Origin: a virus
Lineage: Duplodnaviria > Caudoviricetes
Virus record (IMG/VR): IMGVR_UViG_3300020120_000082
Location: 1 to 64,000 of that record
Strand: one strand, 5' to 3'
DNA length: 64,000 bases
This document shows, in pieces, positions 1 through 64,000 of this stretch; the stretch's first letter is position 1, and each line of letters opens with the position of its first letter. The notes beneath the pieces are model-generated. The model saw only the letters and a list, made by a program, of their open reading frames with translations. It did no database searches and was not told the DNA's origin. The position numbers and the translations under genes are program-made.

Positions 1-2
1 AA

Positions 3-98
3 AAGCCGCATGGGCGCTTGGCCTGGTCCATTCAGATTGGCGGAGATCTGTATATCGATTTGAGCGTGACGCCTGTATCAGCTATCACCAAGGTTTGA
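3..98 (+). CDS. 3' end of a hypothetical protein (partial)
   Basis: Open frame ...GGDLYIDLSVTPVSAITKV* ending 6 nt before the next ATG. Confidence 0.5.
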   Translation, partial: KPHGRLAWSIQIGGDLYIDLSVTPVSAITKV

Positions 99-104
99 TT
101 TCAC

Positions 105-1037
105 ATGAAAATCTTGCATGTTCTAGACAATTCTCACCGCGGCGGCATTCAAGAGCTTGTCTTTTCCATGTTCAAGTTCTCAAAACATGAGCATCAGTTT
201 TGGGCCGCTGACGGAACGATGGCTGGCGAGATGAGAGAAGCGGGAATGAGATTGTGGAACAAAGATGCCGGGGACAATCCAACGCTGGATGATAAATTTG
301 ACGTTGTTGTCGGGCATACGGTTGGCGGTTGGAGTCATCATAATCTATCTGGTTGGGCGCATGAACATGGGGCCAGGATTGTTGAGTGCATGCATAGTCC
401 AGCGCATTCTCCAACGCCTGCTGAAGACCTGGACGGTTTTATCGCCGTTGGCGAAAGCGCTTTAGATCCAAATCGGCACATGCCGAAGGCAGTCTGTATT
501 TATCCGCCGCTGGATGTTGGTAGTTTCAAGCCTGAAGTTCGCGGAACAGCTATTGGCCGTATGTCGCGCCTGGTGGATGAGAAGCGCCCTATTGATTTTG
601 TTGTCCTGGCCAACAGTTTTCGCGATGAGCAATTCATTCTGGCTGGCGAAGGCAACCAGTTCAGCTATTTGCGCGATCAGAATATTCCAAATGTGAAGAT
701 GCCCGGTTGGATCAGGGATTTCCCCACGTTCTATTCCACGCTCAAGCTATTTGTCTTTCCAACCCGAGACGAGTGCAATTCCATGTCTTTGGCGCGGGCG
801 ATGGCTTCTGGCTGTCCAATTATCTGCCAGGATCTGCCGGTTTTGCATCAGACTACCAATGGATTTGCCTGGTTTGCCAGGGATGTGCCTGAGTTTGCCA
901 CTCGGATACGAGCTTTCCTGGATAATCCTAGCAGCTATTACTTGACGCCGAGCGCGTTACAGTGGGCCTGGGATCGATACGACAAGGCAGTGACTGTCGA
1001 CAGAGGCTGGGATCCATACATGGAGTCGGTAGCGTGA
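105..1037 (+). CDS. Glycosyltransferase, GT-B fold (GT4-like)
   Basis: N-terminal MKILHV..GG..E; GRMSRLVDEKR; FVFPTRDE..SMSLARAMASGCPII. Confidence 0.88.
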   Translation: MKILHVLDNSHRGGIQELVFSMFKFSKHEHQFWAADGTMAGEMREAGMRLWNKDAGDNPTLDDKFDVVVGHTVGGWSHHNLSGWAHEHGARIVECMHSPAHSPTPAEDLDGFIAVGESALDPNRHMPKAVCIYPPLDVGSFKPEVRGTAIGRMSRLVDEKRPIDFVVLANSFRDEQFILAGEGNQFSYLRDQNIPNVKMPGWIRDFPTFYSTLKLFVFPTRDECNSMSLARAMASGCPIICQDLPVLHQTTNGFAWFARDVPEFATRIRAFLDNPSSYYLTPSALQWAWDRYDKAVTVDRGWDPYMESVA

Positions 1038-1621
1038 AGGACTTCGAAAACCTGGAGCGTTACGGGTATCTTCTGGACCGGATTGACGCCTGGGAATGGG
1101 GCCAGGCCAAGAAGCTGGCTTTCTGGTTTGTTCGGCATCTGTGTCCGAATTCCGTGATCGACATTGGCTGCGCATCCGGGCTTTATCTGACTCCCTATTT
1201 GCGTATCAAGCCCATGGAGCGCTGGTTGGGTGTCGACGGAGCACCAACGGCTGGATCTAAGCTTTGGCCAGACCATTTTGTGCGCTGGGATTTGCGCTAT
1301 CGTTTTCCGACAATCCAGAAATACGATCTGTGCTATTGTTTGGAAACTGCTGAGCATATCGAGACTCAATTCACTGACACGTTTGTAAGTTCGGTTGCCG
1401 CAAGCTCGAACACGATCCTGTTCTCAGCAGCCAGGCCTGGCCAGGGCGGGGAGATGCACTTCAACGAGCAGCCATTCGAATATTGGATGGACAAGTTCAG
1501 GCCATACGGATTTGAACTTCACTCGCTGGACGAAGAGTTCCGGGAATTTGTTGCATCAAACCCGCAACAGGTATTTCATCCCTGGCTCATTCATAACGGG
1601 CATTTGCTTTCCAGGGTGTAA
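1034..1621 (+). CDS. Class I SAM-dependent methyltransferase
   Basis: VIDIGCASG motif I; YDLCYCLETAEHI; FSAARPGQGG..H.NEQ; GTG start overlapping the upstream TGA. Confidence 0.85.
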   Translation: MKDFENLERYGYLLDRIDAWEWGQAKKLAFWFVRHLCPNSVIDIGCASGLYLTPYLRIKPMERWLGVDGAPTAGSKLWPDHFVRWDLRYRFPTIQKYDLCYCLETAEHIETQFTDTFVSSVAASSNTILFSAARPGQGGEMHFNEQPFEYWMDKFRPYGFELHSLDEEFREFVASNPQQVFHPWLIHNGHLLSRV

Positions 1622-1930
1622 ATGTCTCCAATAACTTTGCCGGACTGGTTATGTGGAAGCGGATGGAAACCCGGAAATGCCTGGGAGTGGATTGATATGG
1701 GTGATGGTAATGTTGGGTTAAAGATCATTCATCTTGGGTGTTACGACTGGATGGAGGAAGTCAATTATCCGCCAGTTGCAAAAAGTACCAAGAAGAGAAA
1801 GTCCCGGAAGTATTCTGGGCTGCACGATATTCAGACAAGCTGGCCACACAAAACCATTAGCGGCATGGGCATTATTGGGATGCTAAAAAAGAATGACAGA
1901 CGGAAAGCGGTACTACGACGCAGGCGATAA
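1622..1930 (+). CDS. Hypothetical protein
   Basis: ORF fills the gap between two coupled genes. Confidence 0.45.
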   Translation: MSPITLPDWLCGSGWKPGNAWEWIDMGDGNVGLKIIHLGCYDWMEEVNYPPVAKSTKKRKSRKYSGLHDIQTSWPHKTISGMGIIGMLKKNDRRKAVLRRRR

Positions 1931-2552
1931 TATCCGCGGTTACTGGGATGCTCGGCATGCGGCCTGGGCTGAGAACCCGAACTGGTCGACCATCCAGGAA
2001 AAGCAGGACTGGTTTAACGTCCGATTTGAGCATCTCCTGCCGCCCAGCTTTTCCAAGACCGGCAGGCCGCGAATTGGCAAGGTTCTGGATTATGGCTGTG
2101 GTTGCGGATTGTATGCTGCTCCACTGGTAGATCGTTTCTGGACTTACGTTGGGTTTGATACCAGCACTGCCGCTTTGAAAATTGCTAGGGAATACTACAA
2201 GCAATTTCCAAGTTTGTTGAAGGACATGTATTTCAACGAATACAGTGGGGAGCCTGGACAGTGGCAGGCTGGCATGCGGGAAGAGTACAACCTGGTTGTT
2301 TCCATCACGGTTCTTCAGCACCAGCCACTTGAGTATCGGCGGGCCATGATTGAGAATATCAAGACATTGCTCAAGCCAGGTGGAATGTATATTGGATTGG
2401 AATGGGCGGGGCATTCAGAAGCTTACGATATGCCGCCCATGGCTGAAGATGAATGGCGCAAGGCCTGGGAGCCGCTGGTGATCGAGCGCGATAATCCAGC
2501 CGATCACCCCAGGTGGATTGAAGACAACGTTTGGGTGGCCAGGAAAGATTAG
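1893..2552 (+). CDS. Class I SAM-dependent methyltransferase
   Basis: VLDYGCGCG; GFDTS; VLQHQ; LLKPGG. Confidence 0.88.
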   Translation: MTDGKRYYDAGDNIRGYWDARHAAWAENPNWSTIQEKQDWFNVRFEHLLPPSFSKTGRPRIGKVLDYGCGCGLYAAPLVDRFWTYVGFDTSTAALKIAREYYKQFPSLLKDMYFNEYSGEPGQWQAGMREEYNLVVSITVLQHQPLEYRRAMIENIKTLLKPGGMYIGLEWAGHSEAYDMPPMAEDEWRKAWEPLVIERDNPADHPRWIEDNVWVARKD

Positions 2553-2624
2553 CAGTACAGGGAAACTTGGATTTTAGGAGAATGACAATGCCATACTCAG
2601 AGAAATATTTAAAGAGGCACAGTC

Positions 2625-4118
2625 ATGTCACGCCCAACCAGGGTTCTCCTAGTTTATCCAACTCCCAGTGTTTCTTCGCCGCAAAAGAGTCCGCCGCTAT
2701 CTATCTTGCATGTGGGACGGGCTCTGTCCGAGGCAAAGGCCAGGGGTAAGTCGGACGAGGATTACGAAGTCCAATATTTTGATGAGCGCTATGATCCAGA
2801 GCCAGATCTGTCCTGGCCGGATGTGGTGGGCGTTTCTTCAATGACCGGGTATCAACTCAAGGGAGCGATTCGCTGGTTGAAAGATGCCAAACGACACGGA
2901 AAGCGAACTGTATTGGGGGGTATCCATGTTACCGCCCAGCCAGACCAATGCCTGTCAGAGAACTACGTTGATAGTGTGGTCTTGTCAGAAGGAGAATGGG
3001 GAATTCTCCAGGCCATCCATGGAGGTCATAAAGAACGTGTCCATGGACACCTGTCTGGAACTAATGACCATGTTTCCCCAGTCGACGCCAGCACCCTGGT
3101 TCATTTTCAGAGATCCGCCCGGACCGGCGACTCTGTGTTGATGACGTCTCGCGGTTGCCCGTTTCGCTGCGGCTTTTGCTATATACAGATTTTCTTTGAG
3201 CGTAGCTGGCAACCGGTAGACATGGATCGCTGGCGGCACGACGTTCTGTATCTGAAAGAAAATGCCGGTGTTATTCGCTACGAGCATGGCGACGACTGGA
3301 TTGGTAAGTGGTCCAGAGCGCACGATGTCATCAAGTTTTTGTGGGACAACGGCATCGAATATCGTCCCAGCATTCGGGCTCACCAGATCAACGACGACGT
3401 AGCTCGCGAAATGGCAGAGATGGGCATCAAGCATCTGAGCGTTGGGATGGAAACTGGCAGCGAGCGTATGCTGAAGTTGACCGAGAAAGACATTACCAAG
3501 AAAGACCAGATTACCTGTGCCGAGGCGTTGGCCAAGCATAAGATCTGGCCACTGTATTACTGGATTACAGGATTTCCAACAGAAACGCCGCAGGAGATCA
3601 ATGAAACGCTTGACCAGGCCGACAGGCTCTACGCTATTCATGGCGGGCAGCTTACCCAAAACTTTTATGCTTACACCGCTTTGCCCGGAAGCCCCATGTA
3701 CGAACTGGTCGACAAAGACAAGCTCCCCCAGTCCATGGAAGCTTGGTCCAATTACAGTCTTAACCAGACCCTGGATGAGCGAGCAAGCAATCTGTATCAC
3801 ATCGGCGGACTCCATTTCCATCGTGGACCTGGAGACAAGACGGATCGAAACTTTCCGGGGATCAAACGGCTCTTGATCTGGCCATTTGAAACGATGGCCA
3901 CCTGGCGCTGGAAGAATCGCGTCTTTACGCACTTCGAGATCGAGAAGTACTTTATCGATTTGCTTTTGCGCTGGGCATCGTTGAGATACGAGAACAGCAT
4001 TAAGAAAACCAAGCGTAAATTGTCTGAAGTGGATATTGCTGACTGGGGTGTTCGAGAAAACAAGCCAGATTCAGGCGCTAAGGGCGAGTTTATGACTGGA
4101 GAGCTAGGAAAGAAGTAG
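2625..4118 (+). CDS. Cobalamin-binding radical SAM protein (class B methyltransferase-like)
   Basis: N-terminal B12-binding motifs (PPLSIL, PDVVGVSSMT, VLGGIH, EGE); SRGCPFRCGFC CxxxCxxC; GMETGS; GFPTET. Confidence 0.92.
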   Translation: MSRPTRVLLVYPTPSVSSPQKSPPLSILHVGRALSEAKARGKSDEDYEVQYFDERYDPEPDLSWPDVVGVSSMTGYQLKGAIRWLKDAKRHGKRTVLGGIHVTAQPDQCLSENYVDSVVLSEGEWGILQAIHGGHKERVHGHLSGTNDHVSPVDASTLVHFQRSARTGDSVLMTSRGCPFRCGFCYIQIFFERSWQPVDMDRWRHDVLYLKENAGVIRYEHGDDWIGKWSRAHDVIKFLWDNGIEYRPSIRAHQINDDVAREMAEMGIKHLSVGMETGSERMLKLTEKDITKKDQITCAEALAKHKIWPLYYWITGFPTETPQEINETLDQADRLYAIHGGQLTQNFYAYTALPGSPMYELVDKDKLPQSMEAWSNYSLNQTLDERASNLYHIGGLHFHRGPGDKTDRNFPGIKRLLIWPFETMATWRWKNRVFTHFEIEKYFIDLLLRWASLRYENSIKKTKRKLSEVDIADWGVRENKPDSGAKGEFMTGELGKK

Positions 4119-4166
4119 ACATTATGTCTCATTGTAGAACGGTTGTGCTGGCATACAATAGCTGCC

Positions 4167-4709
4167 ATGCACAACGACATTGTCTACTTCCTGATATCGG
4201 CCATACTTTCGATTGCGTCCTGGTCAACGCCGCAGCCCAAGTTATCGACTGGTCTCTTAGTTGTTTACGGCAATCAGCGCTTGGTGGAGGCTAATGCTGA
4301 TTGGCATGGCTACAACTTATCGCTCATCCCGGATCGCTGTGGTTTCAGTGCTATTTCTCCGGCGCATCTGGGTCAACTGGCATACTTTTCAGTCGACGGA
4401 GAACACTGGATTGGGCCATGTCAGGACGATGACGCGGTTAGCCGCGGAGATGCTTACGACTCGATTTATGGCAGGCACGAGATTGCGGAGATCAGGCGCT
4501 CGGATGCTCTCAAACTTGGTTTTGAGTATGGGCATCAGGGGTATATTTACTTTTCTCCCTGTCCACCGCGCAGCATTGTTCTTGCCAGGCCCTATGCGCC
4601 GCCATTAAGTTTTGACTATCCGCCATATGATTACACGCCGTCGTTTTATCCATATCCCGAGCAGCAAAAAGTCGTCAGGTGCAACTTCAGTTTGAGAAAA
4701 GAACAATGA
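4167..4709 (+). CDS. Secreted/membrane-anchored hypothetical protein, possibly RlpA/DPBB-like
   Basis: Hydrophobic N-terminus; fold guess from weak motif resemblance only. Confidence 0.45.
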   Translation: MHNDIVYFLISAILSIASWSTPQPKLSTGLLVVYGNQRLVEANADWHGYNLSLIPDRCGFSAISPAHLGQLAYFSVDGEHWIGPCQDDDAVSRGDAYDSIYGRHEIAEIRRSDALKLGFEYGHQGYIYFSPCPPRSIVLARPYAPPLSFDYPPYDYTPSFYPYPEQQKVVRCNFSLRKEQ

Positions 4710-4954
4710 ACAAATCTGTATTTGGAGCTACGATTGACGCGCTGGACAAAGAGTTGAATATCCTAGATGGCATCAGGATATTTGAGAGCAGTTTTGGTCA
4801 TCCACCAGATTGTCTGACGATTAGCCCAGTGACTGCTGACAGGTTTTTTGGAAATTATTGGCCGGTAAGCATATTGGGCATTCAAGTCGATATCGACTCT
4901 CGCTGTCCGCCTGGGGAGTGTTATTTCTCGGACGGCTCTAGCCAGGAAATATAA
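4706..4954 (+). CDS. Hypothetical protein
   Basis: ATGA overlap with the upstream stop. Confidence 0.55.
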   Translation: MNKSVFGATIDALDKELNILDGIRIFESSFGHPPDCLTISPVTADRFFGNYWPVSILGIQVDIDSRCPPGECYFSDGSSQEI

Positions 4955-5671
4955 ATGGCACTCATCGGCGGCTTTATGATCTTGAACAACGAGGAAGAGC
5001 AAGTCAAGTATGCTCTGGAGTCCTTCGTGGCACTTGGAGATCTACTGGGGACCTTGTCCCTGGTAGACAACAATTCAACCGATGCTACGCTGGAAATCAT
5101 AGACAGTTTTTCGGATCGAATGCACATCATTGTTCAGCATGAGTATCACACCAGCCACCATGGGAATCTTCGTAATAAAGCCATGGATCCGCTAACAGAT
5201 GACCAGTGGATTTTTTACCTGGATGGAGACGAGTCGTTCTCGTCCAACTTCCCAAACTGGCTGCGCTCTGGAAAGCTGGAAGAAGCCAACGCCTGGGGCA
5301 TTTACAAATACACCACGATCATCGATCGATTTCATTATGTTGAAGGCGGCAATGGCCCTACCTGGCGCTTGTTTCGAAACTTACCAGGGCGTCATTTCCC
5401 ACAGTCCATTCACACTGAACCAACTCATCTGAAATTCGGCGCTTGGCCGACTGTTCCAGGTGTATATATGTTCGATCATACGGCCTGCAAGTCCAGGGAA
5501 GCGTTGTGGACTAAGGGCTATCGTTATCAATGGGCTGCTCGTGAAAATGTTCCGGCCATTGGCGGACCGGCTGAATACATTGTTCGCGTTGACAACGCCT
5601 ACAACCAGTACCCAGAAAGAAACGTTCTTTTCCCAGAAGACATTCGCAATCTAATCTTCACTGGCCCATAG
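4955..5671 (+). CDS. Glycosyltransferase family 2 (GT-A)
   Basis: MILNNEEE; VDNNSTDAT; RN.A; WIFYLDGDE (DxD); RLFRN; IHTEP. Confidence 0.88.
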   Translation: MALIGGFMILNNEEEQVKYALESFVALGDLLGTLSLVDNNSTDATLEIIDSFSDRMHIIVQHEYHTSHHGNLRNKAMDPLTDDQWIFYLDGDESFSSNFPNWLRSGKLEEANAWGIYKYTTIIDRFHYVEGGNGPTWRLFRNLPGRHFPQSIHTEPTHLKFGAWPTVPGVYMFDHTACKSREALWTKGYRYQWAARENVPAIGGPAEYIVRVDNAYNQYPERNVLFPEDIRNLIFTGP

Positions 5672-5682
5672 GAGAGACAACC

Positions 5683-6021
5683 GTGTTCGATAGATATAAG
5701 GCGCTATTCGATAAAGCTAAGAAGCCGTTTGTTGGCGATGCATCTCTTCCGGCTGATCCGGATCATGGCAAATTGTACGATTACGATAAGAATGAGACCA
5801 AGCCATTCGATAACCGCGGAGAGCAACTGATCTATTTTGTTACCAGCGGCAGTCTCGGATACCTGAGTAATGGGAAGTATTTTGACATTAGTGGATCATC
5901 GATATCTGAAGACGAATACAATCGTATCATTGTTACGCTAGGGATAGAGGGGGAAGTTGGCTCGCAGGGCAGTTTGCATGCAGATGACTATTGGCGCTTA
6001 CAAGGCGAAAGAGGAGATTAG
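5683..6021 (+). CDS. Hypothetical protein (contains TSGS and SGS)
   Basis: GGAGAG RBS before GTG. Confidence 0.65.
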   Translation: MFDRYKALFDKAKKPFVGDASLPADPDHGKLYDYDKNETKPFDNRGEQLIYFVTSGSLGYLSNGKYFDISGSSISEDEYNRIIVTLGIEGEVGSQGSLHADDYWRLQGERGD

Positions 6022-6426
6022 GTGATGGGATCGACAAGCAAACGAGAAGAGCACGTTTTTCTGTTCACCGCAAAAGAGATCGCTGATGCAACCAAGAAAC
6101 AGGTTGACTATCACAACGCAAGAACCACCTGGTGGGAGAAAGAGTATCTGCGTGCTGATGGTGAGCTACAAAAGACGATGAAGATTATTCGGAAAGAGAA
6201 TCAGGTTACCGGTGGCGTTCACATCGACTATAGCGTCGATTTTGGAGATCAGACCGAATATCGGCGCATGCAGGAAGCCTATCAGAAGATCCAGTCGCAT
6301 AAGCAACTGGCGCAGCGCTATGAGATTGATCGTTCTATGTACAATACCCAGGGTGATCGTACATACGAGCTAACAACGTCAGATGTTCATTACTTCCATT
6401 TGGCTGGTGAAGAGAACGAAAGCTAA
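6022..6426 (+). CDS. Hypothetical protein
   Basis: GAGGAG RBS, tight gene packing. Confidence 0.65.
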   Translation: MMGSTSKREEHVFLFTAKEIADATKKQVDYHNARTTWWEKEYLRADGELQKTMKIIRKENQVTGGVHIDYSVDFGDQTEYRRMQEAYQKIQSHKQLAQRYEIDRSMYNTQGDRTYELTTSDVHYFHLAGEENES

Positions 6427-6428
6427 GA

Positions 6429-7295
6429 ATGCCAATTTCAGCCCTGAGCACCTACATTTTTGGCCATAATCTCGAAAAGATTTTGTATCCCTACGTGGCG
6501 TCTATTGATAGCGCATTAGCCCTGACACGCTCAATCAATGGTCCCGGAACCACTGGGCAGGTATGGTTAGCCATCTGTGATTGCGAGGACGACACGGAGA
6601 AGATTGTTCGTGAGAAGTTTTCCACGGAGATTGGGAACGGAGAACTTCATATTGTTTATCATCCGTGGGGCGATCATCACACCATCCAGGCCAAGGTCGG
6701 CAATTTCCTGCTGGATCAAATTGGAGAGAGCGCGGCTTACGCTCTCAAGCTCGATGCCGACGAGGTCATTTACGAGGAGTCGTTCGAAAATTTCAGAGAA
6801 GATTTCTATCATGTGGCCAGGGGAAACCACGTTCTGGCCAGGCCGCATTACACACACTTTTGCCCAGACTTCTGGACAACATTTCCGTTTATCTACGCCA
6901 GCAAGAGTGTTATTTCCAGGACCAGCATGGGCTTGAGATTCTCGCTAGGCGTCGGCGGAGACGCCTGTGCTTTAGGTGGAGCACCGGAAGTCCAGACGCG
7001 CCTGGAGATCCAGCATTTCGGAAAAGTTCAGACTGGTCGCAGGCGCGAAGCTCTGGCCAAAGAGTGGACTTTCCAGCAGCTTTACACTGAGCTTGGTTTC
7101 CCGGATCCGCTGGTAGCCAAGCAGTGGGAAGGACAGGGATTTATCGACTACGACGAGATCTTCCATGTCGCTCGGGAGCGTGGTGATTTTCAAATGTACC
7201 TGGGTGATCATCCAGTGTTTGTCAAAGACTGGATTGCAATGATGGAGCAGAGAGATAAGGAGTGGGTTAGCCAGATAGGGGCGGAATCGAAATGA
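6429..7295 (+). CDS. Glycosyltransferase family 2-like (GT-A)
   Basis: YPYVASIDS; DCEDDT; LKLDADEV (DxD); QHFG; HP..KDW tail typical of GT2-like proteins. Confidence 0.75.
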   Translation: MPISALSTYIFGHNLEKILYPYVASIDSALALTRSINGPGTTGQVWLAICDCEDDTEKIVREKFSTEIGNGELHIVYHPWGDHHTIQAKVGNFLLDQIGESAAYALKLDADEVIYEESFENFREDFYHVARGNHVLARPHYTHFCPDFWTTFPFIYASKSVISRTSMGLRFSLGVGGDACALGGAPEVQTRLEIQHFGKVQTGRRREALAKEWTFQQLYTELGFPDPLVAKQWEGQGFIDYDEIFHVARERGDFQMYLGDHPVFVKDWIAMMEQRDKEWVSQIGAESK

Positions 7296-8707
7296 AAAAC
7301 CCGGTTCTTTTGTACACATTCCCGAATGGCCAAAGCTTGTATCTGTGCGATCCAGATCTGACTATTCCAGATGGGACTCTGCACCTGGATCTGGGTCCAC
7401 ATCTATTCATTGATCCGTATCTCATTGATGGGGCAACCCCGGATCTATCGGTAAATTCACCCATTCGCTCCCGATCGACTCCGGTTCTGACTGGGTTTCA
7501 AGATGCCGCTCTCTACAAGGTTGCTAACTTTTTGGCCAACGTTCTTTATTACCCAGATACTGGAAAGTTCAGTATGTGGTATCTGGGGAAGATGTCGAAT
7601 GGCAATAATGCCAATGGATTAGTTACGTCCAGTGATGGGTTGACCTGGAGTACTCCGGTTTGGATTCCGATTCTGGGAAACAATCAAATTAACGCTGTGC
7701 TGGACGAGGGTGTAGCAGGGCCACAGCGTTACAAGACTGTTATTCCAAACACGATTAACGCTGTAATTCCCTATTGGCCTGGGCAGCTATGGACATCGTC
7801 AGATGGATTCAATTGGGTGGTTGGCCCTAATCTGACCGCGCCATATGGAGAGATGTGGTCACTGTTCCACGAAGGAACTGACTTTGGTATGCTGCATCGC
7901 TGGAATCGTGTAGACCTTTCATGGATCGATTCGGATGGCGTGTCTCATACAGTCGGGCACGATAACGTCTTTGTGCGCTGTATTGGGTTTACGGGCAACA
8001 AGAATGGCTCCACTTTCCCAACTTCCAAGGTGGTTTTTGAACCAGGAACGCATTGGCCTGGACAGACACAGTTCTATTACGTCAGTAACATTATCAAGCG
8101 CGGGGAAACGTACATTGGCACGATGGGGATTCTGCGTGACGATCTGACTGTTTCTGGCGCTCCGGCTGGCGCATACGGAACTGGATATACAACCCTGGTC
8201 TGGTCAATTGACGGCGTGAACTGGAAATGCGTTGACGGACTCAGTAAGCACTTTTTTGATCCCGTTGCAGATCCAGCAGCCTGGGATCATGCTATGGCCT
8301 GGATTACCGGCCTGGCCCCGGTTGGCGATGAAGTCTACTTGTATTATGGGGGGTATCAGTACGGACACAAAGTTTATTTTGATCGCCAGATCGGCCTGGT
8401 CAAGATCCAGAGAGATCGCTGGGCATCACGTCACGGTGGATCAACGCCAGTAACAATCAGAACCAAGCCGATCAATTTCTCGGCCCAGTCCATGACAATA
8501 AACTCTTCAGGCGGCGTTCGGGTTCAGATCACGGATGATACTGGCTTTCCCATTCCAGGTTTCAGCTTTGCCGAAACGTTAGTAACTGGGAATAGTGTGG
8601 AGAACATTTTTACCAGCGCTGGAAATCTTGCGTCTTTATCAAATAGGGCAGTTCGCATTGAATTTGAATTGACCAATGCCGATCTGTACGCTTTTTATCT
8701 CCACTAG
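7292..8707 (+). CDS. Beta-propeller glycoside hydrolase-like protein
   Basis: Repeated Asp-box-like SSDGLTW/SSDGFNW/SIDGVNW; AWD..; VGDEVYLYYGG; IGLVKIQRDRWAS; C-terminal beta-sandwich. Confidence 0.65.
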   Translation: MKNPVLLYTFPNGQSLYLCDPDLTIPDGTLHLDLGPHLFIDPYLIDGATPDLSVNSPIRSRSTPVLTGFQDAALYKVANFLANVLYYPDTGKFSMWYLGKMSNGNNANGLVTSSDGLTWSTPVWIPILGNNQINAVLDEGVAGPQRYKTVIPNTINAVIPYWPGQLWTSSDGFNWVVGPNLTAPYGEMWSLFHEGTDFGMLHRWNRVDLSWIDSDGVSHTVGHDNVFVRCIGFTGNKNGSTFPTSKVVFEPGTHWPGQTQFYYVSNIIKRGETYIGTMGILRDDLTVSGAPAGAYGTGYTTLVWSIDGVNWKCVDGLSKHFFDPVADPAAWDHAMAWITGLAPVGDEVYLYYGGYQYGHKVYFDRQIGLVKIQRDRWASRHGGSTPVTIRTKPINFSAQSMTINSSGGVRVQITDDTGFPIPGFSFAETLVTGNSVENIFTSAGNLASLSNRAVRIEFELTNADLYAFYLH

Positions 8708-8715
8708 AGAGACAA

Positions 8716-9717
8716 ATGAAATACGATAAGCGTCCTGTCAATTTTGTTGTTGAGACCGGCAGTCTGGCTGGCGGCGTGCGCGTCATCGGGGAGATGGCCA
8801 ATCGATTGGCCGAGCGCAATTGGACCGTTGCTATCTGGTCCGTCAATCCCAAAGAAACTCTGACGGATTGGTTTCGCTTGGACAGTCGCGTCAAATGGCA
8901 CTCTTTCCTGAAGACCGGGACAACGGCGGATTATATTCCGCTGTCTGAAATCCTGAAAAAGCAGGACGGTATCAAGATCGCTACTTTTTACAGGACTGCG
9001 TTTGCTGTGGCAGATGCAGCCAAGGATGGTGAAGGATATTACCTGGTTCAGGATCGTGAAGACAGCTATACCAGTCAGCCGATCTATGGCCAAATGGCCG
9101 TTTCGACTTATCAGATGCCGCTCAGAAAGTTTACAACTTCGCGCTGGGTTGAGAAAGTTATCCCAGATTGCGCATATGTTGGCATCGGTCTGGAGAACAA
9201 GTACCGGCTCAACCCCAAGCTGAAACGTGAGCGGTTCATTCTGGCCTGTGCCAGGATCCAGGCGCTCAAGGGTTGGGATGCGCTATGTGAGTGCTGCCGG
9301 TATATCAATGCCGCTGGCGGAAAGATCGTCACATTTGGGATGGACAAGAAGTTGCCCATGACGGTCAAAACCAATCACATTCACTATCCAAGCGACGATA
9401 AGATTAGGCAGCTTTATCAGCAGTGCAGCGTATTTTTGAGCACTTCAATGCACGAAGGTTTCAACCTGACAGCCCTGGAAGCTATGGCTTGCGGCACTCC
9501 GGTATCGACGACTAACTCTGATGGCAATGAAGAGTATATCGAGGATGGCGTGAACTGCATGGTCTCGAATGATCCGTATACCATGGCCGAGAATTGCGCT
9601 AAGATTATGCGCGATCCGGCATTGGCGGAAAAGTTGTCTCTCAATGGCGTCAAGACGGCAGGACGCTATCGATGGGTAGATGTGGTCAATCGATTGGAAA
9701 CGGTTTTGTCTGAGTGA
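8716..9717 (+). CDS. Glycosyltransferase, GT-B fold (GT4-like)
   Basis: AGGVRVI; YYLVQD.E; FLSTSMHEGFNLTALEAMACGTPV. Confidence 0.92.
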   Translation: MKYDKRPVNFVVETGSLAGGVRVIGEMANRLAERNWTVAIWSVNPKETLTDWFRLDSRVKWHSFLKTGTTADYIPLSEILKKQDGIKIATFYRTAFAVADAAKDGEGYYLVQDREDSYTSQPIYGQMAVSTYQMPLRKFTTSRWVEKVIPDCAYVGIGLENKYRLNPKLKRERFILACARIQALKGWDALCECCRYINAAGGKIVTFGMDKKLPMTVKTNHIHYPSDDKIRQLYQQCSVFLSTSMHEGFNLTALEAMACGTPVSTTNSDGNEEYIEDGVNCMVSNDPYTMAENCAKIMRDPALAEKLSLNGVKTAGRYRWVDVVNRLETVLSE

Positions 9718-9719
9718 GT

Positions 9720-9890
9720 GTCGGCGTGGCGGGAAACTGGTGGGCGAGACGAGCGTGGTCGACAGTCAAGAACCTTAGCCCATTAATGGTAGCTGCCCTA
9801 TAATGAGAGTGGGTGGCGCTGGTTTGCCCGGGCCAGAAACGCGTAACCCGTTTCGTGAGGTGCCAGCCGTAATCGAAGGTCCATGCCGAT
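9720..9890 (+). ncRNA. Candidate rod-shaped structured RNA, family unknown
   Basis: Nested complementary segments (GTCGGCGTGG/CCATGCCGAT, CTGGTG/TGCCAG, GCGAGACG/CGTTTCGT, GCTGCCC/GGGTGGC) followed at once by an intrinsic terminator. Confidence 0.45.
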
Positions 9891-9891
9891 G

Positions 9892-9921
9892 AAACTGCCT
9901 GTTGAAAAACAGGCAGTTTTT
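9892..9921 (+). terminator. Intrinsic terminator
   Basis: AAACTGCCTGTT-GAAA-AACAGGCAGTTT plus T run. Confidence 0.8.
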
Positions 9922-9929
9922 GTTATACT
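9902..9929 (+). promoter_or_regulatory. Putative sigma70 promoter overlapping the terminator
   Basis: TTGAAA-16 nt-TATACT with extended -10 TG. Confidence 0.45.
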
Positions 9930-9984
9930 GGAACCAATCCGCGCAACTTTCGACGTCTCTAAAACGAGACAGAAAGAAGATAAG

Positions 9985-10641
9985 ATGTCCCCGATGGTAT
10001 TCAATCAGTATTCCGTTCGCGTTTCACCTGGCCAGGAAATTGAAGACGGCTACGTGCTAATGAAGCACGGTGATGTTTACACCCTGAATCTGCGTAACTT
10101 CCGCGAAGTCAGATGCGCCGCCAACGTGATCATTGATGGCCGAGACGTTGGCACCTGGCTCATCAATGCTTACGGATCGATCACCCTGGAAAGACCGGTC
10201 AACGACGAAGGCCGGTTTACGTTCTATCAATCTGGAACAAATGAGTTTTCCAAGGTTGGCGGAGATGCGGTCAGCGTGAATGACCGCGGCTTGATTCGTG
10301 TCATTTTTACTCCCGAGAAAGTTCAGCCAGTCGCCCAACCAGTAGTCAAATCGTATTATGTTGCTGCTTCTGTTCCGAAAGAAGACAGTGGCAATCCGAA
10401 ATTCTCTTGGGCTAATTCCAACACATTCACAACGAATGTTGACAGCTATTCGGGACAGCGTGGCACGTCTGCTGGCGTAACCGGGTTATCTGGCCATAGT
10501 GACCAGAAGTTTTACACGGTAGATGGTTTTGAGCATGACTACAGTCGACAGATTACGATCAATCTGCGCCTGGTAGCAAAGCGTGATGAGCCCAGGCCGC
10601 TGGTGTCTGTTTCAAACCCGGTCCCACCCCCAGTTCCGTAA
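9985..10641 (+). CDS. Hypothetical protein
   Basis: Stand-alone ORF between a promoter and a terminator; the ATG at 9985 is preferred over 9883, which lies upstream of the terminator. Confidence 0.7.
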   Translation: MSPMVFNQYSVRVSPGQEIEDGYVLMKHGDVYTLNLRNFREVRCAANVIIDGRDVGTWLINAYGSITLERPVNDEGRFTFYQSGTNEFSKVGGDAVSVNDRGLIRVIFTPEKVQPVAQPVVKSYYVAASVPKEDSGNPKFSWANSNTFTTNVDSYSGQRGTSAGVTGLSGHSDQKFYTVDGFEHDYSRQITINLRLVAKRDEPRPLVSVSNPVPPPVP

Positions 10642-10659
10642 AGCATAGGAAACCAGGAC

Positions 10660-10692
10660 AAAAGCGGCCATCTATTGAGATGGCCGCTTTTT
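10660..10692 (+). terminator. Intrinsic terminator
   Basis: AAAAGCGGCCATCT-ATTG-AGATGGCCGCTTTTT. Confidence 0.85.
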
Positions 10693-10708
10693 ATTCCAGA
10701 TCTGGAAT
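10693..10708. repeat. 16-bp perfect palindrome ATTCCAGATCTGGAAT, copy 1
   Basis: Identical copies at 27461, 46905 and 58843. Confidence 0.9.
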
Positions 10709-10771
10709 CTTAGAAATAGTCATAATATCGAAGATTTTAATGTTATTTCGAAGATTATAAAACTTGGGATA

Positions 10772-10800
10772 TTGACATTATGGTAGAAAGAACGTATGAT
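10772..10800 (+). promoter_or_regulatory. Sigma70-type promoter of the structural operon
   Basis: TTGACA-17 nt-TATGAT; AT-rich upstream region with two TCGAAGATT direct repeats. Confidence 0.8.
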
Positions 10801-10844
10801 CTGGCCTAAGCGCAAGACGTAACACAAGGGAAGTACCAGTAATT

Positions 10845-10917
10845 AGGGCGCAGTGCTGATAGCCGCGCTCTCTTTTTTTTAAGAGCCCAGGCGGACTATC
10901 CGCGCTGGGCTCTTTTT
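10845..10917 (+). terminator. Two tandem terminator-like hairpins in the leader (possible attenuator)
   Basis: AGGGCGC..GCGCTCT plus T8; AAGAGCCCAGGCGGA-CTA-TCCGCGCTGGGCTCTTTTT. Confidence 0.7.
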
Positions 10918-10946
10918 GTTTTCCGGCTTTTGGAGAGTACAGCACC

Positions 10947-11549
10947 GTGCCAAACGAGACAACTCCCGAAGAGAATGAGTCTGGCCTGCTAGTTTTCGAG
11001 CAGACCAACAACACCTCGATCGAGATTCTCATCCAGGCCACCGAAGATGGCGACCTGTTTCGTTTCCGCAATGCGATCCTGGCGGTTGCCGAAACGAATA
11101 AAAACCGCGACCACATCTCCAATGACAACATCAAAGAACTGGCTTCCACCCTGGCGGGTAGGGCAGTCGACATCGATCATGACGAGCGAGCCAATGCTGG
11201 GGTAATTACTTCAGCCAGACCGGTCAAGGTGAATGGCAGTTCAGCCGTCGCCATTGACGGTCTGCTCTGGCGCGATCGTTATCCGGAGCAGATCGACGGC
11301 GTGCGTTCTGGAACCCATCACCTGTCTGTAGAAGCCAACGCTGACATGGCTACCTGTTCTGTCTGTAATGGACAGTTCAAGTCGGCAGATCTTTATTGCG
11401 CCCATCTGAAGAAGCGCAACAGCAGCGGTGCTATCCGCGGCTTTATCAACTTGAAAGGCAAGGGGGCTGGCATTACCGAGCACCCTGCTGGGAATGGCAC
11501 TCAATTTGATAAGGAGCAAATCTACGTGTTAGCCCACGTCGAAGTCTAA
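10947..11549 (+). CDS. Prohead/capsid maturation protease-like protein
   Basis: N.N.D.I, VDIDH, LSVE, CSVC..C.H motifs and position before scaffold and capsid genes; GGAG RBS. Confidence 0.7.
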   Translation: MPNETTPEENESGLLVFEQTNNTSIEILIQATEDGDLFRFRNAILAVAETNKNRDHISNDNIKELASTLAGRAVDIDHDERANAGVITSARPVKVNGSSAVAIDGLLWRDRYPEQIDGVRSGTHHLSVEANADMATCSVCNGQFKSADLYCAHLKKRNSSGAIRGFINLKGKGAGITEHPAGNGTQFDKEQIYVLAHVEV

Positions 11550-12329
11550 GCACATTGGTATGACGGAAAACTACCGGAAGGCGAAACGCTGGATGACTTG
11601 CCAGCCAGCGACTTTGCCGATCCCAAGGGCCGCAGGTTTCCTTACAAGATCCATGGCAAGGTTGACGAAGCTGGATGGCGAGCCGCCTGGAGCGCCGCGA
11701 ATGGTGGACATACCGGGCAGAAAGACGAGAGCGCTATTGCGAAACTGAAACGGGATAAGCCAGAGGGCGTAACTATCAACGAGCATATGGAGACTACCAC
11801 AATGGCAGAATACAAGTGCCCACACTGCGGGAACGCAGACGGCGAAGATCACGAGAAATGCCCGAAGTGCGGCAAGAGTATGTCCGCCGCCCTTCTGGCT
11901 GCTGAACTGCGTGATACGCAGGAAAAGCTGAAGACCAAGAAAGAAGAGCTTGAGGCCGCCATGCTGGAGCTTGACGCGATCAAGCCCCAGATCCCGCAGC
12001 TTCAGGCCCAGTATGACGGTCTTCGCTCGCAGATCAGCGAGCGCGATGCCGCTCTCAGAATTGCCAACGACAAGCTGGCTGACATCAAGCGCCAGGACCG
12101 CGAAAACGTGGTTAAGACGCTGCTGTCGGAAGACACGCTGGCTGATCGTCTGCCCGCCTATCTGGCGATGGACGATGCAACATTTACGACCGTGGTCGCG
12201 ACCCTCAAGGACGCGATGAAGAAGCCTGTCCAGGGCATTTCTGGACTTCGCTCCGGAATGCCAGATCCCGTCGCTGGCTCGGGCGCGAGCAAAGACCGGC
12301 CTAAGTCGCAGATCACTCTGCGCCGCTAA
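11550..12329 (+). CDS. Scaffold-like region, in frame with the protease; internal RBS and ATG at 11802 (Zn ribbon plus coiled coil)
   Basis: Same frame as 10947 after a single TAA; CPHC..CPKC; long heptad coiled coil; GGAGA before ATG 11802. Confidence 0.7.
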   Translation, partial: AHWYDGKLPEGETLDDLPASDFADPKGRRFPYKIHGKVDEAGWRAAWSAANGGHTGQKDESAIAKLKRDKPEGVTINEHMETTTMAEYKCPHCGNADGEDHEKCPKCGKSMSAALLAAELRDTQEKLKTKKEELEAAMLELDAIKPQIPQLQAQYDGLRSQISERDAALRIANDKLADIKRQDRENVVKTLLSEDTLADRLPAYLAMDDATFTTVVATLKDAMKKPVQGISGLRSGMPDPVAGSGASKDRPKSQITLRR

Positions 12330-12350
12330 GAGAATCGGGAGAGATAACCC

Positions 12351-12818
12351 ATGGCTACGCGAGTATTCAATCTGATGAACGGGGGTATCCGCTACGGCAA
12401 TACCCTCAAGACCAACGCCAGCGGCACTTTCTATCCCGGCGTTCTCGTCAAGCTGGACACCTCAGGCTCGACTGTGTCGACCTCGGGTTCCACCGGCGCA
12501 ACGAAGCCGTTTGGCTTCCTGTTCGGTGACCGGAATACCATCTACCGCCCGACGACCCGCAACTACAGCAACAACGAAATTGTGACTGTGGTGAACGGCG
12601 TCGGCTACGTGCAGATGTCTTCCGATCTGTTTGACGAAGCGGCTCTGCCGTCAACTATCGGCGCAACGATCTACGCAGCGGCTTCCGGCTTGTGGACGGC
12701 GAACGTGACCACCAACAAGGTCGGAACTTACGTGCAGACCGTGACCCGTGTTGAACCGGTGGGCGGTACGGGCTCTAGCCAGAACCTGGCTGTGGTTCAG
12801 TTCTCGTTCTTGCCGTAA
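12351..12818 (+). CDS. Capsid decoration/cement protein
   Basis: Small beta-rich protein directly before the major capsid gene; strongly biased codon use. Confidence 0.65.
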   Translation: MATRVFNLMNGGIRYGNTLKTNASGTFYPGVLVKLDTSGSTVSTSGSTGATKPFGFLFGDRNTIYRPTTRNYSNNEIVTVVNGVGYVQMSSDLFDEAALPSTIGATIYAAASGLWTANVTTNKVGTYVQTVTRVEPVGGTGSSQNLAVVQFSFLP

Positions 12819-12832
12819 CAGGAGACCCGAAC

Positions 12833-13801
12833 ATGCCCACGCAACTGAAAGAACTGATCAGCTTCGATTTTAGCAAGGGCGAGTGGGCCATTGGCCTGCG
12901 CGACCCCAAGACCAACAAGGTGACCGCCTCGACCACGAATCAGGCCGATGTGGACGCTTTCTTGGCCGACCTGGTGACCAACGGCTCTGTCGAAGATCAC
13001 CAGCTTCTGGCGGCTCAGTTGGTTGAGCCTATCGAGCAGGTTGTTCCTTACCAGGAGATCTACTCGATTTTCTATCAGGACTGGCAACTGGATGACCTGG
13101 AAGACAACTCGATCCCGGTCGAGGACACGGTGGCCGTGGCTTACCAGAGCCACCAGGACGGCGAGATCATGTACGCTCGCTCCGGGTTCAGCTTTACCCG
13201 GCCCGATTTCCAGACGTTCCAGACCGGCATCGAAGTGCAGTGGAAGTCGCTGAAGCGTGCCGGGTGGAACTACCTGGCTCGCCAGATGCGCCGCGCTTCG
13301 GAAGCCATGCAGCGCAAGCACGACGAACTGGCCCGCGGACCCCTGATCGCGGCTCTGCCAGCTTCGCACGAGTATAACGTGACCGGTGGCCACATGACCA
13401 AGGCCGCGGTGGATCAGATCCTGCGCGACCAGGCCAGCATCGGCTTCCCGGTCCAGCAAGTCATGATCAACCCGTCAACCCTGATGGACATGGGCAACTT
13501 CACCTGGGGCAACACCGGCTTCTTCATCGCGCCGGAAGATGCCCGCCAGTTGCTGCGCACGCTGCACATTATGGACTATGGCGGCGCTGCCTGGTATGCC
13601 AACCCGTTCTTCCCCACCACCGAAGTTCTCTTCGGCGGCGTGGCGTCCCAGATCGGCTGGCACCAGATCCGCGGCCAAGTCAACGTCACCAGTGATGTCA
13701 ACATCACCAAGGGCGTGGACCTGCATGCGATCCGCGATGCCGAGCATGCCTACTATGTGGGCAATGCTTACACCCTGGCTCGCCTGCGCATCGGCGCTTA
13801 G
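12833..13801 (+). CDS. Major capsid protein
   Basis: 322 aa, position, strong codon bias, AGGAG RBS, HK97-like pattern. Confidence 0.75.
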   Translation: MPTQLKELISFDFSKGEWAIGLRDPKTNKVTASTTNQADVDAFLADLVTNGSVEDHQLLAAQLVEPIEQVVPYQEIYSIFYQDWQLDDLEDNSIPVEDTVAVAYQSHQDGEIMYARSGFSFTRPDFQTFQTGIEVQWKSLKRAGWNYLARQMRRASEAMQRKHDELARGPLIAALPASHEYNVTGGHMTKAAVDQILRDQASIGFPVQQVMINPSTLMDMGNFTWGNTGFFIAPEDARQLLRTLHIMDYGGAAWYANPFFPTTEVLFGGVASQIGWHQIRGQVNVTSDVNITKGVDLHAIRDAEHAYYVGNAYTLARLRIGA

Positions 13802-13833
13802 TTGTAACCGGAAATAACCAAGGAGAATAGGCA

Positions 13834-14412
13834 ATGACAGTCGCTGAGAGAAAATCAAGAAGTCGGGTCGATCAGCCTTTGATCGAAGAGCAAGACGAGA
13901 TGCTGGAATTCGCACGCTTCCCTGGTCCGGGGACTCAGATTTATCCGAGTCCCCGGCCAGAAGTGCGCGATCTGGTGATGCCTCCGATGGTCTGGGTACA
14001 GGTTGATCCTGTTTTCAGAAACTCGGGGACATTCGTGCGCGATCGCAAGGCGCAAGTGTTTGAGCACATCAAGGCGGATGCCGCACCAGTCAACATCGAC
14101 TTGGTGATCAGTCCGGACCTGGATCAGGTCCTGGACCCGGCCCAGAAAGAACTGGCCAGGGTGATCGTGCTGGCTCCGGGCGAGACGCTCAAGCAGGAAT
14201 ACGTTGATGCGATCAGCATCGCCACCCACATCGACAATTCAACCGGCTTTCCCCGCAAGGACTCCCTGGTTACCCAGGCTTACCTGCGCGAGAATCATCG
14301 TCCGTTTCTGATGGCGATCCAACAGCTTGAGGGTCGGTATCGCAGGCGCAAGGCTGTCCTGGATCTGCTCCAGGAACAGCTTGGGCGGATCGCAGTGTTG
14401 CCAGGCAAGTGA
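13834..14412 (+). CDS. Hypothetical protein (post-capsid)
   Basis: AAGGAG RBS; C-terminal E..R.R..VL..L helix common in post-capsid genes. Confidence 0.7.
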   Translation: MTVAERKSRSRVDQPLIEEQDEMLEFARFPGPGTQIYPSPRPEVRDLVMPPMVWVQVDPVFRNSGTFVRDRKAQVFEHIKADAAPVNIDLVISPDLDQVLDPAQKELARVIVLAPGETLKQEYVDAISIATHIDNSTGFPRKDSLVTQAYLRENHRPFLMAIQQLEGRYRRRKAVLDLLQEQLGRIAVLPGK

Positions 14413-14413
14413 T

Positions 14414-15241
14414 GTGGCATACGATCTTCTCGTGCGTGGGTTTCAGGATTTTGTTCGCCTAGAGAGCGTCCTAGAGCAGCAGTCGATCTCACGCGATCCG
14501 CTTTCAGGCATCCTGGACGGCATCAACACCATCTTTCATACCACCTACTCCCCGATCCTGACATCGGGGAGTCTAGGTGTTTATCTGGGGAATACGCTAG
14601 TACCCGGCACGGCGGACTACAACACCGGAGAGATTACCCTATCTACTCCGCCCACCGTTCAGCCCCAGGCCAACTACATCTTCACGCCTTACACTTCCAC
14701 CCAGATCTCCAAGTTCACCATCCAGGGCTTTCTGGAAATGGAAAGCCAATGGACTCGTGGCTGGCAGTTGCTGGATGGCAGCGGTGCTTGGGCTGATGAG
14801 AACTCGACCAATGCGTATGTGGTCGACGGCAATGGCAATGATCCCACTTGCGGGAACACGTTCTTTTCCAACTCGCGCATTCAGATCGCTTTTTTCCTGA
14901 TGTGCTGCGAGTATCGATTCATGAAAACGCAGTTCCGGACGGCAGCGGGCACAGACTATATGTGGCGCGAGTCGGTCCGCGGTATGACGGTTGATAAGAG
15001 TAAGCGTCCATCCAATATAAAGCTGGTGGTTGATAGTTTGCGTGAAGAGATGATGGACGCGCTCAAGCAGGCTCAGATCCAGTTCTATCCAGGCGGCGAT
15101 CAGTTCGGCGGGGCCATTCTTAATCCGGTCACGCTGGACTATGCAGCCAACTATGAGTGGCAGACAGGCGCTAAACAGAACGACAACTGGTCCATTGAAG
15201 GTTTCAACTTTTCATATCGGCCACTAACTTACTTCCCGTAA
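14414..15241 (+). CDS. Head-tail connector-like virion protein
   Basis: Position; DG.N..F and DYNTGEITL..PP motifs; GTG just after the upstream stop. Confidence 0.55.
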   Translation: MAYDLLVRGFQDFVRLESVLEQQSISRDPLSGILDGINTIFHTTYSPILTSGSLGVYLGNTLVPGTADYNTGEITLSTPPTVQPQANYIFTPYTSTQISKFTIQGFLEMESQWTRGWQLLDGSGAWADENSTNAYVVDGNGNDPTCGNTFFSNSRIQIAFFLMCCEYRFMKTQFRTAAGTDYMWRESVRGMTVDKSKRPSNIKLVVDSLREEMMDALKQAQIQFYPGGDQFGGAILNPVTLDYAANYEWQTGAKQNDNWSIEGFNFSYRPLTYFP

Positions 15242-15272
15242 GTTCGGGCTCGATCCAATCAGGAGACGGAAC

Positions 15273-15827
15273 ATGCTTCCAAACAATCGTGGAGAAGAAA
15301 TGCGGGTTGGGTCCGGCCTGAACGCGGCGGGACAAGCTGCCATGGGTATGCACCGCAGCAGCCATTACGCCATGGAGTGTTACGGTCCGGATGGCTTGCT
15401 GCGCTGGCGGGACGAGTTCGACAACCTGGTGACGACAGCCGGGTTGAACGACTCGCTGCAACAGCACTTCAAGGGCGTGGCTTACACCGCTCTGTGGTAT
15501 GTCGGTCTGACGGCTGGTTCCACATTTGCCGCCGCCGACACCATGGCCTCGCATGGTGGCTGGTCGGAGAGCACCATCTACTCCAATAGCTCTCGCCCTG
15601 TTCTGACGCTGGGCACCGTTGCAGCCGGTTCGGTGGACAACTCTGCCTCAAAGGCCGTTTTCAATATCAACGGCTCTGGAAACGTCTTCGGCGCTTTCGT
15701 GACAACTGGTTCAGCTACGTCTGGTTCGGTTGGAACTCTGTACGGCGAAGGCTTGCTGGCGGCTGGTTATCGCGCTGTTCAGTCTGGCGACACCCTGTCG
15801 GTGACCATTACCCTGACCGCGTCCTAA
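15273..15827 (+). CDS. Virion structural protein (neck/collar fibre-type)
   Basis: NLVTTAGL, WYVGL, SGDTL.VT motifs typical of phage structural proteins. Confidence 0.6.
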   Translation: MLPNNRGEEMRVGSGLNAAGQAAMGMHRSSHYAMECYGPDGLLRWRDEFDNLVTTAGLNDSLQQHFKGVAYTALWYVGLTAGSTFAAADTMASHGGWSESTIYSNSSRPVLTLGTVAAGSVDNSASKAVFNINGSGNVFGAFVTTGSATSGSVGTLYGEGLLAAGYRAVQSGDTLSVTITLTAS

Positions 15828-15884
15828 TACAACGCAACTCCATTCTTTCGGCTGGTGGGGTGGCGTTTAGATCGGGAAAAAACC

Positions 15885-17357
15885 TTGAAGAAGAATCGCT
15901 CTATTATTGTCATGATACTCGGCACTATATTCCTGTTGGGTATGGTGCCGAGTATGGTTGTCACTGTTCCATTGAATCCGGGCGATAGCGCCCTGGTGAA
16001 CTGTTCCAACCAGGTTCAGGTGACGAAACTTGCCAATCAGGTTAACGTTATCTGCCCCACGAATACTGCCACGCGGACAGCCACACCGATCAAAACGTCT
16101 ACGGTTACCAAGACGTCGACAAGCACGGTCGTACCGAGCAAGACGCCCACTGCGACTAACACGCAAACTGCGACTGGCACTTCAACTGTGACCAGCACTC
16201 CAACGGTTATTGTTTCGACAAACACTGCTGCTCCAACCGGCACCAGTTTGACTTATATGCCTTTCCTGGAAACTTTCGATGGCGCTCCGGCTATGCCACT
16301 GGCCTGGCGTCCGGCGAATTGGGATGTGACGGTCCATTCGCGCAATCTTGCAGATCAGGACACACTCCCGGCCGTGAATGCCGATCACGGTCCGCTATGC
16401 GAGGCTCCCCCAGCCATCCATCCGGTCAGCACTTATCAGGATGCCGTTTTCCTGTGCAATAACCATCTGATGACGGCTATCAATGGCACGGACTATGGGT
16501 TGGTCTATCTGACACCCAATCAGCAGGTGGATTTCTCGAACGGCACGGCAGTCATCAAGTTCGACGTTTCTACCTTGCGCCGATCCAAGCGCGACTGGCT
16601 GGATATGTGGATCACGCCCTTCGACCAGAACCTGCAATTGCCGCTGGACAACTGGTTGCCCGATCTAAATGGCGAGCCCCAGAATTCTATCCATGTTCGT
16701 ATGGACACCTTCAATGGCGACCAGAGTTTCTTCCGAGTAGAGGATATCCAGAACTTCGCTGTGACCAGACTGGACGGGAATTGGTGGACTGGCTACGAGC
16801 AGTTCTTGACGCCCAGCGCCAGCATACGCACCACGTTCGAGGTAGACATTTCACAGACCCATATCCGGGTGGGCATGCCAGCTTACAACTTCTGGTGGGT
16901 AGATTCTGACATTCCGGCGCTGGGATTCACGCAAGGCGTGGTTCAGTTCGGTCATCACTCCTATAACCCGAGCAAGGACTGTAATTTTGACGGCACCTGT
17001 GGGCCGAATACATGGCACTGGGACAATGCTTCCATTTCTCCATCCATCCCATTCACGATTGACCGCGGCTCACCGATATATGCCAATGATGCCAATCCGG
17101 TAATCAATTTGTCAGCGCCGTCCCCATCCAACGGGTTTCTGCGCTTTGCTGGCATTGGCTCGGCGTTGTCTGTTAGTTACGATGGCGGGGTGACCTGGAC
17201 CCCGGCTGTACAGCAGACGGTGTCCGAAAGCATTGAGGAACACTTCAAGTCGTATTGGATGCCTATTCCAGCCGGGACAACTCAGATCAAATTTAGCGGT
17301 CAAGCGTTTTGGGGCGGCGATTGGATTGTTCGCGATGTTTCGGTCTGGGCCAAGTAA
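15885..17357 (+). CDS. Secreted protein with Thr/Pro-rich linker and beta-sandwich domain
   Basis: Signal peptide KKNRSIIVMILG..., long TPT linker, Trp/His-rich globular domain. Confidence 0.75.
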   Translation: MKKNRSIIVMILGTIFLLGMVPSMVVTVPLNPGDSALVNCSNQVQVTKLANQVNVICPTNTATRTATPIKTSTVTKTSTSTVVPSKTPTATNTQTATGTSTVTSTPTVIVSTNTAAPTGTSLTYMPFLETFDGAPAMPLAWRPANWDVTVHSRNLADQDTLPAVNADHGPLCEAPPAIHPVSTYQDAVFLCNNHLMTAINGTDYGLVYLTPNQQVDFSNGTAVIKFDVSTLRRSKRDWLDMWITPFDQNLQLPLDNWLPDLNGEPQNSIHVRMDTFNGDQSFFRVEDIQNFAVTRLDGNWWTGYEQFLTPSASIRTTFEVDISQTHIRVGMPAYNFWWVDSDIPALGFTQGVVQFGHHSYNPSKDCNFDGTCGPNTWHWDNASISPSIPFTIDRGSPIYANDANPVINLSAPSPSNGFLRFAGIGSALSVSYDGGVTWTPAVQQTVSESIEEHFKSYWMPIPAGTTQIKFSGQAFWGGDWIVRDVSVWAK

Positions 17358-17374
17358 GAAGTTCGACTTAATCC

Positions 17375-18082
17375 ATGGCCATCGCGTTTGTTCAGGGTAT
17401 CGGAAGCGATTTTCAGTTTGGTAGTACGACTCAACAGATTGTATTTAACTCTATCCCGACCGATAACGACATCATCGTCTTGTGCTACGAGAACACTGTT
17501 GTACCGGGGGCGAGCATAACGTGGCCGACCGGATTCACACAACTGTTCAATGGCTCTGGTGGGTCATCAGCCGTAGATGTAAAGGTAGCCTGGAAGCGGG
17601 CCAACGGCGAGTCCAGCGCCACCTATACGGTAACACTGGGTGCAAGTACTGATAACAACCAACTGATGATTGGAATGACGTTCTCTGGAGTAAACACATC
17701 TAGCGCAATCGATGTGTCGTCTTCCACAATCACAGATGGTGCCTTTAGCAGTCCTATTGCCATTCCAGGTATCACGACCGTCACTGCTAATGCGATGCAC
17801 ATTATTGTCCCTGCTAACAGCGACACGGTCAACTATACGACGCCCAGTAATTACTCACGCGGACCGACAGCACAGGCAGGCGGAAGTACACGTTTGACGG
17901 CGTTCTACAGGCTAATCGCATCGCCGGGCAGTACCGGCACCGTAAACATTGTCTACGATGCCAATACGACAGTAGCTGGAGAGTTTGCCCTAACTCCAGC
18001 GCCATTAGGGACGCCCATTGCGGCGCAGGATTTTCTGGTTTTTCCCAAGACGAGAATGCGTGCTGGAGCGCGTGGCATATGA
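17375..18082 (+). CDS. Virion-associated beta-rich protein
   Basis: MAIAFVQ start, PTGFT, WKRA, FSGV motifs. Confidence 0.55.
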   Translation: MAIAFVQGIGSDFQFGSTTQQIVFNSIPTDNDIIVLCYENTVVPGASITWPTGFTQLFNGSGGSSAVDVKVAWKRANGESSATYTVTLGASTDNNQLMIGMTFSGVNTSSAIDVSSSTITDGAFSSPIAIPGITTVTANAMHIIVPANSDTVNYTTPSNYSRGPTAQAGGSTRLTAFYRLIASPGSTGTVNIVYDANTTVAGEFALTPAPLGTPIAAQDFLVFPKTRMRAGARGI

Positions 18083-19401
18083 TTCTTCTTACAACTATCA
18101 ATGACACCATGGAGATGGTGACGTCTGGATCGGCGTCGGCTGACGTTCACGTTTCCTATATGGACCTGTTTGGAACGACGGTTACGCCTGGAAAGCTAAA
18201 CACCAATATAACCATTCCCGTCACGACTACTATTTGTCCGGCTCCAGCGTCAGGGCATCAGGTTAACGTCAAGACAGTCAACGTTCGTAATAAACACGCG
18301 ACGGTTGCTACAGACGTTACGATCCAGCTTAACACCAGCGGCAGCACCTTCGAGTTGCACAAGGTCACGCTGTTGTCTGGCCAGGCGCTTGAATATATCG
18401 AAGGCATTGGGTTTTTCCAGCTTGCCGCTTCAGTTTCTCAGGTTGATGTTCAAACGTTTGCGGTTAACGGAACCTGGACTAAGCCGACGACATTCACACC
18501 TAAGATCGTTACGGTCAAGATGTGGGGAGCCGGTGGTGGTGGCGGCGCTGGAGCAAGCCTGGCAACAGCCGTTGCTGCGCCAGGCGGGGCGGGTGGTGGT
18601 GGTGGTGCTTGTGCCATTACTCAATATCTCGCATCGGATCTGCCAGCGACCGTTACCGTAACTGTCGGAGTGGGCGGAACGGCAGGTGTGCCGGGTGCCG
18701 CAGGGGCTCTGGGCGGTGACGGTGGTGCGGGTGGAGACTCGTACTTCAACGGAACTTCAAACGTCCACGCCTCTGGTGGTGGCGGCGGTCGTGGTGGGGC
18801 TATTTCGGGTGTGGCTGGCGGTGGCGGTGGCGGTGGCGGAACCGGAAGCTCAGGTGGAACTGGAACTACGGCTGTTGGAACTGGCGGCAATCCGCTTGGG
18901 CAGGTTAACACTACCGTTACTGGAGTTAACGGTGGACAGGGATCGGCTGGGACTGTTACGGTCATCACCACACACTCTGCTGAATGGGGTGGTGGTGGAG
19001 GCGGTGGCCATACCAGCACACCTGCTAACTCGGTTGGCGGATCCTCGATTTGGGGTGGCGGTGGTGGTGGATGCGGCGCTGGACACAACGCTACGCCAGC
19101 AGTAGTGGCCGGTGCTGCCGGGGGCCTGAGTGGAACATATGTCGGAGGTGGTGGTGCCGCGGCTGGTGGTAACTCGCCAGCGACGAACGGAATAAACGGA
19201 GCCGATGGCGATTCAACCAAGGGCGGCGGTGGTGGTGGCGGTGGCGGCTCGACTGTCACGGCTTCTGCCAATGGTGCTGCTGGCGGCAACGGTGGTAAGG
19301 CGGGTGGTGGTGGTGGTGGTGGTGGGACTGGCATGAACCCCGGCTTAGGTGGCGCAGGCGGATCTGGCGGTTCTGGATATGTAGTGGTTATTTCAATGTA
19401 A
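18079..19401 (+). CDS. Glycine-rich fibre protein
   Basis: GTWTKP..V..WGAGGGGG; poly-Gly runs; GGSGYVVVI terminus. Confidence 0.8.
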   Translation: MILLTTINDTMEMVTSGSASADVHVSYMDLFGTTVTPGKLNTNITIPVTTTICPAPASGHQVNVKTVNVRNKHATVATDVTIQLNTSGSTFELHKVTLLSGQALEYIEGIGFFQLAASVSQVDVQTFAVNGTWTKPTTFTPKIVTVKMWGAGGGGGAGASLATAVAAPGGAGGGGGACAITQYLASDLPATVTVTVGVGGTAGVPGAAGALGGDGGAGGDSYFNGTSNVHASGGGGGRGGAISGVAGGGGGGGGTGSSGGTGTTAVGTGGNPLGQVNTTVTGVNGGQGSAGTVTVITTHSAEWGGGGGGGHTSTPANSVGGSSIWGGGGGGCGAGHNATPAVVAGAAGGLSGTYVGGGGAAAGGNSPATNGINGADGDSTKGGGGGGGGGSTVTASANGAAGGNGGKAGGGGGGGGTGMNPGLGGAGGSGGSGYVVVISM

Positions 19402-19404
19402 TTT

Positions 19405-22011
19405 ATGGCTAATCCTGGTGCGTTTGACTCTGATGTCAGACAGATAGCTGAATTTGATTCAACTATCTTGTCTGCTGGGTGGATTGATTATGCTCTGCCA
19501 TTCGAGCATGAATTCATCACGTCATCAGGCGGACAGAGTTATAACGATACGGTTACTTTAGGTCGCACCGAAGGTTTATTGGCATCATCAGTCCTGGATG
19601 CCCTGGCATCAATCAACTTTGGGTTGAACACCGGCTTTACTCCATCAGATGTTATCGATATGTCGGGATCGGTGACATACAACCTGACCGATGGGTTCTC
19701 CGGCAATGGTGGAACAGGAATATCGGTAACTATGTCCATGGCCAGGCTGATGGGAGATTCCGAATCAGCCACGCTAGACGCAGTTGGCCAACTAACGCTA
19801 AGCAAAACGCTATCCATTAGTGTTACCAGCGTGGCCGATATGGTCTCGTTACTGACCATAATCTTGACGCTGGGATATACCCCGTCTGACACTCTTGACA
19901 TGTCGGCTTCAATATCAGCCAGTAGGACTGAAGGGTACTCCAACACTGGCGGAAACGGCCTTCTGGATACTATCTCCATAACCAGGGTTATGGGCCTATC
20001 TGAAACGGCCAACATTGATATTCTGAGTAATTTGTCACTGGGAGAAACTGAATCCTTGTCAGCTAGTGACGTTCTGGATGCGCTCGCCAGCATTACCCTG
20101 GCGCTGACTGACGGATTTACACCCAGCGATGTTTTGAGCATTCTGGCATCCATTTCGGCCAACCGAACAGAAGGCTATACCAACGCCTCTGGCAGTGACT
20201 TCCTGGACGTGACATCTCTGACTCGGATTATGGGCTTGTCAGATTCCGATACGCTGGATATGTCTGCCAGTGAGACACTGGCGCGGATCGAATCGCTCAG
20301 CACCAGCGATACGCTGGATATGTTAGCAAGCATTCTATTGGCGCTGACCGATGGCCTGACAAGCGCCGATACGCTGGATATGTCAGCCGCGACATCCGTA
20401 AACCGCACGGAAGGCTACACCAATAACTCGGGCAGCGATTTCCTGGATACAGCCTCTCTGACCAGGATTATGGGTTTCTCGGACACTGGGAATCTAGACA
20501 TACCGGGGAGCCTGTCTCTAAACAGAAACGAGTCGCTAAGCGCCAGTGACACGGTTGACATGCTGGTTAGCCTGACGCTGGCGCTGTTTGACACCATCAC
20601 GGCCAGCGATACGTTGGTCATGTCAGCGTCCATTTCTGCCAATCGCACTGAAGGCTACACCAACAATGGCGGAGCAGACACAACCGATACCCTGTCCATT
20701 ACCAGGGTGGAGGGCTATTCAACTTCCGACAATCTGGACGCAACCAGCCAGATGTCTATTGGTCGGTTCGACTTTGTTTCAACCAGCGCCAGCCTGGATG
20801 CTGTTGCGGCTCTGACTTTGATCGAACTGGATACGGTATCGATTTCGAGCAACCTGGATGCCACGATCTCGCTCACCCTGAACAAGACGGATGGTATTTC
20901 CCTGGCTGACGTTATTAGCATGCTGGCGCAAACGTCAGCTTCCAGGACGGAAGGCTTTACCAATTCTGGAGCCAATGACCAGCTTGACAACCTGTCGCTG
21001 ACCAGGGTTGAAGGGTATTCGACTTCGGACACCCTGAGCATGACCGTCAATATCACAGCCGGTCGGCTGGAGAGTATCACTACCTCCGACACGCTGGATA
21101 TGCAGGAATCAGTGGGCTTGACAGACATCCTGGGCTTTATTTCGAGCCTGGGGAATTCATTTGCCGATGTCCTGTTGCTCAATCGAACACTGGATATTCT
21201 ATCCAGCGACACTTTGAGTCTATCCGGCAGTACAACCCTGGATCGTCTGGAAGCGCTGCTTTCTTCAGACACCATGGATATGCAGGGATCGGTAGGCCTA
21301 TCGGACATTCTTGGGTTCCTGGTTGATGCTGGGAATTCGTTCTCTAGCAATCTGACTTTGAACCGAACCGACGCTTTATCGACTTCCGCGATCTTGGATG
21401 CGGTTGGAAGTCTGTCGCTCAACCGCGGCGAAGCGATAACGATTGCTGACATTATCAGCATGCTGGTGGCGGTTGGCCTATCGAAAACAGTTGACGAGTC
21501 CGGAAATAGCATAGTCGACACCAGCGTTTCAACCAGCCTGAACCGAAGCGAGACGGCAGTTCTAAGTGGCAGCAACGGAATTCCGGGATCGCTAAGCGTA
21601 GCCAGGACAGAAGGCTTTACCAACGCCTATGCTCTGGACCTGAGTTCCGGTCTGGCCCTGGATACGCTGAAGTCTCTAATTACCAGTTCCAACGCTGACC
21701 TGACCGGCAGCACGGTTCTGTCCGGGACATTATCGCTGGCTGGAAGCTCGGTCTCGGCCATATCCGGCAACGTTTCATTCGAAGAAGCTTTTGGCATCAC
21801 GATCATTGGCCTGACGACATTCCCGAATTTCTTCGGGTATCTGATTGTTGCCACGCAGTTGATGGGCGAAGCGGAAGTCGGCACTGGTTTTGCCAATGCG
21901 ATTTTGCTGACCAATCAGCCAATCCAATCCGTGGATCTGTCGACAGCCACATCTGACAGCGTGGTTACATCCACTCATGCGACGGGTGTCGCCAAGTTAG
22001 GAACCAAGTAA
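19405..22011 (+). CDS. Repeat-rich fibrous virion protein (20-aa repeats, 80-aa super-repeat)
   Basis: SDTLDMSASISASRTEGYSN-type units in 20-aa register. Confidence 0.75.
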   Translation: MANPGAFDSDVRQIAEFDSTILSAGWIDYALPFEHEFITSSGGQSYNDTVTLGRTEGLLASSVLDALASINFGLNTGFTPSDVIDMSGSVTYNLTDGFSGNGGTGISVTMSMARLMGDSESATLDAVGQLTLSKTLSISVTSVADMVSLLTIILTLGYTPSDTLDMSASISASRTEGYSNTGGNGLLDTISITRVMGLSETANIDILSNLSLGETESLSASDVLDALASITLALTDGFTPSDVLSILASISANRTEGYTNASGSDFLDVTSLTRIMGLSDSDTLDMSASETLARIESLSTSDTLDMLASILLALTDGLTSADTLDMSAATSVNRTEGYTNNSGSDFLDTASLTRIMGFSDTGNLDIPGSLSLNRNESLSASDTVDMLVSLTLALFDTITASDTLVMSASISANRTEGYTNNGGADTTDTLSITRVEGYSTSDNLDATSQMSIGRFDFVSTSASLDAVAALTLIELDTVSISSNLDATISLTLNKTDGISLADVISMLAQTSASRTEGFTNSGANDQLDNLSLTRVEGYSTSDTLSMTVNITAGRLESITTSDTLDMQESVGLTDILGFISSLGNSFADVLLLNRTLDILSSDTLSLSGSTTLDRLEALLSSDTMDMQGSVGLSDILGFLVDAGNSFSSNLTLNRTDALSTSAILDAVGSLSLNRGEAITIADIISMLVAVGLSKTVDESGNSIVDTSVSTSLNRSETAVLSGSNGIPGSLSVARTEGFTNAYALDLSSGLALDTLKSLITSSNADLTGSTVLSGTLSLAGSSVSAISGNVSFEEAFGITIIGLTTFPNFFGYLIVATQLMGEAEVGTGFANAILLTNQPIQSVDLSTATSDSVVTSTHATGVAKLGTK

Positions 22012-22301
22012 TGGATAACTATTTCCAGGGATCCAGGGTTCGCTTGAAAGCGACCTTCGAAGACGAGACGCATACGCTGGCCGACCCTACGACAGTGACT
22101 GCCAAAGTTGAGAACCCCAATGGAACAGTCACCACTTATATCTATCTGACTGATGCCGCCTTGGTGCGTGAGTCGGTTGGTGTTTACCACCTGGATATTG
22201 ACGTCAACGTTGCCAAGACTTGGTATTACCGTTTTGAAGGAGCAGGGATTGTCGAGGCTGCTTCACAGGGAAGTTTCAACTGCATTGCCGGGAGGCCGTA
22301 A
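22011..22301 (+). CDS. Small Ig-like structural protein
   Basis: DPTTVT..PNGT, GVYH.D, WYYR.EG motifs. Confidence 0.55.
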   Translation: MDNYFQGSRVRLKATFEDETHTLADPTTVTAKVENPNGTVTTYIYLTDAALVRESVGVYHLDIDVNVAKTWYYRFEGAGIVEAASQGSFNCIAGRP

Positions 22302-22693
22302 TGGACATCGGAACGATTTGGAAACACTTCATCGATCAGTTCCAGTACCCGCTGTTAGGCTTGTTGGTCCTGATTGTCCTGGATTTTCTCAGCGGTGTTG
22401 GAGCGGCTTTGAAGAAGAAGCAGTTTAATTGGGCCAAGATTGGGGACTTCTACAAGACCAACGTTTTACCGCTGGTCTTGGGATGGCTGACTTGGTCATT
22501 GGCGTCTTTCGCTGTTTCCAGTATTCCCGGACTGCCACCGTCGATTGTGACAGCCCTAAGCACTGGATCAGCCGGGGTATCTTACATCGCCCCGGTGGCT
22601 GTTTTGCTGAATAGCATTGCCAGTAACACCAAGGAGATTACCACTGCTCCAGCCCAAACACCTGTGCCGGTTCCAACGGAGACTAAGCCATGA
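22301..22693 (+). CDS. Holin-like membrane protein
   Basis: IVLDFLSGV.AA.K..F.W.K..DF motif; about 3 hydrophobic segments. Confidence 0.65.
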   Translation: MDIGTIWKHFIDQFQYPLLGLLVLIVLDFLSGVGAALKKKQFNWAKIGDFYKTNVLPLVLGWLTWSLASFAVSSIPGLPPSIVTALSTGSAGVSYIAPVAVLLNSIASNTKEITTAPAQTPVPVPTETKP

Positions 22694-22845
22694 CAAACAA
22701 TCGCTCGCTCGGTGTGCTTTGCTTGTGCGCGTTCTTGATCGTTTTTGGACTGATTGTTATCACCAACTTTCGTTTTGCAGGCGAAGAGATTATTGAGGGC
22801 ATTTTGGCTCTCGCGGCTGGGGTGTTGATCTTGCTCGGTCGCTGA
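22690..22845 (+). CDS. Small two-TM membrane protein (51 aa, not in the ORF track)
   Basis: ATGA overlap; MTNNRSLGVLCLCAFLIVFGLIVITNFRFAGEEIIEGILALAAGVLILLGR*. Confidence 0.65.
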   Translation: MTNNRSLGVLCLCAFLIVFGLIVITNFRFAGEEIIEGILALAAGVLILLGR

Positions 22846-22854
22846 TAGTGTAAA

Positions 22855-23316
22855 ATGAGAATCTCTCCAGTTGAACGTCTCCAGGTAACTAGGGATTTAA
22901 CTGATACCAGGGCTGACACGCGGCTGTGCTATATCTGCACGCCTGTCTTGGTCGATCAGGATTTTGACGAAGACACGCGTTCGGGTGACAACATGACCGA
23001 GGGCAACGGTTTGGGCCAGGTAGCCGCAGACTGGAAGATCTACGCGCTGCGGGTCCATTTCCGCAATGTCGACACCATGCTTATGAACTTTGGGCATGTT
23101 CCGCCAGGCGTGGAGTTGGGAGACGCTCTGATCAACTTTGGTAGCAGAGATCTGCCCGCGGTTGAGCAGTCGATGGAGAGCGAAAATTCGTACTTGCTTA
23201 TCGATGGCGATACGTTCCACATCTTGAGCGTGTTGCCATCGGGATTAGGCCAGATTGAGGAGTGGGCTGCGGATGCCCGACACTTTACGCCCATTTTTAG
23301 GGCACAAGGATATTAG
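22855..23316 (+). CDS. Head closure/stopper-like protein
   Basis: Position; G..E.GD, IDGDTFHI motifs. Confidence 0.5.
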   Translation: MRISPVERLQVTRDLTDTRADTRLCYICTPVLVDQDFDEDTRSGDNMTEGNGLGQVAADWKIYALRVHFRNVDTMLMNFGHVPPGVELGDALINFGSRDLPAVEQSMESENSYLLIDGDTFHILSVLPSGLGQIEEWAADARHFTPIFRAQGY

Positions 23317-23318
23317 TC

Positions 23319-23669
23319 ATGGAAACGACGACGACTTTAGCCGCGACAGTGACCGTTGAAACTGCCCAGGTGCCGGACCTCACTCCGAAAGCTATCTTGG
23401 CGGAAATGCCCAACCGGCGTGAAGCGACCAAGCTGGAAACGGTTGAGCACGAAATTGGGTTCATGATCTCGCATCGCATGAAGCGCCTGCTGGTGATTTG
23501 CGATATGCATGGCGATGATCTGAGCAAGATCCTGAGCCCGGTCAGCATGAAAAAGGTGGATGTTCACGATGGGCGCTCGGTCATGCGCGAGGCTATCTTG
23601 AGCGAACTGAACCAGTTGAATCGCGAGATCAGTTCCAGGTTGAACGACACATGGCCTTTGAAGGCTTGA
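23319..23669 (+). CDS. Hypothetical protein
   Basis: Coupled ORF within the operon. Confidence 0.6.
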   Translation: METTTTLAATVTVETAQVPDLTPKAILAEMPNRREATKLETVEHEIGFMISHRMKRLLVICDMHGDDLSKILSPVSMKKVDVHDGRSVMREAILSELNQLNREISSRLNDTWPLKA

Positions 23670-24304
23670 AAGCTCGGATCGAAAAGCAGCGCACCATCAT
23701 GCACAACCAGAGATATCTGGCTGACATGGTGGCAGATGCGCAGTCGCTGATCAAGCAGAGCGCGGAAAGCAATTTGCCGCATAGTGCGCCTGCGCCGACT
23801 GGGACAATGATCAGGAATCTAACCACCGAGTCGGGCATTGTTGAGACATCGACCGGTCTTCACGATGGCCTGGGAGATCGCAGCCTGGTTGGCCATGAAA
23901 CTAACCGGGCTCAACCCGGCGTGATCTCTGAGTTTTTGCGTGATCATGATGAGTTTAGGCTTGGCCGAGAAAAAGACGAAGACCTTAAGAAGAAAAAGAC
24001 CGACGAAAAAACCGGGTTTGTCTTCGACAAGACCAAAGCTTGGGCCTACCTCTCGGAGAGAGCCAAGGCCGAGCTTCAATATGCTCGCGAAGGCGGCATG
24101 TACGGCGGTGGATCGGAAGGCATTGGCGTAGGGATGTCTGCTTACTTCTTCCAGCAGGAGGGCTACCTGGATGGATGGCACGAAGGGGCAGAGAAGTCCA
24201 ATATTACACCCACCTATTTTGTGTTCAAGGCTCTGAGAGAGTGGCGTTCGCAATATGCTCGTCTGGTCTTAGATCAGGTTGCCAGGGATTTCAAGGCGGC
24301 ATAA
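23651..24304 (+). CDS. Neck/tail completion protein (HK97 gp10-like position)
   Basis: Synteny; TG...R, Y..Q.EG, PTYFVFKA. Confidence 0.45.
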   Translation: MAFEGLKARIEKQRTIMHNQRYLADMVADAQSLIKQSAESNLPHSAPAPTGTMIRNLTTESGIVETSTGLHDGLGDRSLVGHETNRAQPGVISEFLRDHDEFRLGREKDEDLKKKKTDEKTGFVFDKTKAWAYLSERAKAELQYAREGGMYGGGSEGIGVGMSAYFFQQEGYLDGWHEGAEKSNITPTYFVFKALREWRSQYARLVLDQVARDFKAA

Positions 24305-24850
24305 ATGCCAGGGATAGATCGGAATATTCAGAAATCATTGATGGCCCATGTGCGCGGACTGCTTAAGTCTCCGCCTACAGCGGCTGGTTTGACAGCTTTC
24401 TCGGTTTACAACGAGAAAGATTTGATTGCCATCAATGCGGGTGCCGATCTACCCCTGAACCCATTTGTGTTTTTGCTGGACACGTACATGCGTGCCAAGG
24501 TAGCAGCGCTGCCGATGGTGATCATCGAAGTCTTTATGATCCACAAGGTTCCCTACGAGCTTGGCAATCGTAATGGAAGAACGCAGGAAGCCAATATCCA
24601 CTGCTTTGGCCGCACGCGTGGCGAGCGAGATGATCTGGCCAGTTTCATGGCCGACTATATTGGGGCGACGTTCCCGGTCTACACCTATGTCAGTGGATCG
24701 GCGGGGGATGTGGGGACATTTTTGGAGAACGCCGAGATCGAGCCGGATGTGTTAGTGCAGTTTGCGCCCCAGGCAGGACAAGAAATCAGGCGAGACGCGT
24801 CGTTGGATTTGTGGAAGTACGTGAATTTCAGGTTTAGAACAAAGAACTAA
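24305..24850 (+). CDS. Tail terminator-like protein
   Basis: Directly before the tail tube gene; LPMVII, ELG, ERDDL motifs. Confidence 0.55.
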   Translation: MPGIDRNIQKSLMAHVRGLLKSPPTAAGLTAFSVYNEKDLIAINAGADLPLNPFVFLLDTYMRAKVAALPMVIIEVFMIHKVPYELGNRNGRTQEANIHCFGRTRGERDDLASFMADYIGATFPVYTYVSGSAGDVGTFLENAEIEPDVLVQFAPQAGQEIRRDASLDLWKYVNFRFRTKN

Positions 24851-24925
24851 GTAACTTAGGCGATCAGGCAATGTTTTTCATGTAGTCGTATCCGAGCAGT
24901 CGTCGTCTAAGGAGCTAAGAGTACC

Positions 24926-25933
24926 ATGGCTAATCCGCCGAATATCGCAATGTATGGGTTTCTTTCGCAAGTCTGGCTGCTGAACACCACGTCCGGCAGT
25001 CAGGCGGTTATCGATCGCGTCCAGTCGATCGAGCCGTCCGTGGCGCTGACCACCACGCGCTACTATGAGTTGGGCCGCAAGGGGCCTATCGGTTCTACGC
25101 AAAACCCTGCCCAGTACCGATTGGCTCTAATGCAAAACATGTCCAACTCGCTCGAATTGGATTATGTCCTGGCGGGAAAGAACACCAGCCCCGCAGGCGT
25201 ACAGACTTGGAATTTGGGTGATCTGCTGACCAACGCCGGTCACTATACGGCTTACGTCCTGAACCGCAACCAGGACGCAACCATCATGGACGAAAAGGAA
25301 GTCAACGGCTGCTCGATCGCTGACATCACCTGGTCGTTCAGCACCAATGCGGCCATCAGCCAGTCGTTCAACCTGATCGGCACGGGCGGCAAGCTGTACA
25401 AGAGCGCCAGCACCGTGCACACCTGGGGCGCAACGGATGACACTTCCCTGGGCGGCGTTCACGGCAAGGAAGCCCGGATCTGGTTTACTTCCGGATCCGC
25501 TTCGACCACCAGAGCTTTCCGTATCCAGACCATGCAACTGCGGGCCACTTTCCCGAACGTCTACGTGGGCGAGTTAGGCAACCGCGCACTAGTTGGCACT
25601 CTGTCAGACGCGCCTGAAGTGACGCTGGACTTCGACATCCTGACGGCTGATGATCAGCCAACCGACAAGTTCTTTGTCGATCAGACCACCTACTACGACC
25701 TGAACAACACGGTCTCGCCGTTCAATGCGTTTATCCGCATTGACGATCCGACCAACACGGTCGAAGGCGCGTCTATCATCAAGTCGTTCAAAGTCGAGAA
25801 CGTTCTGGCGGTTTCGCACACACCCATTCGTTCTCAGGTGCGTGGCCTGTCAACAGCCAGATATTCTCTGATCGTTTCGAAAGAAACGACCGCTGACTCG
25901 GGCGGCGTAATAATCTCTAATAACAACCAGTAA
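24926..25933 (+). CDS. Major tail (tube) protein
   Basis: RVQS....YELG motif occurring in two halves; strong codon bias; AAGGAG RBS; upstream of chaperone and tape measure genes. Confidence 0.7.
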   Translation: MANPPNIAMYGFLSQVWLLNTTSGSQAVIDRVQSIEPSVALTTTRYYELGRKGPIGSTQNPAQYRLALMQNMSNSLELDYVLAGKNTSPAGVQTWNLGDLLTNAGHYTAYVLNRNQDATIMDEKEVNGCSIADITWSFSTNAAISQSFNLIGTGGKLYKSASTVHTWGATDDTSLGGVHGKEARIWFTSGSASTTRAFRIQTMQLRATFPNVYVGELGNRALVGTLSDAPEVTLDFDILTADDQPTDKFFVDQTTYYDLNNTVSPFNAFIRIDDPTNTVEGASIIKSFKVENVLAVSHTPIRSQVRGLSTARYSLIVSKETTADSGGVIISNNNQ

Positions 25934-25957
25934 CCGATCAGGTTGTCAATCTGGTTG

Positions 25958-25999
25958 TGTCTGGCAGGGTGCTCGCGTCTCGGAACACCCTGCCAGATA
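25958..25999 (+). terminator. Strong hairpin after the tail tube gene (terminator or mRNA stabiliser)
   Basis: TGTCTGGCAGGGTG/CACCCTGCCAGATA 14-bp stem; no U tract. Confidence 0.55.
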
Positions 26000-26024
26000 A
26001 ACTTATAGGCGAGATATAACGAAC

Positions 26025-26354
26025 ATGGAAGTCACTCGTGAGAACTGGGAGAGTCTTAACTCTGAGATTGATATCCTGAGATCGGATATGAACATCGTTC
26101 AAAGAGAACTACGCGATCTCAAGCTAGTGGTTTATGGGAACAACGAATTGGGAATCGTCGGTATTCAAACAACGATCAGGCAGATTAACGACAAACTGGA
26201 CTCGCTCAAGGATAGCGTACTATCCATCCAGGACAATCGAAAGTTCATTATCACCATGGTCGGCTTATTTATCTCGATGGTGGGTAGCGTTGGCGCGTTG
26301 GCAGGTGTTATTTTTGTGATTGCCCAGAATGCTCAAAAGATTGCCGTGCCATGA
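26025..26354 (+). CDS. Coiled-coil membrane protein
   Basis: Coiled coil, YGN..G motif and C-terminal TM segment. Confidence 0.65.
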   Translation: MEVTRENWESLNSEIDILRSDMNIVQRELRDLKLVVYGNNELGIVGIQTTIRQINDKLDSLKDSVLSIQDNRKFIITMVGLFISMVGSVGALAGVIFVIAQNAQKIAVP

Positions 26355-26839
26355 TCAAATCTCGCCGGTCCTATGATTCGCCGCGTATTACCAGTTTGCT
26401 AATCCGGTTGGGGGCTATTCTGGCGTTGATTATTGCCCTGATGGTTGGGTTCTTGATTTATACGGTTGTCACGCTAACTAAGCCGCCAATCGTTTTCACG
26501 CATCCGGAGTATCAGCCGGTCAGCGATATTCTATGTCCGGGAGAACATCTGCAATATACAGCCCAGGTCCTGGTTTATCGGGACCCCATTGCACCGACAG
26601 TGGTCAAGACATGGTGGAACCTGGACGCCAATTCCCAAATCGCCAATCCAAACAATACGGATATTCAAGTTTGGATCGGGACACCCGTTTTTTCTGTGGA
26701 CATACCGGTTGATGACGTCGTTCCGCAGGCCATTCCGGGAAATTATGAGCAGCGTGGAGCAATTCGGCTCAGCCAACTTTATGCCGTAGCTTACAGCGTG
26801 AGATTTACCATCCCGGTTGGCTGCGTGCCTACTCCGTAG
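26351..26839 (+). CDS. Membrane-anchored Ig-like protein
   Basis: N-terminal TM; CPGE.L.Y..., PGNY. Confidence 0.65.
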   Translation: MIKSRRSYDSPRITSLLIRLGAILALIIALMVGFLIYTVVTLTKPPIVFTHPEYQPVSDILCPGEHLQYTAQVLVYRDPIAPTVVKTWWNLDANSQIANPNNTDIQVWIGTPVFSVDIPVDDVVPQAIPGNYEQRGAIRLSQLYAVAYSVRFTIPVGCVPTP

Positions 26840-26851
26840 GAAAAGATAGGT

Positions 26852-27460
26852 ATGAGCAACCAGTCAGAGTGGACTCTCGGCACCCTATATAAACATATCC
26901 GGGAAGTGATTGATGGGGTTCGCCTGGAGTATCGCCAGCAGTTCAAGAGCATGGACAAGGCCAACAAGCTGGCCCTGGCTGGGCAGAAGATCTTGGACCA
27001 GAAGAATAACGAGTTTCGCACCCAGCTTGACCGGCAGGCTGACACGTTTGCCACCAAGGCCGATGTCGATAGTCGGTTGAGTTCCATGACCGACATTATT
27101 GACGCTAACAAGCAATTGTCCGAGGAGCGTCGGGATACGTTTGACAAGCAGATCGCTGCCATCACTCTGTCGGTCAGCGACCGGGTAACCAGGGTAGAGC
27201 ACAGCGCTTTGCTGGATCAAATTGCGGCCATCCGGCTGGAATTGAAAGATGTGGTAACCAAGAAAGATCTGGAGATCACGCTGACGGCTATGCGTTCCCA
27301 GATCGATTCTCTGGATGCCAACCGCAATGTTATTCAGGGCCAGAGTCAGCAGCGGGTTCAAAGTACCAATAATGCCCAGTGGATCATTCAACTGGTATTG
27401 GGAATTCCGTTCTTGTTTTTGGCAATTGTGGAGGCAGCCAGGCTGATTGCAGGCCGGTAA
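26852..27460 (+). CDS. Coiled-coil protein with C-terminal TM segment
   Basis: NEFR.QL..Q..TFATK motif, heptads, hydrophobic C-terminus. Confidence 0.65.
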   Translation: MSNQSEWTLGTLYKHIREVIDGVRLEYRQQFKSMDKANKLALAGQKILDQKNNEFRTQLDRQADTFATKADVDSRLSSMTDIIDANKQLSEERRDTFDKQIAAITLSVSDRVTRVEHSALLDQIAAIRLELKDVVTKKDLEITLTAMRSQIDSLDANRNVIQGQSQQRVQSTNNAQWIIQLVLGIPFLFLAIVEAARLIAGR

Positions 27461-27476
27461 ATTCCAGATCTGGAAT
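27461..27476. repeat. 16-bp palindrome, copy 2
   Basis: ATTCCAGATCTGGAAT immediately after a stop codon. Confidence 0.9.
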
Positions 27477-27517
27477 CTTTATTCGTGTAACACCAGGCAG
27501 TTAGGAGATTAGGCACA

Positions 27518-28240
27518 ATGGAAAAGATGGAAGAAATTACGCTTGACCGGCTGTACCGTCCCGTTCGTAACAACATCCCCGTTGGAAAGACCAAGCTGTC
27601 TGTTCGGGCTCTTTCCGGACCAGAGAAAGACGCTCGCTCCCTGTATGCCACCAACCAGGCTCGCAAGCTGGAAAAGATCCTGGCGGATTCCGAATCGGAT
27701 GAATATCAATTCCGGCTAGAGTTCCTGGAGTCACTGGAAGTTGACGATCTGGTGAACTTCATGAAGTCCAGGATGATGGTGATCGTCCAGCCGGAGATTG
27801 AGAAGAAAAACGAGCCGGTCTATCAGCCATTCCCGGAAGAAGCGACGGAAGAAGAGAAGAAAGCCGTTCTGGATGCTCGCGAAGACGAAGAACTCAAGCG
27901 GCAGGCCAAAATTGAGACCGAAATCAAGGCCAAGCTGGACGAGTATTACGAGAAGAATCTGAAAGACAAGACCAAGGAAGAGCTATTGAAAATGGCCAGG
28001 GGGCAGATCGTTGGATCCCTGTCCCTGGAAAGAGCCAATGCGTCTTTTGCCTATTACACCCTGTACGCTTCGGTAATGGACGAGCAGGGCAACCGGTATT
28101 TCAAAAGTGTTGAAGAAGCCAGCAACCTGGAAAATAATGTTGTCTTTTTTCTGTACGGCATTTCCAGGGAGGTCAATGATATCAACCCTTTGGCATTGAG
28201 TGGTTCGTCATCGACGGATACACCCGAGACATTTACATAG
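27518..28240 (+). CDS. Tail assembly chaperone (gpG-like)
   Basis: Acidic helical protein before the tape measure gene; slippery heptamer near its 3' end. Confidence 0.75.
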   Translation: MEKMEEITLDRLYRPVRNNIPVGKTKLSVRALSGPEKDARSLYATNQARKLEKILADSESDEYQFRLEFLESLEVDDLVNFMKSRMMVIVQPEIEKKNEPVYQPFPEEATEEEKKAVLDAREDEELKRQAKIETEIKAKLDEYYEKNLKDKTKEELLKMARGQIVGSLSLERANASFAYYTLYASVMDEQGNRYFKSVEEASNLENNVVFFLYGISREVNDINPLALSGSSSTDTPETFT

Positions 28241-28494
28241 CCGTCAGCCAGGGGCATATGCCAATTTGGGATGGCCCGGTTGAGCATATGCCCTGGTGGT
28301 GGACTTACATCTTGCAGCTTGAGAAACGCGTTGACGGTTTGCTGGAGTCGGCAGCATTTGATCCGGAGCATAAGTATCCGCCGAAAGAGATCTGGCCGCT
28401 GTCTAAGCACAAAGAACTGGAAGACTGGAACGAAGATCGGCGCAAGCTGTCTGAAGAAAAAGCCAAAGAGAAACAGGCACTGAGCAACTGGTGA
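28186..28494 (+). CDS. Frameshift extension of the tail chaperone (gpT-like), -1 shift at C CCT TTG
   Basis: The -1 frame is open from the heptamer through ORF 28258..28494. Confidence 0.75.
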   Translation, partial: PFGIEWFVIDGYTRDIYIAVSQGHMPIWDGPVEHMPWWWTYILQLEKRVDGLLESAAFDPEHKYPPKEIWPLSKHKELEDWNEDRRKLSEEKAKEKQALSNW

Positions 28495-28498
28495 GACT

Positions 28499-31400
28499 AT
28501 GGCAGAAGAGACCTCATTTCACGAAATAGTCCAGTTCGAATGGCGCACGGGTGGGGACACTGGCCCAGATGCTGCTTCTAAGAGCATGATCGATGCTCTT
28601 TCTGAGATTGACGCCAAGATCAGGGCAATTGATGCTAATGCTCAGTCGGTATTCGGGACTTCGTTTGCAACATCTATCGCGCCAGCCACGGCGTCTGTTG
28701 GAGCCCTGAATGTTTCTTTAGCAAAAACGCTGGAACTGCTTAGGTCAATAAAAGAGCAGGGGCCAATCGATCCACTTGGCGGTGGAACCACTCCGCCACC
28801 ACCGCCCAATAATCCACCTCCAATCATCATTCCGCCTGGGGCGGTTTCCGGAACAAGCGGGGCTTATTCATATAACATCAGCCGCGACTTAGCTCCCGCG
28901 TTGCCGCCACCACCTCCAGCGCAACAGATTCCTAGAGACTATGTTCCACCGGTTCTTCCGCCACCGCCAAGCTCTAATTCCGGTGATATTGTCTATTACG
29001 GTCCAGGAAGACTTGGACTGAATTCTCCCAGTTTTCTGGGTGGCGGCATTTCATATGCACCGCCATCTGAAGTTTCTGGTTTTGCCAGCATTACGTCTCT
29101 TCCCGAAGGCGTTACCGGAAGCTCGGGATGGGAAGAGCGTTTACGCAAGTGGCAAGACGAGCAAAGGCAGATTGGTCAAAGGCAGTACAACAAGCCAGAA
29201 TTGGCGCAATTGCCGACACCACCTGCGTTGACACCAATTGGATTTAAGGAAACGGCTTTTGAACAGAATATTGGCCGCGGTCCACTATCCGAAGAAGAAT
29301 TTCAACGTCAGCAAGACGAGACGGCTCGTATATTGATGGCTGGTAGTACTCCACCCGGATGGCTCGAACTGGGTGGTCCAAGTTCATATCAAAAACCGTC
29401 TCTGACAAACTTCGGAACTGGTGGGATACAAACCAATGCCAGACTTTCTGATCAGTGGCAGACTGCCCCACAAGACTTTCTAAATTCCTACAGTGATTTA
29501 ACCGCGCAGGCTAAGGACTTGAGCAATATAACGGATTTGCTCAAGCAGTTCTCGCAGTTACGATATGGTGGCCCAGCCAGTACCGGACAGGAAGTTGGCT
29601 TTCCCGTTGAGACTGGCTGGACAAGCACCATCTATGGTGGTGGGACAACTCTTGGCGGACTTCTCAATGGTCCGCAGCCGCAATATATACCAGGGCAGGG
29701 AAGTACGTTTGGAATTCCGAATTGGCAGACACCACCACAGCAGACGATAAATAATCAGGGGTCGAATTACACCTATGCCACTGGCACAGGAACCCGGTTC
29801 GATTTTCCGCCAGGCGGCTATAGCAGCAGCGGATATTACGGAGAAGATTGGGGGCCAACCGGAAGATCGTATCAATACACTCCGCCTCCACCTCCTGGTA
29901 GTACTGGAACTTATGGTCCCGGTGGATATGGCACGCCTGGATCACCATTTCAGTTTGGCAGTGGCACTGTATTTCCCGGTGCTGGAAATCCGAACGGCTT
30001 TGGCATGTCGGGCGGTTTGTGGGGTCCTGGTGGTAATGGCATCGGTGGACCTCCCGGTCCGCCATGGGTTGCTGGTGGTTGGCAGCAGGGCCAGAATATT
30101 CCCAACTTTAATCCCAACCTGGTTAATCAGGTTGATCAGGCTGGCGTTAGCTTTGAAAACGCTACCAATAAAGCTGGTAATTTTGAACGTGCCTTGGGCC
30201 GGATTGTAACCTACAGCGTAATCTTTGCCGGGTTTGCCGCGGTTGGAGCAGTTGTCAGGGGCGTGGCAGACGAGATGGTGCGCCTGTCTGACGTTCAATC
30301 ACGAATTGGATTTGTCAACGGCCAGTCAAATCAAGCGACCCTGGCTCAGTTTACACAAGCGGCAAATTACGGAATATCTCCAGCGCAGGCTGGTCAGGGT
30401 ATTCTGACGGCTGGACAATTAGGAGCATCGCCACAGCAAAATCAGCAAGCTCAGCAATTGGCGCTTATCTTCGGCGCTGATCAATACAGCAACGCCCTGG
30501 TTCAACTAACCCGGACTCAAGAGCAAGCCAGCGCCACAGGCCTGAAGCATGTCAATACACTGGATTTTATTGCCCAGTCGTATAAGACTCTTCCAGGATC
30601 ACTGAATGACTATTTTGGAGCGTTGCAGCGCGGCATCCAACTAAATGCCCAGTTTGGCGTATCGGCTGAAAATATGGGGTTGGCTATCGAAAAGGGCATG
30701 CTTACTACTGGTCAATCTGCTGACCAGGTAGCCGTTGCCTATCAAAGTATTCTGTCTAAAGTTGCTACGCCTGCTACCCAGAAAGCTTTAGAGCCATTGG
30801 GTATCCAGCGTGGCGATGCCACGACCATGGTTCGGGAGATCACTGAAGAATATCAGCGATTGGCGCAGGTTGGCGATCGGGCTGGTATTGAAAAACTTGG
30901 TGAAGCGCTTCAGGGCGGCGGCATTGGCGGATATTCCCGCATTGAAACTTTGCCAGATATTTTCAGTGCGCTCAATACAGCGTTGAACAATACCAATCCT
31001 AATTTGGCCAAGTTCAGCGCACTATTGAACGACGTTTCAAATAGCGATGTTACAAAGATCAATCAACTGACAGCATCCTGGAACAACTTTCTATTGGCGT
31101 TGGGATCTGGGATACCTGGCAATGCTGCTGGGCAGTTTCTGGATGGTATCACCAGGCAGCTAAAGAATGTCACCGATATCATTGAGAATGGCGGAAAAGC
31201 TATTCAATCTGTCGGCGCTGATCCAGCGGGTGCTCTCGGTCGGGTGGCTAAGTATTCTCAAGACAATCCATTCACGCTCACGAATCTTATTCAAGCCCCG
31301 TTCAATCCAGCCCGAACGCTGGAGCAACTAGCTGGACTTATTGATGCGGCCACTAATGGAAGAATTGGTGGGCCAAGTGAAGGTGGACGTCCTGGGCCTA

Positions 31401-32905
31401 TCGGAATTGGGCTATCTGGTGTTCAGAGCGGGTTTGGTATGCGTATTCCGCAATCCATTCTGAATCCATATCCCAATCCAATCGAGAACTTTGGTGGATT
31501 GCAAAATCTACCCCAGGGCGTTGGCATAGAGCAGTATCGTTCGATGGTTCAGGCTACTGAGTCGCAATTAAAGATTGCTGGTGTTCCGACCGACGACAAG
31601 AACTACGAAGTTTTGAGTCGGTCCGGAACGTTGCTGGGGCAAATCCTGGCCGACAGCAATGCCATTCGGATTACCAACGACAAGATCGCCCAGAACACGG
31701 CTACGTTTGGCGGAACTCCGCCATCGGGTGTGAATGCGTCTAATGCTACCGAGTTCCAGGCAAAAGTTGCTGCCGAAGATGCTAAGTTGAAAGCGGCGGG
31801 TATCTCTGTATCCGATCCAAAGACAATCGTGTTCCAGGACAAGGCAACCGATGCTCTGTTCAAGATTGTTGGAAGCAATGAAGCGATTCAGTTTGCCACT
31901 CAAACGATGGCGGCAAATGCGCCAACGTTCTCAGGCATGCTGCCCAAGGGCGAAGATCTGAATAAGATCCAGGCCAGAGTCAGTGCGATCGATCAGTCTG
32001 GCATGGTAGGTGCGGCTGGCCTAGATACCACCCAGGTTCAGAAAGTCTTCTGGGATCCGGTTACCAATACCCTGCGTGCTATTCATGGCACCGAGACAGC
32101 CATCCAAATTGCTACAGAAGAAGCTGCCAAGCTGTTGCAGCAGCAAATCACCGGGACATTTAATGTTCCCGCTGGTGGCGAAGCAGTGGTGGCATTCTTC
32201 GCGCTACAGCAGGGATTCGTTCCGGGTGGAGCAGGTGGTCCAGGCGCGGGTGCGGGTGGTGGTGCCGTTGCCCTGAATGGTTCAGCCACTGCTTTGAACA
32301 CGTCGGCCAATTACTTGAGCGCTTCAGCCCAGGCGCTGTTGCTGGCTGCTCAAAGACTGGGTGGTCCAAACGGCGACATTCTGCGTGAGATTGCCGCGCA
32401 TGAATATGCCAATACGTCTTTCCGGACTCCTGGAACTTCCCCTTATTATCACAGTCCAAATGCGGGTTCGGCAACAGGTTATCTTGGAGAATTTCACACA
32501 CCACAGACTTCTAACTACAGTGCGACTACTTCTCATCCAACATTGCCGCCGCCGAATACCAATCAGCATTTCGAAAGCCCTGGACATAGAACTGGGCCAG
32601 GCATCAGCCAGGACGACCAGTTGTACCAGGTCTTTCACCAGCGCTTTAAAGAGATGATCGACAAGCTGATTGGAATTTACCCAACCAATGGAGAACTTGC
32701 TTCCAAGACGGCTTCTATTGGTCCGACCGGCATGGGCGGCAGAACTACTGGCGCAACGAATACTAACCTGTCTGTTAACAACGCAATCCGAATCAACATC
32801 GATGGTCGGCAGATTGCATACTACATGAACCGCAAAACCTATCGGCAATTCGAGTCAACTCGAAATGCTGTAAGCGGCGTTCCTAACTCAGTGGTGACTC
32901 TATGA
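28499..32905 (+). CDS. Tape measure protein
   Basis: 1468 aa after the G/GT pair; Ala/Gly/Gln-rich helical core; TM-like segment; C-terminal INIDGRQIA. Confidence 0.85.
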   Translation: MAEETSFHEIVQFEWRTGGDTGPDAASKSMIDALSEIDAKIRAIDANAQSVFGTSFATSIAPATASVGALNVSLAKTLELLRSIKEQGPIDPLGGGTTPPPPPNNPPPIIIPPGAVSGTSGAYSYNISRDLAPALPPPPPAQQIPRDYVPPVLPPPPSSNSGDIVYYGPGRLGLNSPSFLGGGISYAPPSEVSGFASITSLPEGVTGSSGWEERLRKWQDEQRQIGQRQYNKPELAQLPTPPALTPIGFKETAFEQNIGRGPLSEEEFQRQQDETARILMAGSTPPGWLELGGPSSYQKPSLTNFGTGGIQTNARLSDQWQTAPQDFLNSYSDLTAQAKDLSNITDLLKQFSQLRYGGPASTGQEVGFPVETGWTSTIYGGGTTLGGLLNGPQPQYIPGQGSTFGIPNWQTPPQQTINNQGSNYTYATGTGTRFDFPPGGYSSSGYYGEDWGPTGRSYQYTPPPPPGSTGTYGPGGYGTPGSPFQFGSGTVFPGAGNPNGFGMSGGLWGPGGNGIGGPPGPPWVAGGWQQGQNIPNFNPNLVNQVDQAGVSFENATNKAGNFERALGRIVTYSVIFAGFAAVGAVVRGVADEMVRLSDVQSRIGFVNGQSNQATLAQFTQAANYGISPAQAGQGILTAGQLGASPQQNQQAQQLALIFGADQYSNALVQLTRTQEQASATGLKHVNTLDFIAQSYKTLPGSLNDYFGALQRGIQLNAQFGVSAENMGLAIEKGMLTTGQSADQVAVAYQSILSKVATPATQKALEPLGIQRGDATTMVREITEEYQRLAQVGDRAGIEKLGEALQGGGIGGYSRIETLPDIFSALNTALNNTNPNLAKFSALLNDVSNSDVTKINQLTASWNNFLLALGSGIPGNAAGQFLDGITRQLKNVTDIIENGGKAIQSVGADPAGALGRVAKYSQDNPFTLTNLIQAPFNPARTLEQLAGLIDAATNGRIGGPSEGGRPGPIGIGLSGVQSGFGMRIPQSILNPYPNPIENFGGLQNLPQGVGIEQYRSMVQATESQLKIAGVPTDDKNYEVLSRSGTLLGQILADSNAIRITNDKIAQNTATFGGTPPSGVNASNATEFQAKVAAEDAKLKAAGISVSDPKTIVFQDKATDALFKIVGSNEAIQFATQTMAANAPTFSGMLPKGEDLNKIQARVSAIDQSGMVGAAGLDTTQVQKVFWDPVTNTLRAIHGTETAIQIATEEAAKLLQQQITGTFNVPAGGEAVVAFFALQQGFVPGGAGGPGAGAGGGAVALNGSATALNTSANYLSASAQALLLAAQRLGGPNGDILREIAAHEYANTSFRTPGTSPYYHSPNAGSATGYLGEFHTPQTSNYSATTSHPTLPPPNTNQHFESPGHRTGPGISQDDQLYQVFHQRFKEMIDKLIGIYPTNGELASKTASIGPTGMGGRTTGATNTNLSVNNAIRINIDGRQIAYYMNRKTYRQFESTRNAVSGVPNSVVTL

Positions 32906-33258
32906 GCCATTCTCTGGCAGGCGTTACGATCTCGATGGATGACAGCCAGTTGGTGGAGGTTACCGAAGCTAACTATACGTTCCAGGATGTTCTGGATGCT
33001 ACTTCGGAGACCATCTCCTACTTCGGGGCCAAGTCTGATCGATTTTCGATCACGTTTTATATGGACGAAGACTTGAATGGAAATACAGGCCGAACAACCC
33101 TGAAGGCGGCTGTCAAAGCGAATGCCAGTGTCAATCTGACTGTCGATACTGGCTCGCTTGGAAACGTTCGCATTCTTAGTTTTCGGTCAACGCGTAGACA
33201 GGCGCTGAACCATACCAATGCTGTCTACATCTGCACAGCCGAGTTGGTTGAAGTATGA
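32902..33258 (+). CDS. Distal tail-like protein
   Basis: Position directly after the tape measure gene. Confidence 0.5.
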   Translation: MSHSLAGVTISMDDSQLVEVTEANYTFQDVLDATSETISYFGAKSDRFSITFYMDEDLNGNTGRTTLKAAVKANASVNLTVDTGSLGNVRILSFRSTRRQALNHTNAVYICTAELVEV

Positions 33259-34244
33259 CTGATCATTTGCGCATGGCTTGCACCGGAACCTCGGGCATCA
33301 AAAGCATTGAAGTTACGGAAAGCTATACCCAGGCAGTGGTGAATGCCGAAGTGACATGCACCACGCATAGCCTGGCGATTGGCGATTTGGTGACCGTTTC
33401 GATGGGAACAGATGTCGTTTACACAACCATGATCACCAATGGGATTGTCAAGAAGATTGTCACTCGCGCACCCGAGTTTGACTATGTTATTACAATCCAG
33501 GATCAGCTAAGTCTGGCGGTTGACTTTTTTATTGCGTCGGATGATCCCAACAATCCGTATAAGGCGCACAACATTGAAGCGTCGGCCCTGGCTGTTTACC
33601 TGCTGGGTTTGGCTGGGATAACTAGCGTAGTTTCGGAAACAACCATCTTTACCTATGGAACAGTTGGGGATGGGGTGCCAGTCAACCTGGTTTCTGTCTG
33701 GAGCATGGTTGATACGATTTCCAGGGTGTGCGGTTTTACAACTTACTGTGACGCTTCGGGGGTAATTCATTTTAGGGAACGCAAACCCTATGTCACAACG
33801 TCGGATACCGTCTCGACACATTCGTACACAACCGGAAATGGCGGGGACATTCTGACCATTGAGTACGATCGCAATACCGAAGGCCTGATCAACAGGGTGG
33901 TGGTTTATGGTGGGGTGGGGAACACAGTCCATTCGACCGCGGAAGCGGCATCGCCCTATCTCCCGGCTGGCTTTTTCAAGGCAACGGTGGTAGCACATCC
34001 GCTGATTGACAATCAGGCCGCAGCCGATGCAACTGCCAACTTGAACCTGGAAATGTTCAACCGCTTAACTGAAACTGTATCAATTCAGGTCAAGGGAAAT
34101 CCAACGGTCAGAGTCAGGGATATTGTGGACGTGACCGAGTCGTTCACTGGCTTGACATCATCGACGCTCTGGTTGGTGTTTGGAATAACGCATACCATTT
34201 CCCAGACCGAAGGGTTTTCGCAGAAGATTACGCTGATCAAATGA
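33255..34244 (+). CDS. Tail tip/hub protein
   Basis: D.SGVIHF, NRVVVYG, GNP.VRVRD.V motifs. Confidence 0.7.
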   Translation: MTDHLRMACTGTSGIKSIEVTESYTQAVVNAEVTCTTHSLAIGDLVTVSMGTDVVYTTMITNGIVKKIVTRAPEFDYVITIQDQLSLAVDFFIASDDPNNPYKAHNIEASALAVYLLGLAGITSVVSETTIFTYGTVGDGVPVNLVSVWSMVDTISRVCGFTTYCDASGVIHFRERKPYVTTSDTVSTHSYTTGNGGDILTIEYDRNTEGLINRVVVYGGVGNTVHSTAEAASPYLPAGFFKATVVAHPLIDNQAAADATANLNLEMFNRLTETVSIQVKGNPTVRVRDIVDVTESFTGLTSSTLWLVFGITHTISQTEGFSQKITLIK

Positions 34245-36505
34245 CCACGCCGCTTTCAGCCCAGATCACCATTGCGTCGACCGATTACTCGGCGCACTTG
34301 ACGTCCCTGGTGCGTGAAGCCAGCCTGGAGAAAGCGGGCGCTACGGTCACCATGACGATGAAGTCATCATTTCCGTTTGCATCCATCAACCCCTGGGACA
34401 ACCTGGTTGTTTACGAGAACGGGGTAAAGACGCTTACTGGATATGTGACGCATATCATTCCCAGACGGGCTCCGGCTGAAGTCGAAGTTCAGGGAATGGA
34501 CACGTTCAAGCGTTGTCAGGATTGGTTTATCAGCGACAACTTGTACACAGGCGGGCCTGATGCTCAGCTAACGACCGACAAAACAACTCACAATGTTGGG
34601 TATTACGTCGGCTATCTGTGCAATCTGTGCGGCATATCCTACTCGATTAGCGATACCAGCGGCTCACTGATAAAACTGGCGGCTGATATTCCACTGGGTT
34701 TGCGCTCCGTGTCAGACGCGCTGGTTACGCTGTCGGCTGTCGGACAGTGGAATATTAGAGTGGATCCGAACGGCGTCTTGCGATTCGATCATATCAATGG
34801 GCCGACCGTGGCCGATTACACCCTTTCCTCGGTGACGCATTTTGAAGAAGAGTATAACGATACCGACACCCGCAATCAGGTGAAGATCTGGGGGCTTCAG
34901 GACTTCAGCCCATTGACCAGCGGCTCTGCTTTCTCGGGCGGCGGTCAAATTCTATGGTCTGAAAGCCGAGCCGTTACTGGGGTATCACACACCCGAACTA
35001 TGGTGGTGGCCGAACCGCATATCGATACGCTTCTAAAAGCGCAGCAATTGGCCAAAGCGGTATTGGATCAATGGGCGAGACTTGAGCATCTATTGTCCAC
35101 CGAGTCGGTTGGAAACCCCAACATTCGGGTTGGCCAGTCTGCCCAGCTTTTTCATAGAAGTCTGACTTCAGGGAGCTACTTTGATGTTGTGACGGATCTG
35201 CGCACAACCATCAATGCAGGTGGATATAAGCAGGACATCACTGAAGGGCGTAGGGCTTACCGATATCCGTACTGGCCAATGCCGACCACTCCGCCAGAAG
35301 AGTGGGGCAATGGAACGCTGCTGGGTGCTGCTTACGATTGCGCGGTTTATGGAGATTCGATCTATTCGGCTGGACTTGTGTTTCTGAACAATGACATCTA
35401 CCGGCGTCAATGCTGGCACATCGAAAGAAGACTGCTGACAGATGGAACTCTGGTATGGCAGAAGACGATCGACCATGTGACGCTGAATCCGCTTGTCAAT
35501 GGTGGCAACGTTTTCGCGCATATCAACGGCATTGAGATAGCCAACGGAATTATCTTCGCCACCGGAGTCATTTACTTCGACGAGCTAAACGCCAGGGCCA
35601 AATGGCAAGTTGAAGCATACGACACGGCTTCCGGGAACACGCTCTGGACGGACACAATTCTGTATGGCCCCAGTAATGGCTCTATGGAGACAACCGGATA
35701 CGATGTCGTGGCAACGGCAACCCAGGTCTTCGTTTTGGGAACCTATCCATACGAAATACCCAACCCAACCATGGGCGGAACGCTGATCATCGACATTGCC
35801 GCGCCAACGTTCAGGGTTTACGCGGCGGCTACAACAAAGACCGTATTGATAAGCCAAAATCAGCCGGTTAGAACTGCCGCGGCATTTGATGGAACAATAT
35901 TCACCACGCCTTATAGCAACTTCAGGCAGATTTGCCTGGATGCAGATGGCGGTCTCGTAACCAGCGGGGCATATAAATACTATTACCAGAAAACCATTGT
36001 CCCGGTTTACTGGCCACCAATCATTGCATATTACAACTACACCATCCGGCCATGGTTCGGACATTTTTCGAGTTCATTGGCCATCACCTGGGAAACGCTC
36101 TGGCCATACTCTTTGTCTGATCTGAATTTTGGTATCGACTACGCGGTTGGTGTAGACCAAAACGAAGTCAGGCAATACCGGCTTGGATCTGACAGTGCAA
36201 ATGGCACTGATCCTGGCGGACTTGGAAAATACAACCAGGTCAGCAATCTATGGCAGACAAACATTGGGTTCGGGGACCAGCACGGACACGTTGAGATTGG
36301 CAATTACGTCTATATCGCTCAAAACAGACTTGGTGCCAACAATCTCCGGTGGCATAACACCAGCGACGGATCGCTTATTGGAACTAGAGACGAGTCTGGA
36401 TTAACCACGCATGGGATCAAGCTGATTCAGGCCACCTCCCAGGTGGGATTGTGCGGTCAGAAGAACTGGATATTCTGGACTGTAATCTGGAACCAGCCAT
36501 CATAG
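34241..36505 (+). CDS. Second tail hub-like protein with C-terminal beta-propeller-like region
   Basis: VDPNGVLRF, NQVKIWG, GNPNIRVGQ (paralogous to the upstream gene); DGTLVWQ/GNTLWT repeats. Confidence 0.65.
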   Translation: MTTPLSAQITIASTDYSAHLTSLVREASLEKAGATVTMTMKSSFPFASINPWDNLVVYENGVKTLTGYVTHIIPRRAPAEVEVQGMDTFKRCQDWFISDNLYTGGPDAQLTTDKTTHNVGYYVGYLCNLCGISYSISDTSGSLIKLAADIPLGLRSVSDALVTLSAVGQWNIRVDPNGVLRFDHINGPTVADYTLSSVTHFEEEYNDTDTRNQVKIWGLQDFSPLTSGSAFSGGGQILWSESRAVTGVSHTRTMVVAEPHIDTLLKAQQLAKAVLDQWARLEHLLSTESVGNPNIRVGQSAQLFHRSLTSGSYFDVVTDLRTTINAGGYKQDITEGRRAYRYPYWPMPTTPPEEWGNGTLLGAAYDCAVYGDSIYSAGLVFLNNDIYRRQCWHIERRLLTDGTLVWQKTIDHVTLNPLVNGGNVFAHINGIEIANGIIFATGVIYFDELNARAKWQVEAYDTASGNTLWTDTILYGPSNGSMETTGYDVVATATQVFVLGTYPYEIPNPTMGGTLIIDIAAPTFRVYAAATTKTVLISQNQPVRTAAAFDGTIFTTPYSNFRQICLDADGGLVTSGAYKYYYQKTIVPVYWPPIIAYYNYTIRPWFGHFSSSLAITWETLWPYSLSDLNFGIDYAVGVDQNEVRQYRLGSDSANGTDPGGLGKYNQVSNLWQTNIGFGDQHGHVEIGNYVYIAQNRLGANNLRWHNTSDGSLIGTRDESGLTTHGIKLIQATSQVGLCGQKNWIFWTVIWNQPS

Positions 36506-36519
36506 TATAGGAAAAACCT

Positions 36520-39500
36520 GTGAATAGAGTCCCAGAATTTCCACCGATGATGATTGAATATCTCAAGCTCGCCAAGCAGTCTGGCAGCTTGTCACCATTC
36601 TGGCTGGGTGGGACAGGCGGTGCTGGAGGCGGTGGCGGTGCGCCGCCTGGTGGTTTCATTGGCCAGTTGCCGCAAAGCCTGGTTACTTACGATACCACTG
36701 AAGCAGCCACCACGTCTGGCTCAAGCTCGCTAGTCGACAACCTGAATCATATACGCTACCAGCTTGCCAATGCTCAATACAACGCTGGCGTGATTGGCGT
36801 TGAATTTGCTCAGTCGGAGTATACAGCCGGGAATATCAGCCTGGGAACAACCGTTGATGGCGGCTGGGTAGATGTTGATAGCACCAATGCTGCCATCTCG
36901 ATCACCCCAAATAGCGGCGGAACGTTCCAAGCTACGTTTGGCTTCGTCTGGCTCAAGGGTTTTACTGTAGATGGCAACAGCATGACCATGTCCTTCCGCT
37001 TGACGGATGGGACTACCAATCTTGATCCGCAGACATTCATCAGCGGTGCGCAAGTCATTTCGCATCCAATTAACCTGAGTGGTTTGTTTTCCTGGACTAA
37101 CACCACAACCAGGACAATCAAATTACAGAAGTACTTAAGCGCAACCAGTACCGCGCCAACGTATAACCAGGTTACTGCTTCCAGTGGCGCATCTCTGCAC
37201 ATGGATATTTTCCGCCTGGGCTCTATTGCCACAGGCTTTGTATCCGGATCCGGCGCAGCGGGGCGGGTAGCTTACTGGACCAGTGGATCGGTTTTGGGGA
37301 ATGATAGCAATTTCACCTGGGATACAACCAACAGCCGACTGAGCATTGGCAAGCTGGCTCTGACAGCCGGATCGATGTCTATGGCTGGCAGCGTCTTTGC
37401 TTTAGATGCCAGCATGAAGATCGATCCAACCGGAGCGATTAACGGACAGGTTCTGGGTTACAACGGATCCAAGTGGGTGCCGGTTGTTTCGTCTGGATCT
37501 CAGGCCGGAACGACGGGATCTGGTTCGACTGGTCAGCTTGCGCTTTGGTCATCTACCAGTGCGCTGTTTGGTCTTTCAAGCCTGGATTACGTAACTGGAA
37601 CAACCACTAAAGTCAGGGTAGGGCATTCGGGAGACTCGTTCGCCCTGGGAATCAACGCCACCCCAGACGATTACGTCACGCTCCAGGTCACTCAGCCTAA
37701 TTGGGCGGGTGGATCGAGTCCAGCCGCCCTGGTCGTTTCTCCTGGAAGCCTGACTGCTCAGACAGGCTCTCCGGCTACATTCTTGTCTCAGTCCAGCATC
37801 ATTATCTGGAACAACGCCAACCTGCCGTCATCCTGGGCGGCGAACATCTTTAGCCCACCAGATGTCAGAGCGGTGTCATCCGGTGGTGTTATTCCGCTGG
37901 CTTCAACCCTGCGTATATCTGGAGCCCCAACATCCGGGTCAAATGTAACCATTACGTCGGCCTATGCCCTGGAAGTGACGTCTGGATCTGTCTTCTTTGG
38001 TGGCCCACTGTCTCTGGCGGGCAAGTTCTTCACGCTCGATGCCAACATGCGCATCGATCCATCTGGTGCTACCAACGGGCAAGTTCTGACGTACAGCGCT
38101 GGAACGGGCAAGTGGATTGCGGCAGCTTCGTCAGCTTCTGGCGGTGGTGGTGCATCCAGCATTTCTGGCGCTGGTGCTTCCAGTCGCATTGCTTACTTCA
38201 CTTCCGGATCGGTCATTGCCGGAGATACTAACTTCTCCTGGGACACCACTAATCAGAAGATGATCATTGGCGGAACTCCGGCGAGTGTTCCTACTGGATC
38301 AACTTCATCTCTGGTTCTGATCAAAGAGTCTGCTGCGGTCAGCCTATCTCTATTTGAATATGGATCATTTCAGGCCAGTGTTCTGACATCCAGAGCTAAT
38401 GGAACAGCCGCTTTGCCGTCCAATCTTTTGTCTGGAGATACAGTTGGCGGTCTATTTGTATCGGGATATGGATCAACAGGATTCGCGTCGTCACCGCGGG
38501 TAAGGATCCAGGGCATAGCTGCGGAGAACTGGTCAGACACCGCCCAGGGCATGTATCTGGGGGTTACTGTCACGCAGCCCGGAACCACGACGGCAGTTGA
38601 CGCGTTCGATGTCAAATACGATCGCGTCTCCATTGTTGGCAAAGACCTGATCCTGGATGCCAGTATCGAACTGGATCCAACGGCGGCTGTCTCCAATCAA
38701 GTTTTGACTTACAACGGATCGAAGTGGATCCCGCAGACATTCTCCGGGATTTCTGGCATATCCGGATCCGGTGCAACAGGTGACATCGCTTTCTGGACTT
38801 CTGGATCGGTTATCTCTGGAAACAGCACGCTGTTTTGGGACACCGCCACCACACCCAACAGGATGATTATCGGATCTAACTCTGGCGTAGTGACAGGACC
38901 GCAGCTAATCCTGGTCAGCGATTCGGTAAGTGCTGGGCTTAGTATTGAAGGGTATTCAATATCGCCAACCATCGCCAGCTTCCGGGCCAATGGGAACAAG
39001 ACGTCTCCAACCAGCGTAACCAACGGCCAGACGATGCTAAGCATCAGCGCCAGGGGTTATCGATCCGGAGCATTCAACGGCGTTTCAACGGGTCGTATAA
39101 ACTTCGTAGCTGGCGAAGATTGGACATCCGGGAGCCTGGCAACCTATCTGTCATTCCTGACAACCGGCTCCGGGACCGCCACAACTTCCGAGTCTCTGCG
39201 CCTGACTTCGCAGCGGGCATTTTTCGGCAACCCGCTGAATGTTCCATCAGTCCTGAATACTGCCAACAGCCAGGGCCTGGTGGTGCATTCGAACACGGAT
39301 GGAATTAATTCCGAAATTGATATTGTTGCCCACGGAACGTCTGTTGCCCCAATTATTTCTGGGGCCAGAAGCCGTGGCACAACGACTGTGCCGACAGCCC
39401 TTCAATATCGCGATACGCTGTTGCAATTAGACAGCTATGGATATGACGGGTCCGCTTGGTCAAATGCACAATCATCATTACGTGTAACAGCCGAATCTGG

Positions 39501-42500
39501 TTGGAATTCCGGTGCGCACGGCACGGCTTTCGAATTCTGGTCGACGCCATTCAACTCAACAACCATGGTGTACATCGCCGGAATCGATGACACCGGAGCC
39601 TCGTTCTCATCGACTCGCGCTGGTCTGGGCGTTGACATGACGGTTGGCAATGACTCGAATGCCAGCGGCTCTGATGGTCTGGTTCAGATTTACACCACCG
39701 GCTCTGGTAATAGCAGCCCCTATCTTCAGTGGGAAACTACTGATCCCGCTCGACAAGCTACCTACACATTTGGCATTGATCACGGCGACGGCGATAAGCT
39801 CAAGCTGACTAATGCATTCTCTGTTTACAGTGGCGTTATCCTGTCCATCACTACTGGCAGCGCCGTGTCCTGGGCTCAAAATCAGCAGACCTGGGGCAAT
39901 AACCTGATCAGGTTTGACGCTGCCATGGAGCTTGATCCATCCGGCGCTACCAATAATCAGGTTCTTTCGTACAACGGCTCCAAATGGGTTCCCACAACCG
40001 TCTCTGGGGTGGGCGGATCGCTATCTGGATCCGGCACAGCCAACCAAATCGCTTACTTTTCTTCTGGCAGCGTCCTGTCCAGCAGTTCAGCTTTGGTGTT
40101 TGACGCGAACAAGCATGTAACCGTCAATCCGCCCGGAGTCTCGGGTGGCACCCCCACGCTGTTTACGGTCAGCCAATCATTTGGCGACTCTGGTCTGACT
40201 GGCGAGACCATCAATATCAATTTCAACCTGGCCCATAACTATCCATTCACATCGGGCTCAGCGCCAGTGACGCAGCGTGCATTCCTGATTCAAGGGCCGA
40301 CGTACTCTATGACGTCCGGCTCTGGAACAATCACCACTGCCGCCACAGTAGCGATCAATGGCGCTCCAATCGCAGGCACTTCACCCAATGCGATAACCAT
40401 TACCAACAGCTACGCGTTATGGGTTCAGTCCGGAAATGTGCTGCTGGCGGATGGGCTAGGACTGGGCTCGACCACATCCGGCTCAACCGGCCAGTTGCGC
40501 CAGAGCGCTGACAACCAGATCTGGAATGGTAAAGTTATCCGGTTCGACGCTGCTATGGAGATCGACGCCACCGGAGCGACGAATGGATTGTTCCTGGGGT
40601 ACAACGGAACAAAGTGGGTGCCTACATCTGGCTCCAGCAACGCCGTGACTAACTCGGGTGGCGGTGCGCAGTACCGGGTCATGATCTGGAACAGTGCTGG
40701 GACCGCTACTGGTGATCCTGGCTTTACCATGGACTCGATCACCACCACCATTAACCCGAACGCAGTGGTGCTCAATAACCCGCTCAAGACGTTGCTGGTC
40801 AAACCGCCACAGCACACGCTCTCGCACAACGAGAACGAGAACATCGGCATCCACTTTGACTTCAGCCAGAACCAGAGTGGCCCTGCGCCGACGTCCGGCA
40901 GCATTGCCTCTGAACGCGCCTTCCTGGTAACAGCATCCAATATTGGTTTCAATACTTCTGGATCCATTCTGGATGCTGCAACCATGGCCATTACCGGAGC
41001 GCCGATAACCTCCGGCTCGCTGACAACTGTCTCGCGCAGCCATGCCTTGTGGGTGCAGAGCGGCGAAGTTCTGTTTGCAGATGGCCTGGATCTGGGAACA
41101 GCCTCTGGGGCTACAACTGGACAGCTACGACAATCAGCGGCCAGTCAAATCTGGAATGGCAAGACCATCCAGTTTGATGCAGCTATGGAGCTTGATCCAT
41201 CCGGGGCGACAACCAACCAGGTGCTTGGGTATAACGGATCCAAGTGGATAGCTCAGACTGTTACGTCTGGTTCGTCTTCTGCTCCATTAGGCTGGTACAA
41301 CGTCAAGGACTACGGCGCAACCGGCAATGGATCGACTGATGACACAGCCGCGGTCAGTTCAGCTATTACTGCGCTAACTTCTGGCAGCGGCGGTGTGCTG
41401 TATTTCCCGCGTGGCAGCTACAAGACATCGGGCGGGTTTTCCATAACCGTGCCTACCATGGTAATGGGGGATGGAAACGCCGACTCGCATAGCGACGTTC
41501 TCTTGCCTAATGCGACAACGCGTCTGCTATGCACTTCAGCTTCAGCTAATCTTCTAACCCTGAATTCGGCTGGTTGCTCAATTCGTGATATCGCGCTGAT
41601 CAATACCACCAGTGGTAGCACTACAGCCGGGGCTGGCCTGGTCGTCGCCAATCGTGACGACAATATGCACATTAGCAGAGTCTCGGTCAGCCGGTTCTAC
41701 AACTGTATAGATGTTCAGACGGCTTTTATGTGGCGTATGGATGGGTGTCTGATCATCAACCCGTTCCATTACGGCCTTAAGATCGCGGACAGCTACAACC
41801 CCGACTGGGGCGACTTCTCGATCTCCAATACAGAGTTTACCAGCGGTTCGTTTGACGGTGCTACCGCTATCCGGCACGAGTCGGGTGGTGGCATGTACAT
41901 GGCCAACTGCAAGATCGACGGTTGGAAAGCCACAACTTCCGGTTCAGTACACCGCTTTGCGCATGCTTACGATCTTTCGCCTGCCGGGACAACCAGTTCT
42001 AGCATCATCGAGATGGCGAATTGCAGCCTGGAGAATGTTTCCGGTGATGTGATCTCGGTCAATACCAGCGGCAGCACGAACTGGAAGTTCCTGATCTTCA
42101 ACGGCTTGCAATTTGGTCTGTATGCGATCACCGGTCACGCCATAAAGCTTTCGTCGGATACGCTGGGCAATCTCTCTAACGTCCTGATCTCGAACAACAT
42201 CTTCTACACCGACTATGGATCAGCGGCCAGCGCCGTCGACCTGACCAATGTCCAGACAGTGCAATTGCTGAACAATCTCAGCACCGGGTTTACGCCTTTC
42301 ATGATGCAGAGCGGCTGTTCAGGCGTCGTGGACGTGGATACCCTGTTCCACGCTGACTATCAGCAAACAACTTACAGCACCGGTAATATTTTGCTGGGCA
42401 CAAGCACTGACGGCTCTTTTGTTGACGCTGACTCGACGAATGCCAAGCTGTCATTCACACCATCCAACGCCGGTAGATATAAAGTCACATTCACGTTTAC

Positions 42501-42774
42501 TCACTACCGCAAAGCTGCGGCTCTGTCGACTTTGTTCGAGCTAGATGATGGAACCACGCAGTCCACCGTACAGCAAAGCTATACCGCTTTGGCTACGGCA
42601 GACAACACCGTCATTATCACGCTCAGCTATATCTTCAACTGGACAGCTACTGCCCAGACGGTCAAGCTCAAGAAGAAAGTCACTACAGCTACCACGGTTA
42701 CTGCCAACGAGATTGAAACGTTCTCCGGCACCAGCCAGGGTTTGCAGATGGAAGTATTCCGGATCGGTATATAG
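36520..42774 (+). CDS. Long tail fibre/receptor-binding protein with pectate-lyase-like beta-helix
   Basis: Six GQVL.YNGSKW.P-type repeats; NVKDYGATGNGSTDDTAA..GGVLYFPRGSY. Confidence 0.85.
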   Translation: MNRVPEFPPMMIEYLKLAKQSGSLSPFWLGGTGGAGGGGGAPPGGFIGQLPQSLVTYDTTEAATTSGSSSLVDNLNHIRYQLANAQYNAGVIGVEFAQSEYTAGNISLGTTVDGGWVDVDSTNAAISITPNSGGTFQATFGFVWLKGFTVDGNSMTMSFRLTDGTTNLDPQTFISGAQVISHPINLSGLFSWTNTTTRTIKLQKYLSATSTAPTYNQVTASSGASLHMDIFRLGSIATGFVSGSGAAGRVAYWTSGSVLGNDSNFTWDTTNSRLSIGKLALTAGSMSMAGSVFALDASMKIDPTGAINGQVLGYNGSKWVPVVSSGSQAGTTGSGSTGQLALWSSTSALFGLSSLDYVTGTTTKVRVGHSGDSFALGINATPDDYVTLQVTQPNWAGGSSPAALVVSPGSLTAQTGSPATFLSQSSIIIWNNANLPSSWAANIFSPPDVRAVSSGGVIPLASTLRISGAPTSGSNVTITSAYALEVTSGSVFFGGPLSLAGKFFTLDANMRIDPSGATNGQVLTYSAGTGKWIAAASSASGGGGASSISGAGASSRIAYFTSGSVIAGDTNFSWDTTNQKMIIGGTPASVPTGSTSSLVLIKESAAVSLSLFEYGSFQASVLTSRANGTAALPSNLLSGDTVGGLFVSGYGSTGFASSPRVRIQGIAAENWSDTAQGMYLGVTVTQPGTTTAVDAFDVKYDRVSIVGKDLILDASIELDPTAAVSNQVLTYNGSKWIPQTFSGISGISGSGATGDIAFWTSGSVISGNSTLFWDTATTPNRMIIGSNSGVVTGPQLILVSDSVSAGLSIEGYSISPTIASFRANGNKTSPTSVTNGQTMLSISARGYRSGAFNGVSTGRINFVAGEDWTSGSLATYLSFLTTGSGTATTSESLRLTSQRAFFGNPLNVPSVLNTANSQGLVVHSNTDGINSEIDIVAHGTSVAPIISGARSRGTTTVPTALQYRDTLLQLDSYGYDGSAWSNAQSSLRVTAESGWNSGAHGTAFEFWSTPFNSTTMVYIAGIDDTGASFSSTRAGLGVDMTVGNDSNASGSDGLVQIYTTGSGNSSPYLQWETTDPARQATYTFGIDHGDGDKLKLTNAFSVYSGVILSITTGSAVSWAQNQQTWGNNLIRFDAAMELDPSGATNNQVLSYNGSKWVPTTVSGVGGSLSGSGTANQIAYFSSGSVLSSSSALVFDANKHVTVNPPGVSGGTPTLFTVSQSFGDSGLTGETININFNLAHNYPFTSGSAPVTQRAFLIQGPTYSMTSGSGTITTAATVAINGAPIAGTSPNAITITNSYALWVQSGNVLLADGLGLGSTTSGSTGQLRQSADNQIWNGKVIRFDAAMEIDATGATNGLFLGYNGTKWVPTSGSSNAVTNSGGGAQYRVMIWNSAGTATGDPGFTMDSITTTINPNAVVLNNPLKTLLVKPPQHTLSHNENENIGIHFDFSQNQSGPAPTSGSIASERAFLVTASNIGFNTSGSILDAATMAITGAPITSGSLTTVSRSHALWVQSGEVLFADGLDLGTASGATTGQLRQSAASQIWNGKTIQFDAAMELDPSGATTNQVLGYNGSKWIAQTVTSGSSSAPLGWYNVKDYGATGNGSTDDTAAVSSAITALTSGSGGVLYFPRGSYKTSGGFSITVPTMVMGDGNADSHSDVLLPNATTRLLCTSASANLLTLNSAGCSIRDIALINTTSGSTTAGAGLVVANRDDNMHISRVSVSRFYNCIDVQTAFMWRMDGCLIINPFHYGLKIADSYNPDWGDFSISNTEFTSGSFDGATAIRHESGGGMYMANCKIDGWKATTSGSVHRFAHAYDLSPAGTTSSSIIEMANCSLENVSGDVISVNTSGSTNWKFLIFNGLQFGLYAITGHAIKLSSDTLGNLSNVLISNNIFYTDYGSAASAVDLTNVQTVQLLNNLSTGFTPFMMQSGCSGVVDVDTLFHADYQQTTYSTGNILLGTSTDGSFVDADSTNAKLSFTPSNAGRYKVTFTFTHYRKAAALSTLFELDDGTTQSTVQQSYTALATADNTVIITLSYIFNWTATAQTVKLKKKVTTATTVTANEIETFSGTSQGLQMEVFRIGI

Positions 42775-42795
42775 CAAAGGGGACCTAACGAGAAC

Positions 42796-44832
42796 ATGAC
42801 AACCGCGACGTTGGGACAAGATGTGGCCGGAGACAATCAACCGATTGGGAGTATGAATTACCCCGGCTGGTCGGCATCCGGTTTCAAGTTTGGCTGGGTG
42901 CAATTTGTACGTGGAATTAGGGTGATCAAAGATGCTATGGCTCATCTCCAGGGCATGCAGTCCAATGGATATCATGCGGCTGGGTATATCAATATCAGCC
43001 ACGGTGACACTGCTGGCCAGATGCGAACATTCCTGAGCCTGGCACCAGCCACGGATTGGCCCGATATGCTGGACGTGGAAGAAAGCACACTAACCGAGCA
43101 GGATGTTCGCGCTGCCTGTGACGAACACGATCTTAGTGGGCGCGACCTGGTGATTTATACCGGGTACTTTGCCTGGTTGGCGATTGTCCCGTTAGCAGCG
43201 CGGGCTCGCTACAAGAAATACAAAGTCGTGATCGGCGCTTATCCCAACGACACCCCACCGGGACAGACTATCCCAATGGATCCAACCAGCATCGCCAAGC
43301 GCAGCACACCACCTGCGGTTTTCAAGCCGCCTGTCCCATCGCCCTGGACGATTGACGATGTGCTCAGTCATCAGTACACCGGACAGGGAAGCCTGATGGG
43401 CAACAATGGCAAGCTATACAGTTTCCTGGATCTGCACCTGCTCAACCCGAATATCCAACTAGGAGATCCTATGGCATCGACCAATCTTGGATGTCTTTTG
43501 TTTGGCCATACCCAGGGCAATAGCTCCATCATATCCATCTATCAAGATATCCAGGCCAGGGCCAAAGCGCAGGGCAAGGTGGCTCGACTGAAGTTCATTA
43601 TCTCGGATGAAGATGGCGGCAAGATGTTGGACGCTGCCAATCTTAGTGTCGAGACAAGGATCAATCGCAAGCATCTTCCTGAAACGGGACCTAATCACTG
43701 GATGGAAGCTGGCGGAGATGCCGATGTACCACTGACAGATCAGCAGAAACAGGACTTCATCAACACGGCCAAAGCTTTGCCTTATAAAGCCAGCCCGGAC
43801 GAATTCAAGATGACCACTCATTTCCAGGTGACCGGAAATGAGTGGGAGCGCAACACGCCGCAGCAATGGCTGGACTATCTGGACCTGATCCAGCAAGTCA
43901 TCATTCAGGGCAAGCAGCTTGGCATTCACGACAAGGCTATGCTCATGGGCGTTCCAGACTCAGTTGCCGCCACGCTTGGTCCAGTGCATTACGCGATCCC
44001 GGTGTTCAATGCTGGATCACCGCACACCTGGGAGATGTACGAGGCGATCGCCGCCCATCCGATCTGGCCTATGGCTCAGGCTGAAGGTCACCTGCTGTTC
44101 TGCCACGAGGGCATTGCTTTCGACCAGCCATTTGATACCGGCGAAAACCAGCCAGTTGAACCAGGAAAGCCCATGGCACCCGGAGCCGGAACTGTCAATT
44201 TCCGAATCTTCAATCTGCTGTGGCTGTTGTGGCAGAGGGGGATTCGCGTCAAGTGGGGTGTGGGTGAATGGTACGACGGGCGTAAGCCCAGAGGCAGTGA
44301 TGTTGCGACTCGGGTGGCCAACATGATCCGGCACGACACGCTGCTGTCGCAGAGTCCATTCTCAGCGGATTGCGTCGGCTATGGACAGTTTCAGTTCGAC
44401 GACAACCCGAACAGCCCCTGGTATCCGCAGGACTGCACTGTTTTGTGGCAAACTGATGCCTGGCAACAACACGTTATTGATGTTAGCGAGAGGGTCAATG
44501 GAGGATCCGCCATGCCGTATTACACTGATCAGCAAGTCACGCAGATGAAAACAGCTTTCAACACCGCTATCGCTTCTGGAAACCAGGGCCTGGCCATTCT
44601 GGGGCAGGGGCATATCTGGAAAGCCGGAGATATTGCCCTGGCGAATGTCAATCCGCTGGTGACATTCAATGCGCCCAATGGGACAGTCCACGATCTCAGA
44701 CCACCGACTCCGCCTGGTGGTCCGATGATTACTTATGATCTGACAGTTCTGGCTGTCAGCCCAGATGGATTGTGGCTCCAGGTGGCCACAAACCCGCTCT
44801 GGGTGCGCACCGTGGATGTCAAGCCGAAATAA
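42796..44832 (+). CDS. Modular endolysin: GH25 lysozyme, second hydrolase-like domain, C-terminal SH3-like domain
   Basis: GQDV, LDVEE, VIYTG, HQYTGQG (GH25); NE..., HE.., GE second domain; DGLWLQV...WV. Confidence 0.7.
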   Translation: MTTATLGQDVAGDNQPIGSMNYPGWSASGFKFGWVQFVRGIRVIKDAMAHLQGMQSNGYHAAGYINISHGDTAGQMRTFLSLAPATDWPDMLDVEESTLTEQDVRAACDEHDLSGRDLVIYTGYFAWLAIVPLAARARYKKYKVVIGAYPNDTPPGQTIPMDPTSIAKRSTPPAVFKPPVPSPWTIDDVLSHQYTGQGSLMGNNGKLYSFLDLHLLNPNIQLGDPMASTNLGCLLFGHTQGNSSIISIYQDIQARAKAQGKVARLKFIISDEDGGKMLDAANLSVETRINRKHLPETGPNHWMEAGGDADVPLTDQQKQDFINTAKALPYKASPDEFKMTTHFQVTGNEWERNTPQQWLDYLDLIQQVIIQGKQLGIHDKAMLMGVPDSVAATLGPVHYAIPVFNAGSPHTWEMYEAIAAHPIWPMAQAEGHLLFCHEGIAFDQPFDTGENQPVEPGKPMAPGAGTVNFRIFNLLWLLWQRGIRVKWGVGEWYDGRKPRGSDVATRVANMIRHDTLLSQSPFSADCVGYGQFQFDDNPNSPWYPQDCTVLWQTDAWQQHVIDVSERVNGGSAMPYYTDQQVTQMKTAFNTAIASGNQGLAILGQGHIWKAGDIALANVNPLVTFNAPNGTVHDLRPPTPPGGPMITYDLTVLAVSPDGLWLQVATNPLWVRTVDVKPK

Positions 44833-44871
44833 GCATTATAATCAGCCCAACCCACCATAGGAGATTAGGCC

Positions 44872-45114
44872 ATGAATTACGATTTACGTTTGCAGAGTGT
44901 CAGCCAGGAGTACAACCAGCTTTTAGCTCAGCTTCAACAGCCCCTGTCTCGTCTCAGCTTTCTTCAGGGACAGATTGACATCTTGATGAGCATGCGAGCC
45001 GAAGACGAAGCGGCCAAGAAAGCTGCTGCGTCTGTCCCGGAGCCAGCCAAGTTCGGGGCCGTTCCCGAGCCAACTGAAACGGAAGCTCCGCCTGCACCAG
45101 CACCGCAAGTGTAA
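44872..45114 (+). CDS. Small coiled-coil hypothetical protein
   Basis: AGGAG RBS; last gene of the + arm. Confidence 0.65.
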   Translation: MNYDLRLQSVSQEYNQLLAQLQQPLSRLSFLQGQIDILMSMRAEDEAAKKAAASVPEPAKFGAVPEPTETEAPPAPAPQV

Positions 45115-45122
45115 GCTTAAAC

Positions 45123-45154
45123 AAAAAGAGCCTGCTGAATAGCAGGCTCTTTTT
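45123..45154. terminator. Bidirectional intrinsic terminator
   Basis: AAAAAGAGCCTGCT-GAAT-AGCAGGCTCTTTTT between the convergent arms. Confidence 0.9.
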
Positions 45155-45175
45155 GTTTTCCGTGTTTCAGATTTC

Positions 45176-46867
45176 TTATTCCGTCTCCAACCACTTCTCG
45201 GCTGGGCTTAGCGGTCTCAGCAAAAGCACCAGGTTGTCCACCCAGCCATCAGGCGTACAGGTGACGATCGTTGTCCAGTTGTCCAGGAGATCGGACATGA
45301 TCCGATCGTTCTTGTCGGTCACGATCATAACTTGCGCGACCACATAGGGCGCATTGTCAATCAGCAGGCGATCGCCAGGTTTAGACTGATACAAAATCGG
45401 AGCGAACGATTGATGGATGCCAAAATCGTTGTCACTGACGGCTCCAGCCACACTCAAAACGTGATGGAACGTTCCATCAGACCAGACTGAGCCATTGGCG
45501 ATCGAGATATTCAATCCGAGTGACGGATAGACGATCTGGCCGACAGGCACAGCATAACCATCCGCGGCAGTGCCTTCGTCCTTCACCCTTACAGATGGCG
45601 TGGCAATTGGCGTCAGATCAACGCAGGGACCGAACGTCCCCAGGCCAATTGAGCCAGATCGGCCCTGGTTATCCGTCCAGTCGGCGGTAGCGGTGCCGGA
45701 AGTCGACAGGATCTCATTCCAGCCTACTCCAACCGTCTGAAAAACGCCAATATTACCGCGCCAGATCTCGGATCCATTCAAGTACAGGATCACCGAGATA
45801 CCAACGTTGGCATTGTTGGTGATGATCGCCCCATCGCAGCTTGAAACGCCAGTCGGCGGTGTAAACGTGTGATTGACCGGCGTTTCGGTAGGTGTAACCG
45901 TCCCGGTTGGCGTTGGAACGACGGTTGTCGTCGGCGTTCCAGTTTCAGTCGGCAGCGGCGTATTGGTGGGCGTCACCGAAGCAATTGGCGTGCTGGTTGG
46001 GCTGGCCAGGGGCGTTTGGGTGGCTGTGGACGTGTTTTCAACCTGGGTTTGGCTGGCTTCAGGCGTCCTGGTTGCAGTTTGGGTGCTGGACGGCAAAAAC
46101 GTGGGCGTTTCGCTGGCCAGAGCCGTTTCTGTGGCAGTGGACGTATCGGAAGGCGTCTCCGTGTTCCCAGGCGTGTTCGTGGCCGATGGGGTAGCAGAAA
46201 TCACGGGATTTTCGGTGGTTGTTGGCGTTCCAGACGGCTCATTTGTTCTAGTCTCGGTCGCCGTGGGCTCCTGGGTGTGCGTTTGGGTAGGAGTGGCACT
46301 GGGAGCGGCTGTATTGGTCTCACTGGGGGCCAAAGTCGGGGTATTGCTAGGAATTTGGCTAGGAGTGGGCGTTGCGCTCGGAGTTTGGCTGGGAGCAACC
46401 GTATTGCTGGGCGTTTGGCTTGGATTTTGGGTATTGGTCCCGGTAGAAGTTGGAGCAGACGTCCCAGTTGGGGTGCTGGTGGCATCTGAGCCGCAATTCA
46501 GGCTGGGACTCTTGGTGTGCAGCGTATCCCCGCCGTCTTTGTCGAAAGCATCGACCCGGTAGTGCGGTCCACCGCCCCACTGTGATAAATCCAGGCTGTA
46601 GTTGTAGGGGCTGCTGGCTCCAGCCGGAACATCGGTAAAAATCAGCGGGTCTGATTGGACAAAACCGTTGCCCTGCCCCAGGTGTTGATCGAACAGCCGC
46701 AGTTCGAAACCCACGTTGTTGCCGTGAAACGTGACGGTGCCAGTCCCGTCACAATTAGCGGTGATGCTGTCAATCACCAGATCCCACTGGGGTAGGGCAG
46801 GGGGCTGACCGAGAAATGCAGACAGGGCTAAGATAACCCCTAGCGCCCAATATATGATACGTTGCAT
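45176..46867 (-). CDS. Secreted Thr/Pro-linker protein with C-terminal sortase-fold domain
   Basis: Signal peptide; about 210-aa TPT linker; G.I..PSLGL, H, KPGD, Y.V, TIVTCTP motifs. Confidence 0.65.
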   Translation of the reverse strand: MQRIIYWALGVILALSAFLGQPPALPQWDLVIDSITANCDGTGTVTFHGNNVGFELRLFDQHLGQGNGFVQSDPLIFTDVPAGASSPYNYSLDLSQWGGGPHYRVDAFDKDGGDTLHTKSPSLNCGSDATSTPTGTSAPTSTGTNTQNPSQTPSNTVAPSQTPSATPTPSQIPSNTPTLAPSETNTAAPSATPTQTHTQEPTATETRTNEPSGTPTTTENPVISATPSATNTPGNTETPSDTSTATETALASETPTFLPSSTQTATRTPEASQTQVENTSTATQTPLASPTSTPIASVTPTNTPLPTETGTPTTTVVPTPTGTVTPTETPVNHTFTPPTGVSSCDGAIITNNANVGISVILYLNGSEIWRGNIGVFQTVGVGWNEILSTSGTATADWTDNQGRSGSIGLGTFGPCVDLTPIATPSVRVKDEGTAADGYAVPVGQIVYPSLGLNISIANGSVWSDGTFHHVLSVAGAVSDNDFGIHQSFAPILYQSKPGDRLLIDNAPYVVAQVMIVTDKNDRIMSDLLDNWTTIVTCTPDGWVDNLVLLLRPLSPAEKWLETE

Positions 46868-46904
46868 GCCTATTCTCCTGAGCTAAATCACAAAAGCATG
46901 CAGA

Positions 46905-46920
46905 ATTCCAGATCTGGAAT
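46905..46920. repeat. 16-bp palindrome, copy 3
   Basis: ATTCCAGATCTGGAAT about 38 nt upstream of the 46867 start. Confidence 0.9.
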
Positions 46921-46941
46921 CCTGCTTAGGGTAAAACTGAT

Positions 46942-47277
46942 CTACTGCGGATCTTCGCCACGGGTGACAACCGTGCCATCTCCGTGTACGGCCACGACTT
47001 TTCCAGGTACACCCGGAACGGTGTCACCAATCGCAGGTTTCTTCGGACCAGCCTGTAAGCCTGGGGAAGCCAGCTTTTGATCGACGACTCCAATGCGGTT
47101 GTTTAGCCTGCCTTCAAGACTCTTCAGTTCTCCCCACAAATCCTTCTTCAGATTGGCCAGTTCTGCTTTCAAGGCGGCAACTTCATCTGTCAATGACGAC
47201 TTCTCTGGTACGACATTCTCTTCAACGGGTGTTTCGGTTGCGTCAGATGTAGCATCTTTCTTGGTTTGGGGTGGCAT
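46942..47277 (-). CDS. Hypothetical coiled-coil protein
   Basis: GAGGAG RBS. Confidence 0.7.
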   Translation of the reverse strand: MPPQTKKDATSDATETPVEENVVPEKSSLTDEVAALKAELANLKKDLWGELKSLEGRLNNRIGVVDQKLASPGLQAGPKKPAIGDTVPGVPGKVVAVHGDGTVVTRGEDPQ

Positions 47278-47288
47278 ATTTGATCTCC

Positions 47289-47678
47289 TCAGAGTTTCTT
47301 ATCGCCGTGACGATAAGGGCGAGTAACGTTGTATTCCATTTTCGCGGAAATGGCATGCTGCAAGTTTATTCCGTAATGCCCAGCCGTATCCAGGATGCGA
47401 ATAATGCAGTCGGCCAGTTCTACGGGGATCCCTTCCGGCTTTCCATCTAGGCCAAAGTAGATTTCGTTGTAGCCATGGCCATTGCGATACTCTTCCAGGG
47501 CTTCCGAAATCTCCGAGTGGAACATGGCGATCTGTTCACCAAAACTCTTCTCCTTTCCCTTTTCCCACCAACCCTTGCCAATTGCCCATTCGTTGACGGC
47601 ATGTGACAGGGAATTGATGGTGCGGCTCGAATCGAAACGTTCTACCCAGAGCTTCTCTTCTTGAACGACGTCAGACAT
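47289..47678 (-). CDS. MazG-like nucleotide pyrophosphohydrolase
   Basis: HSEISEALEE; KPEGIPVELADCIIRILD; KMEYN.TRPYRHG. Confidence 0.85.
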   Translation of the reverse strand: MSDVVQEEKLWVERFDSSRTINSLSHAVNEWAIGKGWWEKGKEKSFGEQIAMFHSEISEALEEYRNGHGYNEIYFGLDGKPEGIPVELADCIIRILDTAGHYGINLQHAISAKMEYNVTRPYRHGDKKL

Positions 47679-49048
47679 TAGTTTAGATCTCCCAGACTGC
47701 CGAATGGTCCATCCGAGCAATGATTGGAACTCAGTTTGAACTGCGATTGGACTGGCGTCATGCCAAAATCTGTAGCCATGGGAATTCCCAGTCCGCTGTT
47801 ATTTGAAACACTCTGCGTCAATGGCCCATCGGCCACAACATGGCCGTAAGCATCCGTGGTAAACATCGTTTGCTCGCTGCTGGCGTTGTACCAATAAACC
47901 GGGCCGACATAGGCTTCGCGTTTACAGCCTTTCCACGGACCAAGGCCAAAGACCTTGTTCTGCGCGGCGTAGTTTTTTGTCAGATACAACGGATGCACAC
48001 CGGGAACATCCAGCGGATTGAACAGGCTGATTGGATCAAACACAGCCGGTGATCCCAGCGCTGTCACGATTGTCCCATTAGCTCCAATGACACTGAATTG
48101 CATCGACCAGATCTCATAGTCGGATGGCGGCTGGCACAGATCTGCCCCTGGCACAGCCATGGCTGTTTTCGAAGCTCTGGGATTGGCGCAGATATTGGCC
48201 ACACCGCCCGCATCAGCCAGCCCCTGCACATGCACAAAATGCCCATCCGGGGCAACCACATCCAGGATCATCGAGTGGTACTGGGTATAGAAACGAGCCG
48301 CGCCAGACGTGCCCATGTGAACCACCAGCCGATTGCTGGTTAGCGCCGTGCGGCCATCGTTATTGATCACGCCAGCGTTTTGGACAAAGACCTTGAAACC
48401 TTCGTGTGGTTCATTGAAGCCCGCCAGTTGCCCGATGCGCTCGAAAGCGGGCGGAGTGTTATTGGCCAAACTGGTGCGGTAATCATCGCCATGCTCGTGA
48501 GCGAAAGTACAGGTTGGGCCATTTGGATTACTGATGTCGATCGGCACAACCTGCGGATGCCAGGTGCGATAAGTAATGCCATTGACCTGAACCACATAGC
48601 GATCGTGAATGGCCGCGGTACAAGTTCCCAATAGCAGCGGATTTACCGGCTGCATGCCCTGGACAGGCGTTGCTGGTATAGCCGTAACCGCCAGAGTCGC
48701 GCTGGGAATTGGCGTTGAAGTGGGTGCGCTCGTCGAGGCGGAAGTCGACGTAGCCGTTGTGGTGGCTGTCCCGGTTGGCGTTGGCGTGCCAGTTGGTGTG
48801 GCTGTGTCAGTCGGCGTGGGCGTTGCTGTTGGCGTATCTGTAAACGCCGGAGTGTCCGTAATGGAGTGCGAGGTGCATTCCAGGATGACACCCGATTGGG
48901 ATGGACCAACTGTAACGCAAGCTGTGACTTGCTGCGTTGGTTGAATAGCCTGGGCCAGCCTAAGCCAGGGCACAGATACTTGCCCAGTGCAAGCTCCTAC
49001 AAGACCAATGATGATAATAAGCACTGATCTAAATAGTCTGAGTTTCAT
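47678..49048 (-). CDS. Secreted/lipoprotein with Thr/Pro linker and His-rich domain
   Basis: Signal peptide ending in LVGAC (lipobox-like); TPT linker; YRTWHP, HEHGDD, HEGFK. Confidence 0.75.
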   Translation of the reverse strand: MKLRLFRSVLIIIIGLVGACTGQVSVPWLRLAQAIQPTQQVTACVTVGPSQSGVILECTSHSITDTPAFTDTPTATPTPTDTATPTGTPTPTGTATTTATSTSASTSAPTSTPIPSATLAVTAIPATPVQGMQPVNPLLLGTCTAAIHDRYVVQVNGITYRTWHPQVVPIDISNPNGPTCTFAHEHGDDYRTSLANNTPPAFERIGQLAGFNEPHEGFKVFVQNAGVINNDGRTALTSNRLVVHMGTSGAARFYTQYHSMILDVVAPDGHFVHVQGLADAGGVANICANPRASKTAMAVPGADLCQPPSDYEIWSMQFSVIGANGTIVTALGSPAVFDPISLFNPLDVPGVHPLYLTKNYAAQNKVFGLGPWKGCKREAYVGPVYWYNASSEQTMFTTDAYGHVVADGPLTQSVSNNSGLGIPMATDFGMTPVQSQFKLSSNHCSDGPFGSLGDLN

Positions 49049-49057
49049 AGCGCCTCC

Positions 49058-49996
49058 TTATTTGAATATCTTGTGGTGCGCATCGCGAAGCTCTTCTGGG
49101 TATATGGTAGCGTAAATTCTAGTGACATCACCACTTTTATGACCGAGAAGATCCTGGGCTAGGGCAACATTGCCGGTTTCACGCAAGATTCTGATCGCGA
49201 AATCATGCCGGAAACTATGGGGCGTGAAACCGTGTGGAGATACGCCAGCTAACCTGCAAGCTTCCAGGACGACGTTGTAAATGCTCTGGTCGCCCAGAGC
49301 AGTGCTAGATATTTTTCCACCCCTACGATGCTGACAAAATACAGGGTCGTTGCTTTTTACAACACCACGCTCGGAGAAATACATTCGAATTAGATCCGCT
49401 GCCTCTTGGCTGAAAAACACGGGACGGCGTTCACTATTTTTTCCGATAACGGTTCCGCTTTTTTCATCCAGATCTATGCTGTTTACTTTCAACCGAGCAA
49501 GCTCAAAGCGACGGCAACCAGAAGAATACAGAAAAGCAATGATGGCCCGATCCCGAACCAATGGCAACTGGCGTGAAGCAAGATGGACTTTATCAGCATC
49601 GCCCTTCGCAGGGATACGCGGAATATAATCTCCACGCTTGCTTTGAAGCAGGGCAGGCGCTTGTTTGAGACGCAATTGGTCAGCTTGATCAGGCTGCAAA
49701 TGACGATGCATGATCAGCCAGTCTACGAAATGCTTGACTGCTGATATGTAGACAGTGGTGGTTTGTTTGGCGTATTCGCGCTTGGCAAGCCAGGTATAGT
49801 AGCGAATAAATACGTCGACAGATACCTGCTCCGTGGTTTCTATTTTTTCTTGACGCAAGAAATCACGGAACCTTCCCAGGCCATTGTGATAAGAACGGGT
49901 TGTATTGCGAGGCTTTACCAGAGAAATTTCCTTGAGACAGGTTTCTATAGCAACATTGATGTCCATGGAAGCTATTTTATCACATAGCTTTACCAT
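49058..49996 (-). CDS. Tyrosine recombinase (integrase/XerC-like)
   Basis: RDRAII..LYSSGCR; GK; HSFRH; LLGH; T.IY catalytic set. Confidence 0.93.
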   Translation of the reverse strand: MVKLCDKIASMDINVAIETCLKEISLVKPRNTTRSYHNGLGRFRDFLRQEKIETTEQVSVDVFIRYYTWLAKREYAKQTTTVYISAVKHFVDWLIMHRHLQPDQADQLRLKQAPALLQSKRGDYIPRIPAKGDADKVHLASRQLPLVRDRAIIAFLYSSGCRRFELARLKVNSIDLDEKSGTVIGKNSERRPVFFSQEAADLIRMYFSERGVVKSNDPVFCQHRRGGKISSTALGDQSIYNVVLEACRLAGVSPHGFTPHSFRHDFAIRILRETGNVALAQDLLGHKSGDVTRIYATIYPEELRDAHHKIFK

Positions 49997-50028
49997 TTAC
50001 AAATTATCACTAATAGATAATTCAACTA

Positions 50029-52117
50029 CTATCGCCTGTTTTTAGTCACCAATGAACCGCCAACCAGAAAGTGCCCCAAGATTCCAAAGGCGATTCCAGC
50101 AACAAAACCACCAGCCAGGTGAATATTAAGTCCGACTAAGCTTTCAACAATCACTATAGCGATTGCTGCACCTATCTGAAAAGTCATGAATAACCAAAAT
50201 CTGCGCCAATCTATTTTTATGTGCATCTATTGTACCCTTATCAACGATTGTACTCTGTTTTTCTTGCGCTCTTCAATCCAGCAGGTATCGACATATGTAA
50301 CCGGGAAAGCTCCTGGCCCAGGTTCGACTGGGCATTGCGCCCACATCTGGCCTTCGTCATCCCAGGGTGTCAGGCGCATATACCAGTGCTCGGCGCGTAA
50401 GCCAGAGTAATTCAGTAAACAATCTCGCTCAAAGTAGAAATGCTCCCACAGCGCTGCCCAGAATTCGGCTGGCTGATGATGTCCGCGGCTGTAGTAAGCC
50501 ATTGGCGGACCACTACTTTCTAATTCATATATCGGCACAATTTCAAGCGAGTATTGTTTCATTTAGGCACCCAATGGCCATTTCTCAGCTATCTCTTGGA
50601 TCTCTTTCTCGACCAAACCGGCCTGGTGATGCAAATCGTTCAGTCTGTTGTGAAGTTCTTTGGCCTTGTAATGCCAGGCGTCTTTCTCGCTTTGAAAAAC
50701 GAGATCCAGCGAATAATCCATAACAGACTGTCTTGTATTTCCACTTCCATAGTCCATGGTGTGTGTTACTTCGACCGAGAACCACTGATCTTCATCTACA
50801 TTTCCAGTGAACCCAGTAATAATTCCCTGGCGCGGATTGCCGTAGATAGTCCAGACTCTATCCCCAACTCCAACCCACATACCTGGCTTGATCTCATACT
50901 TTATTGGTGGCATTGTCATTTCTAAATCCCGCCCCACTCTTTGATCTTCCTGGACCTGGCTTGACCGATTTCTTTCCTGGCTCTTCGAGCGGATATTCCA
51001 AACTGCTCCCTGATTTTTCTCACAACCTGATCGACCTTGATGACATTCCCCAGGCCGTTGACATCAACCAGGCTGTCCATGCTCTTGTCAATTCCAATCT
51101 GTAACTTGATGCATTCGTCGCACTTTGTTTCATGCCAGTAGCTAGTGTCTTTATTGTACTGTCGACCATTCTCATCGTGCGTCAGGCCACATAGAGTCCT
51201 GTAGCCCGTTGGCGTTTCCGTTGGCTTGAAGATCGGCATATTACTTTCTCTTCTTGGGATCAGCCAACATAGATTTCAATTGCTCCCCGTAAACGCTTTT
51301 GTGCAGTGAGTTCTTTTCGACCTGGGATTGTAGATAATCGATGTATTTCTGGCTTGGCCCAACTCTCCCTGGCTCTTTCAATCGATACAACCAGGCCGGA
51401 ACCATGTACGTTCTCAGTTCGGTGGTGTAACCACGATGGCATTTCGGGCACCAGGTAATTGAATGGCCATTGGCCCACAATCTTTCTTCACAAGCGCAGG
51501 TAATGTCTACCGTATCATCCTGGGATCCGGCATAACCAGGCCAGTTCTCTGTCTTGAAAATCCTGGCGATCAGTCGATACCACCACTTAGTCCCGCCAGA
51601 CAAACCTGGACGATAAAGAGACGTGCTTTCTTCGTTCATCAGTCTAATAGACCCCATTCCGGGCTACGTCGATCGCAATGCCCGCAGCCCATATCCGAGA
51701 AATCAAAAATGTTTTTGTCGCACCAGGGACAAAAGTCTTCGTCAGGCTCTTCTTCGTCCCAGTTCATTTCATCATCCCAGTCGTCATCATGGATTAGATC
51801 TGGATAAAGTTCTTCCGGCAACAATCCCATCCCGTCGTCATCCGATCCGTTTGACATAGTTACTCCTGAATGGGGACAATTGGTTACCAGCTTCTACCCT
51901 TTGGCCCAGATGGCTTTTTGAAAGACTCGATCTCGGCTGCGCAGATCTGCGCTTCCAACGCAAGATCTTTGTGAATAGGGAATTCTTTCATCTTTTTATA
52001 GTGCATCTTTTCGCGCCTGTTACATACACCAGTTGACAGGATAATGGCGGTGTTGAAACCGGCTCGATAAGCGAGTTCTAGATCCGCAGCGCGTGTTTCG
52101 CGAGAGATATTGGCCAT
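50029..52117 (-). CDS. Run of seven small hypothetical genes (50029-50226, 50227-50562, 50563-50937, 50922-51239, 51241-51657, 51639-51857, 51884-52117)
   Basis: Abutting or overlapping ORFs on the - strand; several carry CxxC pairs. Confidence 0.6.
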
Positions 52118-52118
52118 G

Positions 52119-52817
52119 TCAAGCCTGTGCCCGATGTCGCTCTGATTTCCAGATGCCGATATAGTCGATGTCAAACCAGGCTGGCCAGGGAAAATTAGAT
52201 GCCGGTGTTCCGCCAAAACTACCTGGCTCGGAGATCGAAAACGAGAACAACAGGTGGTGATAATCGTAAACTGCGTTGAACTGCGTCTCCTGAAACGTTC
52301 CACACAGGATATCATCGAAGAAGAAGTCAATGCCGGTTGGATGCCAGTCGACACCATAACGATGAAACGCCGTGGATAAATTCAGGGTGGCGGGATACAC
52401 ACCGCCATACGAGCCGCTGTATTTCAAATCTGGTCCCGGATAGGCTCCACTATGGACATTGTAATAGTGGCGCTCGGGATGGTTACCATGCTCTTCAAAC
52501 CAGTCGATCTCTTGCCAGGTGTTCTGCAGCAGGACGCTCGTCAACGTCCAGCCTGCTGGCCAGAACCCTGCCCCCAGCGGGACTTTGGCCCTGGCTTCAA
52601 TATAGCCATAGCGGAAGTTGTATTTCCCGACCGATGAGATCTCTCCGGAGCTAAAATCGGAGTCGCAACGCAAGCGGAGCAGGCCATCCTGCAAGATGAC
52701 ATGATTGGCCCAGAACTTCTCCTGGCCATAGCCCTTCTTATTGTCAGACGCTGTCCATTTGGAAGCGTCCAGAACTGTTCCTTCAAAATCATCCCAGAAA
52801 ACAAGTGTTGATTCCAC
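52119..52817 (-). CDS. Glycoside hydrolase family 16
   Basis: FWDDFEG; FRYGYIEARAK; GFWPAGW; EIDWFE (ExDxxE); FHRYGVDW. Confidence 0.92.
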   Translation of the reverse strand: MESTLVFWDDFEGTVLDASKWTASDNKKGYGQEKFWANHVILQDGLLRLRCDSDFSSGEISSVGKYNFRYGYIEARAKVPLGAGFWPAGWTLTSVLLQNTWQEIDWFEEHGNHPERHYYNVHSGAYPGPDLKYSGSYGGVYPATLNLSTAFHRYGVDWHPTGIDFFFDDILCGTFQETQFNAVYDYHHLLFSFSISEPGSFGGTPASNFPWPAWFDIDYIGIWKSERHRAQA

Positions 52818-52827
52818 TGATGGTCTC

Positions 52828-55203
52828 CTAAAGAAGTGGCGCGATTTTTTTTATAACGTCCTGATACCACTGATCTTCTGGCTTGCCATGTCTCATCGCA
52901 TAGTAGGCATCTTGCAATGCTTTTTCAAGCTCGGTTATGCGTGTGTTCTTTTTGTCCCAGTTATTCATGTTGGCCTGAACGGGACCAATAGGAAGAAGAT
53001 TGGCATGCTCCCTGCCCTCTTCTTGCGCCCAGCGTATTCCTTCGGGCCAACCACCAGCCCGAATCTTATCTCGCAAGCGAACCACTTGGTCCCAGTTCAC
53101 CTCTTCGCCGTCAGCGCAGGCATAGCAGAATGTGTCATTCAACAACAAACATGGAACAATATGACCATCTGGTCGGCGGTGAATGTAGAACACTTCATCA
53201 TCTGCCGCCAGTTGAATGCTGGCTTTCAACTGTTCTAAATTGTCCGGGAGATTGCCGTCAACAGCACTCGGAGCATTTGTGTCTTTGATAAACATAGATC
53301 GCTACCTTGTATCAATTAAGTCAACTGATCGAATAAACCAGGCCATTGGGACTTTGCTTCTTTGACCCGCTTTTCCCGAATAACCCACATGCGTTGCGCC
53401 TTGTTCCTGTTCTTGCTGTTCTCGTCGGTTGGGTCTGCAATCTGCTTATCCACAGCATCACATAGATTTTCCCAGGCCCACCGCTCGTCCTCAATCAATA
53501 CTTTTGCTGTTTTTGGTCCCACTCTCTTGCTCCTCACTGGGGACTATGACGCCTTGTTCATGCATCTTGGACAAAAGCCCGAATACCATATCTCCAAAAG
53601 AGCTTTCATCTACCACCTTGATATCATAGGAGTCGCGTAGAAAATCAACTAGCGAATCATTGAGACCCGGACGTAGAACAGAAATCGTTTCACCGTTTCC
53701 CGCATCCACTTGGTCAAACACCTGGGGATATGAGAAAAACATTGGATCAAAGCAATTGTGGTATTGTTCTTCATACTTCCAGCACATAGACTCTCCTTAC
53801 TCCCCGCCGCTCAGCGCGTCAGTGTCAACTACCACCAGAAAAGGTGAGCCATCTCCAACCCACGCTATGTGGCCCAAAGACAGCAGGCGGTGTACTGCTT
53901 CGGAGCGAACTCTATATTCTGATGGGCCACGCTTATTCAGTCGCCAGCCCACGGTTCCATTTGGATAGTGCCGTGCCCACAGTTTGTAGCCGCCAAATCG
54001 CATCAGATGTTCCAGGACTGTGCTGCTACTGAGCAGTTTCATCATTTCGTCTCCCCGCCGCTCGGCGCGTGGGCTGCGGCCAGCCGCTTGATGGCGTCGG
54101 CGCACTCTTCGGCTTCGTCACTGCGGTTGCCCCAGGCGTGAAACTCTGGCGAACCGGATATGTACTTTGCCAATCTGGCGTCGTTCTGATTGACCCGCTC
54201 CCGGCACACGCGCTCCGCCCGCTCGTAGGCGTCGTTCTCGGCAGCGGCGATGGCGAACGCGATAGCATCCCGCAGCATGCCGCGCTCACTTTCAATTATG
54301 AACGGCGCGGTTTTTGCATCGCGCCAAAAGTATTCTCCAATGATGGCATTGGCCTGTTGTTCAGCGTCTGTCACTGACTGGGAAGTCATGGGTGAGCGTC
54401 CAGGGCGATACGATGCCATTTCACATTCTGACCATCATCGCTAAACTCAAACACCAGCCCCAGGTGGGCCTCGATCACGGCCCGATCTTCCGGTGTTGCG
54501 TCTTGCAGATGCACCGAATAGAACTTGCCATGTGTGGTTGCGCTGGCTGGTTGTCCAGTTTCCGCCCACCAGTATTCAGGTTCGCCGGTGCGTGAATTGA
54601 AACCGCGTTGTACGCGCCGCCACTTGTCAGATTCGTCCGGGTTGGGCATATCACTACGCGATGCCCGACTTTCCAGAAGGCCAACGTGGGGATTGGGGAT
54701 ACCGTCAAAGTATGCCTTATGTGGCCAGCCATATTTGCGATCTGCCCACTCGCCGCGTGCGCCAGATTTGATAGCGGCAGCTACATCAGCCGGGTGCATT
54801 GAGCCGCAATACGAACAATGCCGAAGAAGTCCTTGGCCGCGCTCATCCATGTCGCCCGTTAGGTTGGGTGGAGATTCATCGCCCCAGGGAACCAAGCCAT
54901 CCGGCCACTGTTGCAGACCATAGATATTCATATCGTGCTTGTGCGCAATACTAGTTTCCATCGCTCCCGCCTCTCTCCGCGCTCATCTCAGCCATTCGTC
55001 GCTCCGTTCTCGGACAGCGCGGCCCGGACATTCAGCAATACACCCAACCCGTTATCGCTCAGACCATCACCGTCAATCTCGGCTTCCGTCCAAAGTTGGT
55101 ATAGGTCCGCCAGCAGTACCGCCAGCGCCTTGTTAGCGGCGCGGAGAGCGTCAAGTTCTGCAATCTCTATAATCGTTTCTGTGTCAGGGTTGAATTCAGG
55201 CAT
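52828..55203 (-). CDS. Run of small hypothetical genes (52828-53295, 53316-53537, 53491-53787, 53797-54045, 54042-54389, 54386-54961, 54988-55203)
   Basis: Coupled ORFs with RBSs; 54386-54961 has CSYCGSMHP. Confidence 0.6.
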
Positions 55204-55414
55204 GTGGTGTGCGTCTATTCCAGGTCCCAATTGCAATCGTGGCAGTAGCCCGCGTTCCGGTATTCAAACCGCAACGCAAACAACTTACTATTGGGCGCGG
55301 TACATCAGCATCTTTCAACTGAACATCGTCGGAACCGCAGCACGGACACGGCAGTAGTGCTGTATGATCGGATGTTTTCTCAATACGTTTAGTCAGACGT
55401 TGATTGAAAGGCAT
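55196..55414 (-). CDS. Lar-family restriction alleviation-like Zn-ribbon protein
   Basis: LLPCPCCGS...C..CG...AI.TWNRR. Confidence 0.75.
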   Translation of the reverse strand: MPFNQRLTKRIEKTSDHTALLPCPCCGSDDVQLKDADVPRPIVSCLRCGLNTGTRATATIAIGTWNRRTPHA

Positions 55415-55423
55415 TTCAATCTC

Positions 55424-57001
55424 CTATAGGTCATTACTTACGGATGGTAAAGTCTTATGCTTGGCATCGTCCGGGCAAATCCACTTACCCTGTTTATTCT
55501 GGTGCCATCCCGCCAGTCGCGCCGCTGTTTTTGTTCTGTTACTACGCAACATCAAGGCATCCTCTCGACCACACAAGTAACAGTCGATGGAATAATCTCG
55601 ATAGTAATGACCCTGGTCCCAAAACCCATCGCAGTAGATGTTGCCTGTTACGCTTGTCATGGGATTCGAATTTACACGCCTAAAGTCATGATCCCTGTAG
55701 CCTCAACAGCCGGTCTATCTCAGCCGCAATCAGCGCCCCTGCCTTGGCAAGGTTGCGAATAGGGTCAACGTCGGGCTTCCACCAGTCCGGCGAGAATTCC
55801 CACCAAGTAGGCGCTTCGGGCCTAATGACGCCATGCTCCTGATCGACCGCGCCAAGTGCATAACTAGCACCTGCTAGAGCTAATTCGCCCTCAGTATGCT
55901 GGTCGTCATGGGTCGACGTAAAGCCTTCATGTAACACTTGGCGCATCCGTTCACTTTCGATTAGACCTATTCCAGTTTGCATTTTGCCTCTTTGCTCGTG
56001 ACTTTATCCATGATAAATCTTATCCTCCGCCTACGCCGATCTTCTTCTCAACCCGCTCAAGCTTTTCCAGATATTCCAGGCAGTTTTGGCATGTCACCCT
56101 GGATTGAACCTGCGTGACATGAGTGCCCTTGATCGTATGGTGACAAGCTGTGCTGTAAAACCAGGCTGGATCATCCACCGACCAATCAAACGGCTGTATC
56201 ATGTGAATTGTTTTTACTTTATTCACTGTTAAATCCACTGTTCCTTGGGACAGAGTGTGACAATTTGAAGATCATTGATGCTGACCACATTGCGCTTGGC
56301 CAGCCTGGCGACAGATTTTTCAACATCTTCTCGCCTGTACCCGGTTCGACGTATCAAGTATTCGAGCGTTTGTTCCCCGGATCGGCTCCTGGTTAGGAGT
56401 TGAACCAGGAGATAGTCCAGGCCTATAAACGTGGTCATTTTTCGTTCTCTTCGGTCATTTCTGTGTTCGCTGTCAGCACTTCATCCAGTTTCAGGAATGC
56501 ATCATAGGGACTGAAGCCGACTGACAGAAGATGCTCGCGTGCATACCGGACAATTCCAGCCGCTATGTTTATCTGTTCCTGCGCCATAGCCAGGCGCGTT
56601 TCGGCAACGTCGGCGGCTTCCTGAGCAATAAACAGGACACGTCGCAATCTCAAATCGGACTCGTTCCAACTGGATTTTGTTTTCTTTGCGTTGTTACGCC
56701 AATTCCAGGCCGAACGTCTCCACGCTGCGGCCCACTTGCGAGCCATGTTGCGCTGCCAGATGGCGTTGCCAACATGATCGTCAATAAACGCGGCTACTGG
56801 TACACCATTTTCTTCTAGCAGGATACGGATTGCGTTGTGCGCGTCATCGGACAACTCGCGCCAGCCCTTCTGCTCTCTGGCATCTTTCAGTGCTGCGTCT
56901 CGCTCGGCAGTCAGGATAGCTATTCTTTCTGCGTCTTCGCGATGCTCGGCTCGCGCAGCGCCTTCTTCGTCCAACGCACTCCAATTATCAGGTCTGTTCA
57001 T
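55424..57001 (-). CDS. Small hypothetical genes (55424-55660, 55686-55982, 56020-56238, 56229-56438 wHTH-like, 56435-57001)
   Basis: 55686-55982 has the common phage motif ER.RQ..EG...HDD.H..GELA..KAGALIAAEIDRL. Confidence 0.6.
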
Positions 57002-57366
57002 TCGCCCTGTACCTCGCGGTAAACCGGCTTGCCCAGAAGTTTCATCTTGGAATAAAGATCGTCGCTGCCTTTGCTAACCTGGCTCATCGGTACGCGCAAG
57101 ATTATCGCAGCCTGCGCGTACAGGCTCATGCTGGTATTACGCGATGGACCGGCTTTCTTGCCAAGCATTTTCCAGGCATTTGGTGTGACCGGAAATGGCT
57201 TGACTGGAATGCCATGCGCCAGAGCCCAGAGTTCCCCCAAATGATCGACTCCATTGGGCTCTTTTCCGGATACCACTTCGGTAATTTCAAACCCGGAGCG
57301 ATCAATGGCATGCTCCAGCCAGGCCAGGTTGGTAATGGTGCGTGAACCTCCAATGATGACTTTTAT
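56998..57366 (-). CDS. SLOG/YspA-like (DUF2493-type) protein
   Basis: KVIIGGSR, EVVSG, GVD.LGE.WA, GKKAGP.RN..M; frame opens at ATA 57366. Confidence 0.75.
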   Translation of the reverse strand: MKVIIGGSRTITNLAWLEHAIDRSGFEITEVVSGKEPNGVDHLGELWALAHGIPVKPFPVTPNAWKMLGKKAGPSRNTSMSLYAQAAIILRVPMSQVSKGSDDLYSKMKLLGKPVYREVQGE

Positions 57367-58262
57367 TCTTCGCCCCAGTTTGAGATCTTGCCGGTGAGAC
57401 GCACCGACTCCTGATCTTCCATAAAGATCGTCACGACGGCATCAAAGAGCGGCTTGCGATCTTCCGAGATTTCAACCGGCTTGCCATCGTCGCCAATCAA
57501 ACCAGCCGTAAGAGCGGTGTTCACATCACCGGGTAGATGTGAGAACTGCATGTGATTTTGTTCCCAGTAAGTCAGATGGGACATGGCAATAGCCATGCGT
57601 GGTGGCAGCTTTCCAGCCCGATAAGCCAGCAGAGCTTCAGGGGAAAGATTATTGAGTGCTTGTCTGAGTTTGTTGTTCATTGATGCGGAGATTCCACCAT
57701 GAATTGATAATGTGCTTCGCGCAGGATGGCCGCAAAGCAAACCTGACCATCGTTTCCATGTGTCCAATCGCCATGCCCTGTTCTAACCGCTGCTGAAATC
57801 TTTCCGCCAGCAGGATCCTGGCAGAGCGGGCACAGAACACCGCAGTCAAATTCAAACTGTTGCGAGATTGCCTGGGTGGCAATCATCTGTAAGATTTCCA
57901 CGCCATCCTTGACGCCTAGAGATTTGATAGAGCGCACAATCTCTGCCAGTGGATTGATAACTTCAACATTTTCTTTCGAAAGTGCTTCAGGCATTGTCAA
58001 TCTCCCGGTGCTGAATGCCAAGCTCTTTGGATTTGGCGGCTGTCAGACAATACTGAAAGCTCATGTATCCGAGATCGTCGAATGGCCTTTTGAGCAAAAT
58101 CCCCTTAGCCGCCAACTGCTTGCAGGACGAATTCCTGGCGGTAATCAGGCGCAGCTTTGTATAATCTTCTGGATCAAACCAGACACCTGGCTCAATGCAT
58201 TCCAGCAAGAGTCTCTGGTTGTTCGTCAGTCCAAACTTGTCGTAACTTGTCGTTCCAGCCAT
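57363..58262 (-). CDS. Three small hypothetical genes (57363-57683, 57677-57994, 57987-58262)
   Basis: Overlapping start/stop coupling. Confidence 0.55.
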
Positions 58263-59899
58263 TATTTATTTCTCCGATTGATTTGCAGATCAGGGTTGCG
58301 CAGGAATAGCTCTGACTTCCCCTGGCGCTCAATAGTCAAAGCGCCCAGTCCGGCCAGATTGCGCAGGGATGTATAGATGCTCGGCTTAGCCACTTTCTTT
58401 CCGCGGCGGATCAATTCGTCAAACGCCGATTGGCCATTCGCGCCCTTGTCGAAAAACCCTTCCGAGATTAGCCGCACCAGCCAGCCCTGAAGATCATCCC
58501 CCATCTCCACTACCGGGCGAACTGTCTCAATCTCGATCGTGGGGATCGTTACCGCCAACTTGATCAGGGTTTTGTCCTGGATCATGCGCCGAATGAATTC
58601 TTTGTACAGCGCATCGACATTCAGGCCTGAGATTCCATCTTCCTGGAACTTGTCCAGATTGACGTGCTGGGCTCCATTGCCATTCTCGGCAATAGGCGGT
58701 ACGCCCTGGTGATGCTGGGCATGGTTGGCCATCAGATCAACCAGCTTATCAAGCGTATCAATAATTCTTTCTTCAGCTTCTTTGCTCATCTCATCTCCTA
58801 AGTTCAGATCTTCAGCAGTCAATTCACCGGCTTGGAACTTGGATTCCAGATCTGGAATTTCGTCGGTTGGCGTAAAACCAATACTGAAATGGTTGGGCAA
58901 ATTAGGCACCAATGAACCGCGGCCTACCCAGGCTTGCTCGATCACCGCTTCGCCCATGGCCACTTTCTTGGCCTGTTCATCAGTCAGCCAGACTGGCTGC
59001 ACATAGGTCTTACGAACATGCTTGCCCCAGCAGGCAAAGAATTGGCCCAGTTCCAGTTGAGCAATGTTTTCCGGCCTGGGCCGCTTGATACCGGCTGGGA
59101 TCTCCGAGAGTGTGCGCTTGATTTCATTGGCTTCACGCTGCACACCCAGAATCCAGAGCGGGATGCTCTTCAGGATGATCTTCTCAACGCCCGCAATATC
59201 CTGGCTGTCCAGCCATAAGTAATTCCCAAGGCCAGCCGCTTGTCGAATGTAAGACTCGGCAGACAACTTAACTGGTGTCCCCCTGCCCTGCGGTATAAAC
59301 TTCCATGCTTCAGGAATAACAACCACGGTGTTGTTTTCATGTTCCAGCACCCAGTCTATGGATGACTTAATGACCAGGTGCTGCATCTCCGCGGAGATCT
59401 TGGTCAAGTCCATGACATTGATGCCTGGATCCAGGCTGATCGATTTGGCCCATTGGACTTTATCAATCGACGGCAGCACGTCTTCCAGGTAGGCTTCCAG
59501 CGTCAGATAGACATCGCCGCTCAAGCCCTTAGCTGTCTTGAGTGCGTTGCGAACGTTGTGGTAGACGTCGCGCAATGTCCGAGCGCCCTTGCTGGCCCTG
59601 ATAATCCAGGCTCGCTCGAATTTCAGTTTCTCGCCGCGGTTGACTTCCAGGATGCTGGAAACAAATTTCCAATCTGCTTGCTCGCGGAAGTAGGGATCGA
59701 TACGATGGGCATCGCGAAAGCCCCCTTCCCCACGCTTGGTAATAAAACTCAGGGCCTTGACGCCTGAGCGCTGTACCAGCGCCTCCAATGTACTCGTTTT
59801 ACCGGCCATTTGAGTCTGGCCGGTGATGACCATGTGGTTGATAGGGATCTCAACAGAATCTCCAGAGTCAACTTCATAGCCCAGAAGAACGTTACTCAT
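58262..59899 (-). CDS. HerA/FtsK-like P-loop ATPase
   Basis: HMVITGQTQMAGKTS Walker A variant; VVVIPEAWKFIP Walker B variant; LDSQ. Confidence 0.7.
   Translation of the reverse strand: MSNVLLGYEVDSGDSVEIPINHMVITGQTQMAGKTSTLEALVQRSGVKALSFITKRGEGGFRDAHRIDPYFREQADWKFVSSILEVNRGEKLKFERAWIIRASKGARTLRDVYHNVRNALKTAKGLSGDVYLTLEAYLEDVLPSIDKVQWAKSISLDPGINVMDLTKISAEMQHLVIKSSIDWVLEHENNTVVVIPEAWKFIPQGRGTPVKLSAESYIRQAAGLGNYLWLDSQDIAGVEKIILKSIPLWILGVQREANEIKRTLSEIPAGIKRPRPENIAQLELGQFFACWGKHVRKTYVQPVWLTDEQAKKVAMGEAVIEQAWVGRGSLVPNLPNHFSIGFTPTDEIPDLESKFQAGELTAEDLNLGDEMSKEAEERIIDTLDKLVDLMANHAQHHQGVPPIAENGNGAQHVNLDKFQEDGISGLNVDALYKEFIRRMIQDKTLIKLAVTIPTIEIETVRPVVEMGDDLQGWLVRLISEGFFDKGANGQSAFDELIRRGKKVAKPSIYTSLRNLAGLGALTIERQGKSELFLRNPDLQINRRNK
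58843..58858. repeat. 16-bp palindrome, copy 4 (intragenic)
   Basis: ATTCCAGATCTGGAAT in the linker of the ATPase gene (encodes IPDLE). Confidence 0.85.
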
Positions 59900-60624
59900 T
59901 TGGACAATGATTTCAACAAAATATCAATGATCTGCTCTCGACTCATACTGGCCATGACGGTTGCCAAGTCCACTGGTGCTGGATTAATTGGACCATTCCC
60001 ATTTCTGGCCTGAGGTTGGGTTGGCCTGCGTATTACAATCCAACCATCATATGGATGCGGAGATTTATTAAATTCCCACCCACCATTCTTCATTCCAGAT
60101 CTTATCCCACTAAAAAGTGTTCTGTTTTTGCCGGTAAGATTGGCCAAGATGGTGTCGGATGGTACATAGTCATTGTGAGCGCAATAATCAATGTATCTAT
60201 CTCGATAGCTAGTGCGTCTATCATCATCCGAATCGTCCAAAGCCGATTCCGTTGGCTTTCCGTGGCCATTGTCAGATGTGAATTCTCCGATCGGCTGTCG
60301 TTGTACGCCATTGCGCTTAATGGCTTTCATTATTCGTCCCATCCCAGTGGTTATTTCGCCACCGGACAGTTCCTCAGGGGTAACCGCCTGTCGGTGTTCA
60401 CCCATTTGTTTTTTCCAGGAGTCTATAAGCTCCCTGGCTTCAGGAACAGACTCAATGGCAGTACCATAGGCATAGCGCCTAATCTGAGTCATTGTTCTAA
60501 GGTTGCAAGTTTTAGCAGCCTGTTCATATGCCTGAAGAAATGCATCGACAACATTCATTTGCCTATTCTCCTTGTTTAGAAAATCCCATGCCGCGCCAAG
60601 CCGCACCATGCCAATCCCAGCCAT
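59896..60624 (-). CDS. Hypothetical protein
   Basis: Long ORF coupled to the ATPase gene; alternative start MNVVD after AAGGAG. Confidence 0.65.
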   Translation of the reverse strand: MAGIGMVRLGAAWDFLNKENRQMNVVDAFLQAYEQAAKTCNLRTMTQIRRYAYGTAIESVPEARELIDSWKKQMGEHRQAVTPEELSGGEITTGMGRIMKAIKRNGVQRQPIGEFTSDNGHGKPTESALDDSDDDRRTSYRDRYIDYCAHNDYVPSDTILANLTGKNRTLFSGIRSGMKNGGWEFNKSPHPYDGWIVIRRPTQPQARNGNGPINPAPVDLATVMASMSREQIIDILLKSLSK

Positions 60625-60651
60625 ACATCTCCGGTCTAATCCCGGCCAATG

Positions 60652-61374
60652 TCAGTCGCTATCCGCTCTTAGCCACTTGAGTATTAATCGGCCTATCATT
60701 TCCGGTAAATAAGTTCCCGTTTTGGATTGCTTGGGCTCGGTAGTTTCAGTGAACGTGATCAGGCACGTCCCCTTGATCACAATTCCGTTATCGTTTTCCC
60801 ACAAGACGTTAGCCATGGCGCGACCGAGTCGTTCGTCGTAAACGCCATCGGTAAAAAAGATGTGGTCTTTTTCGACCAGGCCCCTGACTGCGGCACGTCT
60901 TTCGCCAGGTCCAAGCGTATCCAGGCGCAAAGCAAATTCAGCCGGAGTCTCACCGCCTTCGGCTAACTGCGCTTTGACATCCGGCAGGAGTTCACCCTTG
61001 CCATTCTTGGTAAAGAGCAGTTTGAGATCTGTCTTGTGGGCTGTCGAGAAACGACCAATGCGCTCTTTGATTTCCGACTCAGTCAGCCCCATCTTCATCA
61101 GACGCTCGACTGCGCCCATGGTGTCATAGAAATCCTGGCGCGATGGCCCCCAGGCTTCCTTTGACAGATCCCCAAGCCAATCCACAAAGCGACCGGCATC
61201 GGCCTTAGCTCGCCAGAGATTGTCGCGATAAATTTCGAAAAGCGCCCACCAATACTCGCTGATATTGCTGGAGGCGGCATAGTATGCCGCCTCCACTCTC
61301 ACGATGCGATCATGGTAAGCAATATCCAGATCGGGGCTGACGATCGTCTGTCTATTTTTCGGCGCTGGCAGCAT
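60652..61374 (-). CDS. Hypothetical protein
   Basis: Long ORF overlapping the RecT-like gene. Confidence 0.65.
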   Translation of the reverse strand: MLPAPKNRQTIVSPDLDIAYHDRIVRVEAAYYAASSNISEYWWALFEIYRDNLWRAKADAGRFVDWLGDLSKEAWGPSRQDFYDTMGAVERLMKMGLTESEIKERIGRFSTAHKTDLKLLFTKNGKGELLPDVKAQLAEGGETPAEFALRLDTLGPGERRAAVRGLVEKDHIFFTDGVYDERLGRAMANVLWENDNGIVIKGTCLITFTETTEPKQSKTGTYLPEMIGRLILKWLRADSD

Positions 61375-62827
61375 TGGGACCGTAATTGGCTAGGATGTAG
61401 TCGACCATGGTCTTGAAGTCATCGCCATCCACCGGCAACCCCTCGGACAGCAATTGGGCCATGTTGCTGAACTGCTCAAAGTTAGCTGGTGTGTTGGCTT
61501 TCATGCCATTGTCCAGTAGAACCTTCAAGACATACGGATCGGGCAGCTTGGCCATGCTCTCGACAAACGCCTCGACTTCCTTGGACGAGATGCCAGCCTC
61601 ATTAAGATCTGCGGGAATGCCGTAGTAGCCCCGCAGCGGGCTAACCTGAGTGGATGGCGCAGGTGTGAATGGCACTTGCTCAACCGTGGACGTGGCGATC
61701 TGGCTAGTTGCAGTCTTGGTTTTTGCTGCTTCAGCCGCCGCTTCTTCTGGATACCAGCGTGGATCCGGGATACCATGCGCCTTCCAGGAGATCACTGCCG
61801 CCACTTCTTCCCAGGTCAGCGAACGCCAACTCATTTTGCCTTTAAAACGTTTCTTGAGATGGTTGCCCGCCTCGAATTGGTTGGGCTTGCCAGTCTTGGT
61901 GTCGATGAACAAGCCCAGCAATTGCTCAACCTGCTTATCACCCATGCCTGTTCCAGCCACTTTTTCGGCAACCTTCCAGACATTGCCGCCAAGCCGAACC
62001 ATCTCAACGTCATTCTCTTTGCGGTATTCCAGAACACCCTTGACATATTCCGGCGAGATGACAACCTCTCCAGGCTTGGCTTCCGGCTTTTTGGATTCTG
62101 CTTTCTTTGTGGCCGGAGCAGCCTTGATTTCGCCAGTGCCCTGATCAACCGTTTCGACAACTGTGGCTGGCTGTGTTGCGTCAAAGTCGGGACCGATCTG
62201 ATCTACGGTGTAAGTATCTCCGTCCGTCAACTGAGTCGTTGCGTTGGATGATGTTCGACCTTCGACAACATGGCCATTGGATTCTTTGGGCAAGCTCAAA
62301 ACATTGCCATCGACGTCAACATTTGCGCCAAGCTCTTCCGGCGTGTACACCGGAGCGCCAAACAGATCCGGGCAGAACCACTTGACGCCATTGCTCATAG
62401 CGCGAGCAAAGAGCATATTGCGCGGGAACTTGTCCATGTTCTTCGTGCCTGCCCGCTTGGCATCTTCGATGGTGAACTTGGATGTTCCCAGCACCCGTTC
62501 ACCATTCACAAATTCGATCTCCGCATAGTCATCGCCCAGGTGAAGAATGTTGTAGTCGTAACGCTTGGAATTGCGAACCTGCGCGGCCATGAGATTGGCC
62601 GAGAAAGTTACTCGCCCCTGAATAACGTAGATACCCGTCATGGCAGAAATTGCGGGGATTCCAAGTTCGCGGCCTGCCAAAACTTTAACGATTGCCTGGG
62701 AAGTCTTCTCCGCATCTTTGAAGTATCCTGATGCGACCAGCGTCTTGCCCAACTCCATCAGGGACAAGCCTGGATTTAGCGCCAGTTCTTTGGTGCCGGA
62801 TTCCTTGGTGCCATTCTCTTCAGTCAC
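61352..62827 (-). CDS. RecT-like single-strand annealing protein
   Basis: GRELGIP..AMTGIYVIQGR; EDAKRAG; FPRNMLFARA; CPD..G..YTPEEL. Confidence 0.75.
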   Translation of the reverse strand: MTEENGTKESGTKELALNPGLSLMELGKTLVASGYFKDAEKTSQAIVKVLAGRELGIPAISAMTGIYVIQGRVTFSANLMAAQVRNSKRYDYNILHLGDDYAEIEFVNGERVLGTSKFTIEDAKRAGTKNMDKFPRNMLFARAMSNGVKWFCPDLFGAPVYTPEELGANVDVDGNVLSLPKESNGHVVEGRTSSNATTQLTDGDTYTVDQIGPDFDATQPATVVETVDQGTGEIKAAPATKKAESKKPEAKPGEVVISPEYVKGVLEYRKENDVEMVRLGGNVWKVAEKVAGTGMGDKQVEQLLGLFIDTKTGKPNQFEAGNHLKKRFKGKMSWRSLTWEEVAAVISWKAHGIPDPRWYPEEAAAEAAKTKTATSQIATSTVEQVPFTPAPSTQVSPLRGYYGIPADLNEAGISSKEVEAFVESMAKLPDPYVLKVLLDNGMKANTPANFEQFSNMAQLLSEGLPVDGDDFKTMVDYILANYGPNAASAEK

Positions 62828-62828
62828 T

Positions 62829-63050
62829 TTATTTCTCCTGTTTCCCTTCCCCCTGGATCTTGGCCTGCTTTTTCTTCTGGCTTTCCAATTCCGTGGTAAT
62901 GATTCTGTCCAGCATCCTTACCATCGTTTCACCCGACAAAGCAGCCGCTAAATGAAGTTGTTTCAGAGACGTTGTGTAAACCTTGATCGTGGTATACAGG
63001 GGAATTTTCTTGAGCGTTGGTTTCTCGTATGTTTTTTTGTCCATGGACAT
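62829..63050 (-). CDS. Small DNA-binding protein (RHH-like)
   Basis: TTIKV beta strand followed by two helices. Confidence 0.5.
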   Translation of the reverse strand: MSMDKKTYEKPTLKKIPLYTTIKVYTTSLKQLHLAAALSGETMVRMLDRIITTELESQKKKQAKIQGEGKQEK

Positions 63051-63067
63051 ATATATTACAACATTTA

Positions 63068-63331
63068 CTACCTGACGTCCAGTCCTTCTGGCGGCACATA
63101 TTTCTCGCCGGGGATCTCGATTCCATTGCGATTTTTGCCCAAAAACCTGATCATTCCGTGGCGCTCCATCAGTCTCAGGTTGTGGAAAATGCTGGTTTTA
63201 CCGTGTCCAGTCTCTCTGCCTATTTCCAGCATGCTGGGCGTTGCTCCACCGTACTTGATTTTGTACCTGACGATATAGTTCAGGATCCCGTCAAGCCTTG
63301 CCTTCGTTTCCGGGCTCAGATCTTTTTTCAA
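63068..63331 (-). CDS. LexA N-terminal-like wHTH regulator
   Basis: ILNYI..Y....G.TPS..EIG...G...SI..NL..ME..G.IR. Confidence 0.8.
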   Translation of the reverse strand: MKKDLSPETKARLDGILNYIVRYKIKYGGATPSMLEIGRETGHGKTSIFHNLRLMERHGMIRFLGKNRNGIEIPGEKYVPPEGLDVR

Positions 63332-63528
63332 CTGATGTACTCCTTGCGCTCGATTTCATCGCGCAGTTCGACCAGCTTCTGAACAACATTCTTGGTCCTG
63401 ACAACCGATCGTGTTGAGACCGAATTCTCGGGCAGCGTATTCACAATTGCCCGAAGCCTGTCGATCTGCATGTACATAGAATTGAGAACGCCTTCCAGTT
63501 GATCGTTGAGTTCAAAGTTGGTGGTCAC
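63328..63528 (-). CDS. Hypothetical protein
   Basis: GTGA overlap with the HNH stop. Confidence 0.5.
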   Translation of the reverse strand: MTTNFELNDQLEGVLNSMYMQIDRLRAIVNTLPENSVSTRSVVRTKNVVQKLVELRDEIERKEYIS

Positions 63529-64000
63529 CGTTCTTTTTTGCTCCAAACAGCCCTGCCCTTTTTGCCCATGTCGTGCATATTTTCCAGGTGAGTTCCAACA
63601 AACAGATAACTCGGTCTTACGCATTTCGGATTATCACATTTATGACAGACTTCCATTCCGATTGGTATGGCTCCATTTGCGAGTTCCCAGGAAAGCCTAT
63701 GGGCAAGCAATCTTGGGCCATATTCTCCCTCTTTGTAAATGTACCCATATCCCAAAACACTTTTGGCCCCAGACCAGATCCAGCATGATCTGGTTTTACG
63801 AACGCGCTCCCAAAACCTGGTTTCAAGTTTCTTTCTTTGCGCTATCTTTCCGTCGCTAATGCTGCGTAGCTTCACACCATTCTTAGCTAAGATATTACCG
63901 ATCGTTACATCAGTCGTATCGTAAATCTTGGCTATTTTGTACGTCGAAAGCATTTTGACAGTATACAGGTCAACAATATCCGTCTCGTGTTCTCGAAGTC
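63525..64000 (-). CDS. HNH endonuclease with N-terminal HTH (5' end may lie outside the window)
   Basis: RFW, CWIW.G, GYG, AHRLSW, VCHKCDNPKCVRP..L..GT..EN..DM..KGR. Confidence 0.9.
   Translation of the reverse strand, partial: LREHETDIVDLYTVKMLSTYKIAKIYDTTDVTIGNILAKNGVKLRSISDGKIAQRKKLETRFWERVRKTRSCWIWSGAKSVLGYGYIYKEGEYGPRLLAHRLSWELANGAIPIGMEVCHKCDNPKCVRPSYLFVGTHLENMHDMGKKGRAVWSKKER

Follow-up and report, generated by a model that had tools for sequence, protein, structure and literature searches.

Recurrent x-S-G-S motifs on phage virion proteins as probable address tags for a phage-made glycan coat

Introduction

Why should a tailed phage carry the same four residues in many unrelated virion proteins, and what might read them? 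We address this question in a 64,000-nucleotide stretch (the window; positions 1 to 64,000 of virus record IMGVR_UViG_3300020120_000082), in which an earlier note had proposed that the tetrapeptide TSGS is a convergently acquired acceptor site for a glycosyltransferase (GT)/methyltransferase cluster at 105-9717. The genes of the window that are described individually below lie on the plus strand.

Results

TSGS is over-represented at the amino-acid level

The proteins of the window contain 32 TSGS, whereas 1.37 would be expected given the composition of each protein (Poisson P = 2e-32). The enrichment survived shuffling by a wide margin: over 2000 within-protein shuffles the count averaged 1.3 and peaked at 7. 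With the exception of GGGG runs, TSGS is the most over-represented tetrapeptide of the window. The called genes of the whole 138,808-bp genome (G000) hold 36 TSGS, and 31 of these fall in the virion block at 12.3-42.8 kb (1.13 expected; P = 1.6e-33). The 5 outside this block (0.48 expected) are in part located in ORFs of doubtful reality.

The 36 genomic sites are written with 33 distinct 12-mers. All four Thr and all four Gly codons are present, and all six Ser codons (TCN and AGY) are used at both Ser positions, which bears out the proposal that codons vary freely and that this is no DNA repeat; the four codon strings quoted in its support were all found. The five non-coding frames together contain 15 TSGS, and each of the remaining eleven orderings of T, S, G and S occurs 0-3 times, excepting the overlapping SGST. 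When the clade of related phages was pooled, counts by position were T 85 / S 14, S 85, G 85 and S 85. The TSGS signal acts at the amino-acid level. Every per-protein tally of the earlier note was reproduced, while its estimate of about one TSGS expected in the tail fibre was too high, the composition expectation being 0.50.

Only certain virion protein families are stamped

In the head region, the 155-aa capsid decoration/cement protein (12351..12818) contains two TSGS (residues 37 and 44; nt 12459-12470 and 12480-12491, respectively). Its Foldseek matches are decoration or stabilising proteins of the T1, FCWL1, Pam3 and TW1 capsids. The motif is found in 7/9 of its orthologues, spread over three different loops (10 motifs per 1394 residues in the family). 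A head-proximal structural protein (14414..15241; 275 aa from the ATG at 14414, 304 aa from a TTG at 14327) has one TSGS at nt 14561-14572. It has no sequence match in Pfam, PHROG or PDB, but each of the 9 orthologues has one or more [TS]SGS (a total of 13 over 2469 residues), with a "PIL-[TS]SGS" site kept among them. A 184-aa late protein (15273..15827; phrog_8123, unknown function) contains a single TSGS at residue 149.

Among the tail proteins, a 440-aa Gly-rich fibre-like protein (18079..19401), which matches phrog_863 (annotated as tail fiber assembly; 2e-15) and weakly Gly_rich_2, carries TSGS at residues 15 and 86. The 335-aa tail tube protein (24926..25933), with a duplicated tube domain, carries it twice (residues 22 and 188; nt 24989-25000 and 25487-25498, respectively); Foldseek matches it to the tail tubes of SH-Ab15497 and P74-26 and to pb6 of T5, with E values of 1e-12 to 1e-14, and the family holds 12 motifs per 2960 residues. 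Directly after a Dit-like gene lies a 754-aa baseplate/hub-like tail protein (34241..36505; phrog_1887, tail protein) that has three TSGS (residues 139, 226 and 309), and its orthologues contain 6 motifs in 2593 residues. The giant tail fibre/tailspike (36520..42774, 2084 aa) alone has 20 TSGS, of which six lie within or close to a pectate-lyase-like beta-helix (residues 1592-1656, Pect-lyase_RHGA_epim, 1e-13). The fibre family holds 23 motifs per 2255 residues, and a 600-aa fibre of the relative G002 carries 8 TSGS.

Other proteins are free of the motif. The major capsid protein (12833..13801, 322 aa; phrog_2522 major head protein, 5e-14) is never stamped, with 0 motifs in 2883 residues across 9 orthologues. 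The 1468-aa tape measure protein (28499..32905) has 0 TSGS, and those of the relatives L031, L032 and L035 have no motif either. There are 0 motifs per 2251 residues in the Dit family, 0 per 1874 in the chaperone family and 1 per 3341 in the scaffold family. TSGS had been described as missing from the tape measure, major capsid, enzymes and minus-arm genes of the window, and we likewise counted 0 there. Stamping is thus restricted to certain virion protein families.

This distribution bears on the idea that the motif is a cleavage site of the phage maturation protease. In large phages, prohead-protease sites are typically short motifs stamped on many virion proteins, as seen here, and a second motif of the phage G007 (LSWDI, below) could be such a site. 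However, the usual substrates, scaffold/protease and capsid, are the very families that lack x-S-G-S or nearly so, and cuts in the core of the tail tube (22 and 188 of 335), in the fibres and in the beta-helix would destroy these proteins. We regard this explanation as close to negligible.

Sites turn over within a clade and are predicted to lie in turns and loops

Eight related metagenomic phages with GC contents of 45-65% show 4-14-fold enrichment of [T/S/A]SGS in the same protein families. Genome-level observed/expected ratios of [TSA]SGS for G000-G005 were 8.3, 9.2, 13.5, 9.6, 5.4 and 3.7, so that G005 is stamped weakly. In G000-G004 the top enriched tetrapeptide is TSGS or SSGS, and L031, L032 and L035 are likewise stamped. 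Lineages differ in the first residue, which is T, S or A, but S-G-S is fixed. The motif named TSGS therefore holds for this phage and is better written x-S-G-S, with x being T, S or A by lineage. In the tail-tube family, 66/73 members carry 1-3 motifs; site 188 is positionally conserved among orthologues, and the tree of the family shows 8 alternative motif positions with at least 36 gains or losses. Together with the shifting positions in the decoration protein, this supports the claim of convergent acquisition.

In outgroup and control sequences the motif is at background. In outgroup tail tubes (120 proteins, 47.7k residues) we counted 4 TSGS against 2.5 expected and 0 SSGS, the outgroup structural locus L036, with no GT in reach, has 0 motifs in 5.9k residues, and four control phage genomes show the motif at 0.9-1.0x expectation.

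We read the placement of the sites from the DSSP strings of two AF2 models, those of the tail tube (pLDDT 89.4) and the decoration protein (pLDDT 83). In the tube, site 22-25 is modelled as the turn joining strands 14-20 and 26-29, and site 188-191 within loop 187-197. In the decoration protein, site 37-40 would form the turn joining strands 32-35 and 41-44, and site 44-47 would start on the final residue of strand 41-44 and continue through loop 45-54. In these two models the sites are thus predicted to lie in beta-hairpin turns or loops and none inside strands or helices. The residues flanking the motif have hydrophobic fractions of 0.54 and 0.52, compared to 0.42 in the background.

Turns commonly contain Gly and small polar residues. 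The predicted location of x-S-G-S, the strand-type residues on its flanks and the position-conserved sites (tube 188, PIL-TSGS) would all suit an unmodified, favoured beta-turn that is reused in beta-rich virion proteins and spread by ancestry and domain shuffling. Yet a turn preference accounts poorly for a motif that is near-exact at four positions to the exclusion of other permutations, is enriched 20-30-fold over composition, and switches its first residue between lineages around a constant S-G-S. New positions are gained repeatedly, the motif is not enriched in beta-rich homologues of the tail tube from outside the clade, the 2084-aa fibre has no internal repeats detectable by BLASTP, and the unrelated, AT-rich G007 has both stamping and enzyme module. 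These data make a mere turn preference improbable.

A glycosyltransferase module adjoins the stamped genes

The module at 105-9717 begins with a 310-aa GT4-type glycosyltransferase (105..1037; Glyco_trans_1_4 7e-14, Glycos_transf_1 2e-8), to which its G002 and G003 orthologues are 47-48% identical. It is overlapped by an ORF for a possible methyltransferase (962..1621), which matches Methyltransf_23 at an E of 0.0097, short of the Pfam cut-off, and also has orthologues in G002 and G003; its real start probably lies 3' of 1037. A 219-aa SAM-dependent methyltransferase (1893..2552; Methyltransf_12/23/25/11, E 1e-10 to 1e-13) and a 497-aa cobalamin-binding radical-SAM enzyme (rSAM; 2625..4118; Radical_SAM 2e-16, B12-binding 8e-11) follow. 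The rSAM is present in G002 (76% identity), L035 and G007, has decayed to 126 aa in G003, and was not detected by similarity in G001, G004, G005 or G008. Relatives instead have an aminotransferase, dehydrogenase, acetyltransferase or sulfotransferase as candidate tailoring enzymes. Since the methyltransferases and the rSAM are not clade-wide, we consider them accessory.

Next come a 238-aa GT2 glycosyltransferase (4955..5671; Glycos_transf_2 4e-9; orthologues in G002, G003, G007 and G008) and a 112-aa protein (5683..6021) that itself carries TSGS at residue 54; its 118-aa homologue in L032 also lies between GT2 and GT-A and has SSGS at the aligned place. The divergent, GT2-like GT-A glycosyltransferase (6429..7295, 288 aa) is followed by a 471-aa protein (7292..8707) without a Pfam match. 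The proteins nearest to it in the Atlas are bacterial and unannotated; among named clusters the closest, BNR/sialidase-like (0.90) and GH32N (12% share), are weak leads only. Downstream lies a gene for a 333-aa GT4 glycosyltransferase (8716..9717; Glycos_transf_1 3e-20), with orthologues in G002, G003, G007 and G008, and in L031, L032 and L035 by Pfam. GT genes adjoin head genes in every stamped relative.

The GT-A has no Pfam match. In the ESM Atlas it falls with phage GT2 clusters at 0.97, and its TM score to GT2 models is 0.72. The family is present in every stamped relative with the region covered, and in G007 and G008, with D54, D111-E112 (DADE, DXD-like), H143, D178 and H196 invariant. 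The sole significant sequence match of its profile in the PDB is the glycosyltransferase domain of GmaR, at a modest E of 2.6e-5 that spans the generic GT-A core only. This GmaR domain moves GlcNAc onto flagellin (PMC9638930). Unlike GmaR, a Listeria flagellin O-GlcNAc transferase with a TPR domain, the phage enzyme has no such domain. We take the GT-A as a candidate initiating, sequon-reading protein O-glycosyltransferase. In another phage, L088, a GT-A homologue adjoins thymidylate synthase and kinase genes, and members of the family may therefore serve DNA modification in some genomes.

Stamping and module co-occur in a second lineage

Inside the clade we found no relative stamped without the module, nor any with the module and without stamping, and because no discordant relative was found, this association is confounded by shared ancestry. 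Independent support for the motif-module link comes essentially from one further lineage, the 182-kb phage G007 (GC 0.335), which by BLASTP has almost nothing else in common with the clade and no tail tube homologue. It holds a syntenic rSAM-GT2-GT-A-GT4 block, as in the clade, and 46 [AS]SGS, 43 of which lie in the baseplate/fibre block adjoining the module (2.9 expected; P = 6e-35; 38 unique contexts). Stamping and module thus co-occur in two unrelated phage lineages. A further motif, LSWDI, is stamped on other large proteins of G007. G008, which has the module without rSAM, shows weak enrichment (12 against 5.8; P = 0.016).

The statistics reveal selection on the peptide, not what reads it, and x-S-G-S could be read by something other than the glycan module. 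A host or unrecognised phage enzyme might phosphorylate, acylate, ADP-ribosylate or cross-link it, or it might be a non-covalent docking site for a chaperone, cement protein or host surface component, with the module acting on, for example, phage DNA or the host envelope. The L088 neighbourhood, the little stamping in G008, and the genes without assigned function in and near the module (4143-4709, 6022-6426, 7292-8707 and 9883-10641) fit such a reader. Against it stand the syntenic module and stamping in two lineages that share little else by BLASTP, and the nearest solved relative of the GT-A being a protein O-glycosyltransferase. In five stamped genomes we found neither a Hanks-type kinase nor a hydroxymethylase of the thymidylate-synthase type, the latter being what DNA glycosylation would draw on. 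Docking would also call for fixed structural positions rather than 8 shifting ones in one protein family. On balance, another reader seems unlikely.

Discussion

Sequence statistics and co-occurrence lead us to favour x-S-G-S as an O-glycosylation sequon on beta-turns, which the phage's own module probably reads in the cytoplasm. The motif always lies beside a portable GT module, and we therefore consider it most probably a tag that directs a sugar coat made by the phage; to our knowledge, such a tag has not been described for phages. The earlier proposal withstood each of the computational tests that the note had named, namely shuffling, comparison with homologues and placement on predicted structures. 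Its GT side is upheld by the module in all stamped relatives, by G007 and by the likeness to GmaR, and the sequon itself is what we infer from them.

Under the glycosylation reading, the module would be expressed late in infection along with the adjacent head and tail genes. The GmaR-like GT-A would recognise the motif as a tight turn at a beta-hairpin tip or loop of a folded or folding structural protein, and would add the first sugar to either of the invariant serines; the acceptor cannot be position 1, because some lineages have Ala there. The GT2 and two GT4 enzymes would then lengthen the glycan, with tailoring by both methyltransferases and the cobalamin radical-SAM enzyme. In the assembled particle, such glycans would be displayed chiefly on the fibres, and also on the decoration protein, tail tube and baseplate, and would be missing from the major capsid and from the buried or left-behind tape measure, scaffold and chaperone. 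Sites would turn over because selection favours having sites, not their location. Such a coat, if covalently attached as proposed, may benefit the phage through shielding, stability or adsorption.

TSGS is enriched in virion proteins at the amino-acid level

The earlier note had proposed that the tetrapeptide TSGS is stamped across exposed virion proteins as a candidate glycan acceptor motif (sequon), and every one of its counts was reproduced. We observed 32 copies in eight proteins of the window, compared to 1.37 expected from per-protein composition (Poisson P 2e-32). The excess persists against shuffled sequences, where 2000 shuffles gave a maximum of 7 copies, and, Gly runs aside, TSGS is the most over-represented tetrapeptide of the window. 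Rearranging T, S, G and S gives eleven further tetrapeptides, each present 0-3 times, with the exception of SGST, which overlaps TSGST. The shuffles and this permutation control rule out a composition artefact. The other over-represented tetrapeptides of the window (PTET/TETP, NRGE and GFTP) were set aside as PT-rich linkers or chance.

The window covers the first 64 kb of a contig of 138,808 bp, the one metagenomic contig that represents this phage (G000; CheckV completeness 88%). In this whole genome, 31 of the 36 TSGS copies lie in the virion block at 12.3-42.8 kb, where 1.13 are expected. The 36 sites are encoded by 33 distinct 12-mers, all Thr and Gly codons are used and all six Ser codons are present at both Ser positions, while the five non-coding frames hold 15 copies altogether, with no enrichment. 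This diversity of 12-mers, the free choice of codons from both serine families and the unenriched non-coding frames place the signal at the amino-acid level and rule out a DNA-level explanation, in agreement with the earlier claim that TSGS is not a DNA repeat. Internal repeats in the 2084-aa fibre were likewise ruled out, since BLASTP of this protein against itself gives the self-match only. A 215-aa ORF outside the window (G000 133356-134003), whose start and reality are uncertain, also has two TSGS.

The late region of the window lies on the plus strand. It opens with a glycan gene cluster (105-9717), followed by scaffold-like genes, a 155-aa decoration protein (12351-12818), the major capsid protein (phrog_2522), neck and fibre genes, a 335-aa tail tube (24926-25933), a 1468-aa tape measure and Dit-like and hub-like proteins (the latter at 34241-36505). 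Last comes the 2084-aa fibre, with a pectate-lyase-like beta-helix (36520-42774). For a 304-aa head-proximal protein, the longest ORF starts at a TTG (14327-15241) and overlaps the upstream gene (13834-14412) by 86 nt; translation more likely starts at the ATG at 14414, directly past the stop of that gene. Neither the structural region nor the capsid protein had a match when the phage genome collection was searched at the nucleotide and protein levels, and PHROGs and Pfam said little about most virion proteins of the window. As judged by these searches, the phage is far from everything in that collection.

Stamping is a lineage property confined to particular protein families

A capsid-based scan identified a distant relative (G001, 39% identity) with 11 [TS]SGS copies, all in late genes. 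A tail-tube search gave 73 homologues at 35-100% identity, 66 of which carry one to three copies of [T/S/A]SGS. Related metagenomic phages were sampled as whole genomes (G002-G006) or as 21-kb loci (L031, L032 and L035). The top-enriched tetrapeptide is TSGS in G000, G002, G003 and G004, and SSGS in G001. Genome-wide, the ratio of observed to expected [TSA]SGS is 8.3 in G000, 9.2 in G001, 13.5 in G002, 9.6 in G003, 5.4 in G004 and 3.7 in G005. The stamped relatives, meaning those with many x-S-G-S copies in virion proteins, range in GC from 0.45 to 0.65. When the clade is pooled, position 1 of the motif gives 85 for T compared to 14 for S, and positions 2-4 give at least 85 for the motif residue compared to at most 9 for any alternative. 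Stamping is a property of the lineage and no quirk of one genome.

The next-nearest tail-tube family (~400 aa; 120 proteins, 47,696 residues) has 4 TSGS compared to 2.5 expected, and no SSGS. Four control phages (G011-G014; GC 0.37-0.63) show no enrichment (0.9-1.0x). The earlier proposal would be undermined by an equal motif density in homologues from phages that lack the glycosyltransferases; instead, the outgroup locus L036 has no [TSA]SGS in 5.9k residues and no glycosyltransferase in the 21 kb covered. In the same locus, an unrelated Ser/Pro-rich low-complexity tract (664-3693) abounds in SVSPS-type repeats (SVSP 26 times).

Counting motifs per residues over orthologues from up to nine genomes, we observed that the motif is limited to particular orthologous families, which number more than 10 across the clade. 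Sites are present in the decoration protein (10 motifs in 1394 residues; 7 of 9 genomes), the 304-aa head-proximal protein (13 in 2469; 9 of 9), a 181-aa protein before the tube (5 in 1530; 5 of 9), the tail tube (12 in 2960; 5 of 9), the hub-like protein (6 in 2593; 3 of 4) and the fibre (23 in 2255; 2 of 2). None was found in the major capsid protein (2883 residues, nine genomes), the Dit-like protein (2251 residues, seven genomes) or the tail chaperone-like protein (1874 residues, eight genomes), and the scaffold/protease has one in 3341 residues (1 of 9 genomes). Tape measures of the window and of the L031, L032 and L035 loci have no motif. In L031 a minus-strand gene (16104-17129) with faint LAGLIDADG_3 and HTH_58 matches, a possible homing endonuclease, separates the tape measure from the distal tail genes.

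Sites move during evolution and map to turns and loops

Across the aligned tail tubes the motif is found at eight different positions, and parsimony on a FastTree tree counts 36 or more gains or losses. For the decoration protein, one motif loop is common to G000, G002, G003, G004 and L031, and another is stamped in G001 and in L035, the latter with a third site as well. Moving sites of this kind would be expected if selection favours having sites over the upkeep of one structural element.

We then consider where the sites fall in predicted structures. The tail-tube model (pLDDT 89.4) matches the duplicated-domain tubes of SH-Ab15497, P74-26 and T5; in this model, TSGS 22-25 forms the turn joining strands 14-20 and 26-29, and TSGS 188-191 lies inside loop 187-197. 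The model of the 155-aa protein (pLDDT 83) matches decoration or stabilising capsid proteins of T1, FCWL1, Pam3 and TW1. Here, site 37-40 is predicted to be the turn joining strands 32-35 and 41-44, and site 44-47 to run from the end of strand 41-44 into loop 45-54. The earlier expectation of loop positions is thus borne out in both models, for the tail tube and for the decoration protein. The flanks of the motif are enriched for hydrophobic, strand-type residues. If x-S-G-S were a cleavage site, cuts would fall inside the tube fold and along the fibres, where the sites lie, which makes this reading implausible.

The glycan module encodes a predicted GmaR-like glycosyltransferase

A candidate glycan acceptor motif calls attention to the gene cluster at 105-9717 (the module). 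Its genes, all on the plus strand, are a GT4 (105-1037), a weak methyltransferase-like ORF, a SAM methyltransferase, a cobalamin radical-SAM enzyme (rSAM), a GT2, two small ORFs, a 288-aa protein (GT-A; 6429-7295), a 471-aa protein whose nearest named Atlas clusters are BNR/sialidase- and GH32-like (weak leads), and a GT4 ending at 9717. Head genes lie directly downstream in the same orientation, and this layout of GT4, GT2, GT-A and GT4 is repeated in L031, L032 and L035. The first of the small ORFs carries TSGS. The small proteins between GT2 and GT-A, of 112 aa in the window (5683-6021) and 118 aa in L032 (1807-2163), have [TS]SGS at an aligned position in these two distant phages, and might act as a substrate, primer or regulator of the system. 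Just upstream of the module in L032, an Acb2/Tad1-hairpin-type gene and a weak BubE-like gene (528-1085) are candidate anti-defence genes in the late operon. Sequence searches of the phage genome collection gave no match to the module enzymes.

The remaining module genes vary among relatives. Homologues of rSAM were found by BLASTP in G002, in G003 and in G007, a module-bearing phage outside the clade, and by Pfam in L035; BLASTP found none in stamped G001, G004 and G005. In G003 the gene has decayed to a 126-aa remnant (14705-15085, locus L016) and the genome is strongly stamped all the same, which indicates that rSAM is dispensable for the motif. The rSAM and the methyltransferases are unlikely as readers of the motif, since no homologues were found in stamped G001, G004 and G005. 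Tailoring genes of G004 comprise a DegT-type aminotransferase, a short-chain dehydrogenase, a hexapeptide acyltransferase, a sulfotransferase and a GT4-GT2 fusion, and the module of G001 has a GT2 and a GT4-GT2 fusion. With tailoring genes that differ among relatives, the predicted glycan varies while the motif is conserved.

The GT-A family was found in every stamped relative whose module region was covered. The window protein has no Pfam domain at E <= 0.01 and no TPR, and in the ESM Atlas it falls among phage GT2 proteins (0.97 by features; TM 0.72 by structure to GT2 models). An alignment of eight diverse members keeps D54, D111-E112 (DADE, DXD-like) and two His. Searched against the whole PDB, the GT-A profile has one significant match, the glycosyltransferase domain of GmaR (E 2.6e-5, profile positions 3-196), ahead of a second-best match at E 0.74. 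This match is modest, so that it supports a relationship to GmaR but not orthology. GmaR transfers GlcNAc to Ser/Thr of Listeria monocytogenes flagellin in the cytoplasm through a GT2 domain (PDB 22ao/22ap), and is a 637-aa protein with anti-repressor and TPR domains, the TPR being proposed to bind the protein substrate (PMC9638930). The phage protein shares the GT-A fold, and its nucleotide-sugar and DXD motifs align with those of GmaR; however, it is of low identity, measures 288 aa, lacks the TPR, has a distinct C-terminal ~90 aa, and its activity is predicted. We know of no short sequon for GmaR. These data suggest that the GmaR-like GT-A is the likely reader of x-S-G-S. A complex prediction for GT-A with the decoration protein scored 0.00 and was counted neither for nor against binding.

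An unrelated phage lineage carries the module and the motif

Scanning viral contigs with the GT-A alignment recovered G007 (IMGVR_UViG_3300029288_000079; 181,733 bp, GC 0.335). This phage has no tail-tube homologue, and BLASTP against the clade matches essentially the terminase and a few replication genes only. The same syntenic block as in the clade, rSAM-GT2-(two small ORFs)-GT-A-(small ORF)-GT4, is present with a GT4-GT2 fusion after it. Among the top-enriched tetrapeptides of G007 are ASGS (25 compared to 1.6 expected) and SSGS (21 compared to 2.9), and TSGS is absent. A block at 67.5-99.6 kb adjoining the module holds 43 of the 46 [A/S]SGS copies (expected 2.9, P 6e-35), with 38 unique contexts once repeats are removed, and encodes a Baseplate_J protein, a fibre with a ConA-like lectin domain and an amidase. 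Since the Ala at position 1 in G007 cannot accept a glycan, only the two invariant serines are left as possible acceptors. The earlier observation is confirmed and extends to the clade and to the G007 lineage: x-S-G-S is a strict amino-acid-level motif repeatedly written into selected virion proteins, in at least two lineages that share a mobile GT module.

A separate motif of G007, (L)SWDI with P, S or K after it, has 29 copies at 106.9-163.4 kb (L048-L051) compared to 0.3 expected. It is spread over at least 12 large proteins, all without xSGS, and could be cut by a maturation protease or act as another recognition tag.

The main inconsistency is a second large phage, G008, which has the module without rSAM and is weakly stamped despite it (12 compared to 5.8 expected). 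In its two giant fibres of 1366 and 2030 aa (72,995-103,063, L056-L058), a 44-residue repeat with S-G-H-T-G-F-E-S at its centre recurs ~24 times; GHTG was ruled out as a stamped motif because it belongs to this tandem repeat.

Two further readings concern what is modified and by which chemistry. Phosphorylation would make x-S-G-S a kinase site, and T4-like glycosylation would make phage DNA the target of the module. Both are less likely given that searches of G000, G002, G003, G004 and G007, two of them 100% complete, found no Hanks-type kinase and no PF00303 thymidylate-synthase-type hydroxymethylase. In favour of DNA as a target, L088 has a GT-A homologue followed by thymidylate kinase and thymidylate-synthase-family genes, a GT2, a radical-SAM gene and sugar-nucleotide enzymes (10865-12703). 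This gene order may be a DNA-hypermodification context, and the GT-A family may therefore serve other uses elsewhere. L088 is one of three further GT-A-bearing contigs (L086-L088) whose 10-kb flanks hold mostly non-structural genes.

Discussion

We consider phage-encoded, cytoplasmic, sequon-directed O-glycosylation of virion proteins to be the best explanation of x-S-G-S. The statistics, the phylogenetic pattern and the co-occurrence with the module were computed, and from these we infer the chemistry. We give an even chance to a fuller model, a portable and self-contained phage glycosylation system in which a GmaR-like GT-A reads x-S-G-S as a strict code on a beta-turn, tailoring is swappable and transfer occurs between lineages. 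In such a system, the extending and tailoring enzymes would be exchanged to build lineage-specific glycans, the module would pass between unrelated phage lineages, and recipient phages would write x-S-G-S into exposed virion proteins by point mutation.

The closest known parallel comes from mycobacteriophages. In Che8, Corndog and Myrna, glycosyltransferases encoded by the phage act on its own capsid-associated and tail-tube subunits before or during cytoplasmic assembly, and the glycans are reported at the C-termini of capsid and tail-tube subunits (Freeman et al. 2023, as summarised in PMC12619734). Both systems have phage-encoded GT genes placed with structural genes; in ours the virion glycans are predicted. 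In contrast to C-terminal acceptors, the candidate sites here are an internal tetrapeptide on turns or loops (residues 22 and 188 of 335 in the tail tube), fibres are the main carriers, and the major capsid protein has none in nine genomes.

Other systems share single features. Chlorovirus PBCV-1, a eukaryotic algal virus, glycosylates its outer structural protein with soluble glycosyltransferases and sugar methyltransferases of its own; the glycans are methylated and N-linked to Asn, at atypical sites in place of the host's canonical sequon. The likeness lies in virus-encoded cytoplasmic enzymes, but the enzymes here are unrelated and the proposed linkage is O-. General O-glycosylation in Bacteroidota follows the sequon D-(S/T)-(A/I/L/V/M/T) and is periplasmic, with a lipid-linked glycan and an oligosaccharyltransferase. 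It resembles our case in that one short motif occurs on many unrelated proteins (8 in the window, >10 families in the clade), whereas phage virions assemble in the cytoplasm, and among the module genes of G000, G001 and G004 Pfam found no flippase, oligosaccharyltransferase or lipid-linked-glycan families. Proteoglycan xylosyltransferases of the eukaryotic Golgi use a Ser-Gly core with acidic flanks and no strict tetrapeptide as O-glycan acceptor, an analogy only.

A few mycobacteriophages are known to glycosylate their virions with enzymes of their own, and no recognition code or sequon for this was described in the literature searched. If the proposal is true, no O-glycosylation sequon would have been defined for a phage before x-S-G-S, which might also be the shortest strict one known for cytoplasmic O-glycosylation. 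It could serve directly as a genetically encodable glyco-tag and, paired with its enzyme, as a compact tool for glyco-engineering in the cytoplasm. Immune recognition, stability and adsorption all change with a glycan coat, which makes such a system relevant to phage ecology and to the design of phage therapy. If x-S-G-S is a code, glycosylated phage proteins would be predictable from sequence alone, many proteins would present a clear case of co-evolution with one acquired enzyme module, and the glycan clusters found among the structural genes of many environmental phages would be explained.
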